Position numbers and translations under genes: made by a program
Shown: positions 1 to 64,000 of the stretch, one piece after another
How positions within the stretch are numbered: position 1 is the stretch's first letter
How the letters are laid out: each line of letters opens with the position of its first letter
Notes under the pieces: model-generated
What the model saw: only the letters and a program-made list of their open reading frames with translations
The model's database searches: none
Told to the model about the DNA's origin: nothing
DNA from: a virus
Strand: one strand, 5' to 3'
IMG/VR virus record: IMGVR_UViG_3300044946_000428
Location: 4,777-68,776 of that record
DNA: 64,000 nucleotides

Positions 1-118
1 TCTCGCCGTTGATGGTGGCGAAGTCGTCCCGCTGGCCGCGCTCTTCCTGCGCGGCGCCCAGGGTGCTGCGAAACCGTGCGGCGAGATCACGGAGGGACTG
101 GTTCAACGCGGCGGGCAT
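1..118 (-). CDS. Hypothetical protein, truncated by the window edge
   Basis: ATG (cat at 116-118) just after the stop of the upstream minus-strand gene; frame MPAALNQSLRDLAARFRSTLG... stays open to the edge. Confidence 0.45.
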   Translation of the reverse strand, partial: MPAALNQSLRDLAARFRSTLGAAQEERGQRDDFATINGE

Positions 119-120
119 GG

Positions 121-315
121 TCAGTCCTGCCTTTCCTGGAACTCGCGGTACTCGTCTTCGGCGTCCTGGAGCCTGTCGCGCAGGGCGTCGACCTCGCGCA
201 GCAGCTCCCGCGCCATGTCCTCCCAGTCGCCGTCCACGACGTCGCCGTCGTGCTCCTCGGGGATCTCGCCGGCCGCGAGCGCGGCGCGGATCTGGGCTTC
301 ACGCTTCGGGTCCAT
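121..315 (-). CDS. Hypothetical protein (64 aa, acidic, coiled-coil C-terminus)
   Basis: MDPKREAQ...QERQD; GC3-rich codons; SD-like AGGAGG upstream; tight operon packing. Confidence 0.7.
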   Translation of the reverse strand: MDPKREAQIRAALAAGEIPEEHDGDVVDGDWEDMARELLREVDALRDRLQDAEDEYREFQERQD

Positions 316-317
316 GG

Positions 318-653
318 TCAAGCCTCCTTCTCGGCCCGGCGCTGGTCGCGGCCGTACTCGATGATGTCGTTGATGGTGGCGGGGTCGTTGTCGAGGATGC
401 CGGCGATGTCGTCCAAGACAGCGGCCATGCCATCGCCGTAGCCCGAGACCTCCCAGCCGACACCATCGGCGAGTCGAGCAAGCAGGATGACCCTCAACTC
501 GGCCGGGTCGTCCGGCAGCATCCTGTGCAGCAGGTCCGCGAGCCATCCTGCCGCGTCGGACACGCCGAGCGCGAAGGCCCCAGTCCCGTCGCCCAACTGC
601 TTCGCACGGTAGGACAGGGCCAGCAACTGGCGGGTGGACAAGGACTCCGTCAC
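318..653 (-). CDS. Hypothetical protein (111 aa)
   Basis: GTG start overlaps the TGA of the upstream gene (GTGA coupling). Confidence 0.65.
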   Translation of the reverse strand: MTESLSTRQLLALSYRAKQLGDGTGAFALGVSDAAGWLADLLHRMLPDDPAELRVILLARLADGVGWEVSGYGDGMAAVLDDIAGILDNDPATINDIIEYGRDQRRAEKEA

Positions 654-877
654 GAGTGCCTCAGGCTGCCACGGTTCGCAAGAACGGCGCGGGCGACGTC
701 GAGGGCGTACGGGTTGATGACGCCGTGGTCGTCGCCGTCCCAGGCATCTTCGAGCCACGCGGCGAGCGGGCCGCGGACCTCGATATCCACCGACTTGTTG
801 CCGGAACGCAGGGAGTCGACGGCGAGGCGGACGATGCCAGCCTCCACGTCGTCGGCGGTTATCGCGGTGTGCGCCAT
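650..877 (-). CDS. Hypothetical protein (75 aa)
   Basis: ORF MAHTAITADD...; AGGAGA upstream; translationally coupled to the next gene. Confidence 0.7.
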   Translation of the reverse strand: MAHTAITADDVEAGIVRLAVDSLRSGNKSVDIEVRGPLAAWLEDAWDGDDHGVINPYALDVARAVLANRGSLRHS

Positions 878-970
878 CGTCTAAGTCTCCTTCATGAGTG
901 GGCCGTGCTGGTGCTGGTCGGCGCGCGGCCCGGTTCCCGGGGAGATGGGCACCGGACCGCGCGGGGGCGG

Positions 971-1624
971 TCAGAGCGACGCGCGGTTGATGACTCGGAT
1001 GCTGCTGGCGATGACCGCCGTCACGCTCTCACCGTCAGAAACAACGGCGGTGTCGAGGCCCGCGCTCATCCACGGCCGACGGTCCACTGTCAGGGTCGTA
1101 CGGCGGCGGCCGATAAGCACGCCGTCGGTGTACACGCGGTACCAGGCCTCGACGGCGTCGCCACGCTCGATGGACTCGACGATCTCGATTCCTTTGAGGT
1201 GTCCGCGCTCCTGTGCGTCCTGGATCAGTTCTCCCTCGGCGGTCAGCAGGTCGCCGAGTTCGGCTCGCGTCTGGCAGCGCCCTTCGGCCGTGCAGGTCTT
1301 GCAGTTGGCGATGTGGGCACGTTGGGCGTCGAACGCGGCCTTGAATTGCGGCTCGGCGATGAAACTCTGCGTGGCGGTGCCGTCGGGCACCTCGTCGCTC
1401 GCGCCTGCCTCCTGGCAGTCGGAGATGTAGCTGCCGAGGAGCGCTTTGAGGACAACTAGGTCTGCGAGTTCGCCGGTGATGGTGAGGCTGCGCCCGTCGA
1501 AGGCTTGAGTCAGGGTGACGGCGTGGTCGCCGCGGGCGGTGCGCTCGAACCGGATCGAGCCGCGCACGGCGCCGTTCAGGTTGACGGTCTTGTCGTTGAC
1601 GGTCCGTGTCGTGGTGGCGGTCAT
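971..1624 (-). CDS. Hypothetical protein (217 aa) with a CxxC..C motif
   Basis: MTATTTRTVND...; GAGGGAG upstream; CKTC...C motif. Confidence 0.65.
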   Translation of the reverse strand: MTATTTRTVNDKTVNLNGAVRGSIRFERTARGDHAVTLTQAFDGRSLTITGELADLVVLKALLGSYISDCQEAGASDEVPDGTATQSFIAEPQFKAAFDAQRAHIANCKTCTAEGRCQTRAELGDLLTAEGELIQDAQERGHLKGIEIVESIERGDAVEAWYRVYTDGVLIGRRRTTLTVDRRPWMSAGLDTAVVSDGESVTAVIASSIRVINRASL

Positions 1625-1668
1625 CTTCGGCTCCCTCGGTTGCGACTTCTGCCTACAACTCAAACGTA

Positions 1669-1707
1669 CATCGCGCCTTTCTGTACGTCAAGGCGCGATG
1701 CTAGAAT
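1669..1707. promoter_or_regulatory. 11-bp inverted repeat (candidate operator) next to a TAGAAT -10 box in a divergent promoter region
   Basis: CATCGCGCCTT (1669-1679) N10 AAGGCGCGATG (1690-1700), followed by TAGAAT. Confidence 0.5.
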
Positions 1708-1714
1708 CGGCTCC

Positions 1715-1936
1715 ATGGACACCGAAGCTGTAGACCAGCAGATCACTGAGGCGCGAGCGAACCTCTCCGAACTCCTCGCCGCCGTCCGCATGCTCAACCG
1801 GCTCTACTTCCTGAACAGCCGCAACAAGCGCCAGGCCGCAGTCGTGCCGGCGCCGCTCGGTGAACTCATCGAGAGGGTGGGTGGCGTCGAGAGTGCGGCG
1901 GAGATCCTCAAGGCAAGGCTCGGAAATGACTCCTGA
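1715..1936 (+). CDS. Phd/YefM-like antitoxin-fold protein
   Basis: N-terminal ITEARANLSELL....YFLNSRNKRQAAVVP matches the Phd/YefM DNA-binding consensus. Confidence 0.7.
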   Translation: MDTEAVDQQITEARANLSELLAAVRMLNRLYFLNSRNKRQAAVVPAPLGELIERVGGVESAAEILKARLGNDS

Positions 1937-2399
1937 CGAGGCGACAGCGCTCTATCGGCTGTTCGACGGCAGCGGCATCCTGCTCTACGCCGGGATCTCC
2001 AATGAACCGCCTCGTCGCTGGCGAGAACACGCCTGCTCTGAGAGTTGGTGGTCGGATGTGCAAACGAAGACTGTGGAGTGGTTCGACTCTCGGGCAGCCG
2101 CTGGAGTCGCCGAGTCGACGGCAGTGGAATCGGAGAGACCGATCTACAACTGCACCCTCCCGGCCCGCGATGGATCGCCGAGTTATCGGCTTCTCGTGCC
2201 GAAACCCCGAAAGGGGGTAACGCCAACGCGGACGTTTAGTTCCCCCGACGACCTGTGGGAGCGCTTCGCAGACGCAGTGCGGAACAGCCCAGACCCCGAG
2301 GCCGACATGTCCAAGGTCCTGCGACAGTTCTGCCGCTGGTATGTCGGCGACCCTGGTGCGGAGTTGCCCAAGCGGCCAACTGATGCGACGGGCCAATAG
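1926..2399 (+). CDS. GIY-YIG nuclease fused to a C-terminal ribbon-helix-helix-like domain
   Basis: ALYRLFD..GILLYAGIS..P.RRW.EH...E....PIYN (GIY-YIG motifs); C-terminal TPTRTFSSPDDLWERF...VLRQFCRWYVG.PGAELP.RP resembles actinomycete RHH proteins. Confidence 0.75.
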   Translation: MTPDEATALYRLFDGSGILLYAGISNEPPRRWREHACSESWWSDVQTKTVEWFDSRAAAGVAESTAVESERPIYNCTLPARDGSPSYRLLVPKPRKGVTPTRTFSSPDDLWERFADAVRNSPDPEADMSKVLRQFCRWYVGDPGAELPKRPTDATGQ

Positions 2400-2503
2400 C
2401 GCCACTTCGGTCGAACACCAGGTCACAAGTCCGCAAAGCCGTCACGGCCCGTCAGCCCCCCGAGTACGGTCACGCTCGGTGGATTCCAACCTGAGGGGGA
2501 CTC

Positions 2504-3178
2504 ATGGAACAGCGACCCGACCAGCAGCCTGAGTACGGCCAGCCCGACCCGTACGAGCCGACGCGCAGCCGTGGCGGTTCGGCCCCGCCGTACACGCCGC
2601 AGGACCCGTACGCAGGCCACGCGCCGTACTCGACGGGCCAGCAGCAGTACTACGCCCAGCCGGCGCCGCCGAAGAAGAAGCGGGGCGCGCAGATCGCGGG
2701 GCTCGGGTGCGCAGGCGTGTTCGCACTCATCGTGATCATCGTTGTTGCGGCGGCCGTCAGCGGATCGAAGACCGGCAATACCGCCAGTACGGGCACGACC
2801 ACACCGCCGGCCACGGCCTCCACGACGGTCGCCGGACAGGGAGTACTCGCGAACGTCGCGACCACGGCCGCCCCGCCCGCCGCGCCCGCGAAGACGGTCG
2901 TGCTGACGAAGTCCGGCGAGGGCATCGAACAAACCCGGTCGTTCACCGTCGGGGACAACTGGTCGCTGACCTATACGTTCGACTGCTCGAACTTCGGAAT
3001 GCAGGGCAACTTCCAGGTCTACGAGGACTACCCGGACGGTAACGTCCTGGTGAACGCGCTCGCGAAGTCCGGGTCGGACACGACGTATCAGACCGGGGAC
3101 GCGGGCACGCACTCGCTTAAGATCAACTCGGAGTGCGCCTGGACCGTCAAGGTCACGGACGGCGACACCGGACAGTAG
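2504..3178 (+). CDS. Single-pass membrane protein (P/Q/Y-rich cytoplasmic N-terminus, TM helix, Thr-rich linker, beta-rich external domain); moron-like
   Basis: Hydrophobic IAGLGCAGVFALIVIIVVAAAV after KKKR; GAGGGGGA SD. Confidence 0.8.
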   Translation: MEQRPDQQPEYGQPDPYEPTRSRGGSAPPYTPQDPYAGHAPYSTGQQQYYAQPAPPKKKRGAQIAGLGCAGVFALIVIIVVAAAVSGSKTGNTASTGTTTPPATASTTVAGQGVLANVATTAAPPAAPAKTVVLTKSGEGIEQTRSFTVGDNWSLTYTFDCSNFGMQGNFQVYEDYPDGNVLVNALAKSGSDTTYQTGDAGTHSLKINSECAWTVKVTDGDTGQ

Positions 3179-3227
3179 GCGTACGCCTCGGCGGGGCGCC
3201 ACGGGCCTACGGGTTCCGCGGCGCCCC

Positions 3228-3578
3228 TCAGCCTTCGCGCGGCGGGTGTGACTCCTCAAGCTCCACGATGTCCGGGTGCATCTCCATCTCGTCCCACCCG
3301 GCGTACAGCCCGAACGCGCGGGGCGTCTCGCGCCGTGGCACTAGCCACTTGAGGATCGCGCCGCACGGAAGCCGTTGAAGCATCTCCGCCAACTCCCCGG
3401 CGTACAGGGACTCGCTGATCGGGATGTCGCGGCGCGGGATATCGATCGCGAGGACCGGGCCGCGCGAGAGCGAGTTCACGGTAGCGCGGACGTCGATGTA
3501 GCAGCGGATTTCGGTAAGGATTCGTTCCCGGTCCGGGCTGCCGCGCACGAGAATGAAGCACGCGGTGAACTCAGGCAT
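3228..3578 (-). CDS. Hypothetical protein (116 aa)
   Basis: ORF track; overlaps the stop of the upstream minus-strand gene. Confidence 0.55.
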   Translation of the reverse strand: MPEFTACFILVRGSPDRERILTEIRCYIDVRATVNSLSRGPVLAIDIPRRDIPISESLYAGELAEMLQRLPCGAILKWLVPRRETPRAFGLYAGWDEMEMHPDIVELEESHPPREG

Positions 3579-3912
3579 CGGTGCTCCTGTAGTTCGCCAT
3601 CACGCTGATCAGTGCATTGAGGTTGTCGTTGACGCTGCCGAAGCCGAACAGCGCGCCTTCCCTCGCGGCCTGGTGGATCGCCCGCTTCTGTCCGTCATCG
3701 AGCGACTCGAGGAACGCTTCTTCCGGGGAGACGTATCGGGCGTACGTGATCTCGATCCGTTCCGGGGCACTTCCGAAGCCGGCCGCTTTGACGATTGCCG
3801 CCACCCGCTCGGCCATGGTTTGCATCGTGGCGCCCGACGCCGACGCCGGGTTCGCCGCGCAGTACGCGTCGACCGCGTCGGAAGCGGCACGGGCAGCCTC
3901 GCCCTGGTCCAT
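3571..3912 (-). CDS. Hypothetical protein (113 aa)
   Basis: MDQGEAARAA... preceded by AGGAGG; TGATG coupling. Confidence 0.65.
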   Translation of the reverse strand: MDQGEAARAASDAVDAYCAANPASASGATMQTMAERVAAIVKAAGFGSAPERIEITYARYVSPEEAFLESLDDGQKRAIHQAAREGALFGFGSVNDNLNALISVMANYRSTDA

Positions 3913-4193
3913 CAGCGCCCTCCTCGGCGTGCGATCCTTGCAGTCCCCGCCGTACCGCCCGTCGTCGTACATGGCCAGGAACTCGGCGGCATCGGCCGGC
4001 CGGGTTTGCGCGAGGTGCCGCAGTTCGCCGATACAAGCCGCGGTGGCGCCGTTGCGGCGCCGGAACCAGACCGCACCCACCCGGCCCAGTAGTACGCGCC
4101 GTTGACGCCCTGGGACGGCTCCGAGACGTGCAGACTGGCAAGGTCGACCGCGTAGGGGCGGTGCGACTGGACGAACTTGGCCTCACGCAGCAT
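3912..4193 (-). CDS. Hypothetical protein (93 aa); 3' half may be frameshifted
   Basis: MLREAKFVQ... with GAGGGAGG upstream; codon bias appears to move to another frame near 4080. Confidence 0.4.
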   Translation of the reverse strand: MLREAKFVQSHRPYAVDLASLHVSEPSQGVNGAYYWAGWVRSGSGAATAPPRLVSANCGTSRKPGRPMPPSSWPCTTTGGTAGTARIARRGGR

Positions 4194-4707
4194 CGCCCGC
4201 ACCTCCCTCAGCCGGACTGTCGTCGACCTTCCGCATCCACTCCTTAACCGGCGCCAGCGCACGGGCCTTGAGTTCGACCATGTACGCGAGGAGATCTTCG
4301 GGACGAACCAGGTCGCCATCGCCGGCCGCCTGCTGGATGTAGCCGAGCAACTCCGCCCACGCGCTGCCCCAGTCCGCACCAGGTGGCTGCCTGTCGAGCC
4401 ACGCCTTCATGGACGCCTTGTCGATGGACGGACTCGTCATCTCGCCGACCGGCGGATCACCCGCCTGCCACGGACCCACCCGGCGCCAGACCACCTCGGA
4501 GCGCTCCTCGGCCTGCCAGTGCTCGTCCTCGTCTGAGATCTCGCCGAGCATCCGCGCCCGGTCCGCCTCCGCGTGGATCCGGTGCGGGGAGGTCCGGCCG
4601 AGGGTGACGCCTTCGTCGCTGAAGTCGCCGTCCCCGTAGATCGCTACGCACCATTCGCGGTGCTGCTCGTCCGCGCCGAGCCACTCGCCTTCGTCGATAC
4701 GGGGCAT
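4183..4707 (-). CDS. Hypothetical protein (174 aa)
   Basis: MPRIDEGEWLG...; GAGGAGG SD; GC3-rich. Confidence 0.7.
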   Translation of the reverse strand: MPRIDEGEWLGADEQHREWCVAIYGDGDFSDEGVTLGRTSPHRIHAEADRARMLGEISDEDEHWQAEERSEVVWRRVGPWQAGDPPVGEMTSPSIDKASMKAWLDRQPPGADWGSAWAELLGYIQQAAGDGDLVRPEDLLAYMVELKARALAPVKEWMRKVDDSPAEGGAGDAA

Positions 4708-4727
4708 GGTTGCCTCCTCGTTGCCGG

Positions 4728-5210
4728 TCACTGCTCGCTGTCTTCCTCGCTGATGCCGCCGAGCTCGTCGATCTCCCCGCCGCTGAGGCTCGACAAGGCC
4801 GAGACTCGCCCCTTAGCCGTTCCGTCGAGTGACGCCAACGTGGACTGCACGCGTGCCACGGTCCGCGCATCGAAGTCCGCGAGTGCGCGCCGCTTGTGGA
4901 ACGCCAGCCGGCCACGTCTGGTCAACGCCGCGCGGTCCACGACATCCAGCCCGCCACCGATCCTCCGGTACGGGTTGGTGCCGCCGTTCCGCCCACGCGA
5001 CCAGAGCGGCTTCCAGCAGTAGACGCAGTTCTCGAAGTGCACGTCGGTGTGGTGCGGGACGTGGTAGCCGCGGATCCAGCACATGGGGCGCCAAAGGTGG
5101 GTTTGGCCGTGGTCGCTGAAGTGCCACCAGATCCGGTGGAGCCGTCGTCCGGGTTGCAGGCTTTGAGTAATCCAACTGGTGCCAAGACGATCCCGAGTAC
5201 TGCCGCTCAC
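4728..5210 (-). CDS. Hypothetical protein with a His/Cys cluster (CxxRGYH...CxxC)
   Basis: GTG start coupled to the upstream TGA; CWIRGYH..H...CVYC. Confidence 0.55.
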   Translation of the reverse strand: MSGSTRDRLGTSWITQSLQPGRRLHRIWWHFSDHGQTHLWRPMCWIRGYHVPHHTDVHFENCVYCWKPLWSRGRNGGTNPYRRIGGGLDVVDRAALTRRGRLAFHKRRALADFDARTVARVQSTLASLDGTAKGRVSALSSLSGGEIDELGGISEEDSEQ

Positions 5211-5581
5211 GCCCGCTCTCCCGTCCCGCCCTGCGCCGCACGGAACGCCATCACGTCGGCGGGCGTCATACCGTTCACCTTCACGTGCGGGGCCGCCTCC
5301 CGTGCCAGCTCGAGAGCATCCTCGAGGCCGAATCGGTGGGTGGCGAGCCAGTCGTCATCGTCGTTGCGGCAGCCCGGGTCGAGGTCCCATGTGCCGCCCG
5401 CGTTGAGCGTGAAGATGCCCCGCTGGGTCACGGCCCACCGGCCGCGCATCCGGTACTCGACGGTGACCGCCCACATGGAGAAGTCGTCGTCCTCCTCGGG
5501 CAGGCATGTGATGGTGTACCGGCTGGTCATCTGATGGGCGACGGTGCCGGGGATTGGCAGTTTCGCGGCAGCTGCGGTCAT
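5207..5581 (-). CDS. Hypothetical phage protein (124 aa)
   Basis: MTAAAAK...WAVTVEYR..GRWAV...HRF.LEDALELAREAAP..VNG, a pattern I associate with actinophage early proteins. Confidence 0.7.
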   Translation of the reverse strand: MTAAAAKLPIPGTVAHQMTSRYTITCLPEEDDDFSMWAVTVEYRMRGRWAVTQRGIFTLNAGGTWDLDPGCRNDDDDWLATHRFGLEDALELAREAAPHVKVNGMTPADVMAFRAAQGGTGERA

Positions 5582-5714
5582 GTTCCATTCTCTCTCAAAG
5601 TTGGCTTTGACGTGCGGTTTCTTCCTAATCGCCGGACCTGCGCCAGCGTCCGTTTCGGTAACAGTCCGGCCCGTCCTCGTGTCCGCGCGACCGTATGGCG
5701 GGTACGTTGGGGCT

Positions 5715-5924
5715 ATGACCGCCGTAACCTTCGACGTCCCCGCGCTCGTCGCCGAGGTCGCCCAGGACCAGGACGGGCGTTGCGCTCTCCAGGCCGCGCT
5801 GACCGAGGCCGCGATCGACCACATCCGGCGCAACCACCCAGACCAGCTCGCGGACGTCGTCTCCCGGATCGTCGTGGAGATCGACCGGCCAGTCCTCGAG
5901 GCCTCCGGCTTCCACGGTGCCTGA
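5715..5924 (+). CDS. Small helical protein (69 aa), putative partner/antitoxin of the downstream Doc-like gene
   Basis: MTAVTFDVPAL...; overlaps the start of the Doc-like gene by 8 nt; opposite strand to flanking genes. Confidence 0.55.
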   Translation: MTAVTFDVPALVAEVAQDQDGRCALQAALTEAAIDHIRRNHPDQLADVVSRIVVEIDRPVLEASGFHGA

Positions 5925-6285
5925 CCGGCCGGCACGCTGGCTGCCGTCCGCAAGGGAGCTCGATGCAATCGCCCGCAACCTCGGGGTGAAGGCTGGGCCC
6001 GAACCGGAGGGGATCCTCGCGCACCTCGCTGGCGCGGTCGCCGACACGGAAGAGCCGACGACCGTGTACGCGGCCGGGCTCCTGTACAAGCTGGTACTCA
6101 TGACGCGCCCGTACGGCGGGGACTCGTGGGCGTACGCACTCGAGGCGGCGCGGGTCGTGCTGCTGGCGAACGGGCATCCGGCGGCCAGGATCAGCCAGGA
6201 GCGTTCCGAACGGCTGCGTGCCGATGTGGAGTCCGGCGCGCTCACGGCCGCCGTGGAAATCGGGCGAAGACTGCTGGACCTGTAG
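5917..6285 (+). CDS. Fic/Doc-fold protein with a degenerate catalytic motif
   Basis: AAGLLYKLVLMTRPYGGDSWAYALEAARVVLLANG aligns by eye to the Doc core AA.LLH.L...HPF.DGNKRTA......FL.LNG. Confidence 0.55.
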   Translation: MPDRPARWLPSARELDAIARNLGVKAGPEPEGILAHLAGAVADTEEPTTVYAAGLLYKLVLMTRPYGGDSWAYALEAARVVLLANGHPAARISQERSERLRADVESGALTAAVEIGRRLLDL

Positions 6286-6309
6286 CGCGCCGTCGTGGAC
6301 GAGAGCAAG

Positions 6310-6462
6310 GTGACTGACGTGGACGAGCAGCCGCAACCCGCCGAAGTCCCCGCGTGGGAACTCGAGGCCAAGCCCGATTTCGACGGGCCGATGCGCGCCT
6401 TCCTGTGCCCGGCCGACGATGAGGAACCGCCGGACGGGGCGGCGGTTCCAGCGCTCACGTAG
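6310..6462 (+). CDS. Possible 50-aa acidic microprotein
   Basis: GTG...TAG open frame VTDVDEQPQ...PALT after GAGAG; below the ORF-track cutoff. Confidence 0.3.
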   Translation: MTDVDEQPQPAEVPAWELEAKPDFDGPMRAFLCPADDEEPPDGAAVPALT

Positions 6463-6466
6463 ACGG

Positions 6467-7579
6467 TCACGGCGAGTCGCCGTGCTCGAAGCGGGCCGAG
6501 CGTGCGGCGCGATAAGCGTCCGGTACGCCAGGGAATCGGTTCATCTGCTGATACGACTCGCAGGGCGTCAGCCAGGGCTCGTCGCCCATTTGGTAGGCAG
6601 TGGCCCCGCTGATGTCGAGCTGCTCAGGGGCACCAAGGTCGACGAACCCGCCGAAGCCCCAGTACGCATCGCCAACACACTCGCTCGCGTCGGAGATGTG
6701 GCCCTCTCGGATAGCTTCTTGCGCCCAGTCCTCGTCCGCCCAGAGGCCGAGCCAACCAAGGTCGCGGTCCTTCGCGGGAGGATTCGGGATCGGGCCAAGC
6801 AGCAGGATCGTCGGCGCGTTGGGCACGGAAGCACCGGGCAGGTGTACGGCGGCGCGAGCCATCAGGTCGTGGTCAAGGTCCGCCTCGCTGCCCTTCACCT
6901 CGACCCATGTGCCGCAGTCCATAAGGAGAAAGTCGGGCAGGTAGGGCGTGGAGGCACCCAGTGCGCACGGAATCATGAATCCCTGCGGCTCGTACTCCCA
7001 GCGAATCCCAAGGGTGTCGAAGAACACGGCCCATCGAGCCTCAAGGCGAGAACGGAAGCGGCAGCCGGCATATCGGGTCTCGATCGGCTGGATTGTTGCC
7101 GCACTCGGCCGGGACTTGCCCGGGCGGGTGGGGGCGTCGATGGTCTCGGACGCGACACGGCTGGGATTCATCGAGTCCGCGCTTCCGGTCGGCGGCCATT
7201 CGAACAGGATCGCCTCGGAGGCGCTCGCCAGGGCGCCGATCTCGTTGCGGAGCGTCTCGACGCTGCCGTCCCACCCGATCTGCACTAGTCGATCGAGGCC
7301 AGCGCTGATTTCGACGGTGGTCCAGTGGTCCTGCCTGTAGATCAGGAAGAGCGCATCCAAGACGGACGCCGGATCGATGCTGGGGAACTTGCTCGCGTAG
7401 GCCTGAGTGAGTTCGGTTGCGTATTTCCGGTTCAAGCTCTCAAGTCCAGCGAGTTGCCTGGCAACCTCTGCCGCGGCTTCGTCCGTCAACTCGCCTGCGG
7501 GGTCGCTGTAGCTCTTCCAGGGCGGGGCCGGAAGGTTCCGAGGAACGTCGGCCTCGTCGGTTGGCTGGGGCGTAGTCAT
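6467..7579 (-). CDS. Protein with a C-terminal PD-(D/E)XK nuclease domain
   Basis: IETRYAGCRFRSRLEARWAVFFD.LGIRWEYEPQG...YLPDF...VEVKG motif. Confidence 0.8.
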   Translation of the reverse strand: MTTPQPTDEADVPRNLPAPPWKSYSDPAGELTDEAAAEVARQLAGLESLNRKYATELTQAYASKFPSIDPASVLDALFLIYRQDHWTTVEISAGLDRLVQIGWDGSVETLRNEIGALASASEAILFEWPPTGSADSMNPSRVASETIDAPTRPGKSRPSAATIQPIETRYAGCRFRSRLEARWAVFFDTLGIRWEYEPQGFMIPCALGASTPYLPDFLLMDCGTWVEVKGSEADLDHDLMARAAVHLPGASVPNAPTILLLGPIPNPPAKDRDLGWLGLWADEDWAQEAIREGHISDASECVGDAYWGFGGFVDLGAPEQLDISGATAYQMGDEPWLTPCESYQQMNRFPGVPDAYRAARSARFEHGDSP

Positions 7580-7620
7580 TGCAGGGTTCCCTTCGGCTCG
7601 AGGTATGGACGCGTGGACGA

Positions 7621-7802
7621 GCTATGTACGCATGTACGGAAGTACATAGCCCCCGGGTTGTGCGCGCCCGTGAAAAGCAGATCATGTCCATTTTCTATAT
7701 ATTTAGAGCGGTTCTGAAGGGCCGATTCGATCGCAACCCAGGGGGGGCATGTACGCGCGTACATGCGTACATGGCGTACATGCCGACCTCCGATGTACAT
7801 GA
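7621..7802. other. Candidate replication origin: ATGTAC/GTACAT iterons flanking an AT-rich core
   Basis: 8 sites (7624, 7632, 7642, 7749, 7759, 7767, 7776, 7793) around CATTTTCTATATATTTAG, directly downstream of the helicase-like gene. Confidence 0.55.
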
Positions 7803-7804
7803 GA

Positions 7805-9217
7805 TCAGCCACGCTCTCCGACGTAGCCGGGTCCGACGCAGTACTGGTCGCCGTCCTCGGCGATCCAGCCCTGACTGACCGCAAGGTTGATCGCGTCCTC
7901 GAGGAGTCCGCGGTCCCGATGCGCGATCGCCATCCGGATCCCGTTGTACGTCAGGCCGCCGACACCGGCGTCCGCCACCTTGCGCGCCACGTTGCCCGCA
8001 ACCCGCATCTCGTTCGCCTCGGCACTGCGCTTGGCCTTGTGCTCCTGTACGGCAAGCTGGATCTTCTCCTTGGCCTGCTCATCCTTGGAGGCCTGCGCCT
8101 CGCGCTTGGCACGTGCAACGAGGGAATCGCGCACGAGGCACGAGGACTGCCAGGTCATCTCGGCAAGCTTCCAGTCCATGTCGTCGACCGCAAACCGGCC
8201 TTCAAGCAGCGCGAGCAGCGCCGCCATCTTCGCCATCATGAACCGGCGGTGCGCATCCAAAGGCTCGAGCACCAGGTCACCGTTGCCCAGCATGACGCGC
8301 TCACGCTTGATCAGATCCCGGACCTCCGGAGGGAACTCGACGTCGATGAAGTCCTTCGTGTTCTCGATCAGCGGGTGCAGCTTCAACTGCCCCGGATGGC
8401 GCGGCGCGTCGAACGGGATCGTGGGGTCCTCGGCCCAGGACCAGAAGAACCGCTGCGGCGTGCCGCCCCCGCCGTCGGCGAGCAGCTGCGTGACGGTGGT
8501 CGGCTGGTAGCCGACGACGAGGCCGAGGTTGTAGGTCTCCGGTGCGATGTACCGGTTGCGTTCTTCGGTGGCGTTGGTCTGCCCGAGTCCCTCGCCCATG
8601 GCGGCACTGCGCAGCGCCGTCATCAACGTCGAACCCTGGCGCCCGGCGAGCTGGGTGAGCTGCTCGCCCTCGTCGCAGTAGAAGAACACGTTGTTGCGGA
8701 CCTGCTTGCGCACCTTCGTCATGACCGGCTCGCCGCGCCGGGGACCGTTCTCGTAGACCTGGCAGGTCTCCTCGTCCACGGTCCCCATGAAGACCTCGGC
8801 CATACCCTCGCCGGATCCCAATGGGATGCCGTCGCGGAACTCCGGGTCACTGGCCGGGATCAGCCCGCGCGCCCCGGCCGCGCCGGAGGACTTGCCGGCG
8901 CCGGGATTGCCGACCAGGGCGACGTACAGGTTCATCGACCCTCGGCCGAAGATCCCGGTACGCATCTTGATCCGCCAGTTCAGCAGCCCGGACAGCCGCG
9001 CCATGGTCGTGTAGAACACGACGTCGCCCGAGCGGGCGTCGGCGTGCGCGGCATCCCGGATGTGCCTGAGGGTGTCGCGGGTCGCCCAGAACTCCTCAGG
9101 CAGCAGGCCCGGCCGGTCCTCGGCCTTCGGTGTGCCGTCGATGGGCTCGCTGCTGCGGGGGTCCTGTTCGGACCACGCGTCCTGATCCTCGGGCAGCCCG
9201 TCGTTGGTGATGGTCAC
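7805..9217 (-). CDS. P-loop NTPase, DUF3987/YfjI-like replicative helicase partner of prim-pol
   Basis: Walker A GNPGAGKS; Walker B-like FFYCDEGE; C-terminal wHTH-like region; GTG start overlapping the prim-pol TGA. Confidence 0.75.
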   Translation of the reverse strand: MTITNDGLPEDQDAWSEQDPRSSEPIDGTPKAEDRPGLLPEEFWATRDTLRHIRDAAHADARSGDVVFYTTMARLSGLLNWRIKMRTGIFGRGSMNLYVALVGNPGAGKSSGAAGARGLIPASDPEFRDGIPLGSGEGMAEVFMGTVDEETCQVYENGPRRGEPVMTKVRKQVRNNVFFYCDEGEQLTQLAGRQGSTLMTALRSAAMGEGLGQTNATEERNRYIAPETYNLGLVVGYQPTTVTQLLADGGGGTPQRFFWSWAEDPTIPFDAPRHPGQLKLHPLIENTKDFIDVEFPPEVRDLIKRERVMLGNGDLVLEPLDAHRRFMMAKMAALLALLEGRFAVDDMDWKLAEMTWQSSCLVRDSLVARAKREAQASKDEQAKEKIQLAVQEHKAKRSAEANEMRVAGNVARKVADAGVGGLTYNGIRMAIAHRDRGLLEDAINLAVSQGWIAEDGDQYCVGPGYVGERG

Positions 9218-10188
9218 CGCGATCCTCCGGCCTTGGCGAGGGCGCTGCGCCACGCCGCGTGGAACTCCTGGTCATAGCCGCGCTGGCTGACCGAATTGCG
9301 CGGTCGGCTCGCGCCCGCGTCGAACATCGCGTCGCGGGCGTCGATCTCGCTCACCAGGCCCTCCGCAACCAGGTGGGCAGCTGCGGTCGTCAGCCGGCAC
9401 AGGGCGTCGTGGCCGGTGTGCTCCGGCGCGCCCGCGAGCTCGTCCGCGAACTTGTCGAGCTGCTGATAACCCCAGTCCCGGCCTCGATCGGGCCGCGGCT
9501 CGCGGGGCTTGTGCGGCCGAGGCGGCTCCGGGAAGTGGCCCGTGACCTTCAGGTGGTGCAGTAGCCACTCGGGCGCCGGGCCCGGGTCCATTACGTCGGT
9601 GACGCGCCGGTAGCAGCCGCCCTTGACCGGAGTGCCCGGCGCGGGGATGTAGCCGTTGGACCCGCGGATGTCGACGAGCCAGCCGAACGAGCCGTCGGAA
9701 CTGTTCTTGATCCAGGTTCCGGCGGGGACGCGCCACGTGAGGTGCGCGCCGTCGCTCTTGGTGGACACGTGGAGGCAGTCGGCGGGCCACGGCGCGCTGT
9801 AGCGCTCGAGGATGAGCGCGAAGACGTCGGCGCCCTCGTTGACGCCGTCGATGTCCTTGTAGGCCTCGGGCTTGGGGCGTCGTTCCTTGTTGACGTCGAT
9901 GTCGACCGTGACCAGGTTCGACATGCCGTTGACGATGCCGAGGTTTGCGTCCGGGCGCCGGTCGAGCAGCCCGAGCACGTGGCCGAGGTTTGTGGACCCG
10001 GCCTGCCATCCGTGGCAGAACGCGGGTGGGTGCGGGCAGTCCTTGATGGCGTGCTGGCCGGGCGGGCACTGGCCGCAGTTGGCGAACGGCTTGCGCCGGT
10101 CGTCGATGAGGATCAGCCCGAATCCGAGGCCGATGAACGCCTCGGCGGCGCGGCGCTTACGAGGCACGTCAGTCAGCGTGGTGCTCAC
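9214..10188 (-). CDS. Bifunctional DNA primase/polymerase (Prim-Pol)
   Basis: ANLGI...LVTVDIDV, STKSDGAHL, VDIRGSNGYIPAPGT motifs; N-terminal C..C..H zinc site. Confidence 0.9.
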   Translation of the reverse strand: MSTTLTDVPRKRRAAEAFIGLGFGLILIDDRRKPFANCGQCPPGQHAIKDCPHPPAFCHGWQAGSTNLGHVLGLLDRRPDANLGIVNGMSNLVTVDIDVNKERRPKPEAYKDIDGVNEGADVFALILERYSAPWPADCLHVSTKSDGAHLTWRVPAGTWIKNSSDGSFGWLVDIRGSNGYIPAPGTPVKGGCYRRVTDVMDPGPAPEWLLHHLKVTGHFPEPPRPHKPREPRPDRGRDWGYQQLDKFADELAGAPEHTGHDALCRLTTAAAHLVAEGLVSEIDARDAMFDAGASRPRNSVSQRGYDQEFHAAWRSALAKAGGSR

Positions 10189-10358
10189 GGCATCCTCCTT
10201 GGTCCGCGCGAGAGGTGGGCTAGCTCACCTGGGTGATGGAACTGACGCTGTTCGGGGTACTGCACCAGTGCTGTTCGGCGATACCGTGTTGGTCTAGCAG
10301 GAGCGCGCGACGTTCTTGCAGGTGCAACGGCAGAACTACCTAGAGGAGTCTCAGATCC

Positions 10359-11114
10359 GTGACCGACGACACGCCGCTCTACCAGCAGATCGCCAACGAC
10401 CTTCGAAGAGGCGTCGGCGAGGGGAGATTCGATGCCAATGAAGGCAGGCTCCCCGGCGAGAAGGCTCTGGCCGAGCAATGGAACACGTCCACGGCAACCT
10501 CGAGCAAGGCTTTGAAGCTGCTCGAGCGTGAGGGTGTGATCGAGATCCGCAGGGGCGTCGGTGCTTTCACCCGACGCCGCAAGCCGATCATCCGCGATGC
10601 GAACGGCCGACTGTCCCGCGAGCAGTGGGGCGCGGGTAAGGCGATCTGGCAGTTCGACCTCGGCGACCACTACCCGGTGCCCGAGACTGCGGTCTACCGG
10701 GACGGCGAGGAGAAGGCGCCCAAGGTGCCGGACTTCGTACGAGCCACGCTTCAAGCCGATCGGTACCTGATCCGCGACCGCAGGTACACGGTCGAGGGCT
10801 GGCCGATCCAGGTTGCGACCTCGTTCTTCGATGCGGCAATTGCCGAGGGGACCGAGATCGCAAATCGCGACTCGGGTCCGGGTGGCGTGTACGCACGGCT
10901 CGCCGAGCTCGGGCATGAGCCGGTGGCTTTCCTTGAGCAGGTACGCAGCCGACTTCCGCTCGACGATGAGGCGAAGCGTCTGCGGATCACAACGGACAAG
11001 CCCGTTTCGGAGATCGTTCGCCAGGCGAAGACGGCTGCTGGCCGGGTCGTCGAGGTCAACGTCATGCTGTTGCTGGGCGACGCTTACGTGCTCCAATACG
11101 CCTTCTCCTCCTAA
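10359..11114 (+). CDS. GntR-family regulator with a UTRA domain (KorSA/TraR-like)
   Basis: PLYQQIANDLR....LPGEKALAEQW.TS..T...AL..L..EG.I..RRG.G; C-terminal UTRA-like domain. Confidence 0.92.
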   Translation: MTDDTPLYQQIANDLRRGVGEGRFDANEGRLPGEKALAEQWNTSTATSSKALKLLEREGVIEIRRGVGAFTRRRKPIIRDANGRLSREQWGAGKAIWQFDLGDHYPVPETAVYRDGEEKAPKVPDFVRATLQADRYLIRDRRYTVEGWPIQVATSFFDAAIAEGTEIANRDSGPGGVYARLAELGHEPVAFLEQVRSRLPLDDEAKRLRITTDKPVSEIVRQAKTAAGRVVEVNVMLLLGDAYVLQYAFSS

Positions 11115-11127
11115 CTCGCTCGCTTCC

Positions 11128-11161
11128 AAGCCCCCAACCGAGTCTCGGTTGGGGGCTTTTT
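11128..11161 (+). terminator. Intrinsic terminator after the GntR gene
   Basis: 15-bp stem AAGCCCCCAACCGAG/CTCGGTTGGGGGCTT followed by a T tract. Confidence 0.85.
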
Positions 11162-11180
11162 GATTACATGGACCATCCTA

Positions 11181-11233
11181 GAACCAGCTGGTTCCTCTTG
11201 ACAACCATATGGAGCACGCGCTGTACTAGCTAT
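11181..11233 (+). promoter_or_regulatory. Promoter of the rightward early operon with a palindromic operator; probably leaderless
   Basis: GAACCAGCTGGTTC palindrome 11181-11194; TTGACA 11198-11203; TGTACT 18 nt later, ending 7 nt before ATG 11234; no SD. Confidence 0.55.
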
Positions 11234-11485
11234 ATGACGACAGCGACCGACACCGCGGCGCCGGCACAGACCGACGAGTTCCTCACCGTCGGCGAGGTCG
11301 CCAAGCTGCTCCGGACCACCCCGATGACCATCTACACCGAGATCCACGAAGGGCGACTCGACGCGATCCGCGTCGGGCGCCGGACCTACCGGATCCCCGT
11401 GGAGTCCTACAACGCGTACAAGGAGGCGCAGCGCACCACGCCCCGCGCCGAGACCGGCCAGCTCGTCCCGGCCACCGCCGCGTAA
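11234..11485 (+). CDS. xis: Excisionase/MerR-like HTH DNA-binding protein
   Basis: EFLTVGEVAKLLR..PMTIY..I.EG.L.AIRVGRRTYRIP (HTH_17 excisionase consensus). Confidence 0.85.
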   Translation: MTTATDTAAPAQTDEFLTVGEVAKLLRTTPMTIYTEIHEGRLDAIRVGRRTYRIPVESYNAYKEAQRTTPRAETGQLVPATAA

Positions 11486-11557
11486 CCACAAGCCGCCGGG
11501 CCCCGGCCGCGACCGCACAACGGCCGGGGCCCGGCAACCAGCCAGCACCACCAGCAA

Positions 11558-11630
11558 GCCCTCGCTCCGGGTCGGGGGGCGCCGCGAACCTCCTCCTCGC
11601 GGCTCGGGTTCGAATCCCGAAGAGGGCACC
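11558..11630 (+). ncRNA. tRNA-like element, copy 1
   Basis: GCCCTC/GAGGGC acceptor-like stem plus ACC; T-arm TCGGG-TTCGAAT-CCCGA; middle hairpin GCCGCGA/TCGCGGC with a CCTCC loop. Confidence 0.65.
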
Positions 11631-11661
11631 TTGATCAGTCGGCTCGACGAAGGAGGAAGTC

Positions 11662-11907
11662 ATGCAGGTCTGGATCCTGATGGAAGGCGAGCTGTGCGAG
11701 GGCGGCACCGTCGAGGGCGTTTTCGCTTCCTGCGAGCTGGGCCACGGCGCGTTCGCGGAGCTCGCCATGAAGCTGTGCGGCTGGTCCGGGATCCGGGAGG
11801 CCGACGTGCGTGAGAACGGCGGCCTGTATTTGGAGGGCGGTCAAGTCTGGATCGAGCTGCGGCCGTTCGACGTGGTCGAGCAGTTGGCGATCGCGCCGGC
11901 CGCCTAG
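11662..11907 (+). CDS. Hypothetical protein (81 aa)
   Basis: GAAGGAGG SD; clean ORF. Confidence 0.75.
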   Translation: MQVWILMEGELCEGGTVEGVFASCELGHGAFAELAMKLCGWSGIREADVRENGGLYLEGGQVWIELRPFDVVEQLAIAPAA

Positions 11908-11980
11908 CGCTACCAGCACCATCCCGGGTTCCGGCGGCCATCTCCCCGGCAACCGGCACCCGGGCGCACAGCACCAGCAA

Positions 11981-12055
11981 GCCCTCGCTCCGGGTCGGGG
12001 AGCGCCGCGAACCTCCACTTCGCGGACGTGGGTTCAACTCCCACAGAGGGCACCA
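11981..12055 (+). ncRNA. tRNA-like element, copy 2 (ends ACCA)
   Basis: GCCCTC/GAGGGC plus ACCA; T-arm GTGGG-TTCAACT-CCCAC; CCGCGAA-CCTCCAC-TTCGCGG hairpin; compensatory changes relative to copy 1. Confidence 0.7.
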
Positions 12056-12085
12056 CGACCAGTCACTTCAACGAAGGAGGCAGCA

Positions 12086-12703
12086 ATGCAGTTCGAGCGC
12101 CGCACAATCACCCAGACCATCAAAGTCCCGACGAACACGGGCCGCACGGTCGACGAGCACACGAAGGCGTACCTGAACCGGTCGATGGACGTCATGGACT
12201 CCATGGGCATCGGCATGTGGCCGGCGATCGTGTCCGCGTCACAGTTGGGCGCCGACGACGAACTCCAGGAGATCCTCGGCGACGCCATGGTCGGCGACGA
12301 GTACGAGGACGGCGACGGCTACAGCCGCAACGGTCTGCGGCGCGTTGTGGACGACACGGACATCCCCGAGAAGCTGACCGCGTGGCGGGACGCCGCGGTG
12401 AAGGCGGCGCTTGAGGGCGCCGGACAGGCTGCGCGCCGGTCGGCCTTCACCTCAAGCACGCCGCTAGTCGCAACCGACGAGTGGGGCCGGCCGCGCTGCC
12501 AGCAGGTCGGCGTGTACGCGGACGTGGACGAGTTCTTCCAGTGCGCGATGGTCGCGGACCACGACGGCGACTGCGACCCGCTGCCGATCCAGCCGTCCGC
12601 CGATGAGGCCGAGCGGCTCCTCGCCGACGCGTACGTCACGATCCCGGTCGCGGATGCATCCGGCCTGGCCGCGCAGATGCAGCAGCCGAACAACGAGAAC
12701 TGA
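12086..12703 (+). CDS. Hypothetical protein (205 aa) with a C-terminal C...C..H..C zinc-like motif
   Basis: GAAGGAGG SD; MQFERRTITQ...; PRC...FFQCAMVADHDGDC. Confidence 0.75.
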   Translation: MQFERRTITQTIKVPTNTGRTVDEHTKAYLNRSMDVMDSMGIGMWPAIVSASQLGADDELQEILGDAMVGDEYEDGDGYSRNGLRRVVDDTDIPEKLTAWRDAAVKAALEGAGQAARRSAFTSSTPLVATDEWGRPRCQQVGVYADVDEFFQCAMVADHDGDCDPLPIQPSADEAERLLADAYVTIPVADASGLAAQMQQPNNEN

Positions 12704-12783
12704 CAGCAAGAAAGCCCGGCCGCTGTTGCACCCAGCGGCCGGGCGGTGTCCAGAGCCCCAGCAAGCAGCGAGAGGAACCAGAC

Positions 12784-13212
12784 ATGCAGCAGTCTACGGC
12801 CCGGCGCCGAGGCCATCTGGCGCTCGCCCCGGAACCCGGCGCCGTCGCCGGGATCCCGGTCCCCGGCAACCTGCCGGACGACCCGACCTACGCCTACCGG
12901 CTCGGCCGGATCGCGACGCTCACCGAGACGCTCGACGAGCAGACCCGGGCCGTGGCGAACTTCGACCGGTTCGAGTCGATGTCCTTCGCCGAGATCAGCA
13001 CGCTGATCGAAGTCCTGGGTTGGTTCGCGGACGCCAAGCGCCCGAGCCTGCACCTCGTGGACGAGCAGGGCGACATCGCCCCGATCGTGCAGGCCGCGGT
13101 CTCCGAGTTCCGCCCGGTCGACGAGCCGACCCGCCTGTTCGCCCAGTCCCGGGCCCGGCTGACCACGTTCGTGGAGAGCCACGTCGCGGCCGGTATCGGA
13201 GGGGTGTCGTGA
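12784..13212 (+). CDS. Hypothetical protein (142 aa)
   Basis: GAGAGGA SD; GC3-rich. Confidence 0.7.
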   Translation: MQQSTARRRGHLALAPEPGAVAGIPVPGNLPDDPTYAYRLGRIATLTETLDEQTRAVANFDRFESMSFAEISTLIEVLGWFADAKRPSLHLVDEQGDIAPIVQAAVSEFRPVDEPTRLFAQSRARLTTFVESHVAAGIGGVS

Positions 13213-13382
13213 AGACCGTCCTGCACATCGAACTCGACCTCGCCGGCGACCGTGCCGATGCCGCCGCCCGCGTGGACGCCCTGATCGCGGCGCTGACCGC
13301 GACCGCCCCGGGCCTCGGCGCCCGCATCGAGGCCACGCACGTCGACCGGCTCCGGCCGGTCACCGCGGGAGGCGCCCGATGA
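13209..13382 (+). CDS. Hypothetical protein (57 aa)
   Basis: GTGA coupling; VKTVLHIELDL... Confidence 0.6.
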   Translation: MKTVLHIELDLAGDRADAAARVDALIAALTATAPGLGARIEATHVDRLRPVTAGGAR

Positions 13383-13573
13383 ACGCCGCCGTCCTCGACC
13401 CGCGTGCCGCGACCGCGGCCGCCATCGCCCGGTCCCAGATGCCGTGGGACGCGGCCCTCGACGGCACCAGCCCGCACCCGCGGGCCGTCAAGGACATCGC
13501 CCGCAGCCGGTTCAACCTCGTCCTGACCGACGACGAGACCCGCGCGGCGATCAAGGCGGCGATGAGCGAATGA
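13379..13573 (+). CDS. Hypothetical protein (64 aa)
   Basis: ATGA coupling; GGGAGG SD. Confidence 0.65.
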   Translation: MNAAVLDPRAATAAAIARSQMPWDAALDGTSPHPRAVKDIARSRFNLVLTDDETRAAIKAAMSE

Positions 13574-13848
13574 GCCACCTGAGCCAGGCCGCGATCCTCA
13601 ACGAGATCCTCAACGGGAAGACCGACCGGGCCACCCTCGCCGCGCTCGTGCGCGAGTACGCGCGCCTCGAGGCCCAGCCCGTCACCGCCGGGACCCGGGT
13701 CCGCACCCCGTGGGGCATCGGCACCGTCCAGTACCCCGACGCCGTCCCGGTCCGGTTCGACGCCGCCGTGGCGCAGCCGCCCGTGAAAATCGGGCTCGTG
13801 CCGGTCGGGCAGCTCGAGTTCATCGAGAACGGGCGGGTCACGCCATGA
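13570..13848 (+). CDS. Hypothetical protein (92 aa) with an SH3-like C-terminus
   Basis: ATGA coupling; AGTRVRTPWGIGTV motif. Confidence 0.6.
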   Translation: MSHLSQAAILNEILNGKTDRATLAALVREYARLEAQPVTAGTRVRTPWGIGTVQYPDAVPVRFDAAVAQPPVKIGLVPVGQLEFIENGRVTP

Positions 13849-14252
13849 CCGTCATGCTCGACGCCCCGGCCGTCCAGGCCGCCCCGCCCGCGGCGCTCGT
13901 GTTCGACCCGGCCACCCCCGCCTCGGTCCCGGCCGCCCGGCACTGGACCCGCCAGGTCCTCGGCCTCGGTCCCGGCAGCGACATCGAGATCCTCGTGTCC
14001 GAACTCGTCGGCAACGCCGTCGTGCACGGCGGGCCGCGCGTCGAGCTCGACCTGCGCTACACGGACGGCGGCATCGAGATCACCGTCACCGACAGCGGGA
14101 CCCGCACCGCCCCGCGCGACCACCGGCCCGACGGCGAGCACGGACTCGGACTGATCATCGCCCGCGCGCTCGCCGCGCACCTCACCGTCGAGCACGTCCC
14201 CGACGGCCGCGCCGCCCGCGCGGTCCTGCATACGCCCGGAGGTGCGCGGTGA
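13845..14252 (+). CDS. Stand-alone GHKL/HATPase_c protein (RsbW-like anti-sigma factor/kinase)
   Basis: SVPAARHW...ILVSELVGNAVVHG...I.VTDSG...GEHGLGL.I..AL. Confidence 0.85.
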   Translation: MTVMLDAPAVQAAPPAALVFDPATPASVPAARHWTRQVLGLGPGSDIEILVSELVGNAVVHGGPRVELDLRYTDGGIEITVTDSGTRTAPRDHRPDGEHGLGLIIARALAAHLTVEHVPDGRAARAVLHTPGGAR

Positions 14253-14449
14253 AGACCCCGATCGTGGGCGTGGTCAACGGCACCCCCGTGCACGGACCCG
14301 ACGCCCAGACCCTCACCGAGTGGGCGCTCCGGGCGCACCTCGAGACGTGCAGCGCGTGTCGGCACGAGGCGTGCCCGATTGGGATGCACCTCGAGGCCGC
14401 GAGCCGCCCTGATCGCAGCTGGATTCCCGACCCCAGGACAGGAGACTGA
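14249..14449 (+). CDS. Small protein with an H..C..C....C..G..L zinc motif
   Basis: HLETCSACRHEACPIG; GTGA coupling. Confidence 0.6.
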   Translation: MKTPIVGVVNGTPVHGPDAQTLTEWALRAHLETCSACRHEACPIGMHLEAASRPDRSWIPDPRTGD

Positions 14450-14451
14450 CC

Positions 14452-14820
14452 ATGACCACCACCACGCCCAACGCCAGCGTCGAGGACATCCTCTACGCGC
14501 TGCAGTACGCCGACAACGAGGGCACCGCCCTCGACGACTGGACCTACAAGACCATCGCCGAGGACCGCGCCAAGCGACTCGAGGCCGCCGCAACTCTGAT
14601 CACACTCGACCGGGCCGCGCACAACCGCGTCCAGGACGGCTACCGCGGCGGCGACGCCGTGTTCGAACTCACCGACCACATCATCGAGTTCGACAAGGAG
14701 CACGGCACCACCCGCGGACCGGTACCGGCCGACGACCCGCACTGGAACGTCCCCGGCGGCACGGAGGCGTACGTCCTGCAGGAGTGGGACGCGGCCAACA
14801 CGGCGACGGCAGCGGCCTGA
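14452..14820 (+). CDS. Hypothetical protein (122 aa)
   Basis: AGGAGA SD; acidic, GC3-rich. Confidence 0.7.
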   Translation: MTTTTPNASVEDILYALQYADNEGTALDDWTYKTIAEDRAKRLEAAATLITLDRAAHNRVQDGYRGGDAVFELTDHIIEFDKEHGTTRGPVPADDPHWNVPGGTEAYVLQEWDAANTATAAA

Positions 14821-14822
14821 TC

Positions 14823-14996
14823 ATGAGCCTGCTGCCCGGGCTCAAGCTCGACTGGCGCTCAGGGCGCGGCGCCGACCTTGACGTCACCGAACGCGTCGGA
14901 CCGCTGCGCGCCTGGAAGGCGATCCCGCTCACCGGCCGCACCAAGACCGGCAAGCGCCGCAAGCCCCGCAAGGGCGCCAGCATCCGGATCTTCTGA
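14823..14996 (+). CDS. Small basic protein (57 aa)
   Basis: MSLLPGLKLDWR...KGASIRIF, 2 nt after the previous stop. Confidence 0.5.
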   Translation: MSLLPGLKLDWRSGRGADLDVTERVGPLRAWKAIPLTGRTKTGKRRKPRKGASIRIF

Positions 14997-15065
14997 CCGA
15001 CCAGGTGCCGAAGCGCACCCGAGAGGGCAAGCCACGGCGCCGCAGACCCGAGAGAGGACCGCGCA

Positions 15066-15416
15066 ATGTCAAAGAGCGACAAGACCTACGACGTCACCGT
15101 CTACCGCACCGACGGCACCACCACCCGCGAGAACGTCGCCAACGACGAGGCCCGCGAACTTCGGGACGCCGGTGGGCGCGGCCAACCGGCCGGGCCCGAC
15201 ACGAAGGAGAACACGGCCATGGGCATTCTCAAGACCGCCAAGTGGGCGCTGAGCACGAAGGACGAGCGGCGCTTGAGCGAGGTGCGCGAGCATAAGGGCC
15301 GCAAGCCCGCGGGCGGGCGGCGCGACAGGGACGTCGACTACACGAACGGGTTCATCGTCAGCGGCAAGGGCCAGGGCACCTCTTACGTCCTCGCCACGCG
15401 CCGCAACGGACGCTGA
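15066..15416 (+). CDS. Fused ORF: MSKSDK... module reading through a repeat remnant into a 65-aa MGILKT... gene (own start at 15219)
   Basis: Internal GCGGCCAACCGGCC repeat and AAGGAGA SD before ATG 15219. Confidence 0.6.
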   Translation: MSKSDKTYDVTVYRTDGTTTRENVANDEARELRDAGGRGQPAGPDTKENTAMGILKTAKWALSTKDERRLSEVREHKGRKPAGGRRDRDVDYTNGFIVSGKGQGTSYVLATRRNGR

Positions 15417-15517
15417 CCGCCCGGCGGGCCACGATCGCCGGCGGCCCTGAGCTCTCCCCAGGACCGCCGGTCCGCGCGGCCAACCGGCCGGGACCACAAC
15501 TGCACGGAGGGAATCCC

Positions 15518-15703
15518 ATGGGCCTTTTCAGCCGGAACGCCGAGGTCAGCCAGGCGCGCGCCGAGTACCGGGAGGCGAACGCCGCGCAGCAGGAGTACGC
15601 GCGCACCAGCGGCAACCGCGACGAGAACGACGCGACGTACCTCCAGCTCAACGACCGCACGAACGAGACGCTGCACGCACTCAAGGACGCCAAGAAGCGC
15701 TGA
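15518..15703 (+). CDS. Microprotein (61 aa), cassette in the repeat array
   Basis: GGAGGGA SD; MGLFSRN...DAKKR. Confidence 0.75.
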   Translation: MGLFSRNAEVSQARAEYREANAAQQEYARTSGNRDENDATYLQLNDRTNETLHALKDAKKR

Positions 15704-15806
15704 CCGGGCGGGCCGCGCCTGCCGACAGCCCCCGGCTCAGGGGCCTGCCGGTGGGAGCGGCCAACCGGCCACAGCAAAACCTCAGCTCGCAAAGGAGATC
15801 AGCACC

Positions 15807-15974
15807 ATGGCGAAGAAGGAATGGACCGACGCGGAACGCTGGGAGATCGTCAAGGAGTCCATGGACCACTCCCGCTATTACGAGTCCATCGGAGACCGCA
15901 AGAACCGCGACCTGTACAGCGAGAGCGCGAATCGAGTGCTCGACTCCATGGAGAAGGGCCGCGGGAGCAAGTAG
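15807..15974 (+). CDS. Microprotein (55 aa), cassette in the repeat array
   Basis: AAAGGAGA SD; MAKKEWTDAERWEIVKE...GRGSK, translated manually (below the track cutoff). Confidence 0.75.
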   Translation: MAKKEWTDAERWEIVKESMDHSRYYESIGDRKNRDLYSESANRVLDSMEKGRGSK

Positions 15975-16068
15975 CCCGACGGGTCACGCCTGCCGACAGT
16001 CCACAGCTCAGGGGCCTGTCGGCTCGCGCGGCCAACCGGCCGAGACCAATCCGAGAAAGGTAAACACC

Positions 16069-16242
16069 ATGGGCAAGGTCGAGATCAACGGGGACGTCAC
16101 CGGATCGAACGTCCAGATCATCACCGCCAACGGCACCGTCGCCATCAACGGCCGCGAGATCCCCGACGGCACCTATCAGTCCGGGGACTCGACCGTCACG
16201 GTCGACACCGGCCGCGACGCCGGCAACGGCAAGCGTCGCTGA
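16069..16242 (+). CDS. Microprotein (57 aa, beta-rich), cassette in the repeat array
   Basis: GAAAGG SD; MGKVEINGDVTG...GKRR. Confidence 0.7.
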   Translation: MGKVEINGDVTGSNVQIITANGTVAINGREIPDGTYQSGDSTVTVDTGRDAGNGKRR

Positions 16243-16340
16243 CCGCCCGCGGTCCCGGCCGGCCGACATGTCCGGACGGGAGCCGCGGGCGAGAAAGCCC
16301 GACGCCAACCACGACCAACCACCGCCGAAGGAGGCGAGCC

Positions 16341-16595
16341 ATGGCCAGCAACTACGATCGGGCGCTCGAGGAGGACGACGGCGACGGCATTGCCTACGCA
16401 TTAGTCCTCGCAATGAACCTATCAATGTTCGTCGCGGCCACCGCCGGCGATCTGGCCACACCTTTCGTGCCGCACCGCTGGCTGTGGATAGCAGACCTCG
16501 CTGCCGCGGCCCCCGTGCTGGCCTTGGCCGCACGGCGCAGGTGGCAACTGCTCGACGCATGCCTCGAACTCGTGTGGCACGTCAGGAGGCGGTGA
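16341..16595 (+). CDS. Small membrane protein (2 predicted TM)
   Basis: GAAGGAGG SD; two hydrophobic segments. Confidence 0.6.
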   Translation: MASNYDRALEEDDGDGIAYALVLAMNLSMFVAATAGDLATPFVPHRWLWIADLAAAAPVLALAARRRWQLLDACLELVWHVRRR

Positions 16596-16597
16596 TG

Positions 16598-16945
16598 TCA
16601 GCCCTTCAGCTTGCCGCGCGGGCCCTTCGCGATCGCCTGCGCACTCGCCCGAGTGATCCCGAACCGCTTCGCCACCACCCCGTGCGACCACCGCTCCGGG
16701 TCCCCCTCGGCCTGCGCCTGTGCACGCAGGCGATCCAGCGCGAGATGACGCACCATCGAGAGCGCCGGGATCGCGTCCAACATCAACCGCACCAGCGAAT
16801 GTGTCTTATCGAGACGCTCGCAGTCATCCGCGATCGCCTCGGCATGCCGCTTCAAAGCTCGCACGAACTCCGCGCGCTCCCCCTCATCGGCGCGGGAGAC
16901 GGCGAGTAGCGCCTCCGCGGCGCGCTCAATCTCCTCACGCTCCAC
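16598..16945 (-). CDS. Putative regulator with a C-terminal HTH, divergent from the transfer operon
   Basis: VEREEIERAAE...WSHGVVAKRFGITRASAQAI (HTH-like). Confidence 0.6.
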   Translation of the reverse strand: MEREEIERAAEALLAVSRADEGERAEFVRALKRHAEAIADDCERLDKTHSLVRLMLDAIPALSMVRHLALDRLRAQAQAEGDPERWSHGVVAKRFGITRASAQAIAKGPRGKLKG

Positions 16946-17043
16946 ATCCGGATCATATCCACCCCCGAAAGACGTATGACGGGTTATACACTGAACCCTG
17001 ATATGGCACCAGGACACGACACGGGAAAGGGAGCACACCGACA

Positions 17044-17964
17044 ATGCCCGGCCGGGAGAACACGCCCACCACACCGGAACTCGACGTTCCGGCCGGCGCC
17101 GTGCGCGAACTCAGCACAGGCGCCACCCTCGCCGTCCTCTTCGCCGAAGCCATGTCATCCGTGCGGCTGTTCGGACTCGGCGAGCGCGTCGGGTTCGCCT
17201 GGTACCTCGCCTGGCTCCTGCCGGGCGCGCTCGACGTCTACGCCCTGACGATGCTCCGCTTCTCCTCCCGCATCCCAGACGGCCACCGCCTGCGCCACAA
17301 GGCCATGCGCGAGGCGATTCTCGCGCTCGCCATCACCGTCGGGTGCAACGCCCTCTACGAGGCCGTCACCGCGTTCGCCCGTCAACTGCCCGTCTGGGCA
17401 CCGGGCGCGCTCTTCGTCCTCGTCTCCGCGCTCGCCCCGTTCGTCGCCGGACGGATCATCCACTTCCACGCGGGCATCGGACGCTCCACCCCCGCGAGCG
17501 CCAGGACGCCCGAGACCGCGAGCGGTAGCGACGAGCGCCAGGGCGCTGCCGAAGAGCGCGAGCACCGCGAGCCGGAAGCGCTCGTGGCCGAGAAGCGGCC
17601 GAGCGCTCCCGCCGCCCCGCAAGCGCTCGTGGTCGAGCGCAAGCCGATCGCGAGCACGGTGCGCGAGCGCGCCCTGCGCACCCCGGCCGCGAGCGTTACC
17701 GAGATCGGCGCCGCGGGCGGCCTGAGCCGCGAGCAGTGGGGCGAGCGTGGCGCCCCCGTCTACCGCGAACTCATGGACCGCGACGGCACCGGCCCCTCCG
17801 CCCCCAAGCTCCTCGACGCCCTCGTCACCCGGGGGCTGGCCCAGTCCGTCTCCCCGGCCCGCGCCCGCGTCATCCGCAAGGCGGCGGAAGACCACCTCGG
17901 CCTCACCGGCGACCCCGACGACGGCTCGGCAGGAGACGAACCCGACGCGGACGCCGTGGCCTGA
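17044..17964 (+). CDS. DUF2637/SpdB-like conjugal-spread membrane protein
   Basis: Four N-terminal TM segments (AWLLPGALDVYAL...NALY...SALAP) plus low-complexity linker and C-terminal helical domain. Confidence 0.7.
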   Translation: MPGRENTPTTPELDVPAGAVRELSTGATLAVLFAEAMSSVRLFGLGERVGFAWYLAWLLPGALDVYALTMLRFSSRIPDGHRLRHKAMREAILALAITVGCNALYEAVTAFARQLPVWAPGALFVLVSALAPFVAGRIIHFHAGIGRSTPASARTPETASGSDERQGAAEEREHREPEALVAEKRPSAPAAPQALVVERKPIASTVRERALRTPAASVTEIGAAGGLSREQWGERGAPVYRELMDRDGTGPSAPKLLDALVTRGLAQSVSPARARVIRKAAEDHLGLTGDPDDGSAGDEPDADAVA

Positions 17965-18088
17965 TCCGTGAACTTCTCCGTGAACTTCACGTCAACCAGC
18001 ACCATCCGCAGCGCCGACCAGCGCAAACGGACACCAGGCCCCGAACCGTGAAAACCGAAACAGTGAAAACCGACTCCCGGAGACTCCC

Positions 18089-18664
18089 GTGACCCTCACC
18101 GCCACCGCATCCCCGCCGCTGCACGACGCGGCCCTGACCGCCACCCAGGCCCACGTGTCGCTGCTCGGCGCCACGGCCCTGTGCCTGATCTTCGCGTTCT
18201 TCCTGCGCCGCCGCGCCGCCGGCATCACCTCCTCGATCGAGCGCCGCGGCCTCGTGCGCCGCTCCAACGGCGCCGTCAAGACCGTGCGCCACAGCCGCAC
18301 TGTCCTGGAGTGGGCCGCGTTCCTGCTGTTCGCCGCCGCCGGGGTGTGCGCCTCCGGCACGTTCGTCGGTTCCCTCGTGCTCTGGTTCGCCCGCCAGGTC
18401 CAGCACCTGTTCGACCTGCTGCCGGTCAAGGGGCAGCTCGGCGTCAACGCCGGCCTGCTGATCGTCGGGCTGTTCTTCCTGCACAAGGGCCTGCACCTGC
18501 TCGGCGACGTCCTCGAGGGCAAGGCGCACCAGGGCGGCGCGGACTGGCTCGCGTTCCTCGGCCCGATGGTCTTCACCCTCGTGCCCGGCTATTTCGGCGA
18601 GGGCGCCGCCTGGGTGTACTCGGGCATGGCCACGCACATCGTCCCGCTCGTCGAGCACCTGTGA
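18089..18664 (+). CDS. Multi-pass membrane protein, Spd-like
   Basis: 4-5 hydrophobic helices; lies in the TraB operon. Confidence 0.75.
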   Translation: MTLTATASPPLHDAALTATQAHVSLLGATALCLIFAFFLRRRAAGITSSIERRGLVRRSNGAVKTVRHSRTVLEWAAFLLFAAAGVCASGTFVGSLVLWFARQVQHLFDLLPVKGQLGVNAGLLIVGLFFLHKGLHLLGDVLEGKAHQGGADWLAFLGPMVFTLVPGYFGEGAAWVYSGMATHIVPLVEHL

Positions 18665-18674
18665 GGGCCGGGCG

Positions 18675-19874
18675 ATGACCGACCTCTTCGATGCGATCTT
18701 CGCGTACTACCTGATGATGCTCGGCGCGGGAGCGGTCGCCGGGGTGCGCTCGTCGCTGCGCTCGGCGACGCCCGCAGGCGCCCCTGCGCTCGCCGGCGCG
18801 AGCGACGGCGCCCCCGACCCCGCGAGCGGCGCGCCCGGCGCGGGGCGCTCGCCCGCGCCTGCCGCGAGCGCTACCCGTGCGGCGCTCGGCGCCCGCTTGT
18901 ACGCGGCGGGACAGCGAGCGGCGCGAGCGGCCGTAAGCGCGGGCCGGCATCCGCGGACGGCGTCGATCGCCGGGTGGGCGAGCGGCGCCCGCTTCTACCG
19001 GGGCTCGCGCCGCGGCATGCGCGTCGTGACGGCCCGCGTGATCGCGCGCCGCGTCCTGGCGCCGCAGGCGCCTGCCGCGCCCATGCAGCCGCAGCCTGCG
19101 GGGTCCGACCCCGCCGCGCCCGGTTCCGCCGCGCCCGTTCCGCCGGCCGGGGCGCCCGGCCCCGGCCCGACGCCGCCCCAGGCTCCCGGACCCACCCCGA
19201 ACGCGCCGCCCCCGCCGGGCCCCCCGAGCGGGGACGACCTGCTCTACATCTGGCAGGGCGTCTTCGAAAATCCCGACCCGGCGCCCGCCGCACCCGCAAG
19301 GCCCGTCCTGTTTCTCGTCCCGCAGCTGAAGGAGTACCCGAGCATGAGCGAAATCCACGACTACGAATCCGCGCAGTCATTCACCGGGGAGGCGTCCGCG
19401 ACCGCCGCCATGGAAGCCGAAGACGCCGTATCCGCCGCGGAATCCACCGCCGCCGCCGCGGAATTCTCCAGCCAGACCGCCGCGCGGGTCGACGTGGAAA
19501 TCCAGACCATCGAGGCCGGCATCGCCACGATGACGGTTCTCGGCGTCGATGAGAACAGCCTCGCCGCGTATCACCAGTTCCTCGAGGGCGGCCTCGCCTA
19601 CCGGGAGTTGGCCGCCACGTTCGCGGCCGGACTCGCCGACCTCACGGGCCTGGCCGCGGCCATGTCCGCCGCAGCCGTCGCCTACCACGAGCTCGGCGCC
19701 AACGCCCTGGAGACGATCACGGCGGAGCAGGGCCTGCACGACGAGGCCGCGAAGGCCACCGGCCACGGCGGCGCCGACGGCTCGTTCTTCGGCGTCGCGT
19801 CCACCACCGGCATCGCCGCGCCCGCGCCCGCCCCGGCACTCGCCGCCGCGGCCCCCGCGCCGCCCGCGAACTGA
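18675..19874 (+). CDS. Plasmid/AICE transfer-associated protein (TraA/Spd-like); internal start at 19344
   Basis: Pro/Ala linker then AAGGAG-N8-ATG; helical C-terminal domain ending ..EQGLHDEAAK..G.ADGSFF; directly upstream of traB. Confidence 0.6.
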   Translation: MTDLFDAIFAYYLMMLGAGAVAGVRSSLRSATPAGAPALAGASDGAPDPASGAPGAGRSPAPAASATRAALGARLYAAGQRAARAAVSAGRHPRTASIAGWASGARFYRGSRRGMRVVTARVIARRVLAPQAPAAPMQPQPAGSDPAAPGSAAPVPPAGAPGPGPTPPQAPGPTPNAPPPPGPPSGDDLLYIWQGVFENPDPAPAAPARPVLFLVPQLKEYPSMSEIHDYESAQSFTGEASATAAMEAEDAVSAAESTAAAAEFSSQTAARVDVEIQTIEAGIATMTVLGVDENSLAAYHQFLEGGLAYRELAATFAAGLADLTGLAAAMSAAAVAYHELGANALETITAEQGLHDEAAKATGHGGADGSFFGVASTTGIAAPAPAPALAAAAPAPPAN

Positions 19875-19908
19875 CCGGCGACCCGCACCTTTGAAGAAAG
19901 GAACGACG

Positions 19909-21957
19909 ATGCCCGACCCCGACGGCTACCGGCCGCCCGGCACCCCGCCGCCCCCAAGCCGCCTGCGCACGCAGGTGAGCGCGGACGTGCGCGGCGGCCT
20001 CGACGCCGTCGGGCTCAAGGCGTGGAACCTGGCCAAGAAGGGCGCGGCCGGCGCGGCCCGCCACCCCGCCGAGTTCGCCCCCCTGCTCGGCGGCGCCCTG
20101 CTCGAGGCCGCATGCATCGCGCAGGCGGACGTGCCCGACGCGTGGATGTTCATCTGGTCCGCCGTGATCCTCGCCGGATTCCTGCTCTACCGGATCCCGC
20201 GTTCCCGCAAGGCCCGCGCCCGCGCCGCGTCCCGGCTGCGCCGCGCCTACTACACGGCCGCGTGCGCCGCCGCCGTGATCTGCCTTGCGATCGCGGGCAT
20301 CGCCGGACCCGCGAGCGCCCTCGCGATTCAGGCCTCGGGCTCCGCGACCGCCGCCGCGACCGGCACCTGGTGGGCGCGGCACGCAAGGCGCCGGCTGCGC
20401 GCACGCAAGGGCCACGCCCCGGCGCCTGCGGAGCCCGAGGCCCCCGCCGATCCGTACGCCGCGGCCCGCGCGGAGATCACCGAGTGGTTCACCAGCCGCT
20501 ACACCCACCCCCGGGGCCCGCTCGCCGGAGGCCGCCTGCTCGAGGCCACCGCGAACGACCTGTTCTGCCGCCTGCACGTGCAGGTCGACGGCGACACCCA
20601 CTCCTTCGGCAACATCCTCGCGCTCGCCGACCGCATGGTCGCCTCCCGCGGCACCTCCCTGTTCAACATCCAGATCGAGCCCACCCTCGACCAGCGCCGC
20701 GACCAGGGCATCATCACGATTTTCCACCGGAACCCGCTGCCCGAGCAGGTCCCGTTCCCCGGGCCCACCATCGACACCGCCACCGGCTGCGCGACCGTCG
20801 GGCGCTGCGCCGACCTGAGCCCGGCCCTGATCCGGTTCTGGGAACCGGGATCCGGCGCATGGCACGAACTCGTCTCCGGCGCGTCGGGTACCGGCAAATC
20901 CCGGTACCTCGACCAGGCGCTGATCAACGAGCGGCACGCCCTCGACTCCGACGGCCGGCACCTGATCGTCTCGTGGATCTGCGACCCGCAGATGGGCCAG
21001 TCCCTCCCGGACTGGCAGGACAAGGTCGACCGGTTCGCCCGCACCCCCGCCGAGTGCCTCGCGCTGCTCGAGGACGCGCTCGCCGAGATGTTCGCGCGCA
21101 ACGACAAACTCTCGAAGATCCAGTGGACCGACCGCAAGGGCCGCATCCGCACCGGCGTCGACCACTTCACCCCCACCGCCGAGATGCCGCTGCTGTCGGT
21201 CACCCTCGAAGAGGCGCCGATGCTGCTGGGCGCTGACCGCCGCTTCAAAGTCATCGTCAAGCGGATCCTGTCGATGGGCCGCAAGTGCGGCGTCCGGCTG
21301 CGCCTGGTCACCCAGGTCCCCTCGATCGCGGAGCTCGGCAACGACTTCGCGATCCGCCCGCTGCTCGCCTCCATGAGCGTCGTGTGCCTGCGCACCACCG
21401 AGCCGATCACCGGCACCGCGATCCCCGGCCTGCCCGGCGACCCCAAAAACATCGAGGAGCGCTTCCCCGACGGCTCGCGCACCGTCGGGCTCGGCTACAT
21501 CCTCGGCGCGGTCAAGCCCGCGAAGATGCGCACCTTCACCCTCGACGAACTCGTCGTCTACGACTGGGCGTCCGCCGGCACCACCGCGCACCTGACCCCG
21601 CTCGCCCATGTACCGGCCGCGCCCGATCCGGCCGCGCAGGCCGGCGACGCCAGCCCCGTTCCGTCCGCAGCCACGAGCGCGGGGTTCGAGGCCGCCGCGC
21701 CCGCGCAGTACGCCGAAGCGCTCGGCGCCCGCCGGGCCCGCGACGCGATCTGCGGGTACGTCAACGCGCAGGACCGGCCGGTCACCTCCGGGCAGATCGT
21801 GCGCGAACTCGGCCTGGCGAACTCGGCCGTATCCCAGGCCATCAAGCGCGAACTCGTCTCGAAGGCCCCGCGCCTCGCGAAGATCTCCCACGGCCTCTAC
21901 GCCGCCCCCGGCCGCGACGCCGGGTTCTGGGGCGACCGCGCCCAGACCGCCGCCTAG
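19909..21957 (+). CDS. traB: FtsK/SpoIIIE-family DNA translocase (Streptomyces-type TraB)
   Basis: N-terminal TM helices; Walker A GASGTGKS (20878-20901); Walker B VTLEEA; GRKCGVRLRLVTQ; C-terminal wHTH (SGQIVRELGLANSAVSQAI...HGLY). Confidence 0.88.
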   Translation: MPDPDGYRPPGTPPPPSRLRTQVSADVRGGLDAVGLKAWNLAKKGAAGAARHPAEFAPLLGGALLEAACIAQADVPDAWMFIWSAVILAGFLLYRIPRSRKARARAASRLRRAYYTAACAAAVICLAIAGIAGPASALAIQASGSATAAATGTWWARHARRRLRARKGHAPAPAEPEAPADPYAAARAEITEWFTSRYTHPRGPLAGGRLLEATANDLFCRLHVQVDGDTHSFGNILALADRMVASRGTSLFNIQIEPTLDQRRDQGIITIFHRNPLPEQVPFPGPTIDTATGCATVGRCADLSPALIRFWEPGSGAWHELVSGASGTGKSRYLDQALINERHALDSDGRHLIVSWICDPQMGQSLPDWQDKVDRFARTPAECLALLEDALAEMFARNDKLSKIQWTDRKGRIRTGVDHFTPTAEMPLLSVTLEEAPMLLGADRRFKVIVKRILSMGRKCGVRLRLVTQVPSIAELGNDFAIRPLLASMSVVCLRTTEPITGTAIPGLPGDPKNIEERFPDGSRTVGLGYILGAVKPAKMRTFTLDELVVYDWASAGTTAHLTPLAHVPAAPDPAAQAGDASPVPSAATSAGFEAAAPAQYAEALGARRARDAICGYVNAQDRPVTSGQIVRELGLANSAVSQAIKRELVSKAPRLAKISHGLYAAPGRDAGFWGDRAQTAA

Positions 21958-21970
21958 CCCAAGGAACACG

Positions 21971-22171
21971 ATGACCATGGAGCATGAAGACCTCGCCCGC
22001 GGCGCCCGCGTCGAGATCGCCGTCAGGGCCGCCAGCAAGGGAGATCTCGCGACGGCCGCCGGGATCCTCGCCGGAATGAGCGCGGAGGAACGCGACCAGT
22101 TCGGCCCGCTCGTGGCCGCGAGTTTCCCCGTTTCCGCCCCCGGGCGGCCGTTCGGTGCCGGGACCCCGTGA
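21971..22171 (+). CDS. Hypothetical protein (66 aa)
   Basis: AAGGA SD; coupled to the next gene. Confidence 0.55.
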   Translation: MTMEHEDLARGARVEIAVRAASKGDLATAAGILAGMSAEERDQFGPLVAASFPVSAPGRPFGAGTP

Positions 22172-22578
22172 GCGCGGCCCCGCTCATCCTCGGTGCCGCC
22201 GCAGCCGTCGCGGTGGCCGCCGCCCGCAGGCGCAGGGACCCGTCGCGCCCGAGCTGGGACGTGCCCGCGGTCCAGCGCCAGCAGGCCGACCGGATCCTCG
22301 AGGCCGCCGCGCTCTACCGGGCCGGGCGCGACGGCGATGCGCGGATCGCGCTGCGCGACCGCGCCCTGGACTGGGGCCTGATCGCCCGTGCCGCGTCGGC
22401 TCGCCCGCTCGACCCGGTCGCCCACCGCATCGGCGCCGCGATCGGACGCGACGGGAGCGGGATGTTCCTCGGCGAACTGCACTCCCGGCTCGCCCCGGCC
22501 GACCGCGAGCGGGCCCTGGCCACCCTCGCCCAGGCGCTGCTGGACTACACCGGACCCGCCGACGAAGGAGCGCGCTGA
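22168..22578 (+). CDS. Hypothetical protein with an N-terminal TM anchor (136 aa)
   Basis: GTGA coupling; LILGAAAAVAVAAARRRR. Confidence 0.6.
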   Translation: MSAAPLILGAAAAVAVAAARRRRDPSRPSWDVPAVQRQQADRILEAAALYRAGRDGDARIALRDRALDWGLIARAASARPLDPVAHRIGAAIGRDGSGMFLGELHSRLAPADRERALATLAQALLDYTGPADEGAR

Positions 22579-23228
22579 TGCTCGGCCGAACCCACGCCCT
22601 GTCGGGCGCGACCGCTTTCGCCTCCCTCTCCTGCGCCGCGCCCCTGGTCGGCGTGCATCCGCATTGGGGTGCGATCACGGCCGGGCTGCTTTCCACGGCA
22701 GGCGCGGCGCTCCTGCCCGACCTCGATCATCCACAGGCCACGATCGCGCATTCCTTCGGCCCCGCCACCAAAACCCTGACCCGGATCGTGCACCGGGTCT
22801 CCGGCGGCCACCGGCACGCCACGCACTCGCTCGCGTTCACCGCCGCGATGCCGCTGCTCACCTGGGCCGGGGACGCGGCGTTCGGTCGCCGGTTCGCCCT
22901 GGCCGTCGTCTACGTCCTGTTCGCGTTCGGGCTCCGCGCGCTGCACCTGGCCCGTGGGCTCGCCCCGGCGGTCGCGCTCGTCCTTACCGTGGTCGTCGGT
23001 TGCACGATGCCGCACGACCTCGGCTGGCTGCCGTTCTCCGTCGGCGTCGGGATAGCCGCGCACCTGGTCGGGGACTGTCTGACGAAGGAGGGCTGCCCGC
23101 TGATGTGGCCCCGTCGCGGGCACTACATGCTGCCGATCGTGCAGCGGACGGGTAATCGGGTGGAGACGATGCTCGTCGCGCCGCTGTGCATGGCGGGCGC
23201 GGTCGCGCTGCTGGTGTTCGCGCGCTGA
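22578..23228 (+). CDS. YdjM-like membrane-bound metal-dependent hydrolase
   Basis: HALSG...LLPDLDHP...GHRHATHSL...AHLVGD.LTKEG.PL.WP. Confidence 0.85.
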   Translation: MLGRTHALSGATAFASLSCAAPLVGVHPHWGAITAGLLSTAGAALLPDLDHPQATIAHSFGPATKTLTRIVHRVSGGHRHATHSLAFTAAMPLLTWAGDAAFGRRFALAVVYVLFAFGLRALHLARGLAPAVALVLTVVVGCTMPHDLGWLPFSVGVGIAAHLVGDCLTKEGCPLMWPRRGHYMLPIVQRTGNRVETMLVAPLCMAGAVALLVFAR

Positions 23229-23412
23229 ACCGGACCGTCGCCGTTTCCGGGCCCGTGGCGCACGGGCGCGTCCCGCGGCGCGCATTCGGCTTGACCACGC
23301 GCCCCGGCAGCCTCAAACTCGCGATAGACGATCACGGCCGCCCAGGGCACCAACCCGGACGGCCTGAGCGATCGCTGACGACTCCCATATCGTACGACCT
23401 CGGGAGTCCTGC

Positions 23413-24231
23413 ATGCCGAAATACCAAGGACCGTACTGGCCGCACTCGGCACCCGACGCCGAAACCCCCGAGATTCACACCCCGTCCGCCGGTCCTTGCC
23501 CGTCGAGGTGCAACCATCGCTGGCGCCAGGCGGTCGCGGCGTACAACGTGGCCCTCGCGAAATGGGTCGAACGCGGCTGCAACGGCACCGAGCCCACCCC
23601 CGTTGAGACCGAGCCCTGGCCTGGGGAACCCGTCCTGTGCCGCAAATGCGCGTCCATCGCCCGCGGCGCACTGCGGGAACTCCCGCTCGCCTACACGGCG
23701 CTCGCGTCCACGAAATACCTCACCCGCACCGCCTCCGCCGACGACGAACGCCGCGGACGCTCCGACGTCCCGCCCTCCCCCAGCCCCGGCGCCGACCAGC
23801 AGGACGAGATCTGCCGCACCGTCACCGCGTGGGAAGACGATCTGCGACAGCACCTGCGGCACGTCGCAGCCCACGACACCGGCGACCACACCGCCGACCT
23901 CGCCGCATCCGTCGAGTACCTCAACCGCAACTGGCAGGCCATGGTCGAGCGGGTCGAGTGCGCCGGCGACTTCGCGGACGAGATCAGCAGACTGCACCGG
24001 GTCGCCGTCGCCATGTGCAAGAACAAGCCGGGCCGCAAGCACCTGCCAGCGCCGTGTCCGTCGTGCGACATGATGGCCCTCGTCCAGGAAGAGGGGTTCG
24101 CAGGAAAGCCCTGGTACGTTGAGTGCGAGGAGCGAGTCGGCGGCTGCGGCAGGTTGTATCAAGAGTCTGAATACAGTTGGCTCGTTCAGCTGCTCAGCGG
24201 CGGGCACGTCCCCACCGGTGCGTCCTCGTGA
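23413..24231 (+). CDS. Phage zinc-finger protein (putative late-gene regulator)
   Basis: C.SRC, LCRKC, PCPSC, VEC..GGC motifs; usual position before a small HTH gene in actinophages. Confidence 0.75.
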   Translation: MPKYQGPYWPHSAPDAETPEIHTPSAGPCPSRCNHRWRQAVAAYNVALAKWVERGCNGTEPTPVETEPWPGEPVLCRKCASIARGALRELPLAYTALASTKYLTRTASADDERRGRSDVPPSPSPGADQQDEICRTVTAWEDDLRQHLRHVAAHDTGDHTADLAASVEYLNRNWQAMVERVECAGDFADEISRLHRVAVAMCKNKPGRKHLPAPCPSCDMMALVQEEGFAGKPWYVECEERVGGCGRLYQESEYSWLVQLLSGGHVPTGASS

Positions 24232-24479
24232 CCGAGCCGACGACTTACCTCACCGTCGCCGACGCGGCACTTTGGCTCGGCAAGGGCGAACGCACCATCA
24301 GGCGGTGGATGACAGCGCGCCTCGTCACGATCTACAAGCGCGGCGACGGGATGACCGTCCTCGACATCACGGAACTCATTCGTGTCGAACGCGAGCAGCG
24401 GCACCGGAACCCCGTTCGGCACGCCAAGCGTGCTCAGATGTTTGCGCAGGTCGCGTCGATGACCTATTCTCGGCAGTAG
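24228..24479 (+). CDS. Small HTH DNA-binding protein
   Basis: YLTVADAALWLGKGERTIRRW; GTGA coupling. Confidence 0.8.
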   Translation: MTEPTTYLTVADAALWLGKGERTIRRWMTARLVTIYKRGDGMTVLDITELIRVEREQRHRNPVRHAKRAQMFAQVASMTYSRQ

Positions 24480-24580
24480 CTTGAGCGCAGAGCGCCCAAC
24501 AGAAGGATTGCCTGGCCGGTTTGGCTGGGAAGCGGTGCTCGCCTCGGTTCCGGCCGGACCTGGCTGAGCGCCCGCCTTGA

Positions 24581-24605
24581 GAGCCCGCCCACGTGGCGGG
24601 CTTTC
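24581..24605 (+). terminator. Hairpin terminator at the early/late junction
   Basis: GAGCCCGCC-CACGT-GGCGGGCTTTC. Confidence 0.6.
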
Positions 24606-24624
24606 GGCTTGCACGTACCCTGTA

Positions 24625-24667
24625 CCTGTCGGCGGAGACGCAGGTTCGAATCCTTGCCGCCTGCCGG
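24625..24667 (+). pseudogene. Degenerate tRNA 3' half (Asp-like)
   Basis: CCTGTC.GGCGGAGACGCAGGTTCGAATCCT with a canonical T-loop; no intact cloverleaf. Confidence 0.35.
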
Positions 24668-24840
24668 TACCCAGCCCGGCTCCGGCGCAGCTCGCCCAGG
24701 TCGAGCGCCGCCGACTCCTAAGGCAGGGCCGTCGCCTCCGGGCTGCGGTCCGCCGTCGGCCCCGTGTCGTTGCCGGGGCCGCAACACCAAGACGTCCGCC
24801 CCGTTCGTAGGGCGGCTCTCCGCGATGGAGTCACGGCGAG

Positions 24841-25191
24841 ATGCCGAAGGAACAGATCAACTTCCCTGCGCCGTTCGAGCCGCGCTGCACCTGCAGCGGC
24901 AACGACGGGTGCACCAACTGCCCGCCCGCGATCCACGGCGAGGCATGGCCCGAGCCCGAACTCAACATCGGGTGGGGCAAGGCCAACGACTACGGTCCGG
25001 GCCACGTACAGGTGTCCATGCTTCTGCCCGTCGGCTACCTCAAGCACCTGGCCGCCAGTCTGGCGAGCGCCGACGCCGCCGCACCGGCCGGCATCGCGGC
25101 TTTCTCCCCGGCGCTGTCGCGTGACGAGTTGAACCGCCTCATCCGGATGGCGCGCAAGGCCCGCGACGAGGCGTTCGGCCGCGACGAGTAG
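24841..25191 (+). CDS. Hypothetical phage protein (116 aa)
   Basis: EQIN...LSRDELNRLIRMARKARDEAFGRDE. Confidence 0.7.
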   Translation: MPKEQINFPAPFEPRCTCSGNDGCTNCPPAIHGEAWPEPELNIGWGKANDYGPGHVQVSMLLPVGYLKHLAASLASADAAAPAGIAAFSPALSRDELNRLIRMARKARDEAFGRDE

Positions 25192-25250
25192 CCCACTGTC
25201 TTCCCGCGCGCCGTTCGAGGGAGTGGCGCGCGGGGATCCACGCCGAGGCG

Positions 25251-25532
25251 GTGACGGTGGCCGTCGCCGAGCAGCCAGCGAGCGTCCCGGCCGCCGCGTA
25301 CGAGGTCTACTACAGCGGCGACACGCCCAGCCCGGCCAGTGTCCGGTGGACGCACCAGCGAGCCGACGGCACCTGGTGCGCGGCCACCTTCCCGTTCCGT
25401 GGGCACGGCAACGGACGCGGCGAGTGGACGGTCATTCTCGCCGAGCCGCTGACCGCGACTCCCGTGCTGAGGTGTCCTGTCTGTAGATCAAAGGCTTGGC
25501 TGGATGGCGGAAAGCTGAGGGCCGCGAAGTGA
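25251..25532 (+). CDS. Small zinc-ribbon-like protein (93 aa)
   Basis: H...C...LTATPVLRCPVC..KAWL..G. Confidence 0.6.
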   Translation: MTVAVAEQPASVPAAAYEVYYSGDTPSPASVRWTHQRADGTWCAATFPFRGHGNGRGEWTVILAEPLTATPVLRCPVCRSKAWLDGGKLRAAK

Positions 25533-25972
25533 GCGACGAACCCGAAGCGGCAGCGGATCGGCCGATCATCCTCATCGGCACCGGCATGCCCGAGACTACC
25601 CTCCTCGAGGCCTTCGGCCAGTGGATCTACGACGCGTTCGGTGAAACCGCCTACCACGTCGGATCCTCCACCCAGAGCAAGCAGTGGCGCGATGTCGACG
25701 TCCGCCTGATGCTCGACGACGACGAGTTCCACGCGCTGTTTCCTGGCTACGAAGCTGCCCGACAGCGGGACGCGAAGTGGGCGTTGATGTGCGCCGCGAT
25801 CAGCGAACTCGGCAAGCGGCTGACCGGGTTGCCGATCGATTTCCAGTTCCAGTCTGTCAGTGGCGGCAACGGGACTTATGGCGGTCAGTTCCGCAACCCG
25901 CTGTGGCTCTACAACCACTCCAGCGTCCAAGCCGCGAAGAAGCGCGCCGAGGACCGGGAGGACGCGGAGTGA
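25529..25972 (+). CDS. Minimal nucleotidyltransferase (pol-beta superfamily)
   Basis: YHVGSS...WRDVDVR..L (hG[S]x9-13DhD) with a downstream IDFQ. Confidence 0.7.
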   Translation: MSDEPEAAADRPIILIGTGMPETTLLEAFGQWIYDAFGETAYHVGSSTQSKQWRDVDVRLMLDDDEFHALFPGYEAARQRDAKWALMCAAISELGKRLTGLPIDFQFQSVSGGNGTYGGQFRNPLWLYNHSSVQAAKKRAEDREDAE

Positions 25973-26210
25973 CGCACTTGGATCCAGTCGGGCGCTTCGG
26001 CGCCTGCTCCTGCACGGACTGATCGTCATCGGCGTCCTCGCGCTCGTCTGCGAAGGACTCGCGATCGCGATCCTGATCCGCACCGCGTGGACGCTCGCCC
26101 AGATCCTCGCCACGTTCTGAACCGCCAGCACGACGGAGACCAGCGCCATCAGCACCGCAGTACTCGAACGACCAGCGCCGCCCTGCACCCGAGACCTCGG
26201 GGACCGTGCT

Positions 26211-26408
26211 ATGCGATACCGGCCCCCGCGCGTCGGCGACATCCTCGCCGTCCGGTCCACGGATCCGCACCTCGACGAGGCCAGCGTTCTGATCCACACG
26301 GTCGCCGATACCGGCGACTACCTCCTCCTCGCCGGCCGCTGGGGCAAGCACGACCTTGAGATCGTGCTGCGCCGCGTCGGTGACCACCACCTTCAAAACC
26401 AGGAGTAA
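26211..26408 (+). CDS. Hypothetical protein (65 aa)
   Basis: ORF track; GC3-rich. Confidence 0.5.
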   Translation: MRYRPPRVGDILAVRSTDPHLDEASVLIHTVADTGDYLLLAGRWGKHDLEIVLRRVGDHHLQNQE

Positions 26409-26411
26409 CGC

Positions 26412-26741
26412 ATGTCTGCCGTCTTCGAGCACCTCCACGCCCTCCTCGACGAGGCCCGGGCCGAGTTCGCGAAGCTGTTCAGCCACGGCGACGCCGAGGT
26501 CGAGGCTGCCGCGAAGGCCGGCGCGGAGAAGATCGACGCGGCCAAGTCCGTCGTCGAGGCCGACCTGCCCGTGGTCGAGCATGACGCCCAGGGTGACGCG
26601 GAGACCGTCGCGCGCGACGCGGAGACCGCCGCGGCCCCGGTCGTCGCGGAAGCCGAGCATGACGCCGAGACCGTCGCCACCGAAGCGAAGACCGACGCCA
26701 CGACCGCCGTCGAAACCCCCGCCCAGGACGCCCACGCCTGA
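26412..26741 (+). CDS. Acidic Ala-rich protein (109 aa)
   Basis: AGGAG SD; TGATG coupling. Confidence 0.75.
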   Translation: MSAVFEHLHALLDEARAEFAKLFSHGDAEVEAAAKAGAEKIDAAKSVVEADLPVVEHDAQGDAETVARDAETAAAPVVAEAEHDAETVATEAKTDATTAVETPAQDAHA

Positions 26742-27268
26742 TGAGCGACCGCGGACGCCAGCGCGCCACAGCACTCAACGCCGCCGTCGCCGCCATGCCC
26801 GCCGAACACGCCGACGACCGCGAAACCCACGAGCGGCGCCGCCACCAGATCCTGCGCGACGCAGACGAGTTCTACGCCTGGCTCGCCGCGCCCGCACCCG
26901 TAGCGCGCCTCATCGGCCACGTCGGGCCGCCCACTCCCATTGCGGAAGGAAACCCCATGTCGAACCCCCAGATCCCCGCCGGCTACTCGGTCACCATCAC
27001 CATCGAGCCGGAGGACATCGACGGCAACGCCGTCACCGACACCCTCACCTGGACCTCGAGCGACCCGACCGACGTCACCGTCACCGCCGACACCACCACC
27101 CTGATCGGCACCGTCGCGGTCCTCAACCCGGCCGTCGATGTCACCGTCACCGCGACCGACGGCACGAACACCTACACGTACGAGCTCGACGGCGTGGCCG
27201 ACGCCCCCGTCAACCTCGTCGCCACGGTCAGCGCCCCCTTCAAGACCCCCGCCGCGCCGAGCGCCTGA
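26741..27268 (+). CDS. Protein with a C-terminal Ig-like domain; internal start at 26957
   Basis: GGAAGGA-N7-ATG MSNPQIP...LTWTSSDPT.VTV..TVTATDG (Big_2-like). Confidence 0.7.
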   Translation: MSDRGRQRATALNAAVAAMPAEHADDRETHERRRHQILRDADEFYAWLAAPAPVARLIGHVGPPTPIAEGNPMSNPQIPAGYSVTITIEPEDIDGNAVTDTLTWTSSDPTDVTVTADTTTLIGTVAVLNPAVDVTVTATDGTNTYTYELDGVADAPVNLVATVSAPFKTPAAPSA

Positions 27269-27306
27269 ACCACCCCCACCCACCACCAACCCTGAGACGA
27301 GCAACC

Positions 27307-27570
27307 ATGAGCACCACCGAGGACCGCGAATACCGCGTCACCTGGCGATCCATCCCCGGGCTCGCCACCAGCAACGGCACCATCATCGTCGGGGCCGCAC
27401 CGCTGCCCGGCGAAGTCCTCGTCGCCAAGACGCTGATCGCGGCGTACTACCGGCGTGAGGACGACAGGTTCGTGTTCAAGCGCGCGGACGGCATGCAGGC
27501 GTTCGACGTGGCCGCCGCGCTCGTCGAGACGATCGAAGTTCTCGAGGACGCCGAGGTGGCGGCATGCTGA
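27307..27570 (+). CDS. Hypothetical protein (87 aa)
   Basis: MSTTEDREYRVTW...; coupled to the next gene. Confidence 0.65.
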   Translation: MSTTEDREYRVTWRSIPGLATSNGTIIVGAAPLPGEVLVAKTLIAAYYRREDDRFVFKRADGMQAFDVAAALVETIEVLEDAEVAAC

Positions 27571-27911
27571 CCGGACGCGCGGCCGAGCTCCGGCCCGACA
27601 TCAACGATCTCCGCGTCACCCCCGTCATGCTGCTCTCCCGCGACGACGCGCCCGGGCCGTACATGGCGCCGGGCGAGTACGCGGGGCTACTCCGGGACTG
27701 GTCCCGGCTGAGTAACACCAAGCGGATCCAGACCAGTCGGGCACGCAACGCCGGCCGCGACATCCCCACCTCCGGAGCCGTGCGCCGTCGCGCCAAGCAG
27801 CACCGCAACCGCGGACTCTGCCTCGAACGGGGCGCCGACGGGCGGTGCATGCTCGCAGCGGCCGACGGAACCGGGCGCTGCGAGCATCACACCCCGAGCG
27901 AGGACGCGTGA
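27564..27911 (+). CDS. Hypothetical protein with a C-terminal C..C..C.H zinc motif
   Basis: GLC...GRC...GRCEHH. Confidence 0.6.
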   Translation: MLTGRAAELRPDINDLRVTPVMLLSRDDAPGPYMAPGEYAGLLRDWSRLSNTKRIQTSRARNAGRDIPTSGAVRRRAKQHRNRGLCLERGADGRCMLAAADGTGRCEHHTPSEDA

Positions 27912-28315
27912 GCGTCGAGATGCTCGACGACGAGGACTACCGCCGCGTCATCATCACCTGGCCCGCGCCGACAACCGTGGGCGTGCTGCCGATCCGGGGC
28001 GTGACCCTCACCGACGCCGACAGCGGCGAGCAGATCGTAACCGGCCTCAAACTCGGCCTCACGCTCGGCACCGACACCGGCTACGAGGGCAGCGTCATCG
28101 AGGCCGAAATCACCGCGCTCGTTGACGCGGACGGCCACCTGCTGCCCGCCGGCAAGCAACCGGTCCGGGTGGATGCCGCGCCCGCGGATGTCGCCGAGTC
28201 GTTCACGCCCGAGCAGTGGGCCGAGCGGGAGCAGGCCATCGCGTCCGCGCCGTTCGAGTTCCGCACTGGCGTGTTCCGGTGGCTGGTGGCCGAGATGCGG
28301 ATCGCAGGGCCGTGA
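27908..28315 (+). CDS. Hypothetical protein (135 aa)
   Basis: GTGA coupling at both ends. Confidence 0.65.
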   Translation: MSVEMLDDEDYRRVIITWPAPTTVGVLPIRGVTLTDADSGEQIVTGLKLGLTLGTDTGYEGSVIEAEITALVDADGHLLPAGKQPVRVDAAPADVAESFTPEQWAEREQAIASAPFEFRTGVFRWLVAEMRIAGP

Positions 28316-28626
28316 CCGCAGCAGCCGACTTCAACCCGCACTCGCCCCAGGCCCTGCGCGCCAAGAAGCGGCTGCGAGCCCTCGGCATCGACCCCGACGC
28401 CGCAGACCTCGAAGACGTCCGGCAGTGGTACGAGGCCCGGCGCGAGTACTACATCAACCTCGCCGAAGAAGGCCTCCACATGGCGCCCACCCACGCGCTG
28501 CACGGCATGTCGGTCGATGCTCTGAAGACGGCGTTCGGGTGGACCGACCTGCCCGAGGGCTGGTCCAGCGCGCAGGTCGAATGGCCCGATTACGCCGAGC
28601 GGCTCCGTGGCGCACGAGGGAAGTAA
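28312..28626 (+). CDS. Hypothetical protein, paralog A of 31176-31526
   Basis: RL.ALGID...Y..LAE.G.HM.P...PEGWS...WP...ER..G.RGK shared with the paralog. Confidence 0.7.
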   Translation: MTAAADFNPHSPQALRAKKRLRALGIDPDAADLEDVRQWYEARREYYINLAEEGLHMAPTHALHGMSVDALKTAFGWTDLPEGWSSAQVEWPDYAERLRGARGK

Positions 28627-28644
28627 GGGCGCGGAGGTGATGCC

Positions 28645-29130
28645 GTGATCGAGCCCCAGCAGGGCGACATCGGCTGCGTCACCATCCGGGGCGACGTCGG
28701 CCAGCTCATCCGCATCGGCGAGTTCATGCTCGGCTGCGGCTACCGCAACGTCGAGCACGCCTTCACCTACGTCGGCGACGGCCAGATCGTCGAGGCCGAA
28801 CCGGGCGGCGCACGCCTCGCGGACCTTGGCGAGTACGACCCGCGCACCGTCGTGTGGGTCCGCTGCCCCGACGGACACCGGCAGGCCGTGGCGCAGGCCG
28901 CGCGCGCACTGATCGGCACCCCGTACAGCGCCGCAGACTATTTCGCGCTCGCCGCCCACCGCTTCCACATCCCCGGGATGAGACGCATCGCGCTGAGCAC
29001 GGGATCGATGATCTGCTCGCAGTTGGCGACCGTCGCCGCCCGCCGCGGCGGCTGGCCGCTGCTCATGCCGAAGCCTGCGGGGTACGTCGTCCCCGACGAT
29101 CTCGCGGCGCTGGCCGAGCCGCCCGCGTAG
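28645..29130 (+). CDS. Permuted papain-like (YaeF/YiiX, NlpC/P60) amidase
   Basis: EHAFTYVGDGQIVEA...IGTPY...MICSQL (His before Cys). Confidence 0.85.
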   Translation: MIEPQQGDIGCVTIRGDVGQLIRIGEFMLGCGYRNVEHAFTYVGDGQIVEAEPGGARLADLGEYDPRTVVWVRCPDGHRQAVAQAARALIGTPYSAADYFALAAHRFHIPGMRRIALSTGSMICSQLATVAARRGGWPLLMPKPAGYVVPDDLAALAEPPA

Positions 29131-29145
29131 GCCGGAGGTGACGCG

Positions 29146-31179
29146 GTGTCGCTGACCACCATCACCGTCACCGGCTCATACCCCGCCGGGGCCGGCGGCC
29201 GCCTCGCGACCGGGTTCGTCACGTTCGCCCCGACGGCGCGGGTCGTCAACGCCACCGGACACGCGATCATCCCGCAGCTCCCGATCCAGGTCCCGCTGCA
29301 ACTCGGCGCGTTCAGCCTCCCCGACGTCGTCTGCACTGACAACGCCGGCCTGCTGCCCTCGGGCTGGGCATGGCAGGTCACGGAGTACATCGACGGCGTT
29401 CCCGCCGACCCGTACACCGTCGACATCCCGTCCAGTTACGGCGCGAGCGTCGACCTGGCGCAGCTCAGCCCCGTCACCCCCGCGCCGACGAGCGCGTCGT
29501 TCGTGCAACTCGGCGGCCAGATCGGCGGCACCAGCACCACCCCGGAAGTCCTCGCCGTCGGGATCACCCCGTCCGGCGATACGACCGGCACGGCGGACAC
29601 CGCGACGATCCAGGCCGAGATCAACGCCGCGTCCGGAGCCGGCGGCGGCACCGTCTACCTCGCGGCCGGCACCTTCACCACCCGGCTGCTGACGCTCCCG
29701 GCGAACGTGGCGCTTCAAGGCGCAGGCAGCGCGGCCACCGCGGTCCAGTTGGCGGCGGCCCAGAACACGGACCTGATCCAGACCGCCGGGTTCAGCAGCC
29801 TGACCGGCACCGACACCGCGGCCACCCCGTACGGCGTGCAGGTGCGCGGCCTCACCCTCGACGGCAACAAGAGCGGGCAGAGCGCGGGCTCCGGGAACTG
29901 CCTCGCGTTCTACGCGTACGGCTGCGTGTTCGAGGACCTGGTGTGCCGCAACGCGCGGGGGGTCGGGTTCTGGTCGGAGTGGGGTTCGGCCAGCGCTTTC
30001 CTGGGTCCGAACGGCATGGAGTCGTTCGTGGCGCACCTGAAGTGCCACGACAACGACGGCGGCGCGATGACCTTCATCGGTCCGCACGACTCACAGGTCA
30101 GCGACGCGATCCTGGTGCAGAACTCGGGCTACGAGTCCGGCCGCGTGGCGTTCAGCGTGCCGACCGACGGCCGCGCCAACGGATCGATCTTCCGCGGCGT
30201 GCACGTGTACGGCGGCGCCTACGACTACGGCGTCCTGGCCGCGTCGGCGGGCGTCACGTTCGAGGGCTGCCAGCTCGAGGGTGCGCAGGTCGCCCAGGCG
30301 AAGGTCGATGCCAGCCAGGTCAACTTCGCCGACTGCCGCTGGTTCTGGGGCTCGTCCGGGTCGAACACGGCCAAGGGCGTCGTCCTCGGCGACGGCGGCC
30401 ACGCCGGGCTCAACGGGCTGCGCCTGACGGGCAAGATCGAGAACTGCAGTGGCGGCGCCATCGACCTCACCTACGCCACCGGCGGATCCGGGCATTACGA
30501 CCTGCTCGCCACGTACGTCTCCCCGTACACGGTGCCGTCCCCGGCCGTCATCGGGACGCTCGCCGCCAGCGACTACGCCGCGATCACCGTCACGAACAAC
30601 AGCGGACAGGCCACCGGCGACAGCGTCCTGCAGATGCCCGGCGCCGCGAACGTCGGCACCCTGACCATTGCCGGCGTCACGATCCCGAGCGTCGTCGACC
30701 AGGACCCGCTTGCCCTCGGGTTCGCCACCACGCACCCGTGGGCCGCCGAGGCCAACGGGACGCAGGGCGTCTACCAGGCCGGCTACGCGTACTACATGCG
30801 CCTCGTCGGCTACGGCATGACCGTCAGCGCCCTGCGGATCTACGTCGGGGCGCAGTCCGGGAACATCTGCGTGGGGGTCTACGGGTCCCAGGGGTCCGGG
30901 TCGAGCGCCGCGCCGTACAACCTCAAGGCCACCACCGGTTCGATCCCGTGCCCCGCGCCCGGCGAGCAGGCCGTCGCCCTCACCTCAAGCGTGACCATCG
31001 CCCGCGGAGACTGGGTCGCCATCGCGGTCGACAACACCGGCGCGTCGTTCCTCAGGAGCGCGCCCACGACCGCGGTAACCAACGGGGCCGCAGCCAACCA
31101 GGCGAGCGCGTTCCCGCTTCCCGGCACCGCGGACGCAGCCAACGGATCCGGCACCTGCTTCTGGATCGCGAGCCCGTGA
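29146..31179 (+). CDS. Tailspike/fibre-like protein with a right-handed beta-helix (pectin-lyase-like) domain
   Basis: Actinophage fibre-type N-terminus (GFVTFAP...TDN..L.PSGW.W.VTE...VDLA); DTATIQA.IN.A..GGGTVYL.AGTF..VRGLTLDGNK. Confidence 0.8.
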   Translation: MSLTTITVTGSYPAGAGGRLATGFVTFAPTARVVNATGHAIIPQLPIQVPLQLGAFSLPDVVCTDNAGLLPSGWAWQVTEYIDGVPADPYTVDIPSSYGASVDLAQLSPVTPAPTSASFVQLGGQIGGTSTTPEVLAVGITPSGDTTGTADTATIQAEINAASGAGGGTVYLAAGTFTTRLLTLPANVALQGAGSAATAVQLAAAQNTDLIQTAGFSSLTGTDTAATPYGVQVRGLTLDGNKSGQSAGSGNCLAFYAYGCVFEDLVCRNARGVGFWSEWGSASAFLGPNGMESFVAHLKCHDNDGGAMTFIGPHDSQVSDAILVQNSGYESGRVAFSVPTDGRANGSIFRGVHVYGGAYDYGVLAASAGVTFEGCQLEGAQVAQAKVDASQVNFADCRWFWGSSGSNTAKGVVLGDGGHAGLNGLRLTGKIENCSGGAIDLTYATGGSGHYDLLATYVSPYTVPSPAVIGTLAASDYAAITVTNNSGQATGDSVLQMPGAANVGTLTIAGVTIPSVVDQDPLALGFATTHPWAAEANGTQGVYQAGYAYYMRLVGYGMTVSALRIYVGAQSGNICVGVYGSQGSGSSAAPYNLKATTGSIPCPAPGEQAVALTSSVTIARGDWVAIAVDNTGASFLRSAPTTAVTNGAAANQASAFPLPGTADAANGSGTCFWIASP

Positions 31180-31526
31180 CCGACACCCAGCCGGACGACC
31201 CCGAGACCCGGCGCCGTCGAGCCCGCGGACGAGCCCGCCTGAAAGCCCTCGGCATCGACGTCGACACCCTCGACCACGAACAGATCCGCGACGCCTACGA
31301 GACACTGCGCGCCGCGTACATCGACATGGCCGAGGCCGGAGCGCACATGGAACCGATCCGGATCGACGGAGACCCCCTGTACGGGGCCTGCCTCCACAGC
31401 CGCTACGGCCAACTCGTCGATGCGATCCGAGACTGGAACGAAGGCCGCCACCCCGAAGGCTGGTCACCGCCGCGGATCACATGGCCCACGCATCAAGAAC
31501 GCGCCGCCGGGATGCGCGGGAAGTAG
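31176..31526 (+). CDS. Hypothetical protein, paralog B of 28312-28626
   Basis: GTGA coupling; same motifs and C-terminal RGK as paralog A. Confidence 0.7.
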   Translation: MTDTQPDDPETRRRRARGRARLKALGIDVDTLDHEQIRDAYETLRAAYIDMAEAGAHMEPIRIDGDPLYGACLHSRYGQLVDAIRDWNEGRHPEGWSPPRITWPTHQERAAGMRGK

Positions 31527-31575
31527 AAGCCAGATAGGCGAGAACCGCAGGCAATAGGCGAGAACCGGGGGTGCC

Positions 31576-32106
31576 ATGCCGGCCTCGAAGGGCAAGCAGG
31601 ACGAAGTCGCCGAGCGCCGCGAGAAAGTCCTCGCCCGACGCGCCATCGGAGTACCGCCCGCCGTCATCGCCGCCGAACTCGGCATCAGCGAACAGACCGT
31701 CTACGACGACGTGCACCGCATGCTCAAAGCCCGGCGCGAAACCCTCAACCGCGACAAGGACCTCCTCGTCGTCCTCGAAGCCGAGGAACTCGACGCGATC
31801 AAGCGCGCCGCCTGGGAAGCCGCCTCCACCGTGCACCTGCACGTCTCAGCCTCCGGCCGCGTCAGCACCCACCCCGAGACCGGCGAGCCCCTGCGCGACT
31901 TCGCGCCCACCGTCCAAGCCCTCGGCGTACTCCTGCGCACCCAGGACCGGCGCACCAAACTCCTCGGCCTCGACAGCGCCCAGAAACTCGAGATGCGCGC
32001 CGAGGTGGTCACCCTCGATGCCATCGACGCTGCTATCGCCGGGCTCCGTCAGCAGATCGACGCGCTCCCTGCACCCGCTCGAACCGGAATACCGGGCGAG
32101 GCGTGA
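31576..32106 (+). CDS. terS: Terminase small subunit
   Basis: N-terminal HTH (IAAELGISEQTVYDD) and RTKLLGLD motif, directly before terL. Confidence 0.8.
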   Translation: MPASKGKQDEVAERREKVLARRAIGVPPAVIAAELGISEQTVYDDVHRMLKARRETLNRDKDLLVVLEAEELDAIKRAAWEAASTVHLHVSASGRVSTHPETGEPLRDFAPTVQALGVLLRTQDRRTKLLGLDSAQKLEMRAEVVTLDAIDAAIAGLRQQIDALPAPARTGIPGEA

Positions 32107-33733
32107 CGAGTACCAGGCGCTGAGCCTGGAACTCGCCGAGCGGCGGGCACTCGCGCGCTTCCCCACCCCGGGCGCGCTGGCCAAGGCGATCGACCCGGCA
32201 ACCGTGCAGACCGCCGCGCTCGATGTGATCGACGAAGCGGTCGTCGAAGCATGGCGGACCCCGAACGCCAGGCTCATCATCGCGATGCCGCCGCAGGAGG
32301 GGAAATCGGAGCGCGTCACCAAGACCGCTTCGCTCTGGCGCCTGATCCAGAACCCCGAGACTCGCCTGGGCATCGTCTCCTACGCCCAGGCGCTGGCCGA
32401 GGGGTTCAGCCGCGAGGTACGCAACCGGATCACCAGCAACGACGGCGACGAGGGCAGCCTCGACCTGGAACTGCGTATCGCCCGCGACAACGGCTCCGCG
32501 CGCCGCTGGCAGTTGTCGGGACACCGCGGCGGCATCGTCGCGGTCGGCGCCGGCTCCGGCATCACGGGGCGCCCGCTCGACGGCCTGATCATCGACGACC
32601 CGTTCGCCGACGACAAGCAGGCCGATTCCGCGTACTTCCGCGACCAGGTGTGGGGCCGGTGGCGCTCGACCTGGTCCACGCGCCTCGCCCCAGGCGCACC
32701 CGTCATCGTGATCAATACGCGGTGGCATGAGGATGACCTGACCGGCCGGCTCGTCGCCGCGGAGGACGGGCACCGCTGGCGCCTGATCAACATTCCGGCG
32801 CTCGCCGACCACGACCCCGCCAAGGGCGAGAGCGACGTCCTGGGCCGCGAACCGGGCCAATGGCTCGACTCCGCCCGCGGGCGTACCCCGGCCGACTGGG
32901 AAGCCATCCGGATCCAGGTCGGCTCCCGCGTGTTCAACGCCCTGTACCAAGGACGCCCGTCGCCTGCGACCGGCAACGTCTGGCGCCGCCCCTGGTGGCG
33001 GTTTTACGAGCAGATGCTGTGGACCCTCGGCCCGGACGGCGCCTACCGGGTCGAGGCCGACGAGGTCATCCAATCCTGGGACATGGCGTTCAAGGACACC
33101 AAGGGAAGCGACTTCGTGGTCGGCACCGTGTGGGCGCGGCGCGGCGCGGACGTCTACCTCCTCGACAAGGTCCACAAGAGGCTGACGTTCACCGAGACCC
33201 TCACCGCGTTCCAGGCGCTCACCGCCCGCTGGCCCCAGGCCACCGCGAAGTACGTCGAAGACAAGGCGAACGGCACTGCCGTCATCGACACCCTCAAGAA
33301 GAAGATCCCGGGCATCGTCGCGGTCAACCCGACCGAGTCCAAGTACGCCCGCGCCAACGCCGTCGCGCCGTTCATCGAAGCCGGCAACGTCCACCTCCCG
33401 GCGCCGCACGTCGCACTCCCCGACGTCGACCCCGACTCCCTCATCGAGGAGGCCGCGGGGTTCCCCAACGCGGCCCACGACGACCAAGTCGACTCCACAA
33501 GCCAGGCCCTTGCGAGGCTCCTCTTGGACGGAACCGGGGCGCAGGCCTGGATCGAGTGGGCCAAGCGCCGCGCTGCCGAAGCCGGCATGACGCCACGTGT
33601 CGCCGCGGTGCCCGAACCGGACGCGCCGGCCGAGCCGGAACCCGAGGCTGAGCCCGACGACCCGGTCGCCCGGCTGCGGGCCGCCCGCACCGCCGCATTA
33701 AGAGCCAACCGGTTCACCGCGTCCTCGAGATAG
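32018..33733 (+). CDS. terL: Terminase large subunit (start uncertain)
   Basis: MPPQEGKS Walker A; LIIDDP Walker B; SWDMAFK, VEDKANG, HDDQVDS nuclease motifs. Confidence 0.93.
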   Translation: MPSTLLSPGSVSRSTRSLHPLEPEYRARRDEYQALSLELAERRALARFPTPGALAKAIDPATVQTAALDVIDEAVVEAWRTPNARLIIAMPPQEGKSERVTKTASLWRLIQNPETRLGIVSYAQALAEGFSREVRNRITSNDGDEGSLDLELRIARDNGSARRWQLSGHRGGIVAVGAGSGITGRPLDGLIIDDPFADDKQADSAYFRDQVWGRWRSTWSTRLAPGAPVIVINTRWHEDDLTGRLVAAEDGHRWRLINIPALADHDPAKGESDVLGREPGQWLDSARGRTPADWEAIRIQVGSRVFNALYQGRPSPATGNVWRRPWWRFYEQMLWTLGPDGAYRVEADEVIQSWDMAFKDTKGSDFVVGTVWARRGADVYLLDKVHKRLTFTETLTAFQALTARWPQATAKYVEDKANGTAVIDTLKKKIPGIVAVNPTESKYARANAVAPFIEAGNVHLPAPHVALPDVDPDSLIEEAAGFPNAAHDDQVDSTSQALARLLLDGTGAQAWIEWAKRRAAEAGMTPRVAAVPEPDAPAEPEPEAEPDDPVARLRAARTAALRANRFTASSR

Positions 33734-33745
33734 GGGGACGTCCGG

Positions 33746-36700
33746 GTGGCCGTGCGCGACGAAGTACGAGACCAGCCCGGCGCCATGGGTCCGAGCCGTG
33801 CGCTTCAGGCCCGCGCCCGCGCCGACCTCGTGCGCAAGGTCGGCGGCAGCACGCAGGCGTCGGCGCTCAAGCCGGTTGAGAGCCCGGCCGTGACACGCCA
33901 GCGCAGCCGTGCCCAGCGCGCCCAGGGTGCGGAACTCGCGCCGGTGTCGAAGGTATTCGGTACCGCGGTGCCCGCGGACATCGCCGCAGCCGAGGTCGCC
34001 TCCGGCATGGACTCGACGACGCCGTTCTCCCCGGGCGCCCCCCTCAGTCCTTACGACGGGTTCTCGCGCACCCCGCGGTCACGCAACTTCGTCCCGCAAT
34101 ACAACGCCTCCGCCCGGCCCAGGTCGAATGAGCGCGTCTCGTTCGACACGCTCCGCGGCCTGATCGAGTCCTACGACTTCGCACAGATCTGCATCTGGCA
34201 CCGCATCGACTCGCTGCGCGCCCTCGAATGGTCGCTCGTCGCAGCAGACGGTCACGAGGGAGACGTGTCGGACGCGGTCGCGGCCGGCATGGCGGTGCTG
34301 AAGAAGCCGGACCGCAAGACGCCGTTCGACGCGTGGCTCGCGAAGTTCGCCTACGACATCCTCGCGTTCGACGCGGGCGCCCTGTGGCGCATGCGAAACC
34401 GGGCCGGACAAGTCGTCGGGATCAAGACGGTCGACGGGACCACCCTGGCTCCGCTGCTCGACGACTGGGGCGACACGCCCGAGGACGGCGCGCCCGCATT
34501 CGTCCAGTACGTCAACGGCTTGCCCTGGAACTGGCTGACGACCGACGACCTGATCTACCAGCCGTTCCGGCAGCGCACGAACACGATCTACGGCACGGCG
34601 CCGCTCGAGTCCATCCTGCTCAACGCGAACACCGACCTGCGGTTTCAGGCCTACTTCCTGCAGCGCTTCACCGAGGGCAACCTGCCGGCCGCGTTCGCCA
34701 GCGCCCCGAGCGAGTGGACCCCGCAGCAGATCGAGCAGTTCCAGGAGTACTGGGACGGATTCATCCTCGGCGACCAGTCCTTCAAGAGCCAGGTCCGGTG
34801 GATCCCGCCAGGCAGCAAGATCGAGTGGAGTAACGAGAAGGACTTCACCGACGCGTTCTCGCTGTTCATGATGCGCAAGACGGCGAGCGCCTACCACGTC
34901 GTGCCCGCCGACCTCGGGTTCACCGAGAACGTCAACAAGTCCAGCGGCGAGACCCAGTCGGACGTACAGCATCGTGTCGGGGACGTCCCGCTCGCCAAGC
35001 ACATCGCCTCGATCCTCACCGCGTTCCTCCAAGACGACCTGCACCTGCCGGTCAAGTTCCTCTACGACTTCGGTGAGGAACAGGACGACCGGTACCAGAC
35101 GGCGCAGGCCGACGACCTGTACATCAAGAACGGCACCGTCTCCAACTCCGACATCAGGGAGTTGCGCTTCGGCCTGTCGGAGCCCGACGGCAAGCGCACC
35201 CCGCGGTTCATCTACTCCAACCGCAGCGGGCCCGTCCCGCTGTCCGCGCTCGAAGCGGTCGCCGGGCCGATCGACCCCGAGTCCGGCGCCCCCGAGCCGG
35301 GCGCGCCGCTGCCCCACACCGTGTTCCAGCCCGTCGAAGGCGTCGAAGGCAACCCGCCGACGCCCCGGCCGCCGCTCGCCGTCGAGCAGTACGGTCCGGG
35401 CGCGCTACCGGTTGCGGCACCCCAGTCGGTGCCCGCGCTGCCGCCCGCGCCAGTCCAGGCCGCGCTGACCCCCGCCCTGGTGGCGAAGGACGGCGACGGC
35501 GGTGGCGCACCCACCGCCGGAATCACCTCGGCAACCGGGATCACTTCCTACGACCTCGTCGGCCACCACCAGGGCAACGAGGACGACGACGAGACCCCGG
35601 CGCCGAGGATGACCGTCACCAAGGGTGCCGAAGCCCGCGCAGCCGAACTTGCCGCATTCCGCACCTTCCTCAAGGGGCGTAGGCGCGACGGCCGCTGGCG
35701 CGACTTCACCTTCACCGCCATCGACCCCGTCAAGGCGCACCGGCTCAACGACACTGGGCGCCTCGCCGTACGCAAGGCCGTGGGCCAGGTCGCGGTCGCA
35801 GGGCTCGCGGTTCTCGCCGCGGACACCGGGCGCGTCCTCATGCTCCAGCGGGCGCTGGACGAAGACGACCCGGCATCCGGCACCTGGGAGATGCCCGGCG
35901 GCCACATCGAAGGCGACGAAACACCGCTCGAAGGCGCAGCCCGCGAGTGGGCCGAGGAAACCGGCTGCACACCGCCCGCCGGAATCCAAGTCGCCACGTG
36001 GACCAGCCCCGACGGCATCTACCAGGGCATCGTGTGGCTCATCGGCCGCGAAGCCGACGTGCCCGTCTTCGACGGGCGCGACCAGGTCACCAACCCGGAC
36101 GACCCCGACGGGGACAAGATCGAAGCGATCGCCTGGTGGAACCCGAGCCAGCTGCCGGACAACCCGGCCGTGCGCCCGGAACTACTGGACTCGATCGACG
36201 CGGTCATGGACGCACTCGGGCGCGTCACGGTAGTCAAGGCGACCGGCGGTGACCCCAGCGGCCCAAAAGCTGACGCCTCCGCCAAGGAGGCGTCCAGCCG
36301 CTGGCCCGGATGGGACCACGACGAAGCCACCGCCGAGCACTGGGCGCGCAAACTCACCGACGGCTACACCGCCGCGCTAAGCCGGGCCCACGCCGAACGG
36401 ATCGCATCCTCGTTCCTCGCCGCGCACCCGGCCGACGGCGCCAAGCGCACCAAGGCCGAGACCGCCGCCCTCGCAGCCGCGCTCACCGCTGCGGCCCTCG
36501 CGCACCTCGAGGACCAAGGCCTCGACCTCACGGGCCCCGCCGCCGCCACGCTGCAAGGCCTCTACGCCGACGCGTACCTCATCGGCGCAGCCAGCGGCAA
36601 CGCAGTCATCGACGGCGGCAAGCCCACACTCACCGGATGGAAGCCCGGCGACACCGACCAGGCACACCACCTGATCGAGGCGCTCGCGCTCGGCACCGGC

Positions 36701-37096
36701 CTCGCCGCGCTCCTCATGCGGGCGCCCGAAACCGCAGCAGCCATGTCGAACACGCGCATGGCCGCGCTCGCCGCGGCCCTCGCTACCGGCGCGGCCAGCG
36801 GCCAGTCCGCCGCCATCATCGCCGGGTCGCTCATCGCAGTCCTCGGCGCGGCGTGGCGGTCGCTGACCGCCGCGGTCAGCGAAGTCACCAGCGGATCCAG
36901 CGCCGGAGCATCCGACACCTACCAGAGGCGCGACGTGACGCTCGTGCGCTGGGCGCTCGACCCCTCAAGCAAAAGCTGCCCCGTCTGCATCGGCAACGCC
37001 AACGCGCAGCCCAGAGCCCTCGGGCGGACATGGCCCAGCGGCGACGCGAACCCGCCCATCCACGGCCGGTGCCGCTGCTCGCTCATCCCGGCCTAG
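33746..37096 (+). CDS. Portal protein fused to a Nudix hydrolase and a MuF (gpF-like) minor head domain
   Basis: Portal motifs (YG.APLE...FTEGNLP...AYHV.P..LG); Nudix box GGHIEGDETPLEGAAREWAEETG (~35897-35965); C-terminal CPVC...PPIHGRCRC. Confidence 0.9.
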   Translation: MAVRDEVRDQPGAMGPSRALQARARADLVRKVGGSTQASALKPVESPAVTRQRSRAQRAQGAELAPVSKVFGTAVPADIAAAEVASGMDSTTPFSPGAPLSPYDGFSRTPRSRNFVPQYNASARPRSNERVSFDTLRGLIESYDFAQICIWHRIDSLRALEWSLVAADGHEGDVSDAVAAGMAVLKKPDRKTPFDAWLAKFAYDILAFDAGALWRMRNRAGQVVGIKTVDGTTLAPLLDDWGDTPEDGAPAFVQYVNGLPWNWLTTDDLIYQPFRQRTNTIYGTAPLESILLNANTDLRFQAYFLQRFTEGNLPAAFASAPSEWTPQQIEQFQEYWDGFILGDQSFKSQVRWIPPGSKIEWSNEKDFTDAFSLFMMRKTASAYHVVPADLGFTENVNKSSGETQSDVQHRVGDVPLAKHIASILTAFLQDDLHLPVKFLYDFGEEQDDRYQTAQADDLYIKNGTVSNSDIRELRFGLSEPDGKRTPRFIYSNRSGPVPLSALEAVAGPIDPESGAPEPGAPLPHTVFQPVEGVEGNPPTPRPPLAVEQYGPGALPVAAPQSVPALPPAPVQAALTPALVAKDGDGGGAPTAGITSATGITSYDLVGHHQGNEDDDETPAPRMTVTKGAEARAAELAAFRTFLKGRRRDGRWRDFTFTAIDPVKAHRLNDTGRLAVRKAVGQVAVAGLAVLAADTGRVLMLQRALDEDDPASGTWEMPGGHIEGDETPLEGAAREWAEETGCTPPAGIQVATWTSPDGIYQGIVWLIGREADVPVFDGRDQVTNPDDPDGDKIEAIAWWNPSQLPDNPAVRPELLDSIDAVMDALGRVTVVKATGGDPSGPKADASAKEASSRWPGWDHDEATAEHWARKLTDGYTAALSRAHAERIASSFLAAHPADGAKRTKAETAALAAALTAAALAHLEDQGLDLTGPAAATLQGLYADAYLIGAASGNAVIDGGKPTLTGWKPGDTDQAHHLIEALALGTGLAALLMRAPETAAAMSNTRMAALAAALATGAASGQSAAIIAGSLIAVLGAAWRSLTAAVSEVTSGSSAGASDTYQRRDVTLVRWALDPSSKSCPVCIGNANAQPRALGRTWPSGDANPPIHGRCRCSLIPA

Positions 37097-38400
37097 TCCC
37101 AGAGGGCCATCTGTCCTTTGACTGGGCGGATCGCGCCGCGAGCTCCGCGATTGAACTTCAATCGAACTCGCCTGCTGCGGGCAATGGACGCCCCGGCGAC
37201 ATCAGCCAACTCAAGCCCCGTGGCTGCACGCAAACGGGCAAGGATGAACTGGCCGAGATCGGCAGCGCCGTTCACGTCAGACTCGGCGAGCCGGACGACC
37301 GTCCATCCGGCAGCATTCATCGCCGCGTCGCGCCTGGCGTCCCGGTCCGCAAGGATCGCGTGCCAGTAGTCCCCGTCGGCTTCGATAGCTATCTTGCGCT
37401 CCGGGATGGCGAAGTCGATCGACCAGCGGCGGAATGGGTACTCCTGAGTGAATCCGACGCCCAGGGCTTCGAGCGCCACCCGGACCCGAGCCTCCAGTTG
37501 CGTCTCGCCCACGTGCTGGCGGACGCACGGTATCGAACAGAACCGCGTGCTATCGCAGGCTGACTTGCGGAACTCCTTGCCGCAGTTCTGGCAGGCGACC
37601 ATCAGTGGCGGCCGACGGCATGCCTCGGAGCAGTAGTGCCGGTTCCAGCGCTGACGGACATCGTCGGTGAACCGCTTACCGCACCGCTTGCAGTTGATGT
37701 ACACCGTGTCCACGTTCTTGCAGGCCATTGAGCACGTCTGGTAGCGGCCGTCGTTGGAGCGCGCGATGGTGAAGTCCTTGCCGCATACGGGGCACGTCTT
37801 GGTAATCATGCGCGCGCCGCTGATGCACTTCATGGAGCAGAAGGCTCGACCGTTTGCGGCCGGGCGCGTCCTGATGACCGGAGCGCCGCACCTCGCACAG
37901 TCGTAGGCGTAGCGCTGCGGGGCGTCGCAAATGGCGACGTGCCGGGGGTTCACGCAACTGCGATGCGGATCGCCGTCGCCAGGCGTCGAGCAGTCATCGG
38001 TGCAGCAGGCGTGACCAACCTCGCGCCCATCGGGTATGGGGCCCACGAAGTGCTCATATGCGAAGCGGTGGGCCGTCCGGAGCTTCGGGTGTTCAAAGAT
38101 GTAGCCGAAGCCGGTTTTCGGGTGAACGGTGCTGAGCCACGGCCAGCATGCGTCTGGGCCGCCAGACCTGTCGCTGTAGGCGAGAAATCGGATGATGGGC
38201 TCAACGTGGGCCTTCGGCTTGAACGCCGCAACGCGAGGCAGTAGGGATTCGATGTAGTGCTCAAGGCACAGGCCGTCCATCGTCGGCCCGTCGACACAAC
38301 CGGGCCCTGAGCATGTAGATTCGGACACGTCGGCTCCTATCCAGTCGGCCACGCCCCCGGACGGTGACAGCCGTTGCGGGGGTCTCGCGCACTCATTCAA
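37093..38400 (-). CDS. Homing-endonuclease-like protein: HNH, Zn-ribbon repeats and a Vsr/DUF559-like nuclease
   Basis: CWPW...AHRFAY...H.C...CVNPRH; several CxxC..FCS..C repeats; QEYP...IDFA....AIEADGDYWH...D..RD...GW.V.R. Confidence 0.85.
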   Translation of the reverse strand: MNECARPPQRLSPSGGVADWIGADVSESTCSGPGCVDGPTMDGLCLEHYIESLLPRVAAFKPKAHVEPIIRFLAYSDRSGGPDACWPWLSTVHPKTGFGYIFEHPKLRTAHRFAYEHFVGPIPDGREVGHACCTDDCSTPGDGDPHRSCVNPRHVAICDAPQRYAYDCARCGAPVIRTRPAANGRAFCSMKCISGARMITKTCPVCGKDFTIARSNDGRYQTCSMACKNVDTVYINCKRCGKRFTDDVRQRWNRHYCSEACRRPPLMVACQNCGKEFRKSACDSTRFCSIPCVRQHVGETQLEARVRVALEALGVGFTQEYPFRRWSIDFAIPERKIAIEADGDYWHAILADRDARRDAAMNAAGWTVVRLAESDVNGAADLGQFILARLRAATGLELADVAGASIARSRRVRLKFNRGARGAIRPVKGQMALWD

Positions 38401-38438
38401 TTCTACCGGAATGAATTGACCGAAGGGCGTGATCTACG

Positions 38439-40844
38439 GTGCCCGAAGAGCAAAGATTCGTTTTGGGAATCGCTTATCAGGCTGGCCCCGACCCTCGCAT
38501 TAAAAGAGGGATGGATGGCGGTCGTGACTGGATAAGTAAGGCCGACTTAGAGCGCGCGGCCTGGAGTTACATGCGCTCTGGCTGCCCTCAGATAAACGCC
38601 TTCCACATCGATGGCACGGAGGACTGCGCCGAGCCTGTCGAGTCGTTCATCTGGCGCTGGCCTGACTGGGATGTTGGCGACGGCATCGTCGTGAAGGACG
38701 GCGACTGGTGTTTGGGCGCGATCCTGAGCCCGCACATGTGGGACCTCCACAAGCAGGGCAAGGTCAACGGGCTGTCCCCTCAGGGCACTGCCCGGCGCCT
38801 CCGAGTACAGAAGGAGGGCGCCGTGGCGCTCGCGAAGACCTCGGCCGATGCGCTGGACGATCCGGACGATGACGGCGAGTTCACGCAGATCACGGAAGCA
38901 ACCATCCCCACTGTGGCGCTGGTCGGCAATGGTGCGAACGGAATTCCGAGGTTCCTGATGAGCAAGCAGGAAGGCGCTGTCGGACTGCTCGACGCGGACT
39001 ACGTGCGCGACCTGATCGCGAAGTCGGAACCCGAGACCACGGAGAGGGTGACCATGACTGGCAGCCCGGCCGCGATCGCGGCACTCATCCACGGCGCACC
39101 GATCCGCAAGGCGGACCCGGCGAAGGCGCGGGAGCCGGGCGAGGTCGAGAAGGCCGAGGCCTCAGCCCAGTCCATGAACGACAGGCCTGACAGCGACTTC
39201 GCGTATGTCGAGGCCGGCGGCAAGAAGGACGAGTCCGGCAAGACCGTGCCCCGCTCCCTGCGCCACTTCCCGATCTACGACGCCGCGCACGTGCGCAACG
39301 CCCTGTCTCGCGCGCCGCAGTCCCCGTTCGGCGACAAGGCCATGCCGAAGATCCGGTCCGCGGCCAAGAAGTTCAACATCGACGTGTCCAAGGAGACCGC
39401 CGACGCCCCCGAGCAGACCGAGGTGACCAAGGACATGGACGACATGCCGATGGACGACGAGGGCGGCATGGACCCGTGCATCGTCCTGGCCGAACCCGAG
39501 GACGAGGCGCCCGGCGACGCGGGCGACCCCGGCTCCCCGGCGTGGGAAGCCATCGATGCCGCCACCGCCCGAAAGTGGACCGGCATCGCCTCGCGCCTGC
39601 GATCCACCCTCGGCGTGATGTCGGACCGCGAGTCCCTCGAGGCCGCCACCGTCGACCCTGACGACGCCGAAGCCGCGATGGATCTCGCCGATGCCGCATG
39701 TGCCATGGACTACGTCATCTCCGTGCTCGCCTGCTTCGCGGCCGACGAGCAGGCCGAGGTCGACGACGCCGTCATGGCGATGGTCGGCAAGTCCATCGGC
39801 GCCCTCGACCCGGCGCACCTCGACACCGTCGAGTCCCTCGGCGCCGTCCGCAAGGCCGGCCGGACCCTCTCGGCCGCCAACGAATCCGCGCTGCGCGCCG
39901 CGATCCAGGCCCTGCAGCAGATCCTCGCGAGCCTCCCGCCCGCACCCGTCACGAAGGAGGCCGGGGAGCCGGTCGCCAAGACCGCCAACGAGGAGAGCGA
40001 CATGCCGACCCCCACCCCGTCCGAGGACGTTACCGCCGCGTCCGGCCAGGAGCCCGCCATGGGCGCCGCCGACGCCGCGCCGAAGCCCATCGCGGGCGTC
40101 GCCGTCACCGACGTGACCAAGGCCGCCGACGAGGCCACGCCGGTCGCGAAGGCCGAGAAGACCCCGCAGGTCGCGATCTACGACGCGAACGGCAACCTGG
40201 TCGGCACCGTCGACCCCGCCGAGATCACGATGCTCGCCCCCGCGAAGGCCCCCGAAGCCGCCGCTAAGGCCGACGACATGCTGGACGAGCCCGCGGCCCC
40301 CGCCGCCGAGGCCCCGGCCGCCCCCACAGACCTGACGCCGGCACCCCCGGCGTCCGTCGGCACCCCCGCCGACGCCGTACCGGCCGACGACGATTCTGTC
40401 GCCAAGGCCGCCGAGACGACCGGAAACAACGAGGCACCACAGGACGTGCTCAAGGGCAGCATCCAGGAACTGGTCAAGGCAGCGATCGCCGAGCACAGCG
40501 CCCCCCAGGGCGAGCTCATCAAGTCGCTGGAGGCCCAGAACCTTGAGCTGAAGGAGCGCAACGAGGCCCTCGCCAAGCAGGCCGCCGAACTCGGCGACCG
40601 CCTGACCAAGGTCGAGAACCAGCCCGCCGTCATGGCCATCGCCTCCAACGGCGCCATCCCGCCCGCGCACCAGATGCGAGGGCAGAACCGCGGCGCCGGC
40701 GTCGACATGACCCAGGGCCAGATCCTCAAGGCTCGCCTTGCCGCCTCCGACGACGCCGTCGAGAAGAAGGACATCGCCAACCAGATGCAGGACCTGGCGT
40801 TCGCCCGCTTCCAGGAGATGCAGCAGGCCGCCCGCGCCCGATAG
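38439..40844 (+). CDS. XkdF-like prohead protease fused to a scaffolding region
   Basis: RFVLGIAY...ESFI...GDW.LG...W...K.GKVNGLSPQG; HFPIYDAAHVRNALSR motif; C-terminal coiled coil. Confidence 0.85.
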   Translation: MPEEQRFVLGIAYQAGPDPRIKRGMDGGRDWISKADLERAAWSYMRSGCPQINAFHIDGTEDCAEPVESFIWRWPDWDVGDGIVVKDGDWCLGAILSPHMWDLHKQGKVNGLSPQGTARRLRVQKEGAVALAKTSADALDDPDDDGEFTQITEATIPTVALVGNGANGIPRFLMSKQEGAVGLLDADYVRDLIAKSEPETTERVTMTGSPAAIAALIHGAPIRKADPAKAREPGEVEKAEASAQSMNDRPDSDFAYVEAGGKKDESGKTVPRSLRHFPIYDAAHVRNALSRAPQSPFGDKAMPKIRSAAKKFNIDVSKETADAPEQTEVTKDMDDMPMDDEGGMDPCIVLAEPEDEAPGDAGDPGSPAWEAIDAATARKWTGIASRLRSTLGVMSDRESLEAATVDPDDAEAAMDLADAACAMDYVISVLACFAADEQAEVDDAVMAMVGKSIGALDPAHLDTVESLGAVRKAGRTLSAANESALRAAIQALQQILASLPPAPVTKEAGEPVAKTANEESDMPTPTPSEDVTAASGQEPAMGAADAAPKPIAGVAVTDVTKAADEATPVAKAEKTPQVAIYDANGNLVGTVDPAEITMLAPAKAPEAAAKADDMLDEPAAPAAEAPAAPTDLTPAPPASVGTPADAVPADDDSVAKAAETTGNNEAPQDVLKGSIQELVKAAIAEHSAPQGELIKSLEAQNLELKERNEALAKQAAELGDRLTKVENQPAVMAIASNGAIPPAHQMRGQNRGAGVDMTQGQILKARLAASDDAVEKKDIANQMQDLAFARFQEMQQAARAR

Positions 40845-40867
40845 GCGCACCCCTTCAGCCCACCACC

Positions 40868-40904
40868 GAAGCCCCCGTAGACCCCACGCGGTCCGGGGGC
40901 TTTC
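40868..40904 (+). terminator. GC hairpin between the scaffold and capsid genes
   Basis: GAAGCCCCC...GGGGGCTTTC. Confidence 0.5.
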
Positions 40905-40928
40905 GCATGCCCGAAAGCAGGTACGCAC

Positions 40929-42419
40929 GTGAGCGCAATGCTCGAAGACACCACCGAGGAGACCCTCGCCGCCATCACCAAGGCGCAGACCACGGGCATC
41001 CTCGAGTCCACCGGCATCTACAGCTACGACCTGTCCGAGCTCGTCAGCCTGATTCCGGTCGTCACCCCGTTCCGCGACAAGGTGACCCGCAAGACCAGCC
41101 CTGACGGGAATCCGTTCGCGGTCTGGCGGGCGATTATGAACCTGACTGACTCGCAGCCGGACCCGTCCATGGGCTTCGACTACGCGGCCAACGAGGTCCT
41201 CTTCTCCGAGCAGGACTTCCAGTCCAAGTACAAGCCGACCGGCCTCGCGTACAGCGTCACCCAGGACGCCTTCGACCTCGCCAAGGGCTATGCCGACCCC
41301 TACGCCGTCGCCACGTTCCAGACCCTCAACCAGGTCCTGATCGCGGACGACCGCAAGCTCCTCGGCGCTCAGTCCTTCGCCCTCGCCGCCGCCACTGCGC
41401 CCACCCTGACGCAGCACACCACCGGCGGCACCATCGGCGCCGTCACTGCCTACATCGGCGTCGCCGGCCGCACCGGCAGCGGCTACTACTACGGCTCCGG
41501 CAACAGCCAGGGCGCGAACGCGAGCACCGTATTCGGCTCCGGCACCACGAACTCGATCACTGCGACCACCGCGGCGATCCGCGGCGCCGTCGCCTACGAC
41601 TGGTTCTACAGCGCCAACGGCACCACCTGGTACTACTACACCACCACGACCACGAACACGGTCACCGTCACCTCGACGATCTCGTCCAACAACTCGCTGC
41701 CCACCACACTTCCGGACCTCACCAGCAACTGGAAGGGCTCCGCCAACACGGTCCCGACCTACAACGGCAGCGCGGACAACGGCAGCGCGAACGCAAACGA
41801 CTACGACGGCTTCCTCGCCTCGCTCACCGGCGACTACAGCAGCACCGGCCAGTGGGTGCAGCCCGGCACCGCCACCGCGAACCCGTCCGTGTTCAACTCC
41901 CTCAACGGCGCGGCCCTGACCCTGTCCGGCGGCTCCATCGCCGAGATCGAGAACCTGCTGTTCCTGCCGCTGTGGAACCAGGTCAAGTGCTCCCCGACCG
42001 CGATCATGTGCAATGCGGCGCAGGCTCAGGAGATCGCGAACCTCGTCCTCGGCAGCAACTCCGCGACCACGTTCCTGAACACCGACGCGTCCGGCCGTAT
42101 CTCCGTGACCGCCGGTGGCCGGGTCGGCGAGATCGTGAACGCGCCCGCTGGCGGAGTTACGGTTCCGATCGAGGTCCACGTCTCCCTCCCGCCGGGCACC
42201 ATCATCGCCCGGTCCGACCGGGTCCCGTTCCCGCAGGCCAACATCAGCTCCGTGCTCGAGTACCGCAACCTGCGCGACATGGCCCAGTTCGACTACGGCA
42301 TCTCCCGGATCGCGAACACCGCTGGTGGAGGCCCGAGGCGCGAGGCGGAAATCCGATCTGTGGGAGCTCTGGTGAATAGGGCACCCGTCGCGGCCGGGGT
42401 GCTTAGCTGCGTCGCGTAG
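40929..42419 (+). CDS. Major capsid protein with an Ig/FN3-like insertion
   Basis: Position after protease/scaffold; YDL...LIPVVTPFR N-terminus; Thr-rich beta insertion. Confidence 0.8.
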   Translation: MSAMLEDTTEETLAAITKAQTTGILESTGIYSYDLSELVSLIPVVTPFRDKVTRKTSPDGNPFAVWRAIMNLTDSQPDPSMGFDYAANEVLFSEQDFQSKYKPTGLAYSVTQDAFDLAKGYADPYAVATFQTLNQVLIADDRKLLGAQSFALAAATAPTLTQHTTGGTIGAVTAYIGVAGRTGSGYYYGSGNSQGANASTVFGSGTTNSITATTAAIRGAVAYDWFYSANGTTWYYYTTTTTNTVTVTSTISSNNSLPTTLPDLTSNWKGSANTVPTYNGSADNGSANANDYDGFLASLTGDYSSTGQWVQPGTATANPSVFNSLNGAALTLSGGSIAEIENLLFLPLWNQVKCSPTAIMCNAAQAQEIANLVLGSNSATTFLNTDASGRISVTAGGRVGEIVNAPAGGVTVPIEVHVSLPPGTIIARSDRVPFPQANISSVLEYRNLRDMAQFDYGISRIANTAGGGPRREAEIRSVGALVNRAPVAAGVLSCVA

Positions 42420-42477
42420 GCTTCGGCCTGTGGCTTTCTCTGCGTCGCCCCGACGGGATGGCAGAAGCCTGTGGTAC

Positions 42478-42518
42478 GATGTAGAGAACGAAATCGACTT
42501 GATTTCGTTCTCTACATC
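42478..42518. repeat. Perfect 18-bp inverted repeat ahead of the HNH gene RBS
   Basis: GATGTAGAGAACGAAATC-GACTT-GATTTCGTTCTCTACATC. Confidence 0.9.
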
Positions 42519-42527
42519 GGAGGGAAG

Positions 42528-43553
42528 ATGACGGTCCACACCGGCGGAATCTGCTCGATCGAAGAGTGCCCAAAGCCCATGTTCGGCCGCACGTGGTGTT
42601 CCGCCCACTATGCGCTCTGGCGAAAGTACGGCGACCCACGGTCCCCCGTGCGCGCCTACGCGAAGCAAGGGCCCACGTGTACCGAAGACGGCTGCGACAG
42701 CCCACCCAAGTCCGGCGGCCTGTGCGTAAAGCACCGCCACCTAATGGACCGTCACGGAACGACCGAGGATTCTCGGTCGCGCCGCTTCTGGCAGAAGGTC
42801 AACAAGGACGGGCCCATTCCCGCCAGCCGACCCGAGCTGGGGCCGTGCTGGATATGGACGGGCTATGTAGCCCCAAAGACGGGATACGGCCAGTACGGCG
42901 GCCATGGGTCGGGCAGGTCGCGGCTGGTACATCGGGTCGCCTACGAGTACCTCGTTGGGCCGATACCTGAGGGCATGCACCTGGACCACCTGTGCAGGAA
43001 TCGGCAATGCGTCAACGCGCTCCAGCACTTGGAGCCCGTGCCCCCGCGCGAGAACATCCTTCGCGGGGATCAGGGCGCCTTCTGGGGCTACGTTCCCGAG
43101 GTAGTGCCCCCGGCGCCCAGGAGCGAGAAGCCCGAGATCTGCTCCGAACCGGGCTGCTCGCGCCGCGCAGCCAATCCGTCCAAGCGCGGCATGTGCCGTC
43201 CCTGCTACCGGGTGTGGCTCAAGCGCGAGGACCGCCCTGTGCCCCTTACGGTCGAAGAACGGTTCTGGGCGAAGGTCGACAAGGACGGGCCCATCCCGGA
43301 GCATAAGCCCGAGTTGGGGCCCTGCTGGGTATGGACCGCAGGCATCAACTCGAAGACGGGATACGGGCGCTTCGGCGTGAAGCACGGGCACATGATGGAC
43401 GCCCACCGCTATGCCTACCTCCTGGAGCACGGCTCGATTCCCGAGGGCTTCGAAGTGCACCACGAATGCCACCGTCGCCGTTGCCTCCGCATAGATCACC
43501 TACGAGCCGTGTCTCGCGCGGAGAACGTGGCCGAGCGCAAAGTGCGCCGTTAG
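42528..43553 (+). CDS. Tandem double-HNH homing endonuclease
   Basis: Two repeats of RFW.KV.K.GP...LGPCW.WT...GYG...HR.AY...H.C....C....HL...EN; C..C zinc fingers; GGAGGG SD. Confidence 0.9.
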   Translation: MTVHTGGICSIEECPKPMFGRTWCSAHYALWRKYGDPRSPVRAYAKQGPTCTEDGCDSPPKSGGLCVKHRHLMDRHGTTEDSRSRRFWQKVNKDGPIPASRPELGPCWIWTGYVAPKTGYGQYGGHGSGRSRLVHRVAYEYLVGPIPEGMHLDHLCRNRQCVNALQHLEPVPPRENILRGDQGAFWGYVPEVVPPAPRSEKPEICSEPGCSRRAANPSKRGMCRPCYRVWLKREDRPVPLTVEERFWAKVDKDGPIPEHKPELGPCWVWTAGINSKTGYGRFGVKHGHMMDAHRYAYLLEHGSIPEGFEVHHECHRRRCLRIDHLRAVSRAENVAERKVRR

Positions 43554-43563
43554 TGGGACTCAA

Positions 43564-43608
43564 GAACATCCGAGGCCCGGACCACTGCGGTCCGGGCCTT
43601 CGCCTTTC
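43564..43608 (+). terminator. Hairpin after the HNH gene
   Basis: GAGGCCCGGACC-ACTGC-GGTCCGGGCCTTC followed by TTTT. Confidence 0.5.
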
Positions 43609-43635
43609 CCAAACTACTGACCGAGGAGCGCGCTG

Positions 43636-44073
43636 ATGCGCCTTTACAACACTGAGGGCGCGGCTCAGGTCGACGACCCGGAATACGGAACGTTCAAGCC
43701 GGGTGAGTCGGGCGCGTTCGATGGCCTGCCGGACGGCATGTACGCGAAGCTTCACGGCCGGCCGGGCTGGGAGAACGAGGCGGAGCGAGCGGCGCGGCTC
43801 ACGGCGGAGCAGATGGAGAAGCTGCGAGACCCGGCAACGATGCTCGCGGAACTTCAGAAGATGACGGCCAATCAGAGCGAGTTCACGTCGCTGCTGGCGA
43901 ACGCGCTCGGCATGGCGAAGTCGGCCGACGCCGAGGCCCTGACGCCGCCCGCGCCCGCCGCATCCACCGCTCCGGCCGCCACCACTCCGGACGAGACGCC
44001 CACTTCGACTCCTGCGCCCGTGAAGCCCACGCGGACCTCGAAGAAGGCTGCTGCCGCGCCGCCCGCCGCCTGA
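43636..44073 (+). CDS. Head-associated/assembly protein (145 aa)
   Basis: GAGGAG SD; position after the capsid gene; Pro/Thr tail. Confidence 0.7.
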   Translation: MRLYNTEGAAQVDDPEYGTFKPGESGAFDGLPDGMYAKLHGRPGWENEAERAARLTAEQMEKLRDPATMLAELQKMTANQSEFTSLLANALGMAKSADAEALTPPAPAASTAPAATTPDETPTSTPAPVKPTRTSKKAAAAPPAA

Positions 44074-44119
44074 TCCTCTGCCCGCTTTGAACGCCTCCTG
44101 ACTGATCGGCCGGGCGGGG

Positions 44120-45106
44120 GTGGTCGGCGTGGGGCTTGGAACGCCGTATGTGACAGGGGCCGTGCTTCAGAATGCCCCGACGGGATCGGCGTGGTCGTCG
44201 ATTCCTACGCCGCAGTCTTCGCTTCCCGCGCAGGAGGCTGAGGCGACCAACGTGTGCTGGCGGGCCACGTCGATCGTGGACTCGTATTGCCACCAGGTTC
44301 TTCGCGCGACGGTCGCTAACGAGCAGCTGACTGGCCCGGGTGCGCCGCGCTTCGGGTTCATGCCCGGCACCGACCAGTACATGCTGACGATGCGCCAGTG
44401 GCCGATCTCGGAGATCCTCGCGATCCAGTACGCGGCCAACCGTCCGCCGCTGACGTGGAACACGGTCGCCTCGGACAAATACCTGATCAACCATCCACTG
44501 ATCGGGCAGTACACGGACACGGCGTCGGCTACCGCGCCAGACGGCGGCTGGTCGATCCAGGTGGACCCGTGCGCGATCAACGCGAGCTCGGGCGGCGTGT
44601 ATGGGCCGGCGCGTGGCGGCCGGTGGCGGCGTAATGGCCTGCGGCTGTTGGTGTCGTATACGAACGGCTGGCCGCACACGTCGCTTACCGCGCCTGTCGA
44701 GGCGGATGCCACCACGATCGAGGTGGACGACGTTACCGGCTGGGTGGGGGCGTCGGGGTTCTGCTACGACGGTTCGTTCACGGAGCAGGTCGCGGTTACG
44801 GATGTCGCCGCGAACAGTCCGCTTGCGCTGCCGAACGGCGTCGGGACGGCGCAGACGGGGCCGGGCACGGTGACGTTGTCGTCGCCGCTCGCTTTCGCGC
44901 ACGACGAGGGGACGCTGGTCTCTGCGCTGCCCGCGAATGTCATGCAGGCGACGATCCTGGTGGCGACGTCGCAGGTGCTGGATTCGGGGATCGAGTCGAT
45001 CAGTGCGCAGACGCTGTCGGGCTCGACGTCGCTGGGCGGCACGGGCGTCGCGGACCTGATCGGGCAGATCAAGGATCTGCTCAACCCGTACCGGCGGGTG
45101 GTCTAG
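44120..45106 (+). CDS. Head-tail adaptor
   Basis: ATSIVDSYC...V.Y..GW...LP..V.QATI...L.PYRR. Confidence 0.7.
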   Translation: MVGVGLGTPYVTGAVLQNAPTGSAWSSIPTPQSSLPAQEAEATNVCWRATSIVDSYCHQVLRATVANEQLTGPGAPRFGFMPGTDQYMLTMRQWPISEILAIQYAANRPPLTWNTVASDKYLINHPLIGQYTDTASATAPDGGWSIQVDPCAINASSGGVYGPARGGRWRRNGLRLLVSYTNGWPHTSLTAPVEADATTIEVDDVTGWVGASGFCYDGSFTEQVAVTDVAANSPLALPNGVGTAQTGPGTVTLSSPLAFAHDEGTLVSALPANVMQATILVATSQVLDSGIESISAQTLSGSTSLGGTGVADLIGQIKDLLNPYRRVV

Positions 45107-45589
45107 TTGGCCCTCAACGCGGTCCAATCGTACGTATACGGCTTGATTAACGGGCTCCAGATCCCGTGGGACGGCATCCCGCCGGTCACCGCGTACATCA
45201 CCCCTCCGGCGCCGGGCGCGTTCAACGGCCCGATCGCCCTGATTGCCGGTGCCCGCGCCCAGGCATCGCGAGAGACGATGCCGCGAGGCATGGGTTTCAA
45301 GAACCTGGTCTGGACGGTCGAGGTCTACCTGCACTACCAGTCGCCGCCCACGGCGCCGAACCTGGACCAGGTCTTCCCGATCATCGTGGACGCGGTCATG
45401 GCGGTGATGTGGAGCACGACGATGCCCAAGCCGATCGAGGACCCGACGACGGGCGCGAAGTCGAGTGTGATGAGCGTCGGCGAGCGGTTCACGGTGGACT
45501 ACCCGCCGGTGCGCACCGCGAACAAGTCCCAGACATACGTCTACGTGGCGCGGATCCAGTTCGAGGTCAAGGAACTGCTGCAGGCGTGA
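45107..45589 (+). CDS. Neck/tail-terminator-like protein
   Basis: Size, position and beta-rich sequence. Confidence 0.6.
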   Translation: MALNAVQSYVYGLINGLQIPWDGIPPVTAYITPPAPGAFNGPIALIAGARAQASRETMPRGMGFKNLVWTVEVYLHYQSPPTAPNLDQVFPIIVDAVMAVMWSTTMPKPIEDPTTGAKSSVMSVGERFTVDYPPVRTANKSQTYVYVARIQFEVKELLQA

Positions 45590-45601
45590 CGGAGGTGCGC
45601 G

Positions 45602-46042
45602 GTGCCCGACTCGTTCTTCTCGGCCGCCCTGGAAGGGGATTCGTCGAAACTCGCCGGTCTCGATGTGACGGCCGAGATGGCCGCCTGGGCGAAGAAGTGG
45701 TCCTCGGTGGTCACGGGCGAACTGGCCGGCGCGGCCCCGGTGGGTCAGGGCGAGAACGCGGGCGCACTACGGGACTCGATCGGCGCACCGGCGATCGAGG
45801 CCGGTGCGGGCCGGGTGTCGATGACGTGGACGTCGGACGCGCCGTACGCCGGGTTCGTGATCGCGGGTACGTCGCCGCATCCGATCTACCCGAAGAACGT
45901 CAAGGCGCTGCACTGGGACGACGTGTTCGCCCTGCACGTCAACCATCCGGGCACGCAGCCGGATCCGTTCCCGCAGCGCGCGATCGATCACCTGTTGCCG
46001 GAACTGACCGCGTCGCTCGCGGCAATTTTCGAGGAGATGTAG
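45602..46042 (+). CDS. HK97 gp10-like neck protein
   Basis: APV...GALRDSI...YA.FV..GT.PH...VNHPGT.P.PF..RA. Confidence 0.8.
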   Translation: MPDSFFSAALEGDSSKLAGLDVTAEMAAWAKKWSSVVTGELAGAAPVGQGENAGALRDSIGAPAIEAGAGRVSMTWTSDAPYAGFVIAGTSPHPIYPKNVKALHWDDVFALHVNHPGTQPDPFPQRAIDHLLPELTASLAAIFEEM

Positions 46043-46342
46043 ATGCCTGCCTCCACGCGTAAGACCGCCGATGCCACACCCGCTGACGAGGCCGAGGCCG
46101 CCGTTGTGCCGGTCGCGGAGTCGGAGGCGTCGGTGGCCGAGGAGGCGCCCGCCGCGGACGCTCCCGCGTCGCCGTCCGTCGAGGATTTCCGGGAGCCGGT
46201 GATGGTCGTGTTCAACGGGCAGGCGCAGTCGGCGGTGGCCGGCGTGGGCCTGTGTGACCCGGGTGTCGCGTACCTGCTGCCCGCGGCGGTCGCGGACGAC
46301 GTGTGCCGGGGCGGGCTGTTCACCCTCGTTGAGTCCGCCTGA
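46043..46342 (+). CDS. Hypothetical virion-associated protein (99 aa)
   Basis: Clean ORF with an acidic N-terminus. Confidence 0.6.
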   Translation: MPASTRKTADATPADEAEAAVVPVAESEASVAEEAPAADAPASPSVEDFREPVMVVFNGQAQSAVAGVGLCDPGVAYLLPAAVADDVCRGGLFTLVESA

Positions 46343-46360
46343 CCCACCCGATCTACCTGC

Positions 46361-46390
46361 GCCCCGCCTCATGCGGGGCTTTTTCTTTCT
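46361..46390 (+). terminator. Intrinsic terminator before the tail tube gene
   Basis: GCCCCGC-CTCAT-GCGGGGC followed by TTTTTCTTT. Confidence 0.7.
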
Positions 46391-46448
46391 CGCCTGCGCT
46401 GCACGGCGAGCACCTGTTGATGCCTAAGCGCAGAAAGGCGGCGGCGCC

Positions 46449-47675
46449 ATGACCACGGCGGTGACGGCGAAGTTCGGTGCCCTCTCGGACACGGGGATGG
46501 CGCAGGAGGCGGTGTACGGCCAGCCGCTGTCTGCGACGACGTATTTCCCGATGACCGGCAACGGGATGAACATCGACCCGGGGCTGTTCTCCCCGACGTT
46601 GATGTTCGGGCACCGGGACAAGAACTCGTTCGCGCTCAACGGCCAGTTCAAGAATGCGGGGACGCTGGCGGGCCCGGTGTGGCCGACGAACGCGGCCAGT
46701 CTGATTCCGGGCGCGATCGGAGCGGACGCGCAGGCCGGGTATGGGGTTGTGGGCACGGCCGCTTCGGGCTCGACGACGCTCTCGGGCGGCGTTTCGGCCG
46801 GGGCGACCACTATCACGGTGGCGTCGGCGACGGGCTTCACGACCGGGCAGATCATCCAGCTGGACGTGAACAACACGGCGACGCCGACGACCTCGGAATG
46901 CCGGAAGATCACCGTCTCGGGCAGCACGTTCACGCTGGACAAGCCGCTCGCCTACGCGCACCTGACGGGTGTGGCCGTGGTGGGGGTGCAGGCGCCGTAC
47001 ACGCACTCGATCCAGCAGGCCGTCGCGCTCCCGTCCTACACAGTGGAGAAGTGCCTCGGCGGCCCCGCGTCGCTGGGCGGCCAGTCGATTCTGTTCGCCG
47101 GTTCCCGCGTGAACAAGCTGTCGATCAATGTGACGGCGACGGACGCGGAGGCGGCGCTTTCGGCGGACATGGTGGCGCAGTCGGCGGCGGTGCTCGACTC
47201 GCCGACGACCGTCGCCGTGATCAACGAGATGCCGTACGTGTTTGCCGAGGGCACGCTCAGCCTGTTCGGGCAGACGGTGGCGCAGGCCTCCGGGTTCACC
47301 ATGGACATCGACAACCACCTGATCTCGACGTACACGTTCAACCAGTCGCACAACCTGCAGTTCCTGACCCCCGGCATGCTCGAGGTCAGCGGGAAGATCG
47401 ACCTGGTGTGGCAGTCGTTCGACGACGCCACCTGGGGCTACTGGACCCAGGCGCTCAACGGCGGCCACGGCGTGCTCTCCTTCACGCTCGCGCACCCGAC
47501 GAACGGCGGCTCGGTCTCCTTCTCGTGCCCGAACGTGTACATCAAGACGGATGCCGACGACCCGAAGCCCGAGGACATCGTCATGGAGTCCCTCAACTAC
47601 CTGGCGTTCCTGAACTTCGCGACGAACAACACGATCTCCGCGACGATCATCGACTCCTCTTACCTGCCGCTCTGA
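46449..47675 (+). CDS. Major tail tube protein (non-contractile)
   Basis: G.AQE..YG...PSYTVEK...G.RVNKL...L..G..EVSG.I.L.W tail-tube pattern; lies before the chaperone and tape measure genes. Confidence 0.82.
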   Translation: MTTAVTAKFGALSDTGMAQEAVYGQPLSATTYFPMTGNGMNIDPGLFSPTLMFGHRDKNSFALNGQFKNAGTLAGPVWPTNAASLIPGAIGADAQAGYGVVGTAASGSTTLSGGVSAGATTITVASATGFTTGQIIQLDVNNTATPTTSECRKITVSGSTFTLDKPLAYAHLTGVAVVGVQAPYTHSIQQAVALPSYTVEKCLGGPASLGGQSILFAGSRVNKLSINVTATDAEAALSADMVAQSAAVLDSPTTVAVINEMPYVFAEGTLSLFGQTVAQASGFTMDIDNHLISTYTFNQSHNLQFLTPGMLEVSGKIDLVWQSFDDATWGYWTQALNGGHGVLSFTLAHPTNGGSVSFSCPNVYIKTDADDPKPEDIVMESLNYLAFLNFATNNTISATIIDSSYLPL

Positions 47676-47746
47676 CCGGCCCCACCTCCCACGCCGCGCC
47701 CGCGCATACCCGCGCCGGGCGCTTCACTGTTTCTAAGGACACGCAC

Positions 47747-48334
47747 ATGGGTTTCATGAGCCGCTATGCCGGGACCGAGCGGGTCGATGTGACCGACCTC
47801 GGGCCCGACGACGGCACCGAGTACTGGGTCGAGATCCGCTCGTCGCTCTCCGGGGACGAGTGGGACCGCGCGGACGCGCTGCACGTGAAGACGGCCGCGA
47901 ACATGAAGATGGGCGCCGGCAAGGCGGCCCGTCAGGCTGCCGCGAAGCGCCGGGCCGCGATGGCGAACGGCGCGCAGCCGGAGGACGACGACGACCTGAC
48001 CGCGCTGCTGTCCTTCGACACGGTCGCCTACCGGCGGGCGCTGCTCGAGGCCGCGATCGTCTCCTGGAACCTCACGGACCAGCACGGCCGCCCGCTCCCT
48101 CTCAAGGACAAGGAGGGTCGGGCCGCGTCGATCCGGGTGCTGCCCGGGGAGGTGCGGGACCGGCTGTTCGAGCGGATCGAGGAGGGCCGGCCGAAGAAGC
48201 GCACCAAGGACGAGGACGCCGACTTTCCAGGCGACGTGCCGGTCGGCGGCGAGGCGCGGGAAATCGGAGCATCCGCTGATCCAGGAAATCTGGATGCGTC
48301 AGATCTGGTGGTCGCGAACTGGGCTGACGCTTGA
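47747..48334 (+). CDS. Tail assembly chaperone
   Basis: YWVEIR...LL..AIVSWNLTD..G.PLP...LP; between tube and tape measure genes. Confidence 0.75.
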   Translation: MGFMSRYAGTERVDVTDLGPDDGTEYWVEIRSSLSGDEWDRADALHVKTAANMKMGAGKAARQAAAKRRAAMANGAQPEDDDDLTALLSFDTVAYRRALLEAAIVSWNLTDQHGRPLPLKDKEGRAASIRVLPGEVRDRLFERIEEGRPKKRTKDEDADFPGDVPVGGEAREIGASADPGNLDASDLVVANWADA

Positions 48335-48509
48335 GCAGGCCCGAGCCCGGCATGACCCGCAGGAGTTCGCGGACGCGCTGACGTTCTGGCGGATCGAGGC
48401 CGAGGAGCGAAACGCCAAGGGCGGCTCCGGTGGCGGCCAGGACCCCGAGGCGGTGGACGCCGCGTTCGCACGGCTGCCGAGGATCGAACGGCCCCCGACG
48501 GCCGGCTGA
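48222..48509 (+). CDS. Tail assembly chaperone, frameshift-extension ORF
   Basis: Open +1 frame ..HPLIQEIWMRQIWWSRTGLT...AEERNAK; ATG at 48294 has no obvious SD. Confidence 0.55.
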   Translation, partial: TFQATCRSAARRGKSEHPLIQEIWMRQIWWSRTGLTLEQARARHDPQEFADALTFWRIEAEERNAKGGSGGGQDPEAVDAAFARLPRIERPPTAG

Positions 48510-48533
48510 CGTGCACGGGGCGGAGGTGGCCTC

Positions 48534-51500
48534 GTGGCGGACTCGGTCACCGTCCTGCTGATGCTCGAGGCGATCGACAAGGCCTCGCAGATCATCGAGC
48601 GGATCTCGGGGAAGCTCGACGCGCTCGGCGAGAAGGCGCAGGCCGCAGCCGACAAGGCCGGCATGACCGGCGAGGAGCTTGAGGCCGCGCAGGTCAAGGC
48701 CGAGGCTGCCGCGAACGCGTATGCCGCCGCGGTGGACGAGCAGGACGCGGCGCAGGCCCGGCTGCTCGAGTCCACGCAGGCCGTCAGGGACGCGCAGAGT
48801 GCGGCGGCCGAGTCTGCGGCCCGGCTCGCGGAGGCGGATGCGGCCGTGGCCTCCGGAGTGGAGGAGGCGGCGACCGCCGCGCAGGCCTCGTATGCGGACA
48901 TCGCGGCTGCCGCCGACGCGTCGTCGGCGGCAGTGAAGGCCGCGATCGCCGAGCAGGTCGTCGCGCTCGATGCGCTCGGTGTCGCGCAGAAGGAAGCGGC
49001 GGCGCGGGCGGATGAGTCGGCGGCGGCGCAGGACGCGGCGTCCACCTCGACGGACCTGTCTGGGATGGCTCTCAAGGGCCTGGCTATCGGGGCCGCGGCG
49101 ACGGCGGCGGCTGTGGCGGGCATCGGCTACGAGTCCGTCAAGGCTGCGGCGAACTTCCAGTCAGCCACCACGGTGCTGGTGACGTCCGGGGGCGAGACTG
49201 CGCAGAACATCGAGATGGTGCGTCAGGGGATTCTGGGCCTGGCCTCATCCACGGGTACCGCGACGCAGCAGTTGATCAACGGCATGTACCTGATCGGCAG
49301 CGCGGGCTACACGGGCGCACAGGGCCTGAACGTCCTCAGGGCCGCGGCGCAGGGCGCGAAAGCGGAGAACGCGGACCTCGGCACCGTGTCCAACGCGCTG
49401 ACCACCGTCATGCACGACTACGGACACGGTGCCTCGAGCGCGACGGCCGACATGGATGAACTGATCACCACGGTCCAGAACGGCAAGACCACCACGGAGG
49501 CGCTCGCGTCGTCGCTTTCCACGGTGCTGCCGATCGCCGCCAAGGCCGGGCTGAATTACGCGCAGGTCGGCGGCGCGCTGGCGACGATGACCGCCGAGGG
49601 CATGAGCGCGCAGAACGCGTCGCGCGACCTGGCGAACACGATCACCAATCTGCAGGGCCCGAGCCAGATCGCATCCAAGGAGATGGCCCAGATGGGCCTG
49701 AACTCCAACGACCTGTCTAAGAACCTCGGCAAGGTCGGGCTCGCCGGGACGATCGAAGAGGTCACGAACGCGATCCAGCAGCACATGGGCCCGGCCGGCC
49801 TGGTCGTGGTCAGCGCGTTCCAGAACTCGGCCGCCGCGACGCAGAACCTTCAGACGATCATGTCGAAGATGCCGGCGGACCTGAAGTCCCTGGCGACCGA
49901 GATCGTGAACGGCACGATCAGCACCAAGGATCTGCGGACCGCGACCTACGGACTCAACACCGAGCAGGCGAAGCAGATCAGCCAGCTCGAGACTGTGGTC
50001 GGGCAGACCCACGAGTTCAACAGCGCCCTGACGTCCGGGACCCCGGCGCAGATCACGGCCGCGAAGGCCCTGCAGACGATGCTCGGGGGCCAGGTCGGGC
50101 TGAACTCGGCCCTGATGATCTCCTCCGACAAGTACAGGACGGTGACCGGCGACACGAACGCGATTGCCGCGGCCGGTAAGACGGCGGGGGCGAACGTCGA
50201 GGGCTGGGCCGAGATCCAGGGCAACATGAATCAGAAACTTGACGAGCTCAGGCAGACGGTGGAGGCCGCCTGCATCCAGCTCGGTACGGCGCTGCTGCCG
50301 ATGGTCACGAAGATCCTCGACGTCGTCATGAAGATCGTGGCGCCGATCGCGGACTGGATCGAGCACAACAAGACGTTGGCCGCCGGGATCCTGCTGGTCG
50401 TCGGCGGCCTGGCGATCCTGGTGACGACGATGGTCATAGTCGCCAAGATCATAAAGACGGTGCGCGATGCGTGGAGCATACTCGGCAGCGCACTCGACCT
50501 GGTTACGGGCAAGACCGCCAGGGCCGCTGCCGCAGCCAAGGCCGCCGCCGCGGAATCGGAGGCGGCCGGGGAAGGGGTCGCCGCGGAAGCCGCCGCGGCC
50601 GACGCCGCCAGCGGGAGCATGGAGGCGCTCGCGGAGACCACCGAGGCCGCCGCGACGGCAGCGGACGACAGTGCGGTCGCGGCCGACGCGTCGGCGCTGG
50701 CGTGGGTCCGCTCGGGGCTCGCCGCCGCGGCTTCGGCGGTGAAATTCGTTGTGATGCAGGCCGCGCAGCTTGCCGCGGCAGCGGCTTCGAAGGCCGTCGC
50801 GGCCGCGCAGTGGCTGGTGAACGCGGCGATGAAAGCGGACCCGATCACCCTGATCATCATCGCGATCGTGGCGCTGGTCGCGGCGTTCGTCCTGCTGTGG
50901 AACGAGTCGGCGGGGTTCCGCGACTTCTGGATCGGCGCCTGGTCGGACATCGAGGGCGCGGCCGAGGCAGTCTGGCGTTTCCTCGAGACCGTCTGGGCCG
51001 CCATTGTCGCAGGGTTCGAACTCGTTGTCGACGGCGCCGAGAGCGCGGTCTCGTGGTTCGAATCGCTCCCCGGCAAGTTCGCCGCGTGGATGGCCGGCGT
51101 CCTGAGTGCGGTGGCCGGCGACGGCGCGAAAATCCTCTCGTGGTTCACGTCCCTGCCGGGGGAGATCCTCTCGGCGCTCGGCAGCCTCGGAGGGCTGCTC
51201 GTCAGGGCGGGCCAAGATGTGATCTCCGGACTGCTCAACGGGATCAAGAACATCGCGGCGTCGGTAACATCGTTCTTCGCCGGCATCCCGGGCTACATCG
51301 AGGGGTTCTTCGCGGGCGCGGGGACGTGGCTGTTCGACATCGGCAAAAGCATCCTCGAGGGCCTGGTCAACGGGGCGAAGTCCGCGTGGAGCGATGTGAC
51401 GGGGTTCTTCGGCGGCATCGGATCGGCGATCATCAATATGAAGGGGCCGCCGGAGTACGACAGGGTGATGCTGGTCGGCAACGGGCAGTTGATCATGCAG

Positions 51501-51794
51501 GGCCTTATGGCCGGGTTCGACTCCCAGGTCCCCGCGCTGCACGCGAAACTCGGATCGATCACCACAAGCATCAAAACGGACATGACCGGGCCGCAGAACC
51601 TCAGCCAATCGTTCGCCGCGGGGCTCGGCGGGGCCGCTTCGCCGGGCGCCGGCGGCGGCACGCTCGTGCAGCAGACGTTCACCGGGAACTACCTGATGTC
51701 CGACTCGGACATGACCAAGTTCGCGAACTTCGTCGGGAACAAAGTCGTCACGCAGCTCGCGCCGCAGGGCGGCGTCAAGACGTTGCTGAGGTGA
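48534..51794 (+). CDS. Tape measure protein (TP901-like domain)
   Basis: 1086 aa, Ala-rich coiled coil, AANFQS..T, W-spaced repeats, hydrophobic segments. Confidence 0.93.
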   Translation: MADSVTVLLMLEAIDKASQIIERISGKLDALGEKAQAAADKAGMTGEELEAAQVKAEAAANAYAAAVDEQDAAQARLLESTQAVRDAQSAAAESAARLAEADAAVASGVEEAATAAQASYADIAAAADASSAAVKAAIAEQVVALDALGVAQKEAAARADESAAAQDAASTSTDLSGMALKGLAIGAAATAAAVAGIGYESVKAAANFQSATTVLVTSGGETAQNIEMVRQGILGLASSTGTATQQLINGMYLIGSAGYTGAQGLNVLRAAAQGAKAENADLGTVSNALTTVMHDYGHGASSATADMDELITTVQNGKTTTEALASSLSTVLPIAAKAGLNYAQVGGALATMTAEGMSAQNASRDLANTITNLQGPSQIASKEMAQMGLNSNDLSKNLGKVGLAGTIEEVTNAIQQHMGPAGLVVVSAFQNSAAATQNLQTIMSKMPADLKSLATEIVNGTISTKDLRTATYGLNTEQAKQISQLETVVGQTHEFNSALTSGTPAQITAAKALQTMLGGQVGLNSALMISSDKYRTVTGDTNAIAAAGKTAGANVEGWAEIQGNMNQKLDELRQTVEAACIQLGTALLPMVTKILDVVMKIVAPIADWIEHNKTLAAGILLVVGGLAILVTTMVIVAKIIKTVRDAWSILGSALDLVTGKTARAAAAAKAAAAESEAAGEGVAAEAAAADAASGSMEALAETTEAAATAADDSAVAADASALAWVRSGLAAAASAVKFVVMQAAQLAAAAASKAVAAAQWLVNAAMKADPITLIIIAIVALVAAFVLLWNESAGFRDFWIGAWSDIEGAAEAVWRFLETVWAAIVAGFELVVDGAESAVSWFESLPGKFAAWMAGVLSAVAGDGAKILSWFTSLPGEILSALGSLGGLLVRAGQDVISGLLNGIKNIAASVTSFFAGIPGYIEGFFAGAGTWLFDIGKSILEGLVNGAKSAWSDVTGFFGGIGSAIINMKGPPEYDRVMLVGNGQLIMQGLMAGFDSQVPALHAKLGSITTSIKTDMTGPQNLSQSFAAGLGGAASPGAGGGTLVQQTFTGNYLMSDSDMTKFANFVGNKVVTQLAPQGGVKTLLR

Positions 51795-51798
51795 CATC

Positions 51799-53187
51799 GT
51801 GGTCGCCGCCCCGCACCTGACCCTGACCGTGACGCCGCCGGGCGGCTCGCCCACCGACTACACCACGCACCTCGCGTGGGCGGGCGCCCAGCAGCAGATG
51901 ACGGTCACGCAGAATTTCGGGCGTCAGGGCGACACGGCGACGCTCGCGATCATCGAGGACTACGCCGCAGCAGGCACCCCGACCATCGCGATCCACGGCA
52001 TGTCGCAGGTCTCGCTCTACGACAACACCGCCGCGGCGAGTCTGTTCGCGGGGGTCGCGAACTCCGTGACCCAATCCGTGATCGTCAACAAGGCGCTCAA
52101 CGAGTGGGACCTCGGCGCCGTCGACTACACCCTGTACGCCGACAACAAAGACGTCCACGGAATCTTCTACGGCTGGACCGTCGATCAGATCGTCGTCAGC
52201 CTGGTCCAGCAGGCGAACTGCGGGATCACCGCCGCGACGGTCGCGAACGGCGGGTACGTCGAGCCCGGCCCCCAGCTGGCCAGCTACGTGCTCAATTTCA
52301 ACCCGCTGTCCACGGCGTGGCGGCAGCTTGCGAACCTCGCCGGCTCCACCACCCCGTGGGGCTGGTATGTGGACCAGAACCTCGAATTGCATTTCTTCCC
52401 CGGCACCGAGGCGCTCTCCTCCGGGGTCACGTTCACCACCTCCGCGACCGCGTCCGGTTCCCTGACCGAGGGCCACATCCTCCTCGACAGCCAGAACGCC
52501 TACCAGCAGGACGGCACCAGCCTCTCGAACGTGATCCTCGTGCAGGGCGCGAACCAGACCATCTCCTACGGGTCCACGACCAGCACCCCGACGGATACGT
52601 GGCTCGCCGACGGCACGGCCTCGGCGTGGCCGCTGCGCTACACCGTCTCCGGCACGCCCGTCCTGCACATCGGCGGCGTCGTCACGGCCGTCGTGGTGGC
52701 GACGTCCGGGACGACCGCGTCCGGGCCCTGGGTCGTCGAACAGAACTCGATCGGCCAGTATTTCCTGGTCGCCGCGACCGCCCCGGCCGCGGGCACCGAG
52801 ATCCAGATCTGGTACACCTACCTCGTGCCGGTGGTCGCGCAGGCCTCCGACCAGGCGTCGATCAGCGAGTACACGGGGCCGAACGGCGGGGTCTACTCCC
52901 AGTTCGTCTCGGACTCGTCGCTCACGACCGTGCCGATGGCGCTCGCCAGGGCGATGCAGATGCGCTCCGAGTACGCGTTCGTCGTCGAACGCTTCACGTT
53001 CAACACGTCCCCCGACTTCATCGGGTGGGTGCGCGCGGGCTGGACGTGCGTCGTGGTCGACATGTTCGCCTACGACATCCAGAACAGTGTTTTCGGACTC
53101 ACGGACACGTTCGTGATCGTTGCGAACACGGTCACGTTCGGCGACGGCGGCTACCGGTCGATGCAGGTCACGGCCGTGCGTATCTAA
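51799..53187 (+). CDS. Distal tail/hub protein
   Basis: Beta-rich 462-aa ORF immediately after the tape measure gene. Confidence 0.7.
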   Translation: MVAAPHLTLTVTPPGGSPTDYTTHLAWAGAQQQMTVTQNFGRQGDTATLAIIEDYAAAGTPTIAIHGMSQVSLYDNTAAASLFAGVANSVTQSVIVNKALNEWDLGAVDYTLYADNKDVHGIFYGWTVDQIVVSLVQQANCGITAATVANGGYVEPGPQLASYVLNFNPLSTAWRQLANLAGSTTPWGWYVDQNLELHFFPGTEALSSGVTFTTSATASGSLTEGHILLDSQNAYQQDGTSLSNVILVQGANQTISYGSTTSTPTDTWLADGTASAWPLRYTVSGTPVLHIGGVVTAVVVATSGTTASGPWVVEQNSIGQYFLVAATAPAAGTEIQIWYTYLVPVVAQASDQASISEYTGPNGGVYSQFVSDSSLTTVPMALARAMQMRSEYAFVVERFTFNTSPDFIGWVRAGWTCVVVDMFAYDIQNSVFGLTDTFVIVANTVTFGDGGYRSMQVTAVRI

Positions 53188-53196
53188 GGGGGCCGC

Positions 53197-53412
53197 ATGC
53201 CGTCGGGTGTATACCGGCCGATGACGTGGGCGGACCTGCTCAACTCGATCAACGGGCAGAACTCCGCGAGCGTCGACACCGCCACCTCGGGCCTCGGGTA
53301 CGTCGCCGAGGCCGACGAGCAGACCGCGTGGGCGGACGCGGCCACGGGGATCGTCTTCACCGGCTACCCCGGCTGGGACCAGGAGGTGTGGGGTGCCACC
53401 GCTTGGCAGTGA
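53197..53412 (+). CDS. Small tail/baseplate protein (71 aa)
   Basis: Clean ORF in the tail operon. Confidence 0.6.
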   Translation: MPSGVYRPMTWADLLNSINGQNSASVDTATSGLGYVAEADEQTAWADAATGIVFTGYPGWDQEVWGATAWQ

Positions 53413-53413
53413 A

Positions 53414-54052
53414 ATGCGGGGCGCCGCCGCCGCCCACGCGTCCGAGTCTCTCGCGCTGCGTGGACGCCTTGCCGCGACCGTCGTGCGCGGCAGCGACCGC
53501 CTTGCCGCAGCGGACCTCGCCGAGTACCTCGAGTTGACGATGCGCCAAGGACTCACGGGCGCCGACGCGCTGGCCCGGATCACCGGCGAACCGGACACGG
53601 CCGGCGAGCACCGCGAGGGCGGCAACGTCATGTGCACCACCGGATACAGCGCCCTCGCCGCCGCGCTCGTGTGGTCCGGGCTCCAGGACCAGGCCTCGAG
53701 CCTGGGGTTGGCCTCGGCGACCTTTCTCACGCCCCTGTACGGCGCGGTCGGCTCGGGCACCGGGACTCCGGCGAAGAGCGATACGGCGCTGTTCGCGGAG
53801 CTCGGCCGGCAGACGGTCGGAGCGGGCGCATCGAACCCGGCGTCGTCGAGCATCGCCGCGTACTGCACGTGGCTGTTCTATTTCACCTCTCCCGCGACAG
53901 CCTGGACGGTGGCGGAGGCGGGACTGTTCGCGAGTGCATCCTCCACGACCAACAGCGGCACGATGATCGACCACTGGTCGTTCTCGCCGACCTTGTCCGT
54001 TCCGACGAACGACTCGCTGCTGTTGCAAATCAGCCTGCTCCTCGGACCGTAG
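53414..54052 (+). CDS. Minor tail protein
   Basis: AVGSGT.TPA.SDTAL.AELGR...W...EAGLF pattern of baseplate/fibre-anchor proteins. Confidence 0.7.
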   Translation: MRGAAAAHASESLALRGRLAATVVRGSDRLAAADLAEYLELTMRQGLTGADALARITGEPDTAGEHREGGNVMCTTGYSALAAALVWSGLQDQASSLGLASATFLTPLYGAVGSGTGTPAKSDTALFAELGRQTVGAGASNPASSSIAAYCTWLFYFTSPATAWTVAEAGLFASASSTTNSGTMIDHWSFSPTLSVPTNDSLLLQISLLLGP

Positions 54053-54061
54053 GGAGGCGGC

Positions 54062-54790
54062 GTGGCAACTCCCGCATGGCTGGGGGCGACCTCCGGGCAG
54101 CGCCCGCAGGCCTCCCAGGTCAACCAGTTCCTCGGCGCCCACGCGGTCTCGTACCTCTACACGGGCGCGCTCATCGGCAGTCAGACGACGCTGGGCTCCG
54201 GTTCGGCGACGACCGCGACGACGTACGTCGCGCAGAGTTTCACGACCCCGGCGAGCACCGTGGCGCTCGGGCGGATCGTGCTGGACCTGACCTCCACGGG
54301 CAGTCCGCCCCCGGTCTCGATCTCGATCCAGGCGGCGGTCGGCGCGGCGCCGTCGGGCACGCCGCTGGTGACGACCTCGGTGCCCGCGGACTACGTGGGC
54401 GGGATCGTCTCGATCCCGGTGCCGTACGCCAGTCTCGCGGCGAGCACGCAGTACTGGATCGTCGCGGCGATCGGGACGTCGGGCAGCTACTTCTCCTGGC
54501 TCAAGAGCAATCAGACGTCGGGAGCCAGCGCTTCGACGAACGGCACGTCGTGGACGGCGCAGACGTACGGGCTCTACTACGCGTACTACGACCAGACGGT
54601 GACCGCGCCGCTGACCCACACGTGGGAGGACGCGGGCGCGCGCTGGACCGCACCGACGTACAACGCGAACGGAACGCCGGCGAGCCTGCGGGAGTACACG
54701 GTGGCTCAGGGCACCGGTGGATACGTGTATTCGCTGCGTTCTTTCGCCTATGGCGGCGCCGGCTCCGGCTACCTCATCTCGATCACGTAG
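54062..54790 (+). CDS. Minor tail protein, paralog of the N- and C-flanks of the next gene
   Basis: QV.QFLG.HA...Y.G and HTWED.GAR.T shared with 54794-57079. Confidence 0.75.
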   Translation: MATPAWLGATSGQRPQASQVNQFLGAHAVSYLYTGALIGSQTTLGSGSATTATTYVAQSFTTPASTVALGRIVLDLTSTGSPPPVSISIQAAVGAAPSGTPLVTTSVPADYVGGIVSIPVPYASLAASTQYWIVAAIGTSGSYFSWLKSNQTSGASASTNGTSWTAQTYGLYYAYYDQTVTAPLTHTWEDAGARWTAPTYNANGTPASLREYTVAQGTGGYVYSLRSFAYGGAGSGYLISIT

Positions 54791-54793
54791 GGG

Positions 54794-57079
54794 GTGGCGG
54801 TGGCGACTCCCGTTTACAGCGCGGCGCAGGCCGGCATCGTCGGCAACGCCGGTGCCATCGCGGCGTCCGCGCAGGTCGACCAGTTCCTCGGGACGCACGC
54901 CGACACGATCGTGTACCAGGGCGCTTCGATCCTGACGCCGAACGGCACGGGCGGCACCGCGTGGAACTATCAACTTTCCACGCAGGACATCGACCAGCCG
55001 TTCGCAATGTCCGGCACGGCGATCGGGCGCGTCGCGATTCCGCTGCTGCCAGTGGGGAATGGTGCCGACCTGCTCGTCAGCCTGTGCGCGGACAACTCCG
55101 GCACGCCCGGCACGATGCTCAGCCAAACCCGCGTTCCGGCATCGTGGATCACGCAACTTGCTGCCGTCTCCGGCAGCTCCGGGCCGTCCAACGGCAGCCC
55201 TTCCGTGCAGTACACGGGCAACCCGCTGGCCGCAGCACAGTTCAACTCGTTCCACATGTCGGCCCCGGCCACCAAGTCATGGCCGTACCCAACGAGCGGT
55301 ACCGGCGGCCCGTCCACATTCCCCTCCTCCACCTATGTCGGCGACGAGTTCGTCCAGGTCGGCGGGAGTGTCGGCTCCACCCTGTACAACAACGTGTACA
55401 CGATCCCGTATAACGCGAACGGGACCCTCGCGCCGGCGGTTGTCCAGCCCGCGTTCCCCTCCGTCACCGACGGGTCGGCGACCGGCGCCGCCTATACAGA
55501 CTCCAGTGGAAACCAGACCCTGTTCGTCGTCGGCGGCTGCGAGACGCCCAACGTGCCCGTATCCGCCGTCTACGCCGCCAGCATGGACGCCTCGACCGGC
55601 AACATCAACTCGTGGTCGCAGCAGACCTCCCTGCCGTACGCCACGAACCTCGCTGGCGCTGTCGCCAGCAACGGATATCTCTACGTCCTCGGCGGCCCGT
55701 TCAGCACGACGCCGACGACCAACGTCTACTACGCGGCGATATCCAACGGCCAGATCGGGTCATGGACCGCGACGACGCCGCTCCCGCTGGCGCTTTCTGC
55801 ATTCTTCACCGTCGTGTCGAACGGATTCCTGTTCATCATCGGCGGAGTGACCCCCAGCACCATCGGGCTGTCCACCGTCTACTATGCCCCGCTGCTGGCC
55901 AACGGCGCGATCGGGGCGTGGCGCGCGGGGCCGCCGCTGTCGGTGACGCTGTATCAGGCGAGCGGACTGCCGGTGATCACGGCGGGCGGCTATGGGATCA
56001 TCGTCAACGGCAGCGCGACACTGTCCATGCTCGGGGTGGGGCCGGGCGGCCCCGATTCCGCATGGCAGACCGCGAACCTGTTCCTGGGCGGCGACTTCAT
56101 CGCCGCCGCCGGCTCCAGCGCCGGGCTGTGGCAGTACTACGGCCTGTACCAGTCGTCGTACACGACGATGCCGATCAGCCTTACGCCTCGGATCTCAGTC
56201 CCGCTGCCCGCCACGGGCCTGACCAGCGGCGGGACCTACCACATCCTTATGCAGCAGCAGGGCGGGGATCCGAACGACTATCTGCGCACGCACCTCGACG
56301 TGGACGTCTTCACCGGAAATCCGACGCTGCAGACGTCACCGAGGGGCACGTACACGTGGACGGCCGCTGCCGCAGGCAATGCCGTGCCGATCCAGATCTA
56401 CGACCAGACCGCGTTCGGCCTGCCGCTGCATACGTGGGAAGACTCGGGCGCCCGCGTCACCACGATCGTGCGCTCCACGACCCCGGACCAGCGGGTGCTC
56501 GGCCTGTGCGAGGCGACCCGCATGGGGCTCGGCCTCAACCAGAACCAGGGCTTCGAGTCCGGGCTGACCCCGTGGACGGTTTCGGGCGGCACGCTCTCGC
56601 AGTCCACCGCCCAGTCCTACGCCGGGATCCACTCCGCGCAGATCACCCCGTCCGGGTCCAGCGCGCAGGTCGGGCTGAGCTCCGAGACCCTCGCCTGCCT
56701 GCCCGGGCAGTCGGTCACCGTGGCCGCGCGGTTGTGGTTCACCTCCGCCGTCACGACGAACGCGTCGATATCCGTCAACTGGTTCACATCCGGCGGGGCG
56801 TACATCACGACCTCGTACAACGAAGTCTCCGTGGCGGCCACGACATGGACGCAGATCGCGAACACGTTCACCGCCCCGGCCACCGCCTACGGCTTCACGA
56901 TCAACCCGACGCTCGGCGGCACCCCCGCCGCAACACAGATCTGGTACGTCGACAACATCATCGCGACCTACACGTACACCGGGGCGCAGCAGTCCTCGGT
57001 CACCGAGTTCTCCTACGCCAGCGTCTGGCCGGCGACCGGCGCGGCACCCGTCCTGACGTCCACGACAGTCCTGGCCTGA
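54794..57079 (+). CDS. Receptor-binding-like tail protein with Kelch-type repeats and a C-terminal CBM-like domain
   Basis: Repeated LYVLGG/LFIIGG...VYYA...G.IG.W...LP; NQGFESGLTPW...G.HSAQIT (CBM_4_9-like). Confidence 0.78.
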   Translation: MAVATPVYSAAQAGIVGNAGAIAASAQVDQFLGTHADTIVYQGASILTPNGTGGTAWNYQLSTQDIDQPFAMSGTAIGRVAIPLLPVGNGADLLVSLCADNSGTPGTMLSQTRVPASWITQLAAVSGSSGPSNGSPSVQYTGNPLAAAQFNSFHMSAPATKSWPYPTSGTGGPSTFPSSTYVGDEFVQVGGSVGSTLYNNVYTIPYNANGTLAPAVVQPAFPSVTDGSATGAAYTDSSGNQTLFVVGGCETPNVPVSAVYAASMDASTGNINSWSQQTSLPYATNLAGAVASNGYLYVLGGPFSTTPTTNVYYAAISNGQIGSWTATTPLPLALSAFFTVVSNGFLFIIGGVTPSTIGLSTVYYAPLLANGAIGAWRAGPPLSVTLYQASGLPVITAGGYGIIVNGSATLSMLGVGPGGPDSAWQTANLFLGGDFIAAAGSSAGLWQYYGLYQSSYTTMPISLTPRISVPLPATGLTSGGTYHILMQQQGGDPNDYLRTHLDVDVFTGNPTLQTSPRGTYTWTAAAAGNAVPIQIYDQTAFGLPLHTWEDSGARVTTIVRSTTPDQRVLGLCEATRMGLGLNQNQGFESGLTPWTVSGGTLSQSTAQSYAGIHSAQITPSGSSAQVGLSSETLACLPGQSVTVAARLWFTSAVTTNASISVNWFTSGGAYITTSYNEVSVAATTWTQIANTFTAPATAYGFTINPTLGGTPAATQIWYVDNIIATYTYTGAQQSSVTEFSYASVWPATGAAPVLTSTTVLA

Positions 57080-57089
57080 GGAGGTAGCG

Positions 57090-57578
57090 ATGGCCTCCAC
57101 GTTCGAAGCGGAACTGCTGGCGAGCACGGCGCAGCTCGCGGTCCCCGTGATCGCGACGCCGACTTCCACGAACTCCACGGGCAGCGTGACGTCCGGCACC
57201 ACCGAGACTTTCGACACGGTCCTCGGCTACTACCAGGCGAGCCTCATCGCCGGGCGCCGGTACATGGCCGTCATGAACGGCTACGTCGCCGGCGGCACGG
57301 CGGCCGCCGACCTCTTCGACATCCGGATCCGCAACTCGGGGTCCTCGTCCAATCCGACGACGAGTTCGACGATCGTCGCCATGACGCAGTTTTACGTCTC
57401 GGCCACCGGCGGCCCTGGCCAGGTGACCGTCTACATCCAGGCGTCTTTCCTCGCACCGGCCACCGGCCTCAATACGTTCGGCGTCAGCGCGCAGAGGATC
57501 GTCGGATCCGGCACCCTCACCCCCTTCAGTTCCGGCGTCCCTCGCGAGCTGTATGTCATGTACCTCGGCGCCGTCTGA
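57090..57578 (+). CDS. Minor tail/fibre-tip protein
   Basis: Beta-rich 162 aa; GAGGAGG SD. Confidence 0.65.
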   Translation: MASTFEAELLASTAQLAVPVIATPTSTNSTGSVTSGTTETFDTVLGYYQASLIAGRRYMAVMNGYVAGGTAAADLFDIRIRNSGSSSNPTTSSTIVAMTQFYVSATGGPGQVTVYIQASFLAPATGLNTFGVSAQRIVGSGTLTPFSSGVPRELYVMYLGAV

Positions 57579-57622
57579 TCCACCACCGGCGCCTCGCGCG
57601 CCCGACTTTCGAGAGGGGGCAT

Positions 57623-58102
57623 ATGACCGCCGCCCACGACCACCCGACGCCCCTGCCGCACGAGGCGGGCCCGGAGGAGATCGCCGCGCACCGGCAGGCC
57701 GAGACCCACCGGTACACCGTCAGCTACCCGGCGCACGGCGACGGCCGGGACACGGACCCGCACTACAGGGCCTTCCACGCCTACCACCGCAAGTTCGGTC
57801 CCACGGCGCGCTGCTACGTCGGCGAGCACGTCGGATTCGAGCACTGCTCGAAGGGCCCGCTCCAACTCCACCACGCGTTCCTGGAGTGGTCGATGCAGAA
57901 CGCCGCGTCCGCCGAGGCGCTGCACCGCGAGTTCCCGGCGATCCGGCCCGACGCGACGCAGGACGAGATCGACGCGTGGGTGGAGCAGGACTCGAATTTT
58001 CGCTGGCTTTGCACGTTCCATCACATCGGCCACGGCGGGGCGCACGTCGCCTCGCACTCGGACTGGACGGCGCAGTTGTTCGTCCCCGGACTGATCACGT
58101 AA
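57623..58102 (+). CDS. His-rich HNH-like metal-binding protein
   Basis: C...C..G.LQLHH...E...N...LC.FHH.G.GG.H. Confidence 0.6.
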   Translation: MTAAHDHPTPLPHEAGPEEIAAHRQAETHRYTVSYPAHGDGRDTDPHYRAFHAYHRKFGPTARCYVGEHVGFEHCSKGPLQLHHAFLEWSMQNAASAEALHREFPAIRPDATQDEIDAWVEQDSNFRWLCTFHHIGHGGAHVASHSDWTAQLFVPGLIT

Positions 58103-58112
58103 GGCGGCGCAC

Positions 58113-58493
58113 ATGAGCACTGACATCGCTGCAGAGTCTCTGCCTCACCCGGCGGTCGTACACCCCCATGCCTCGCTCAACGAAGAGATCGGCGACCGGA
58201 TCTCCGGCGTCTTCGGGTCGATGCGCACGTTCTGGATCCTGGTGGGCTGGCAGATCGGGTGGATGGTCCTGGCAACGGCGGGCGCGCCGCTGCTGCGGCG
58301 CGACCCGTACCCGTTCACGTTCTGCCTCTTCCTCAGCAACTTGATTCAGTTGTGGGCGCTCCCGGTGCTCGGCAACACCCAGAACCGGGCCGACCTCAAG
58401 CGGTCGCTCAAGGCCGACGCGGACCACCAGGCGCTGACCTACATCGCCACCGCGGTCGACGAGATCCGCCGCAACACCGCACCTGACGCGTAG
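58113..58493 (+). CDS. DUF1003-like membrane protein
   Basis: IGDRI...FGSM.TF...W...DPYPF..L....Q....P......QNRA. Confidence 0.75.
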   Translation: MSTDIAAESLPHPAVVHPHASLNEEIGDRISGVFGSMRTFWILVGWQIGWMVLATAGAPLLRRDPYPFTFCLFLSNLIQLWALPVLGNTQNRADLKRSLKADADHQALTYIATAVDEIRRNTAPDA

Positions 58494-58535
58494 GCCGGCC
58501 GGATCGACCACCTCGCATGTACGACCGAGCCGGGG

Positions 58536-58901
58536 GTGATCGTGGCCGATGAGCCACTCAGCAACCGCGAGATCCTCTCCAGGTTCGACGACGAACGCGC
58601 CAACAGAAAAGCCATCGACGACCGGCTGACCCAGGTCGCGCAGAACTCAGTCACGGTCGACGCGTGGACCCGTGAAAACGGCCACCTGCAGCGCGACATC
58701 GCCGAGGTCGACGACCACTGCGAGGAACGCCACCAGGTCGCGATGGGCGCCCTCGAGGAACTCCGCAAATCCCTCGGCGAGGTGAAGTCGGCGGTGGAGA
58801 AACGCTCCGAGCTCACGTGGCAGCGGGTCCTGACGGTCGCGGGGATCCTCGTGGCGCTGGGCGCGGCCTGGTATTCCGCAGTGCACCAGGGGGTGCGGTG
58901 A
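58536..58901 (+). CDS. Coiled-coil protein with a C-terminal TM (lysis accessory/holin-like)
   Basis: Heptad repeats then VLTVAGILVALGAAW. Confidence 0.6.
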   Translation: MIVADEPLSNREILSRFDDERANRKAIDDRLTQVAQNSVTVDAWTRENGHLQRDIAEVDDHCEERHQVAMGALEELRKSLGEVKSAVEKRSELTWQRVLTVAGILVALGAAWYSAVHQGVR

Positions 58902-59711
58902 ATGCCTGACCGGCTTCGTGCCCGCTGGTTCCCGTCTGCACTCATGCTGTGCGCGCTGCTCGGGCTCGGACTGCTCGCGTACCTGCTGCTGATGCTGCAT
59001 ACCGCCTCGACTCAGATCAGTGGGCTCAGCTCGGCGCGCGCGACGCAGGACGCGCAGATCAACGGTCTCGCCGCCGCAGTGGACTCGGCCAGGGCGCAGA
59101 TCCGAGGCCTGGGCGGGACGCCGGTCGTGCCCGCGCCGAGCCAGATCCTGGAGACGATCCAGGTTCCCGGGCCGCCGGGACCCGCGGGCGTCGGAGCTAC
59201 CGGGCCTGCGGGCGCTCCTGGTTCGCCGGGTAGTCCGGGCGCGTCCGGCGTGAGCATTACGGGTCCGGCCGGCGCGCCGGGAAGCGTTGGCCCGAGCGGG
59301 CCGGCCGGCGTCCAAGGCGCACCCGGCGTACCTGGCAGTCCAGGCGCCCCAGGCGCTCCGGGAAGTCCGGGCGCCGTCGGGCCCAGCGGACAAGCCGGCG
59401 CGCCCGGCAGCCCGCCCGCAGGCTGGTCCTGGACCGACCCGTCCGGCAACACCTACACGTGCACCGAGAACGGGGCGAGCCCGGCGCCGCAGTACACGTG
59501 CGCGCTCCAGACCCCGACCCCGCCGCCCGCGACCGGGACGGACACCGTCAGCCCCGCCGCCGCACCGCTGCGCGACACGGGCGGCGCCATCGCGGCCGAC
59601 GCGCCCGACCCGACCACGCCCCTGCGCATCCCGAGTCCGCACCCGCGGCTGCTGCTCGTCCTGCTGGTCCCGCTGCTGCGGCGCGACGACCTCTACCTCC
59701 TGGAGACCTGA
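58902..59711 (+). CDS. Membrane-anchored collagen-like protein (lysis cassette)
   Basis: N-terminal TM, coiled coil, about 25 G-X-Y triplets, hydrophobic C-terminus. Confidence 0.8.
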
Positions 59712-60712
59712 TGTCCGTCAAGGGCTGCGACTACGCGTTCGATCGACCGGCCGTCCCGGCCCTGACCGCCGACGGCATCGAGTTCGCCTGCCGGTACCTG
59801 TCCACCGACCCCGCCAAGAACCTCACCACCGCCGAGCGCGACGCCCTGCACGCCGCCGGGATCAGCATCGTCCTCGTGTGGGAGACCACCGGCCGCTCCC
59901 CGATCGGCGGCTACGCGTCCGGCCTCGCCGAGGCTCGTACCGCCCGGGCGCAGGCGATCGCACTCGGCGCACCCGCGAGCCTGCCGATCTACTACGCCGT
60001 CGACTTCGACCCGACCACCGCCGAGATCACCGAAGTCCTCGACTACCTCCACGGCGCGTCCGACGCCGAAGGCTCCAAGGACAAGGTCGGCGTCTACGGG
60101 TCATACGAAGTTGCCGAGGCGGCTGCGGCAGCCGGATACGCGTACCTGTGGCAGACCTACGCCTGGTCCGACGGACAGTGGGAGCCCGCCGCCGTCATCC
60201 GCCAGACCCTCAACGGCACAACCATCGGCGGAGTCGACGCCGACATCGACGAAGCGACCGCCGGAAACTACGGACAGTGGACGCCCGCCGGGACGCCCGC
60301 GACGACCACGGCACCGGCCGTACACCCGGGCCGCCCGCAGGTCGTCGAAGGCAACTCCGGGTACTGGGTCGAGGTGCTCCAGCGGTCCCTGATGCTCGCC
60401 GGCGTCGACCCCAAGGGTGTGGACGCCCACTTCGGCGCGAACACGCTCGCCGCGGTCAAGGATGCGCAGAAGGCGTTCGGGATCCACGTGGACGGGCAGT
60501 GCGGCTCTGTGACGTGGCAGCACCTCGAGGCCCGCACTCTCGTCGTGCAGCACGCCCTCGTCGGCCAAGGGCTCGGTGCGGGCGGGACGGACAGCGTCGC
60601 CGGACCCAACACCGCACAGGAAGTCCTCGCGTTCCAGCGGCAGCACAAGCTGAAGCAGGACTCGATCGTCGGCAAGCGCACGTCCAAGGCGCTGGGGATC
60701 CCGGCCGCCTGA
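59711..60712 (+). CDS. Endolysin: DUF1906/GH25-like glycoside hydrolase plus peptidoglycan-binding domains
   Basis: RYLS....KNLT..E...L..AG...V.VWE...PIYYAVDFD...GVYGS; DG.FG..T..AVK..Q PG-binding repeats. Confidence 0.9.
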   Translation: MSVKGCDYAFDRPAVPALTADGIEFACRYLSTDPAKNLTTAERDALHAAGISIVLVWETTGRSPIGGYASGLAEARTARAQAIALGAPASLPIYYAVDFDPTTAEITEVLDYLHGASDAEGSKDKVGVYGSYEVAEAAAAAGYAYLWQTYAWSDGQWEPAAVIRQTLNGTTIGGVDADIDEATAGNYGQWTPAGTPATTTAPAVHPGRPQVVEGNSGYWVEVLQRSLMLAGVDPKGVDAHFGANTLAAVKDAQKAFGIHVDGQCGSVTWQHLEARTLVVQHALVGQGLGAGGTDSVAGPNTAQEVLAFQRQHKLKQDSIVGKRTSKALGIPAA

Positions 60713-60801
60713 CCTACTGCCCCACGGCTTCACGCCCCGCTTCCCACGCCCCTCGGGCTGGGGAGCGGGGCCTCTTTTGCGTGCCCGGAACATGATCGAG
60801 A

Positions 60802-61023
60802 GTGCTCACGGCGTGAGCACGGCGGTGTGTTTGCCATGGTAGGCTCTGTGCCAGAGATGGTGCGAGATGTGGTTCGAACCTAGCCGACCAGCAAGTTTGC
60901 AGGTCACGCGGTAGTTCTTTACGGGTTCAAATCCCGTCTCCACCTCAACCGATCAAGCGTCTGACCTGGAGTCGGACGCTTTTTTGTTGCCCTCGCCCGA
61001 CTTGTGAGCACGGCCGTGAGCAC
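60802..61023. mobile_element. attP-like site: tRNA-Cys 3' core flanked by GTGAGCAC arm-type repeats
   Basis: Core TACGGGTTCAAATCCCGTCTCCACCTC (60920-60946; T-arm, acceptor strand CTCCACC, U73 discriminator typical of tRNA-Cys), no tRNA 5' half; GTGCTCAC/GTGAGCAC at 60802, 60813, 61004, 61016. Confidence 0.8.
60955..60986 (+). terminator. Intrinsic terminator after the att core
   Basis: AAGCGTCTGAC-CTGGA-GTCGGACGCTT followed by TTTT. Confidence 0.85.
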
Positions 61024-61076
61024 CGGGTCTCCGAAAACGGCTGACACGATCTCCGTTCGGGCCCACACTGAACGCC

Positions 61077-62489
61077 ATGGCGAACCTCGATCGGCGCAGG
61101 AATAAAGACGGGGAAATCATCAAGGTCTACGTCCGCTGGCGAGCCGGCGGCACGCGCGACGGCGACCAGCAGTCAGAGCCGTTCACCGGACCCGACGCCG
61201 AGGACCGCGCCGCGGACTTCGCCCGCGACGTCGAACGCCACGGCCACCAGTGGCCGCCGCTCTACTATCAGCGCGTCGGATACGTCTCGCGCGAACAGTA
61301 CGCGCGCCTCGCCGCCCCGGCCGCAGCGCCCGAGCCCTCCGCCGCCGCCCGCCCGCTCCTGCCGTACTTGCGCGACCGCATCTCACTGCTCAGCGGCGTC
61401 ACGCCCGGCACGCGCTCGGAATACTTCCGGCTGATCGCGAACTACTGCGACGCGTACGAGCCGTTCCGCACCGCCGACGTCGCAGACCCGGACACTCTCA
61501 GCCAGGACACGATCTCCGCGTGGGTGAACTGGCTCAAGGACGGCGACCCGCACCCGGAGATCAAGGACGCGTGGACGCGGGCCCCGAAAGGCTCCAAAAC
61601 CATCCACAACGCCCACGGGCTGCTCTTCCAACTCCTGGACTACGCGACCCGCGGAGAGAAGCCGCTGCGGCGCACCAACCCGTGCGCGCACACGGACCTG
61701 CCCCGACTGGACTCGGGCACCACGAACGTGGAGATGGTGGTGCTCACCCGCGACGAGTACGCGTTCCTCTACGGCTGCGGCAGCGCGATCGCACAGGACA
61801 TATCCCACCTCGCGGTCGCGACGGGGACCCGGTTCGGGGAGTACACGGCTTTCTTCGTCGGAGACGTGGACCGGGACGCGCACCCCCCGACGGTGAGCGT
61901 GCAGCGGGCGTGGAAGCGGGACGCGACCGTGAAAACCGGCGACAAGCCCGGATACGTGCTCGGGGAGCCGAAGTCCGCGGCGGGCCGGCGCGCGGTCGCG
62001 TTCGACGAGGGCACGCTCGCGATGCTCGAGAAGAACTACCTGGACCGGCGCCGCCCGTCGGAGTACCTGCTGACGGATACGCAGGGGCGGCCGTGGACGC
62101 ACGCGCGGTTCTACCGAGCGCACTGGCAGCCGATGGTCTACCGGGCGATCCGGTGCGAGGAGCATCGGGCGTTCGACCGGGAGGAGGGGCGCGTGATCAA
62201 GGGTAAGCGGGTGCGGATGACCTCGAAGCGGGAGCTCGCGGCGGTGTGGTTCGAGCCGTGTTTCTGTCCGGGGACGCTGCGCAAGGTGCCACGGATCCAC
62301 GATCAACGACACACCTGGGTGTCGTGGCTGATCGCGGCGGGCGTCCCCATCACGAAGATTGCTAAGGCGGCGGGGCACGACGACATCAAGACCACCTATA
62401 AGGTCTACGGCCACCTGATGCCGGAGCTCGATGACGCGGTGGCCGAGGCGATCGGCGCGGCGCTCGGCGGCCTGCGGCAGGGGGCCTAG
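61077..62489 (+). CDS. int: Tyrosine integrase
   Basis: TGTRFGE (R), EPKS (K), IHDQRH (HxxR), AGH, TYKVYGH (Y). Confidence 0.95.
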   Translation: MANLDRRRNKDGEIIKVYVRWRAGGTRDGDQQSEPFTGPDAEDRAADFARDVERHGHQWPPLYYQRVGYVSREQYARLAAPAAAPEPSAAARPLLPYLRDRISLLSGVTPGTRSEYFRLIANYCDAYEPFRTADVADPDTLSQDTISAWVNWLKDGDPHPEIKDAWTRAPKGSKTIHNAHGLLFQLLDYATRGEKPLRRTNPCAHTDLPRLDSGTTNVEMVVLTRDEYAFLYGCGSAIAQDISHLAVATGTRFGEYTAFFVGDVDRDAHPPTVSVQRAWKRDATVKTGDKPGYVLGEPKSAAGRRAVAFDEGTLAMLEKNYLDRRRPSEYLLTDTQGRPWTHARFYRAHWQPMVYRAIRCEEHRAFDREEGRVIKGKRVRMTSKRELAAVWFEPCFCPGTLRKVPRIHDQRHTWVSWLIAAGVPITKIAKAAGHDDIKTTYKVYGHLMPELDDAVAEAIGAALGGLRQGA

Positions 62490-63247
62490 TCCTGTTCGGT
62501 GCCGGTTGCGGGCAAGGCGGGGCGCTGCTGGACGAGGTGGAGCCTCACCGCCGCAGGGATCCCGTTGGGCTTCTTGTGGCCGCCCGTCCGCGCGAGAAGT
62601 TCGTCGCCGAGCGCGGCATAGGCCCGCTCGAGCCCGTCGGTGGGCGCCGCGAGCAGCGCGCGCACGTGGTCGGCGGCGTCGCGTTCGTAGTCGTGCGCGG
62701 TGGTGATGCCGGCGAGGTAGGCGGCGCGGATGTCGCGTTCGCGGTCGACGACGGCCTGGGCGAGGGCGTAGTCGTGCGCGGCTTGCTGGTTCTCCAGGGC
62801 GACCTCGACGGCGCGGTTGCGGCGGGTGAGGGCGTGGGCCGCGTTGAGGGCGTGGATCGCGCCGGCCTCCGGCATGATGATCACGAAGGCCGTGACGAGG
62901 ACGCTGGTGCGTAGCTGCCCGACCGCGATCAGGATCGCGAGCAGGGCTGTGACGACACCCAGCAGGAGCGCGGCGACGGTGCAGGCGAGCGGCGTGATGC
63001 GGCGGGCGTTGAGGAGTTGGGCGACGAAGACGGGTGCGCCGAGGCAGCCGGCGCCGATGAGGAGGCACTCGGTCAGGGTGAAGTCGGTTCCGCCGAGGAA
63101 CCATCGGTGCCCGTAGAGGACCAGGCTGATGGCGGCTGCGCCCCATGTGGCTGCCCCGAGCACCCCGGCGGTTCGGCTCGAGGTGTCGGCATACCGCTCG
63201 GCCAGGGTGCGGCGGCGGTCTTGATCTGACGGTTCGTCGGTGCCCAT
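62486..63247 (-). CDS. Four-TM membrane protein with a coiled-coil tail
   Basis: Four hydrophobic helices then a helical C-terminus; lies between int and the repressor. Confidence 0.75.
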   Translation of the reverse strand: MGTDEPSDQDRRRTLAERYADTSSRTAGVLGAATWGAAAISLVLYGHRWFLGGTDFTLTECLLIGAGCLGAPVFVAQLLNARRITPLACTVAALLLGVVTALLAILIAVGQLRTSVLVTAFVIIMPEAGAIHALNAAHALTRRNRAVEVALENQQAAHDYALAQAVVDRERDIRAAYLAGITTAHDYERDAADHVRALLAAPTDGLERAYAALGDELLARTGGHKKPNGIPAAVRLHLVQQRPALPATGTEQD

Positions 63248-63379
63248 GCGATGCTCCCCTGTGCGCGTGCCGGTGCCTGCGCGCCCCCCGAACGCCCGCG
63301 CGCGCCGGGCCTAAATCGGCATGGTAGCCCCGGACCGGCGCGCACGTACGGGCATTCACTCTTTAGGGGGAGGCCCGAA

Positions 63380-63871
63380 TTATGAGGCCGTGCGCTTTCC
63401 GGTCGGCGTATCAGGGTTCGTGTCTTTGTCGCGCAATCGCTGGGCCTTGACCTCGGCGAGCGTGAACCAGTTGCTCGCGTCCCGGAGCAGGTCTTCCTCG
63501 AGGCGGCGGCGCTGCTCGTCGGTCAGGCCGTCGGTGAGGGCGCGGACGCGGGCGATGAGGGGTTCGAGGTAGTCGGGGCCGGTGCCGTCGCGTGCCGTGA
63601 CGCGCTCGATGTAGTCGGCGGTGTCGGGGTGGCCGCCTTCGCGCAGGACGAGCGTGGCGGGCAGGTCGAGGACCGCGGCGACGCGGACGGCGATCTCGGC
63701 GGTGGGCAGGAGCTTGGCCTGGCGCCAGCGGGTGATGACGCTGGGGTCGACGGTGGGGGAGCGGTCGATGAGGCGGGAGAGCTCGCTGCCGCCGAGGTCC
63801 CGCTGGTCGAGTTGCGTGTCAATGAATGCGGCCCACCGGGCGCGGGTGTCGGTGGTTGGTTGGGCGGCCAT
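63380..63871 (-). CDS. XRE/Cro-C1 HTH immunity repressor
   Basis: LGGSELSRLI...VDPSVITRWRQAK..PT.E....VA..L.LP...L...G; AGGTG SD. Confidence 0.85.
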   Translation of the reverse strand: MAAQPTTDTRARWAAFIDTQLDQRDLGGSELSRLIDRSPTVDPSVITRWRQAKLLPTAEIAVRVAAVLDLPATLVLREGGHPDTADYIERVTARDGTGPDYLEPLIARVRALTDGLTDEQRRRLEEDLLRDASNWFTLAEVKAQRLRDKDTNPDTPTGKRTAS

Positions 63872-64000
63872 GGGTGGGCACCTCGTCTAGTCGGCTGGGC
63901 GCGACTGAGCTTAACGCATTTGACACCCAACGGGCCGTCGCAGTCCGCTGACGTACGGCGTGTCAGGTCCAATTCAGCAAGTTTGGGCCGCGCTCGCAAG

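Follow-up and report, generated by a model that had tools for sequence, protein, structure and literature searches.

We interpret, with moderate confidence, the 64-kb window (the whole stretch of DNA analyzed, part of a 111,156-bp parent record from a soil metagenome) as the middle section of a temperate, siphovirus-like element whose host is of Streptomyces type, equipped with a plasmid-type dsDNA transfer module and possibly with two routes of spread. The module lies between the replication and packaging genes, on the strand of the late genes, and comprises a KorA-like GntR regulator, a repeat array-bearing gene in the position of DUF2637 genes, two membrane proteins, a translocase, and a YdjM hydrolase. 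The original prediction had taken positions 7805-60712 for a complete siphovirus and this block for its early region. Instead, the entire 111-kb record is collinear with two relatives, G001 (132.8 kb) and G002 (127 kb); attP and integrase lie at 60.9-62.5 kb; and the main early region, with recombination and replication genes, is found past the integrase at 64-101 kb. Because G001 is circularly permuted relative to the record, the contig ends of each are spanned by the other. The element is at least 111 kb in size, and probably about 130 kb. Sequence comparisons indicate that the transfer module is an old, conserved part of this phage genome.

The transfer module

The 682-aa ATPase encoded at 19909-21957 (plus strand) has two predicted TM helices, an FtsK-like motor domain with Walker A (GASGTGKS) and Walker B (LLSVTLEE) motifs, and a C-terminal wHTH, the layout of membrane anchor, motor, and wHTH that it shares with the pIJ101 Tra (KilA) and KorA system and with pSVH1 TraB. 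It had been described as a full FtsK/SpoIIIE TraB; the TM helices, both Walker motifs, and the wHTH stand, but family membership does not, as there is no match to Pfam FtsK_SpoIIIE, and the top NCBIfam match (plasmid_TraB, E 1e-8) fails its model with 34 bits against a cut-off of 800. Specifically, i) a profile of 20 family members aligns with full-length pIJ101 Tra at an hhalign probability of 96.8% (E 2.4e-10), over 413 columns which take in both Walker motifs, TQxPS, and the wHTH, although sequence identity to pIJ101 Tra and pSVH1 TraB is only about 16-22%; ii) the AlphaFold model (core pLDDT 85-97) has FtsK motors on dsDNA as its top PDB matches (E 1e-15), also matches the conjugation coupling protein TcpA, and finds pIJ101 Tra as its top Swiss-Prot fold (residues 72-667, E 7e-21); and iii) tblastn finds relatives of the ATPase on 94 actinomycete plasmids, and none in isolated phages. 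Judged by sequence and modeled fold, the ATPase is a remote homolog of pIJ101 Tra/TraB, and not a model-level member: a putative Tra/TraB-type FtsK-like dsDNA translocase. The search proposed earlier for other genomes combining traB with terL was productive, since TraB-like and TerL genes occur together in at least 7 further viral records (56-133 kb), of which one assembles as a circle and one has terminal repeats and a capsid gene.

Upstream of the ATPase gene, and likewise on the plus strand, are three genes for membrane-associated products. The 306-aa membrane protein at 17044-17964 occupies the position of DUF2637 proteins in relatives, but the DUF2637 assignment originally given to it could not be upheld: it has no Pfam DUF2637 match, and PF10935 is found only in the relatives' positional equivalents. 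The 191-aa product of 18089-18664, with 3-4 TM helices, is a conserved translocase partner (68% identity in G001, 43-44% in G002 and L006) which matches no Pfam or PHROG family. A further conserved partner (18675-19874, with its start at 18675 or 19017) has a TM helix at its N-terminus, followed by a Pro-rich linker and a C-terminal domain that is helical, and is 47-52% identical in G001, G002, and L006. That these would be Spd-like membrane proteins is borne out as to membrane location but not as to family, with neither similarity to pIJ101 SpdB nor a Pfam or PHROG match detected. Past the translocase, 22168-23228 (plus strand) encodes a 136-aa protein with a hydrophobic N-terminus and a YdjM-family membrane hydrolase (22578-23228; PF04307, E 2.9e-21; 86% identical in G001); this pair always lies 3′ of the translocase gene, in the same order in L003, L006, L067, and L068.

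Within the 3′ half of the 306-aa gene, about 2-3 kb upstream of the ATPase gene, lies a direct-repeat array (17492-17745, plus strand) of the 9-bp motif CCGCGAGCG, with at least 8 direct and 2 inverted copies at no more than 1 mismatch, in all three reading frames. No other cluster in the 111-kb record is as dense (10 copies per 300 bp, against 6 for the runner-up). An array ranks first among direct-repeat clusters in each of 7 phage-type loci; its copies occupy several reading frames, and it always falls in the 3′ half of the gene at the DUF2637 position. The position is kept in 6 relatives with other motifs, and the motif varies from lineage to lineage (CGCGAGC, CGACACG, CCGGACA, GACACCC, CCGGAAC, and CGCTCCG). 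Where the module is carried by plasmids or chromosomes, arrays are also present at the equivalent position. A conserved place with a lineage-specific motif is as expected for a clt-like site, and by analogy we regard the array as a candidate clt/TRS-like docking site. In pSVH1 the clt is found at the 3′ end of traB, whereas here the array is inside the coding region of the upstream membrane-protein gene; it might instead be the target of another protein or have a role in replication.

The predicted GntR/UTRA regulator is present at 10359-11114 (plus strand), as the first gene of a long plus-strand train. This HutC-type, KorA/KorSA-like protein is 27% identical to pIJ101 KorA (E 3e-10) and is kept in G001 (48%) and G002. 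A GntR/HutC regulator nearby, with repeats on the same DNA, resembles the KorA setting of pIJ101; unlike in pIJ101 and pSVH1, regulator and pump genes do not form a divergent pair here, the regulator gene being located on the pump's own strand, about 9 kb upstream of it.

Replication, integration, and virion genes

The early-to-late run is co-directional, as had been claimed, from the GntR gene onward; the prim-pol and helicase genes are on the opposite strand. Both of the latter were correctly recognized. The Prim-Pol primase/polymerase (9214-10188, minus strand, 324 aa) matches PF09250 (E 6.5e-21), and the 482-aa replicative helicase-like protein (7805-9253, minus strand) falls slightly short for DUF3987 (26.1 bits, cut-off 27) but matches the C-terminal part of phrog_11515 ‘DNA polymerase/primase’ (E 2.6e-43), and so corresponds to the C-terminal part of phage primase/polymerase-helicases. 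Given such PHROG hits, the pair is equally typical of phages and AICEs; nor is it tied to the transfer module in relatives, since G001 has DnaB at the corresponding place, and in G002 the prim-pol homolog sits elsewhere in the genome while the helicase homolog (60% identical) adjoins the GntR gene. Adjoining the helicase/prim-pol operon is a putative origin-like intergenic region (7436-7804), with an AT-rich stretch between clustered GTACATG/CATGTACGC repeats; 4 of the 6 copies of GCGTACATG in the whole 111-kb record are packed into 30 bp here, which suggests an origin function.

An intact attP (60802-61023, plus strand) has its core at 60921-60946, flanked by GTGAGCAC arm-type repeats and a terminator. 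The core equals the last 26 nt of a tRNA-Cys(GCA) gene, leaving aside its final 2 nt, and matches perfectly (100%) at a single site per genome, inside tRNA-Cys, in 4 of 4 Streptomyces genomes; from this identity the host would be a Streptomyces-like soil bacterium. Next to attP is the gene for a 470-aa tyrosine integrase (61077-62489, plus strand), the sole integrase in the 111-kb record, a second having been sought there and not found. An intact attP adjoining the only integrase indicates one integrative element in its unintegrated form. The Xis proposed earlier is matched by a small HTH_17 (MerR/excisionase-type) DNA-binding protein at 11234-11485 (plus strand; PF12728, E 7e-10), a candidate Xis/RDF which is kept in G001.

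The virion and lysis genes that had been listed were all recovered, each on the plus strand: the large terminase (32018-33733; Terminase_6C, E 8.8e-20; 58-61% identity in G002); a portal protein fused to a NUDIX domain (33830-37096; Phage_portal E 3.8e-12, NUDIX E 8e-19); an XkdF-type prohead protease fusion (Peptidase_S78_2) together with a 496-aa candidate major capsid protein, assigned by position only (38571-42419); a tail module with HK97 gp10-like, tail tube, 1086-aa tape measure, distal tail, and Kelch/CBM fibre proteins (45602-57079; 50-86% identity in G001); and an endolysin with an Rv2525c-like glycoside hydrolase and PG_binding_1 (59459-60712, with its start at 59459 or 59711).

Integrity of the module and alternative readings

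A compositional step at 17-23 kb might suggest that an independent AICE inserted into a prophage, or that two elements were joined by an assembly error, but we consider this highly improbable. Neither integrase, tRNA, nor direct repeat of at least 20 bp is found at 23.2-23.4 kb and in its surroundings, in agreement with the original prediction, and no repeats were found bounding the transfer block. (An ARAGORN tRNA call at 11983 lacked Rfam support and was rejected.) The first gene past the supposed junction, for a phage DNA-binding protein (23413-24231, plus strand; phrog_1467/1568), is 84% identical in G001 and 75% in G002; in G001 it follows the YdjM gene and one small gene (DUF6221), and in G002 it is about 1.5 kb from the YdjM gene. 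G001 and G002 share the gene order across the 23.3-kb junction (protein identity 47-86%), as do L006, L067, and L068, and a second assembler covered 14.5-34 kb by a single 40-kb contig of even depth that showed no differences. These sequence data support the view that the module, which looks co-transcribed, is an integral part of an integrating, virion-encoding element, as originally supposed. A non-functional remnant of an ancient recombination with a plasmid is also a very unlikely reading of the module. Its G+C (0.74, against 0.68-0.70 elsewhere in the element) fits a foreign origin, though no recent arrival, and its pump falls short of the family models; against a relic, every reading frame is intact, 20 members at 30-84% identity show no variation at the Walker A/B, sensor, and arginine positions, and gene order is kept even among genomes with exchanged head modules.

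Since the module is co-directional with, and directly upstream of, the late genes, it could be a lytic-cycle function, and it might serve only the phage's own infection, moving replicating phage DNA across cross-walls to adjacent compartments of the same mycelium before lysis for a bigger burst or to outrun local defence, with no transfer between strains. Streptomyces-type hosts grow as compartmentalised hyphae, and the membrane partners are conserved along with the pump; we nonetheless find this less likely than the reading that we favor, because the nearest pump relatives are on plasmids and on chromosomal islands with no virion genes in the flanks examined, and because a KorA-like repressor with a Xis/Int set fits lysogen-based transfer. 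We also think it unlikely that the module works in host takeover, exclusion, or defence rather than in transferring the phage genome, for example by blocking or expelling incoming plasmid, AICE, or phage DNA, or as a kil-type growth inhibitor. PHROGs does class FtsK/SpoIIIE-like phage proteins as ‘moron, auxiliary metabolic gene and host takeover’, the fold matches include HerA/FtsK-fold ATPases of defence systems, and pIJ101 Tra has a kil function; but the top fold and profile matches are to the transfer protein itself, full length and including the sequence-reading wHTH, and the element itself carries a conserved, lineage-specific array, which suggests that the module acts in cis.

Known systems and a possible transfer mechanism

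The closest non-phage relatives of the pump belong to module copies on actinomycete plasmids, for example on the Kitasatospora indigofera plasmid NZ_CP108210 (36% identity in the motor domain), where the order GntR, small genes, large array-bearing protein, about 400-aa protein, and pump is like that here, and the array (CGCGAGG, 10 copies) is likewise in the gene for the large upstream protein. Unlike our element, this plasmid is linear and encodes DnaB, DnaN, ParA, and a replication-relaxation protein, and the annotation shows no virion genes in the 38 of 58.6 kb examined. The AICEs pSAM2, SLP1, and pMEA300 share the toolkit of a tyrosine integrase directed to a tRNA 3′ end, Xis, Prim-Pol, GntR, and a single FtsK-like Tra protein, but they are 10.9-17.3 kb and have no virion genes (te Poele 2008, PMC2440964; Ghinet 2011, PMC3218068), whereas here the toolkit is distributed over at least 111 kb together with complete head, tail, and lysis genes, and the Tra protein falls short of PF01580, the defining criterion for AICEs. 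The genome size of about 130 kb greatly exceeds that of classical AICEs and is a counterpoint to transfer; the carriers of the pIJ101 and pSVH1 systems are 9-13 kb plasmids, as against at least 111 kb for the virion-encoding element here.

The dual toolkit is not unprecedented. Like our element, the tailed-phage genome of Streptomyces pZL12/phiZL12 (GQ919031) has genes for a GntR protein (pZL12.80), for membrane proteins, and for an FtsK-like protein (pZL12.71c) beside packaging genes, and this plasmid-phage is a published precedent for combining phage and conjugation: the title of Zhong et al. 2010 (J Bacteriol 192:3747; cited in PMC4487206) names transfer and a plasmid/lytic phage cycle. Kinship is distant (TerL 31% identity; pump profile match at 72.7% probability), and pZL12 is a 90-kb ParA/ParB plasmid, whereas the present lineage gave no ParA/ParB hits and has a tyrosine integrase and tRNA-Cys attP instead.

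Returning to the reading that we favor, an element with a plasmid-type dsDNA transfer module, we suggest by analogy with pIJ101 Tra and pSVH1 TraB that the membrane-anchored translocase would form a ring after excision or during episomal replication, dock through its wHTH on the repeat array as a clt-like site, and pump the circular dsDNA phage genome into neighboring hyphal compartments or into a recipient hypha in contact with the donor. Spreading would be assisted by the membrane partners, repression by the GntR protein would hold a potentially lethal pump in check, and the arrived genome would integrate at tRNA-Cys or go lytic. Such an element may plausibly spread between hyphae without virus particles, whether by conjugation or intramycelially, and if this is true, it would have two routes of spread, as virions and by mating-type transfer.

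Genome, gene order and attachment site

Since the G+C content of the window is 66-75%, genes were called by third-position G+C; they were then scanned against Pfam, NCBIfam and PHROGs. A helicase-like protein (7805-9253, minus strand; DUF3987 just under the cut-off, the C-terminal part of a PHROG primase/polymerase at E 2.6e-43) and a Prim-Pol (9214-10188, minus strand; PF09250, E 6.5e-21) are followed by a single long train of plus-strand genes (10359-62489), so that the co-directional run originally described holds from the GntR gene (10359) onward, not for the Prim-Pol and helicase. The train opens with a GntR/UTRA regulator and an HTH_17 Xis-like protein, and passes through about 20 small genes, an anti-sigma-type kinase among them, and three membrane proteins to a 682-aa ATPase (19909-21957), a 136-aa protein and a YdjM hydrolase. 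Beyond a junction at 23.3 kb come a phage DNA-binding protein (23413-24231), further small genes, a beta-helix appendage-like protein, and the packaging and head genes (TerL, a portal-NUDIX fusion, an XkdF-type protease and a candidate capsid protein); then, in order, an HNH endonuclease, a gp10-like protein, tail tube, tape measure, Kelch/CBM fibre, collagen-like protein and lysin, and finally a tyrosine integrase (61077-62489; PF00589). The gene set of a tailed temperate phage (Caudoviricetes, siphovirus-type) is thus present, with large terminase, portal, prohead protease, tail tube, tape measure, lysin and integrase/attP; the major capsid protein was named from position alone, and there was no sheath gene among the matches of the phage-gene scans.

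The window spans positions 4777-68776 of a 111,156-bp IMG/VR record (G000) from a soil metagenome, labelled 'provirus'. To the right of the integrase, two minus-strand genes lead into a classical early region (YqaJ exonuclease and ERF recombinase, C5 methylase, DnaC-like loader and DnaB helicase, Ro60/TROVE protein); to the left of 7.8 kb lie more small genes and, at the contig end, a truncated TnpB gene. By gene-by-gene BLAST, G000 is collinear over its full length with two related viral genomes, G001 (132,777 bp) and G002 (127,094 bp). G001 is circularly permuted relative to G000, and either contig spans the ends of the other, as expected if the genome, about 130 kb long, is circular or terminally redundant. 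Some 20 kb of it is absent from G000 and was probably lost at an IS-caused assembly break: a truncated IS605 OrfB/TnpB gene (Cas12f-like TNB; record positions 1-1080, L033:1-1080) lies exactly at the contig end and probably explains the shortfall of about 20 kb against G001. The original prediction that 7805-60712 is a complete siphovirus with an AICE-type block as its early region must therefore be revised on both counts, because the classical early region lies beyond the integrase in a record that is itself shorter than its collinear relatives. Neither megablast nor tblastn against isolated phages revealed an isolated relative.

Several neighbouring genes deserve mention in their own right. 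The Ro60/TROVE protein carries a vWA domain, is encoded in the early arm at record positions 103932-105602 (99156-100826 on the window scale, outside the window; L035:15932-17602), and is 59% identical to a protein in a distant relative, the 132.7-kb circular assembly G007. In G007, TerL matches fall in two pieces within one 1766-aa frame (G007:C1:32573-35452; L019), which suggests an intein or other insertion, and an ADP-ribosyltransferase-domain protein (PF03496, E 5e-30) is encoded about 2.6 kb downstream of TerL, past one 758-aa gene. G001 has a Thg1-like tRNA-His guanylyltransferase gene (96500-97300; L029:16500-17300) in an arm absent from G000. The HNH endonuclease (42975-43553), made up of two HNH_3 stretches, is encoded after the candidate capsid gene and before the head-tail genes, and is absent from the corresponding place in G001. 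Beside the helicase/Prim-Pol operon, an intergenic AT-rich stretch (7436-7804; TTTTCTATATATTTAG) between clustered GTACATG-type repeats looks like a replication origin.

Between lysin and integrase we find half a tRNA (60921-60946), 100% identical to the 3′ end of tRNA-Cys(GCA), bordered by GTGAGCAC repeats and a terminator; this attP core matches one site per genome in all four Streptomyces genomes compared. Because phage genes flank the core on either side, attP is intact; the element was therefore free when sequenced, which makes 'provirus' a wrong or imprecise label. The integrase is the sole Phage_integrase match in the 111 kb, and no ParA/ParB match (ParB_N, AAA_31) could be found in G000 or in the relatives G001, G002, G007 and G009, so that the lifestyle is integrative rather than plasmid-like as in the Streptomyces plasmid-phage pZL12. 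An ARAGORN 'tRNA-Gly' (11983-12055) was considered as an att site splitting the block and rejected: Rfam finds no tRNA, the sequence is repeated just once, as a twin 423 bp upstream, and we read it as a tRNA-like leader, not as attB/attL. The two tRNA-like elements, each of about 84 nt (11549-11632 and 11972-12055, the latter named tRNA-Gly(TCC) by ARAGORN, with no Rfam tRNA there), are 94% identical over 54 nt, and both have a GGTTCGAATCC-type T-loop with a strong RBS and start codon just downstream.

The translocase and its partners

The original prediction described the ATPase as a full FtsK/SpoIIIE TraB. The expected parts are indeed there: an N-terminal membrane anchor (hydrophobic 19-residue segments at 75-93 and 122-140, ahead of the motor); long N-terminal helices in the AlphaFold model; a motor domain whose Walker A (GASGTGKS) and Walker B (LLSVTLEE) motifs are both invariant in 20 relatives; and a C-terminal wHTH (residues 600-665, pLDDT 85-90, compared with 85-97 for the core) that aligns with the C-terminus of pIJ101 Tra and with the FtsK gamma region. 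The curated models are nonetheless not reached: Pfam PF01580 (FtsK_SpoIIIE) has no match to the protein at E 0.01, and the best NCBIfam family, plasmid_TraB (NF041214, E 1e-8), scores 34 bits against a cut-off of 800. A sequence search of the PDB gave a weak HerA match alone, and scanning IMG/VR with the single sequence found nothing, an alignment being needed as query. Profile and structure comparisons reach further: a profile of the 20-member family aligns with pIJ101 Tra over 413 columns (probability 96.8%, E 2.4e-10), spanning Walker A, Walker B, the TQxPS motif and the C-terminal wHTH; the top match among Swiss-Prot models is again pIJ101 Tra (residues 72-667, E 7e-21); and among solved structures Foldseek places FtsK motors on dsDNA best (E 1e-15), with the conjugation coupling protein TcpA, EccC and HerA next. 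The protein is a remote homologue of the Tra/TraB family, not a member by curated models.

We found no homologue of this translocase in isolated phages by tblastn, which did match 94 actinomycete plasmids, Streptomyces accounting for 84, at identities of 33-40%. A Kitasatospora linear plasmid has the same local order (GntR, small genes, large protein, ~400-aa protein, ATPase), and the homologues on Streptomyces chromosomes (36-42% identity) have Xis-like and integrase genes nearby; no att sites of these AICE-like chromosomal copies (L038) were found within the flanks fetched. The GntR regulator shares 27% identity with KorA of pIJ101. The membrane partners, predicted to be DUF2637 and Spd-like, fared less well: they match neither known families (Pfam, PHROGs) nor pIJ101 SpdB, and a 306-aa membrane protein (17044-17964) is DUF2637-like in position, since its positional equivalents in relatives carry PF10935, and shows no BLASTP similarity to a DUF2637 relative or to pIJ101 SpdB.

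Two observations concern neighbours of the module. The portal (33830-37096) is fused to a NUDIX hydrolase domain, and a relative (L006) has free-standing NUDIX genes beside its DUF2637 and YdjM genes; AICEs block redundant transfer with a NUDIX protein (Pif in pSAM2). The kinase among the small genes upstream of the module (13845-14252) is of anti-sigma-factor Ser kinase type (RsbA/HATPase_c_2-like), and L006 encodes a STAS-domain protein at the corresponding place (L006:1611-2432), a possible partner-switching pair.

Retention of the module in related phages

A plasmid-like block next to phage genes could be a recently inserted AICE or an assembly chimera, and the relatives argue against both. 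G001, G002 and five fetched loci (L006, L067, L068, L069, L070) all keep the order membrane protein, 191-aa membrane protein, ~400-aa protein, translocase, small gene, ~137-aa protein and YdjM, and both sides of the 23.3-kb junction are among the regions best conserved with G001 (YdjM 86%, DNA-binding protein 84% identity). No direct repeats of at least 20 bp bracket 7.8-23.3 kb, and the single integrase lies elsewhere; this contradicts an insertion bounded by its own att sites. (A 16-nt match between 16208 and 21908 was rejected as a flanking repeat: it encodes GRDAG in two genes, is in part a conserved family motif, and is deemed chance.) A chimeric junction is contradicted as well, for in the independent Logan assembly, which may derive from the source sample itself, one 40,049-bp contig crosses it and covers 14,500-34,000 at even depth and with no differences.

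The head-packaging genes have behaved otherwise. Between G000 and G001 this module (window 32018-42419) has been swapped: TerL has no BLASTP match, with Terminase_6C still at the expected place; identity is 25% for the portal and 23-25% for portal and capsid together, as against 50-86% for the tails. With heads exchanged and the transfer module retained, the latter has stayed in place through mosaic evolution. The replication genes beside GntR also vary (DnaB in G001; the helicase retained in G002, whose Prim-Pol is in the early arm), and thus do not form one unit with the translocase; the 'AICE-type replication' module of the original prediction dissolves into a gene pair common as phage primase-helicase and unlinked to the transfer genes in relatives. 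The search proposed with that prediction, for other genomes uniting traB and terL, was by contrast productive: at least seven further viral records (56-133 kb) carry a TraB-like gene together with TerL, among them G007, a circular assembly by its 127-bp terminal repeats, in which a capsid gene is also present. The G+C content of the module, at 0.74 higher than the 0.68-0.70 elsewhere, suggests a plasmid origin; its acquisition is old.

A candidate cis site and a possible second route of transmission

Streptomyces Tra/TraB translocases bind repeated 8-bp motifs (TRS) in the clt locus of their own replicon. Within the 3′ half of the 306-aa gene, at 17492-17745, CCGCGAGCG recurs with at most one mismatch, in direct orientation at least eight times and inverted twice; the copies are spread over all three reading frames and form the densest such cluster in the 111-kb record. 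Over the whole locus (10-22 kb) of each of six relatives, the leading cluster of direct 7-mers likewise sits in this half of the gene, with motifs that differ by lineage (CGACACG in at least 10 copies, CCGGACA, GACACCC at two loci, CCGGAAC and CGCTCCG). Arrays also occur at an equivalent distance upstream of the translocase gene in the distant relative G007 and where the module is found on plasmids and chromosomes. A pSVH1-style clt at or after the 3′ end of that gene was also considered; the 8-mer clusters there are weak (CGAACTCG, four copies; CCGTCGCG, five copies) and no better than elsewhere, and the upstream array is therefore the preferred candidate. Conserved position, lineage-specific sequence and distribution over several frames together point to a DNA-level protein-binding site that would co-evolve with its binder. 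The obvious candidate binder, we infer, is the wHTH of the translocase, whose recognition helix differs between G000 and the GACAC-type relatives; the array could also serve some other protein.

Read most economically, and by analogy, the module would do what its counterparts do in Streptomyces conjugation: a ring of translocase would dock on the repeat array and drive the circular dsDNA, once excised or while it replicates, into neighbouring compartments or into the hyphae of a recipient, while the GntR protein would keep the translocase off and Int/Xis would supply integration at tRNA-Cys and excision. Alternatively, the translocase might act solely in intramycelial spread during lytic growth, or the module might be an exclusion or takeover device. 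That it has simply decayed is unlikely, because the catalytic motifs are invariant. Returning to conjugation, the full proposal is that integrating Streptomyces phages of 110-133 kb, and distant actinophages of 56-133 kb, keep a working TraB/clt-type system by which prophage or circle passes between hyphae and strains virion-free, as one of two independent routes, with translocase and site co-evolving by lineage; we advance it tentatively, rating its chances somewhat below even.

How does this element relate to those already known? Reviews give the AICE toolkit as Int, Xis, Rep (Prim-Pol included), a GntR regulator and an FtsK-like Tra, the classical examples measuring 10.9-17.3 kb (PMC2440964, PMC3218068), and Ghinet 2011 takes a Tra protein with a PF01580 domain as a criterion (PMC3218068). 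As in AICEs, the integrase is paired with an att site that corresponds to the 3′ end of a tRNA, here tRNA-Cys, and the Prim-Pol (PF09250) belongs to the accepted Rep types (RepSA, RepAM or Prim-Pol); unlike AICEs, the translocase lacks a PF01580 match, and the genome measures 111 kb or more and encodes TerL, a portal, tail proteins and a lysin, whereas AICEs are small and have no virion genes. Many times larger and virion-encoding, it is not an AICE, although the toolkit is present in loose form. The published precedent, as cited in PMC4487206, is pZL12/phiZL12 (Zhong et al. 2010, a paper with transfer named in its title), whose record has a GntR gene, membrane proteins and an FtsK-like gene beside packaging genes. 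Virion genes, FtsK-like transfer gene and GntR regulator are thus likewise together on one replicon, but pZL12 has ParA/ParB, which the present lineage lacks, having integrase and attP instead; and the two are distantly related (TerL 31% identity; translocase profile match at 72.7% probability).

We wish to emphasize that the pZL12 precedent tempers the value of these findings: the plasmid-phage kind is already known, and what is new is that this lineage integrates, has genomes of about 130 kb, and combines a pIJ101-Tra-like translocase with a positionally conserved array, the lineage-specific versions of which offer a directly testable pairing of translocase and site. If the proposal is true, these would be 'conjugative phages' with two independent transmission routes, blurring the border between AICE, plasmid and phage in a way missed by current classifiers (IMG/VR calls an unintegrated genome a provirus). 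If the translocase moves the phage genome, host range and spread would be freed from the limits of receptor and virion survival in soil, lysogeny could sweep a mycelium or community via mating, and conjugation-driven chromosome mobilisation in Streptomyces could be phage-borne.

Follow-up and report, generated by a model that had tools for sequence, protein, structure and literature searches.

Uncatalogued tRNA-shaped elements between early genes of temperate actinobacterial phages: candidate RNase P/RNase Z processing signals

In the mascRNA and MEN-beta systems (MALAT1 and NEAT1), the upstream RNA obtains its 3' end through RNase P cleavage, and a small RNA is freed by RNase Z. In plant mitochondria, t-elements are cut by RNase P at the 5' side and by RNase Z at the 3' side, which sets free a stable small RNA that resembles tRNA (Forner et al. 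2007, PMC1920247). The C4 RNA of phages P1 and P7 (Hartmann et al. 1995, as cited in PMC11143913 and PMC5320573), about 77 nt long and encoded in the operon leader of a temperate phage, is excised by RNase P and base-pairs, through its loops, with the ribosome-binding region of a gene further downstream in that operon. Finally, the 6C small RNA of Actinobacteria is reported to bind mRNA targets through G-free, C-rich hairpin loops without the help of a chaperone (PMC6486639).

Here we describe a previously uncatalogued family of RNA modules that are shaped like tRNAs but do not decode, from temperate actinobacterial phages that are known only from soil metagenomes; we found no Rfam family and no paper describing this family. 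Two of its members are located in the window, i.e., the whole 64,000-nucleotide stretch analyzed here, which is part of the IMG/VR virus record IMGVR_UViG_3300044946_000428. A first-pass annotation of this DNA had reported two tRNA mimics, and its coordinates and anatomy proved correct upon sequence check and minimum-energy folding; the same is true of the Shine-Dalgarno (SD) sequences and start codons that it placed downstream of each element (Table 1).

Table 1. Features in and around the two tRNA-like elements (positions in the window)
Feature	Position	Strand	Remarks
Hairpin past xis-like stop codon	11495..11535	+	15 bp; folded; loop carries GCGACCGC, then GGCAACC
Single-stranded leader	11549..11557	+	A/C-rich, G-poor (..ACCAGCAA); ends with A at -1
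tRNA-like element, copy 1	11558..11631	+	Minimum-energy fold; covariance-model match 99.9 bits
Copy 1 acceptor	11558-11563 paired with 11622-11627		Pairs span 11558-11627
Copy 1 D-like hairpin	11564-11580		
Copy 1 anticodon-like hairpin	11581-11603		Loop ACCUCCUCC, 11588-11596
Copy 1 T arm	11604-11620		
Copy 1 discriminator and tail	A11628; 11629-11631		Tail CCU
SD of 81-aa gene	11649..11656	+	GAAGGAGG; ~20 nt past copy 1
81-aa gene	11662..11907	+	Bracketed by both elements; GC3 0.91
Hairpin past stop codon of 81-aa gene	11923..11964	+	z-score -3.4
tRNA-like element, copy 2	11981..12055	+	Minimum-energy fold; covariance-model match 105.8 bits
Copy 2 acceptor	11981-11986 paired with 12046-12051		Pairs span 11981-12051
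Copy 2 D-like hairpin	11987-12003		
Copy 2 anticodon-like hairpin	12005-12025		Loop CCUCCAC, 12012-12018
Copy 2 T arm	12028-12044		
Copy 2 discriminator and tail	A12052; 12053-12055		Tail CCA
SD of 205-aa gene	12073..12080	+	GAAGGAGG; ~20 nt past copy 2
205-aa gene	12086..12703	+	

The minimum-energy structure of both copies is a four-arm cloverleaf with a four-way junction (energy z-scores against shuffled sequences are -2.0 and -3.3 for the two elements). In each of them, the acceptor stem consists of 6 bp (GCCCUC/GAGGGC) and a G.A layer, followed by the discriminator A73, and directly abuts a 5-bp D-like hairpin, with no 8/9 linker. The anticodon-like stem has 7 bp and ends in a loop of 9 nt in copy 1 and 7 nt in copy 2, the variable region is reduced to 1 or 2 nt, and the 5-bp T stem carries a T loop (UUCGAAU or UUCAACU) that fits the UUCRANY consensus, so that both elements combine a canonical T arm with an acceptor that includes a discriminator. 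The stems had been said to covary between the copies. This holds for the T stem, where two pairs show compensatory changes; in the D-like stem, a U.G pair in one copy corresponds to U-A in the other, which is a one-sided change. When the 111-kb record is searched with a covariance model built from both copies, these two sites and no others are recovered; weak matches at genome positions 103753 (a tRNA-Gln according to ARAGORN) and 84539 were rejected as non-members.

As the first-pass annotation had argued, these are not normal tRNAs. The Rfam tRNA model (RF00005) scores copy 2 at 24.7 bits, below its gathering threshold of 29, and does not match copy 1 at E values up to 10. None of the relatives described below reaches that threshold, and no Rfam family matches either element at its gathering score. 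ARAGORN, from which a low or pseudogene score had been expected, calls copy 2 only, as tRNA-Gly(tcc) and in a shifted register. A canonical tRNA has a U8/N9 linker, a 4-bp D stem, a 5-bp anticodon stem, a 7-nt anticodon loop with U33, and a variable region of 4 to 5 nt. Here, in addition to the lengthened anticodon-like stem, both U8/A9 and U33 are absent (position 33 of copy 2 is a C), and the relatives have anticodon-like loops of 7 to 13 nt and variable regions of 0 to 4 nt. Because of this variation in loop length, the formal anticodon UCC noted at first has no functional meaning. Furthermore, the bacterial Gly identity set comprises U73, G1-C72, C2-G71, G3-C70, C35, and C36, which conflicts with the A73 and C3-G70 of the elements.

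What the elements have in common with canonical phage tRNAs, such as tRNA-Arg, is the acceptor GCCCUC(G), A73, the T arm, and a GG-containing D loop. In contrast to those tRNAs, they have lost the U8/A9 linker and U33, lengthened the anticodon stem, made its loop variable in length, shortened the variable region, and do not conserve CCA; with these features lost, they cannot decode. The family probably descends from a phage tRNA with the same acceptor stem. Its ancestry in tRNA-Arg is a lead only, as the same acceptor is also found in Leu, Thr, Phe, and Met tRNAs. Working tRNAs (of Gly-UCC or Arg type) or decaying, functionless tRNA pseudogenes would account for the ARAGORN call, for the canonical T arm, for the CCA encoded in copy 2, and for the presence of the acceptor GCCCUCG/CGAGGGC-A in canonical phage tRNA-Arg genes at two of the loci. 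We consider this explanation highly improbable: an ordinary tRNA-Gly is ruled out by the Rfam score, the missing U8 and U33, the geometry of stems and loops, and A73, whereas decaying pseudogenes would not be expected to covary or to hold the same position and spacing in contigs that have diverged.

At least 12 further members of the family are present in related soil-metagenome phage contigs, always on the coding strand and in the early gene array that follows GntR-Xis. They were detected by a covariance-model search of the kind that had been suggested at the outset, applied to the fetched metagenome loci. Since the diverged copies occupy the same place in related contigs, the element is far beyond chance. 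The cloverleaf is the minimum-energy fold in all relatives. In an alignment of 12 members, fitted to the model, both-sided changes are seen at 18 of the 23 pairs and compensatory changes in all four stems; 94.4% of the cells are paired, compared with ~45% in controls where the partner columns of the same alignment were slid by 1 to 3 positions. The acceptor and T stems together keep a stack of 11 to 13 layers through 7+5, 6+6, and 5+7 trade-offs. G1-C72 and A73-C74 are kept as well, the tail is always (A/G)C, and the unpaired position -1 is an A in 14 of 19 family members. By contrast, the D-like and anticodon-like arms vary, and reduced copies of 45 to 49 nt are minihelices made up of the acceptor and T arm only. 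The T loop departs from the canonical form in five of the 14 full-size members (CCCACCA, CUCCACA, GGUCAAAG, AUCGAC, and GUCAUG).

The placement of these copies is similarly regular. All are intergenic and lie between co-directional genes, often in pairs that bracket a single gene. Ten elements stand immediately before a gene, and in 8 of them the discriminator is 33 to 37 nt away from the start codon, with spacer sequences that are unrelated. Copies of the B type and the mini copies begin 7 to 13 nt past the upstream stop codon, and three B-type copies are located 74 to 79 nt from the start codon, behind another hairpin. An exact-pattern scan of IMG/VR with the 5' half found nothing, blastn against cultured phages and plasmids found nothing relevant, and GTDB genomes, queried through an Xis profile, contained no close relative. 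The element is absent from 80 metagenome loci with more distant Xis homologs and has no match in the nearest cultured relatives, Arthrobacter phages Sonali and Mufasa8.

Relative to its closest relatives, the window carries an insertion of 424 to 456 nt that consists of copy 1 and the 81-aa gene; three relatives skip positions 11515-11972. The 81-aa gene, absent from those closest relatives, has homologs elsewhere that are likewise bracketed by tRNA-like elements (in two contigs). The bracketed gene itself differs between relatives, being a member of the 81-aa family, the MQFERR family, a NUDIX fusion, or another family. Over their first 36 nt, the two copies are identical except for one base, while their 3' halves have diverged, and the element of contig L008 joins an upstream flank like that of copy 1 to a downstream flank like that of copy 2. 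All this is consistent with a role at the DNA level, in which the elements would be portable homology blocks or cassette boundaries for the swapping of small accessory genes, or att-like targets, and the RNA fold would be incidental. Such a role appears very unlikely to us, however. The compensatory changes in all four stems and the kept stack length argue for selection on a folded single strand and not on duplex homology, the orientation matches that of the genes in every case, the integrase is encoded ~49 kb away, and repeats may recombine passively, simply because they are there.

The 205-aa gene is a mosaic of two modules, each of which is found separately in relatives. In three of these, a tRNA-like element precedes the homolog of the N-terminal module by 33 to 35 nt. 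An association of the element with this gene was nevertheless rejected: homologs at L103-L110, which reside in other gene contexts, come without it, and it therefore belongs with the post-xis slot. The 81-aa protein has no match in Pfam, and searches of Pfam and the protein atlas with the downstream proteins returned nothing usable on function. The hairpin upstream of copy 1 has a stem that covaries in seven related contigs, with the loop motif kept, and is probably a 3'-end protector or terminator-like module distinct from the tRNA-like element.

The acceptor/T-arm part is what RNase P, RNase Z, and the CCA-adding enzyme recognize in a tRNA, and a minihelix of acceptor and T arm is said to be, after McClain, Guerrier-Takada and Altman in 1987, the classical minimal RNase P substrate. 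This is the part that the family retains: the top half is common to all relatives and is the only half left in the reduced copies. Because it is conserved while the D-like and anticodon-like arms vary, the comparative data favor the processing signal that the first-pass annotation had listed beside an SD-sequestering switch and a speculative decoy for anticodon nucleases or synthetases. The best explanation, to which we would give an even chance, is that each element serves as a t-element-like RNase P/RNase Z processing signal that also releases a tRNA-shaped small RNA. The elements would be part of a rightward early transcript that runs from the xis-like gene into small early genes. They would present to the enzymes a stack of ~12 acceptor/T-arm layers, G1-C72, A73, an unpaired position -1, and an elbow usually formed by the GG of the D loop with the UUCRANY T loop. 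Host RNase P would cut at G11558 and G11981, and a 3' nuclease would cut after A11628 and A12052, presumably RNase Z where CCA is not encoded and exonucleases where it is. These cuts would part the upstream regulatory message, which would retain its protective hairpin, from the downstream gene, whose message would gain a defined, unstructured leader of ~33 nt with a strong SD. A gene bracketed by two elements would be released as a monocistronic message, and the by-product would be a stable tRNA-shaped RNA of ~72 nt, whose G-free, C-rich loop of the CCUCC type may also bind SD or other G-rich sequences.

The location of the elements in the window, between genes and co-oriented with them, agrees with this processing signal, and the + strand of positions 10200-13300, which include both elements, yielded no sigma-70-like promoter; a search for RNA runs covering the region listed none. 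Some points speak against it. The non-canonical T loops may weaken recognition of the elbow in the members that have them; if the hairpin upstream of copy 1 acts as a terminator, the element would need a promoter of its own, and none is seen; and pure processing leaves the C-rich, G-free anticodon-like loop unexplained.

This loop is indeed a consistent feature of the family. It is C-rich and G-free in 12 of the 14 full-size members (in these, C accounts for 68% of the positions, U for 18%, A for 12%, and G for 2%, as opposed to 55% G in the D loops), and a CUCC/CCUCC-type motif is present in 9 of the 14. In the annotation's proposal of an SD-sequestering switch, the CCUCC loop would pair with and mask the GGAGG ~55 nt downstream in the same RNA, and the tRNA-like scaffold would merely present the loop. 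Beyond the loop composition, the leaders are G-poor except for the SD, the spacing to the start codon is constant, and 6 bp are possible between the copy 1 loop and the SD that follows it (-13.0 kcal/mol). Nevertheless, we judge this cis switch unlikely. Complementarity between loop and SD is of a generic kind, 4 to 6 nt long and without loop-SD covariation: the duplex with the own SD is at -9.2 kcal/mol and that with the SDs of other members at -7.8 kcal/mol, and the own SD ranks about fourth or fifth of 14. Any C/U-rich loop fits any strong SD, and the cis sites are not exceptional in the genome, as 1,215 of 74,088 windows have a lower energy than the site of copy 1 and the site of copy 2 ranks 4,660th. 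The CCCCCCC and CCACC loops of three members mismatch GGAGG, two others keep the position without a C-rich loop, the B-type copies lie 74 to 79 nt from the start codon and behind a hairpin, and simple sequestration would not require a tRNA scaffold.

Alternatively, the loop could act in trans, with the excised tRNA-shaped RNA using it as a seed against SD or other G-rich sites in phage or host mRNAs. Such a riboregulator, reminiscent of 6C or of the C4 immunity RNA of P1/P7, is compatible with the processing signal, to which it would add a function of the excised RNA, and could explain why the loop composition is conserved across diverged lineages despite changes in sequence and length (7 to 13 nt). 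[quoted passage not shown] Still, we view it as rather doubtful, given that no specific target is apparent in the phage's own genome, where the best sites are the antisense strand of the elements and scattered coding sites; the top match, at genome position 109462, was discarded as a same-sense identity on the opposite strand. Besides, the loop is missing in the same two members, and its C-richness may be partly inherited (e.g., from the CUCCUAA loop of a tRNA-Arg(CCU), as seen at one locus).

A broader and equally tentative reading unites these elements of regulation. The family might constitute a tRNA-scaffolded riboregulator of temperate actinophages, excised by RNase P and RNase Z, in which the CCUCC-type loop, resembling the 3' end of 16S rRNA, would serve as an anti-SD seed and silence, in cis or in trans, host messages or the early gene that is bracketed or lies downstream. 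Control of this kind would be immunity-like, an analogue of P1 C4 built on a tRNA fold, and the elements would also define a slot for swappable one-gene cassettes.

If the processing signal is real, tRNA look-alikes punctuate the early polycistronic transcripts of phages from high-GC Gram-positive hosts, as in mitochondria, and these phages borrow tRNA-maturation enzymes essential to the host for defining mRNA ends and uncoupling neighboring genes. The family adds a small covarying RNA motif that Rfam does not contain, and it offers an RNA of tRNA shape in which a 16S-like anti-SD loop can be put to the test; it also marks a variable one-gene slot after xis as a site of accessory gene exchange. 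For genome annotation, the tRNA-Gly call on one copy would mislead arguments about phage tRNA content and codon usage.

Among the described systems, C4 shares the setting in temperate phages but is a three-hairpin RNA without a cloverleaf or T arm, belongs to Proteobacteria rather than Actinobacteria, and relies on loop-target pairing that is specific and covarying, unlike the generic loop complementarity of the elements, which is no better for the own SD than for others; the Rfam C4 model has no match at E values up to 10 in positions 11400-12200. The 6C RNA is alike in its G-free, C-rich hairpin loop and its high-GC Gram-positive setting, and unlike in having two C-rich hairpins, where the elements have one such loop, its own promoter, and no tRNA shape; the Rfam 6C model does not match the elements. 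For copy 1, the best sub-threshold Rfam match is RF01684 (mascRNA/menRNA; 27.8 bits, with a gathering score of 42.5). The tymovirus tRNA-like structure RF00233 scores 25.5 bits (gathering score, 40). The mascRNA and MEN-beta RNA have a tRNA-like fold, as the elements do, and lie inside a long transcript; they are vertebrate and nuclear, and the likeness is in shape only. The t-elements also combine a non-canonical cloverleaf with a well-kept T arm and are placed between or next to coding regions. They reside in longer transcripts and have ends that coincide with mRNA ends, as would be expected of the phage elements. They are organellar and were mapped experimentally. The phage family has features of its own in the conserved C-rich loop, the fixed distance of 33 to 37 nt to the start codon, and the frequent bracketing of a single gene.

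The two tRNA-like elements in the window, upstream of the 81-aa gene (copy 1) and the 205-aa gene (copy 2), have the coordinates and anatomy assigned to them in the first-pass annotation, which match both the sequence and the minimum-energy structures predicted by RNAfold. In both copies, the RNAfold structure starts with a 6-bp acceptor stem, abutted without a gap by a 5-bp D-like hairpin, and continues with a 7-bp anticodon-like stem with the loop ACCUCCUCC (copy 1) or CCUCCAC (copy 2), a variable region of 1 or 2 nt, and a 5-bp T stem whose loop is UUCGAAU or UUCAACU. The T arm is followed by a single unpaired A, the 3' strand of the acceptor, A73, and then CCU or CCA. The first 36 nt of the two copies differ at just one base; divergence is seen in the 3' half, where two compensated pairs bear out the previously noted covariation of the T stem. 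Rfam scans of both copies returned nothing at the gathering score: the tRNA model scores only copy 2 (24.7 bits versus a threshold of 29), and the best subthreshold match of copy 1 is mascRNA (27.8 bits). ARAGORN reports copy 2 alone, as a register-shifted tRNA-Gly(tcc). Both the geometry and the identity elements rule out a decoding tRNA. Searching the whole record with R1, a covariance model built from the two copies, recovered only these two sites.

The record is a 111,156-bp IMG/VR provirus from a soil metagenome, with a G+C content of ~69%, that encodes an integrase and a siphovirus-type structural module (portal-NUDIX fusion, tail tube, tape measure, and lysin). Among cultured phages, those of Arthrobacter come closest to it, with portal identity of just 42 to 45%. 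The 205-aa gene is followed by many more small genes in the same direction; its product is a mosaic, whose residues 1-110 and ~115-205 are separate proteins in relatives and whose N-terminal module forms a fusion with a NUDIX domain in one relative (P0012, L020). Transcription of xis, with a short leader or none, may be driven by a TTGACA box at 11198-11203. Near the right end of the record, beyond the window, ARAGORN reports a tRNA-Gln(ttg) (103758-103829 of its own genome) and a doubtful 89-nt tRNA-Arg(acg) (106735-106823).

Features of the early region (window coordinates) and positions of the conserved hairpin in related contigs
Feature	Coordinates	Remarks
Prim-Pol		Minus strand; before the GntR/UTRA gene
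GntR/UTRA regulator	10359-11114	
Canonical intrinsic terminator	11128-11158	Between the GntR and xis-like genes; 14-bp stem and T run, readable on both strands
HTH_17 (Xis-like) gene	11234-11485	
Conserved hairpin	11495-11535	L007 2136-2178; L008 2336-2375; L011 2310-2350; L016 2043-2083; L102 704-746; L240 2342-2384; L019 1818-1857
tRNA-like element, copy 1	11558-11631	RNAfold minimum-energy four-way junction
81-aa gene	11662-11907	
tRNA-like element, copy 2	11981-12055	RNAfold minimum-energy four-way junction, same as copy 1
205-aa gene	12086-12703	

When contigs from other soil metagenomes were aligned to positions 10300-13300, the segment 11515-11972 was skipped in three runs from three different studies, and in the phages skipping it a single element separates the xis-like gene from the 205-aa gene homolog. 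Copy 1 and the 81-aa gene thus represent an insertion in the window. Related contigs, which were retrieved with an Xis profile or because they encode homologs of the 205-aa or 81-aa protein and then searched with R1 and a second model, R2, yielded 12 more full-size members (in L007, L008, L011, L016, L019/L099, L020, L102, L239, and L240) and three reduced, 49-nt copies. All of these are on the coding strand, flanked by co-directional genes, and occupy the first slots that follow GntR-Xis. The element is absent from the fetched contigs with more distant Xis genes, from other gene contexts of the 205-aa protein homologs, and from the cultured phages, plasmids, and GTDB genomes searched; no member reaches any Rfam threshold. 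In the window, L007, L102, L011, L020, L239, and L240, two elements bracket a single gene, whose identity varies by contig. The insertion, along with the near-identical 5' halves of the two copies, would fit a purely DNA-level role of the elements as recombination linkers, which leaves unexplained the compensatory changes in four stems and the constant orientation; the repeats, once present, more likely give rise to recombination as a consequence.

Mini tRNA-like elements of 43 to 61 nt, consisting of an acceptor stem and a T arm without an anticodon arm, were also seen in intergenic regions of IMG/VR contigs unrelated to the window (L124, with two copies, L185, L197, and L188/L192/L198; 51 to 65% G+C), some of them directly after a TAG stop.

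The fold of the tRNA-like family is under selection. In a 12-member alignment, which was fitted to the covariance model but agrees with independent single-sequence folds, 94.4% of cells are standard pairs and 18 of 23 pairs show both-sided changes. None of 500 shuffles reached these values, and sliding the partners by 1 to 3 columns as a control lowered pairing to ~45%. Folded singly, every member adopts the same junction. Its acceptor/T-arm top half is the most tightly kept feature: acceptor and T stems, with the single mismatched layer, make up 11 to 13 layers, in 7+5, 6+6, or 5+7 solutions. G1-C72 is invariant, and all members have an (A/G)C tail; positions 75 and 76 vary, so that CCA is not conserved. 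The position before G1, inside a G-poor leader, is A in 14 of 19 members. GG is present in the D-like loop of 12 of 14 members, and 9 of 14 have a UUCRANY-like T loop; in the two members that lack GG, the T loop is aberrant as well. Variation is greatest in the anticodon-like arm, with a loop of 7 to 13 nt, long and different arms in two members, and only a stub in the 49-nt copies.

The distance from the discriminator (position 73) to the start codon is 33 to 37 nt in 8 of the 10 members located directly 5' of a gene (the remaining two have 40 and 42 nt), despite unrelated spacer sequences between lineages. Three copies lie 74 to 79 nt upstream of the start owing to an extra hairpin in between. 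Covariation and this fixed spacing exclude neutral decay. Members located after a gene begin 7 to 13 nt past its stop codon. That stop is TAG, mostly within UAGCA (L016 2384, L007 2843, L102 1264, L239 2756, L240 2741, L011 2951, L197, and L124), except for a TGA before the B copy of L020; TAG accounts for only ~30% of stops in the window's genome, and the sample is small.

Separate from the tRNA-like element is another module, the conserved hairpin that lies 3' of the xis-like gene or of the small ORF after it. This hairpin has a covarying stem of 13 to 15 bp, a loop beginning (C)GCGACCGC, and a GGCA(A/U)CC 3' flank, and could be an I-shaped terminator, an attenuator, or a protein-binding site. 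Another intergenic repeat family, with four copies between 55- to 65-aa ORFs at 15125-16048, consists of a hairpin with GCUC in its loop followed by an invariant GCGGCCAACCGGCC; its GGC(C)AACC(G)GCC resembles the flank of the hairpins beside the tRNA-like elements. A HEARO RNA (Rfam RF02033, 98.7 bits) is found in L019 (2700-2963; same as the IMG/VR record of L099), ~300 nt 3' of the tRNA-like element of that contig.

The anticodon-like loops of the 12 short-arm members consist of 68% C, 18% U, 12% A, and 2% G, whereas G makes up 55% of the D-like loops in these RNAs. CUCC or CCUCC, which we take to resemble the anti-Shine-Dalgarno (anti-SD) sequence of 16S rRNA, occurs in 9 of 14 full-size members. 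Of the earlier proposal of an anti-SD loop, the C-rich CCUCC-type loop holds beyond the window, but its complementarity to the SD is only generic. Duplexes with the member's own SD average -9.2 kcal/mol versus -7.8 for SDs of other members, with the own SD ranking about 4th or 5th of 14, and CCCCCCC- or CCACC-type loops mismatch GGAGG. Among 74,088 windows in the genome, 1,215 (copy 1) and 4,660 (copy 2) score lower than the cis SD, which is therefore not outstanding. A pure cis switch, with the loop acting on the SD of its own gene, is further weakened by the lack of loop-SD covariation, by members without a C-rich loop, and by copies far from a start codon. The C-richness may be partly inherited from a tRNA-Arg type: canonical phage tRNA-Arg genes have the same acceptor stem, and a tRNA-Arg(CCU) loop is CUCCUAA. 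This ancestry is only a lead, as Leu, Thr, and other tRNAs share the acceptor. Sixteen nucleotides at 109470-109485 of the genome (window ~104694, outside it) match the anticodon-like arm of copy 2 exactly (CGCCGCGAACCTCCAC), with a chance expectation roughly estimated at a few percent; they lie on the sense strand of a minus-strand HTH-like gene, and this same-sense match rules the site out as an antisense target.

Most likely, the elements are processing signals inside an early polycistronic RNA, comparable to the t-elements of plant mitochondria. This reading draws on the kept features being the ones that RNase P, RNase Z, and the CCA-adding enzyme recognize, on the reduced 49-nt copies, which essentially amount to the classical minihelix substrate of RNase P, and on a search of the plus strand around the elements that found no promoter-like site. 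With a cut at G1, the upstream message would end in its conserved hairpin; with one after A73, the downstream gene would have an unstructured leader of ~33 nt that includes a strong SD. A gene between two elements would come free as a monocistronic message. The tRNA-shaped RNA of ~72 nt that is cut out may be stable, and SD-like sequences may be targets of its C-rich loop. Each cleavage step, and any function of the loop, is inferred.

A full-text literature search found no description of a four-arm tRNA-like family of this kind, and there is no matching Rfam family. What is new is a full four-arm, covarying, non-decoding family in temperate actinophages, its conserved G-free, C-rich loop and fixed distance to the start codon, and the bracketing of a variable one-gene slot. 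tRNA-like processing modules, such as t-elements and mascRNA, and a phage leader RNA processed by RNase P (C4) are of an already known kind. The t-elements of plant mitochondria are tRNA-like processing signals (PMC1920247), and the C4 RNA of phages P1 and P7 is excised by RNase P from an operon leader and masks a downstream ribosome-binding site (PMC5320573). The actinophage elements resemble C4 in yielding a putative excised RNA whose loop could act on SD-like sequences (PMC5320573), and the actinobacterial 6C sRNA in having a C-rich loop that possibly does so (PMC6486639).

Follow-up and report, generated by a model that had tools for sequence, protein, structure and literature searches.

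The DNA considered here, a stretch of 64,000 nt (the window below), is a part of the 111-kb provirus record of a soil actinobacterial prophage, and contains a row of tiny orphan genes with a folded element between them. The whole microgene array occupies positions 15041..16300 (+) and represents a block inserted in comparison with the syntenic relative L125; its edges are approximate, within about 10 nt. The array has as its neighbours the genes of HATPase_c_2 and zf-HC2 proteins, small ORFs and a DUF2637-like gene. The HATPase_c_2 (anti-sigma-like) and zf-HC2 proteins are encoded just upstream, and an FtsK-like gene is situated about 3.5 kb downstream of the cluster of 14-nt boxes described below.

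All parts of the array lie on the plus strand. It begins with an open frame of 116 aa (15066..15416), in which a truncated microgene is joined in frame, via the half-unit U0 (15161..15197), to the 65-aa ORF starting at 15219. Residues 1–34 of this frame are homologous to a 55-aa ORF of L214, another carrier of the repeat unit (E 3e-9), and the likeness stops at residue 34. U0, located within coding sequence, comprises only the 3' half of a repeat unit (the 3' arm of the upper stem and the 14-mer), scores 17.7 bits and shows 83% identity to the next unit, U1; it is probably a deletion scar, at which a truncated gene runs into a half-unit. The 65-aa microgene (15219..15416), an orphan with its own SD sequence GAAGGAG and a pI of 10.9, is followed by the full unit U1 (15413..15495; 74.1 bits), a hairpin that starts from the stop codon and has the 14-mer at 15476–15489 as the 3' strand of its lower stem. 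Then come an orphan microgene of 61 aa (15518..15703; GC3 0.95), the full unit U2 (15696..15776; 14-mer 15757–15770; 59.3 bits), an orphan microgene of 55 aa (15807..15974), the full unit U3 (15968..16047; 14-mer 16028–16041; 81.1 bits) and a microgene of 57 aa (16069..16242), which has a weak likeness to a 58-aa ORF sitting between two units in the relative L126 (E 0.001–0.017). The array is closed by a strong hairpin (16244..16291; −39 to −46 kcal/mol) with neither 14-mer nor T run.

Four unrelated ORFs with individual SD sequences and basic C-termini had been proposed in the sequence-only reading, and they were found at the positions given above, each with its SD and with the ends NGR, KKR, GSK and KRR. 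These ORFs (65, 61, 55 and 57 aa) are mutually unrelated by both BLASTP and BLASTN, and their GC3 in their own frames is 0.89–0.95. The basic ends need a correction, as the conserved unit begins before the stop codon (..CGCTGACCG..), and part of the basic C-terminus is therefore encoded by the repeat; the unrelated ORFs share the repeat-encoded end ..CGC TGA. None of the protein searches made gave informative homologues of the microproteins, the putative host-takeover or anti-defence peptides of the sequence-only reading: no PHROG or Pfam family was assigned, the Atlas search returned nothing usable, and ORF 15518 found no homologue but itself in a word-indexed database of 5.8 billion proteins. 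Matches of the microproteins at E 0.015–0.044 and a Fervidolysin_SD2 match under its cut-off were rejected as noise, and related-locus searches starting from single proteins found nothing.

The 14-mer GCGGCCAACCGGCC occurs in four exact copies at 15178, 15476, 15757 and 16028, all on the plus strand, in agreement with the invariant box described earlier, and no further copy was detected across the 111-kb provirus record. The stems reported at first are real, but they are parts of a longer hairpin of 21–26 pairs, in which the 5' box CCGG.CGGG(C/T)C.CG pairs with the 14-mer; the GCTC loop, regarded then as a conserved feature, is not kept across the unit family. A full unit is thus an imperfect hairpin of about 80 nt, and three of the four 14-mers form its 3' strand. 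In the conserved lower stem, 5' CCGG / GG.CC / CG pairs with the 14-mer around small conserved internal loops, and the upper stem is variable and covarying. The suggested placement of a unit between successive ORFs holds for the three full copies, whereas the first copy is only the 3' half lying inside frame 15066–15416, and the last ORF is followed by the other, terminal hairpin rather than by a 14-mer unit. Units of the array are only 63–73% alike among themselves and the ORFs are unrelated, and tandem duplication was rejected on these grounds. Copies are spaced by 271–298 nt, a distance set by ORF length; for this reason iterons or parS were also discarded, as were REP elements, which have no other copies within the record.

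The position of the unit between genes is fixed. The stop codon of a small gene marks the beginning of the unit, exactly or to within about 10 nt, and a C/A-rich leader of about 27–40 nt separates the 14-mer, or unit end, from the SD and ATG that follow; in the window, the distance from the 14-mer to the ATG is 27–36 nt. Across 20 sites of the family, the upstream stop falls −2 to +9 nt from the unit start at the 17 that could be scored, the following SD and start codon are 20–34 nt past the model end at 19, and the unit and its flanking genes are co-oriented at every one.

A covariance model of the repeat had been proposed earlier as a check; the aligned units do covary, in accordance with a structured element. 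In an alignment of 11 units, RNAalifold gave 21 pairs, 4 of them compensatory. With 14 units, 93.2% of pair cells were paired, compared with 86.6% in shuffles and 21–43% in slid controls, although the alignment used for these pair counts was fitted to the covariance model and so leans toward the structure. Seven pairs changed on both sides across the 14 units, a number matched by none of 500 shuffles. Diverged units have changes in both strands of the lower stem and keep the loop residues; in L181, for instance, CCGG/CCGG is replaced by CTGA/TCAG and GGCC/GGCC by GCCC/GGGC. Covariation in the lower stem argues for selection on a folded single strand rather than on a double-stranded promoter or operator. 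Both strands of the units fold about equally well by fold energies, and G-U pairs (8) are not commoner than A-C mismatches (7), so a sense RNA and the single-stranded DNA of either strand look alike at this level. Whole unit subtypes, including the loops, are highly conserved (88% between U1 and the unit of L247), more than a plain hairpin needs, which could mean that a particular protein recognises these units or that they are mobile. Searched against Rfam with E values up to 1, the array gave no match, nor was there one at gathering score in L126, L261 or L214; a known ribozyme or riboswitch was rejected accordingly.

Two further viral records of IMG/VR and about seven contigs from soil metagenomes also contain full units with the same layout (L058/L261, L247, L145, L152, L181, L186, L214 and L237), and diverged units are present in the syntenic relatives L126 and L252. 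A second array is situated in L261, several carriers have one unit only, and the arrays of L261 and L214 likewise close with a simple strong hairpin. All known members of the family come from metagenomes or uncultured viral records. BLASTN with a single unit found no cultured phage and a plasmid match at chance level only, BLASTN with the region and tBLASTN with the FtsK-like protein gave no cultured-phage match, and the terminase reaches no more than 58% identity with that of any cultured phage. Genome and metagenome collections scanned for two copies of the 14-mer contained none. Matches to the bare 14-mer were almost all due to chance, and most of the 119 metagenome matches to an extended pattern were chance ones inside genes; real units were picked out by the 5' box.

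Comparison with relatives supports the suggestion of a variable, cassette-like array. The single junction in L125 aligns with positions 14994–15040 on the left and 16300–16343 on the right, and the 57-aa gene (14823–14996) and the reverse gene (16598–17074) that flank the array are adjacent there. Nine relatives have other small genes at this locus and no array ORF. The left edge of the array is not itself a unit. Recombinational shuffling was also proposed from the letters, and its signature is seen in the mosaicism of units and flanks between phages: units are 71–91% identical between phages versus a background of 52–66% in the flanks, each array unit is closer to a unit of another phage than to its neighbours, and three-way mosaics have their crossovers at the strands of the lower stem. 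A fixed gene order among relatives and a repeat free of covariation had been named as observations that would speak against the cassette idea; both are contradicted, as relatives vary in their cassettes and the repeat covaries. A search for sequencing runs that contain this DNA gave a single soil DNA metagenome and no RNA run. The contigs of this metagenome showed no array variant with cassette loss, and two apparent joints in that run proved to be short low-depth contigs of other sequence, one of them another member of the family.

The more specific idea of an integron-like mechanism found no support, since no integron-type integrase is adjacent and attC core sites are absent. In its general form, this explanation treats the folded unit, as single-stranded DNA or a cruciform, as the target on which a recombinase would act to take up and release microgene cassettes. 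There is a likeness to integrons in the promoterless, co-oriented small orphan cassettes, behind each of which stands an imperfect palindrome that has conserved ends, varies in the middle and is conserved less in sequence than in structure. Equal folding of both strands, unit subtypes common to otherwise unrelated contexts, crossovers at the conserved ends and the common repeat-encoded ORF end would fit as well. However, no recombinase is adjacent to the array: the sole integrase is a generic tyrosine Phage_integrase match at 61077–62489, 45 kb away, and the carriers differ in integrase type, L214 having a serine recombinase instead. Neither IntI nor attI nor R''/R' core is found here, and inspection of the aligned units, which have the ends CCGG.. 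and ..CCGGCC and no 3' GTT, revealed neither RYYYAAC nor GTTRRRY. Before the first 14-mer-bearing ORF of the array, there are 36 nt of unit sequence instead of a short hybrid site. No dedicated enzyme is needed for the mosaics, which homologous recombination between conserved strands of 15–25 nt explains, and the half-unit scar and the mosaics in the unit family fit such homologous exchange. A dedicated recombination site of this type is, in our opinion, very improbable. An equally small chance is left to its variant, in which the folded unit would be the site of an unrecognised IntI-free cassette-capture system in actinobacterial phage/AICE hybrids, a functional counterpart of integrons that moves a unit together with an ORF from phage to phage; this reading is drawn from the closer similarity of units to those of other phages than to their neighbours and from the shared repeat-encoded ORF ends.

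Since the box is asymmetric, has a single orientation and occurs in a cluster about 3.5 kb before the FtsK-like gene, it might also be considered as a set of double-stranded DNA sites bound by a phage regulator or by an FtsK/SpoIIIE-like translocase with oriented loading, comparable with clt/TRS of Streptomyces. DUF2637 and FtsK_SpoIIIE genes stand beside the small-gene region in other unit carriers too. Nevertheless, the box covaries with its 5' partner, which indicates selection for pairing and not for a fixed duplex sequence; moreover, the single-unit carriers and the spacing dictated by ORF length do not agree with such sites, and we take the match of the 14-mer to the clt/TRS repeats of Streptomyces plasmids to be poor. 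We regard this possibility as extremely unlikely.

Signals of transcription were sought in positions 12000–19000. No sigma-70-like promoter was detected there, there is no TANNNT between the 14-mer and the SD, and no hairpin with a T-run terminator was found within the array; in the window, the hairpins are followed by GG/C/A-rich sequence with no T run. Terminators of actinobacteria often have no U tract. GC-rich hairpins directly after stop codons could consequently be taken for plain terminators of this sort, kept by common descent and having no further role. This is quite unlikely, because the units remain 71–91% conserved when their flanks are at background, the residues of the internal loops are kept while the stems covary, and the arrays end in a different, simpler hairpin, which suggests separate jobs for the units and the end hairpins. 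The same arrangement agrees with read-through of transcription at the units and its termination at the array end.

The nearest known counterparts are the PeSL (promoter-early stem-loop) of T4-type phages, intergenic repeats of about 100 nt that extend from an upstream stop codon to the downstream SD/ATG and contain a stem-loop (PMC2839356, PMC4122927). PeSL cassettes form a hyperplastic region of small orphan genes, in which the motif borders the indels and replacements that distinguish relatives and contains the crossovers (PMC2839356, PMC4122927). Excised mini-circles are a product of PeSL recombination. The units resemble them in having a stem-loop between stop and SD/ATG, and in the orphan genes, the hyperplastic region and, except for the left edge of the array, the motif-bounded indels. 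They differ in that PeSLs carry a consensus sigma-70 early promoter, that the conserved parts of the units are two covarying strands of the lower stem, and that the units belong to a temperate phage and high-GC actinobacterial hosts.

A true PeSL, i.e., a composite of terminator and promoter, would have the hairpin stop transcription and the 14-mer, recognised by an alternative sigma factor of the host or by a phage factor, restart it for each microgene. The order of stop codon, hairpin, conserved box, some 27–40 nt, SD and ATG is that of PeSL (PMC2839356), and U0 retains the 14-mer before ORF 15219 without the full hairpin. The anti-sigma-like HATPase_c_2 and zf-HC2 proteins encoded just upstream may be counted here, too. 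A similar box, CCGGCAACC(A/G)GC, was noticed earlier before both tRNA-like elements and was indeed found twice, at 11531 and 11946, 22–26 nt before a tRNA-like element and a tRNA-Gly, where no translation signal is needed. Its relation to the 14-mer is unproven, and both sites lie in paralogous (duplicated) segments, so they constitute a single observation. On the other hand, the promoter-like motifs are absent, as noted above, neither a phage sigma factor nor an RNA polymerase gene occurs among the early genes scanned, and the 3' box of diverged units changes together with its 5' partner, as a stem does and a promoter does not. It may be concluded that a promoter function of the 14-mer is unlikely.

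With moderate confidence, the units may be regarded as intercistronic RNA hairpins with a processing, stabilising or attenuating role, the conserved arms of which also serve as joints of recombination. The early region of phage T7 offers a parallel: its RNase III sites are long imperfect hairpins with internal loops between cistrons, similar to one another; after cleavage, the upstream mRNA ends with a protective hairpin and the downstream one has a short leader. The units are likewise imperfect intercistronic hairpins with internal loops, and their 21–26 pairs give an imperfect duplex of about two turns or more between cistrons, a feature of RNase III-type sites. In contrast, there is no sequence similarity to the T7 sites, the enzyme would be an actinobacterial RNase III, and cleavage of the units is putative.

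According to this scheme of RNA hairpins, the array would be transcribed within a rightward early operon, and each hairpin would part the neighbouring cistrons in the RNA, serving for double-strand-specific (RNase III-type) processing, for 3' stabilisation or for leaky attenuation. An mRNA end and an unstructured leader would thereby be provided for every single microgene. The strands of the lower stem are near-identical among units and so may also be joints at which recombination, presumably homologous rather than site-specific, adds, deletes and exchanges microgene cassettes by the same logic as in the T4-type PeSL.

Repeats in short intergenic gaps, asymmetric and oriented with transcription, have been described in actinobacteriophages, such as SAS/ESAS of Cluster K mycobacteriophages and the repeats of Microbacterium phages (EC, EF, EG and EI) (PMC3203893, PMC7302621). 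ESAS has the form of an imperfect inverted repeat that precedes the start, and the EC motif is located 21–30 bp before start codons (PMC3203893, PMC7302621). Like the units, SAS/ESAS are tied to genes of different families. However, SAS is a 13-bp sequence at the RBS, 3–8 bp from the start, whereas the 14-mer lies about 27–40 nt upstream and the SDs are individual; SAS/ESAS and the EC motif occur in 10–19 copies genome-wide, in contrast to the 3–4 copies within 900 bp of one inserted block found here; and SAS/ESAS have no sequence similarity to the units. Neither covariation nor pairing with a 5' box located at the stop codon of the gene before is described for SAS/ESAS and EC. The unit family resembles the T4-type PeSL and the ESAS-type repeats of actinophages, and has no Rfam match.

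Catalogues of the conserved intergenic repeats in actinobacteriophages, SAS/ESAS and Microbacterium motifs alike, go back more than a decade without offering a mechanism. The unit family differs from them by a fold supported by covariation, and this makes it directly testable through the defined lower stem, the conserved internal loops and the fixed position from stop to start. It may carry the PeSL idea over to temperate phages of high GC, as a mark of regulatory punctuation at which orphan microgenes are also gained, lost and exchanged. The covariance model could be used to locate microgene arrays in metagenomes and to flag real, very small genes missed by gene callers. The parallel with PeSL bears on the acquisition and expression by phages of small early proteins, which are often agents of host takeover or counter-defence. 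The unit family lies in the variable early arm of a group of uncultured temperate actinobacterial phages; GntR, Prim-Pol, DUF2637-like and FtsK/SpoIIIE-like genes are found on this arm, too. A 122-aa protein encoded in the neighbourhood gave seven matches in a homologue search.

The 14-mer GCGGCCAACCGGCC is present in four exact copies, all on the plus strand and within 900 bp, and no further copies were found elsewhere in the 111-kb record. The ORFs that accompany it (15219, 15518, 15807 and 16069) each possess their own Shine–Dalgarno (SD) sequence, have an in-frame GC3 of 0.89–0.95 and show no mutual similarity at the protein or DNA level; no homologue of ORF 15518 was found in a large protein database. 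Copies 2–4 fall within spacers about 100 nt long. Each of these folds as a long, imperfect hairpin: its conserved 5′ box is paired with the 14-mer, and its inner stem is variable. Together, these features bear out the repeat-separated array of small genes proposed in the sequence-only reading of this DNA. Its repeat unit is complete in copies 2–4, which belong to the full units U1 (15413–15495), U2 (15696–15776) and U3 (15968–16047); copy 1 is only a 3′ half (half-unit U0, 15161–15197) inside the open frame 15066–15416, which continues in frame into ATG 15219. The regular layout also stops short of the right end, since the last ORF is followed by another strong hairpin (16244–16291) without the 14-mer. 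Several unrelated upstream ORFs terminate in repeat-encoded ..(A)AG CGC TGA, and the basic C-termini noted earlier for the microproteins are explained by these ends being encoded by the repeat.

The unit belongs to a wider family. Scanning of viral records with the 14-mer and its preceding arm gave two further records, where each match was a complete unit. In metagenomes, chance matches within genes predominated for the same pattern, and about seven contigs had complete units with their parts in the same order: a stop codon, the 5′ box, the variable hairpin, the 14-mer, a C/A-rich leader, an SD and an ATG. A covariance model built from 11 units scored U1–U3 at 59–81 bits and U0 at 17.7 bits. 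It also revealed a second and a weaker third unit at loci L261 and L264 of viral record G001, where they make up a further array of microgenes (ORFs of 56 and 27 aa). Second units were likewise detected in L181, L186 and L237, and the syntenic relatives L126 and L252 have diverged ones. A 151-nt, depth-2 contig of the same soil sample (run X1, record 3) holds another family unit, matching window positions 15707–15728 and 16016–16042 and differing in the upper stem and flanks; therefore, there are further carriers in the same soil community. Repeat anatomy and family membership are solid. No cultured phage or plasmid with the unit was found and no Rfam family matches it. The unit is a novel version of a known type of phage element.

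RNAalifold predicted 21 pairs for the 11 units, four of them with compensatory changes. In an alignment of 14 units, which was fitted to the model and hence biased towards the structure, standard pairs occupied 93.2% of pair cells versus 86.6% in shuffles, and pairing fell to 21–43% when the partner was slid by 1–3 columns. The covarying stem suggested by the earlier reading is supported by this modelling, with seven pairs altered on both sides, a number reached by 0 of 500 shuffles. In diverged units, the lower stem is altered on both sides and small internal loops are kept; in L181, for example, CCGG/CCGG became CTGA/TCAG and GGCC/GGCC became GCCC/GGGC, and L126 and L237 represent a subtype with a different box pair. 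The 14-mer is therefore kept as one strand of a stem. This speaks for a unit that would be functional as a folded single strand and against a promoter or operator in duplex DNA; the strand of action was distinguished neither by fold energies nor by wobble counts.

The units occupy a fixed position between genes. At 20 scored sites (19 full or diverged units and U0), the upstream stop is at –2 to +9 nt relative to the unit start (17 of 20, where scorable), an SD and start codon follow 20–34 nt beyond the model end (19 of 20), and the unit always points the same way as the genes beside it (20 of 20). Downstream ORFs have 27–65 codons in 12 of 19 cases. A ribosome-binding context ..GCCGAAGGAGGCGAGC..ATG is kept before different genes in the window (16341–16595), L125, L237, L247 and L261; in L125 (5887–5920), it precedes a mere 10-codon remnant of a 97-aa membrane-protein gene found in L247 and L261.

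No promoter was found inside the array, and the left edge of the inserted block is too tight for one; therefore, the array would most simply be transcribed within an early polycistronic transcript. Each unit would then fold, immediately after the stop codon, into a hairpin that has about 25 pairs and internal loops, and the unstructured C/A-rich leader after it would serve the next cistron. Judged by their geometry, such hairpins may be intercistronic processing or stabilising elements; processing hairpins of this kind occur as RNase III sites in the early mRNA of T7. Arrays end with a different, simple hairpin, a putative terminator closing the block. The units themselves are not canonical terminators, having no T run, and among the scanned early genes there was neither a phage sigma factor nor a phage RNA polymerase. 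The conserved stem strands could supply 15–25 nt of identity for cassette exchange, as in the promoter-early stem-loops (PeSL) of T4-type phages, where cassettes are exchanged at conserved repeat sequence (PMC2839356, PMC4122927). However, true PeSL have a sigma-70-like promoter, and none was found in the array, which rules out this identity. Identity with the SAS/ESAS repeats of Cluster K mycobacteriophages was also rejected: their box is situated at the ribosome-binding site and scattered over the genome (PMC3203893), whereas the 14-mer box lies off that site and is not genome-wide. The integron-like mechanism envisaged earlier fails on the defining features of integrons, because neither IntI nor attI adjoins the array, attC core sites are absent from the units, and integrase types vary among carriers. 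In our opinion, the chances are about even that the units are intercistronic RNA hairpins doubling as cassette-exchange joints, the RNA step being what we infer.

Cassette-like plasticity of the array, another proposal of the sequence-only reading, is supported by comparison with relatives found via the FtsK-like protein and the leftward gene. In L125, a homologue of the 57-aa gene (window 14823–14996, 70% identical) directly precedes that of the leftward gene (94% identical), and the single junction aligns to window 14994–15040 on the left and 16300–16343 on the right; the window therefore holds a 1.26-kb insertion, exactly the array. Nine relatives have other small genes at this position and no homologues of the five array ORFs. 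The 34 N-terminal residues encoded by ORF 15066 are homologous to an intact 55-aa ORF of L214 (E 3e-9), and the homology ends exactly at the start of U0, which is therefore probably a deletion scar with one end within a unit; the 116-aa frame (15066–15416) is a fusion. In L126 (2841–4601), the SD after one unit has no ORF, and next comes a 520-aa RRXRR+HNH protein (Pfam E 8e-67), with the domain pair of IscB-like nucleases; this looks like a mobile nuclease gene inserted right 3′ of the unit, replacing a cassette.

Units are 71–91% identical between phages, and their flanking 150 nt are at background (52–66%). The three units of the window are 63–73% alike, and each is nearer to a unit elsewhere (U1–L247 88%, U3–L181 77%, U2–L186 77%); recent tandem duplication is therefore ruled out. 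A three-way alignment of L247, L186 and L237 is a mosaic: L247 and L186 match through the upstream ORF end and 5′ box but not beyond; the upper stem and 3′ box are common to L186 and L237, whose upstream ORFs are unrelated; and the downstream leader is common to L237 and L247. Crossovers are thus placed at the conserved lower-stem strands. The units are putative recombination joints.

The record, a 111-kb IMG/VR provirus from a soil-metagenome assembly (about 70% G+C) of which the window covers bases 4777–68776, is a tailed temperate phage, with late genes for large terminase (31571–33733), portal–Nudix fusion (33746–37096), tail tube (46449–47675), tape measure (48534–51794), endolysin (59459–60712) and tyrosine integrase (61077–62489). 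The rightward early arm has near its start a GntR/UTRA regulator gene (10359–11114), opposite Prim-Pol and DUF3987 genes, followed by an HTH_17 protein, a tRNA-like element, tRNA-Gly, HATPase_c_2, zf-HC2 and small genes. Beyond these lie the leftward gene (16598–17074, minus strand), a DUF2637-like membrane protein (17044–17964) and an FtsK/SpoIIIE-like protein (19549–21957). The GntR/UTRA, Prim-Pol, DUF2637-like and FtsK/SpoIIIE-like set (window 9214–21957; L125, L237, L191) is kept in every sufficiently long carrier of the unit and is one associated with actinomycete integrative conjugative elements.

The leftward protein, without a Pfam or PHROG family, is 94% identical to that of L125, with neighbouring proteins at 58–70%, so that its gene marks a sharp mosaic boundary beside the array; its homologues are 111–120 aa long, and the true start is probably downstream of GTG 17074. 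Two paralogous tRNA-like segments lie in the early operon (11486–12090): a 64-nt element (11564–11627), with a sub-threshold Rfam hit only and no ARAGORN call, and tRNA-Gly(TCC) (11983–12055). Both are preceded by a gene stop codon, a hairpin and CCGGCAACC(A/G)GC, and have the next SD and ATG within about 30 nt 3′; tRNA-type processing may be another cistron separator there. The HATPase_c_2 (anti-sigma-kinase-like, RsbW-like; 13710–14252) and zf-HC2 (14249–14449) proteins are phage-encoded and, with STAS-domain proteins added in relatives (L126, 1830–2177; L127, 1611–2432; L251, 3714–4097), are a phage-borne partner-switching (anti-sigma/anti-anti-sigma) set. In L125 (799–989), four copies of GACGGACTGTCCGTC-type 13–15-mers, spaced by about 60 nt within or beside a 327-aa gene that is the positional counterpart of the window's Prim-Pol gene, resemble the iterons of a replication origin.
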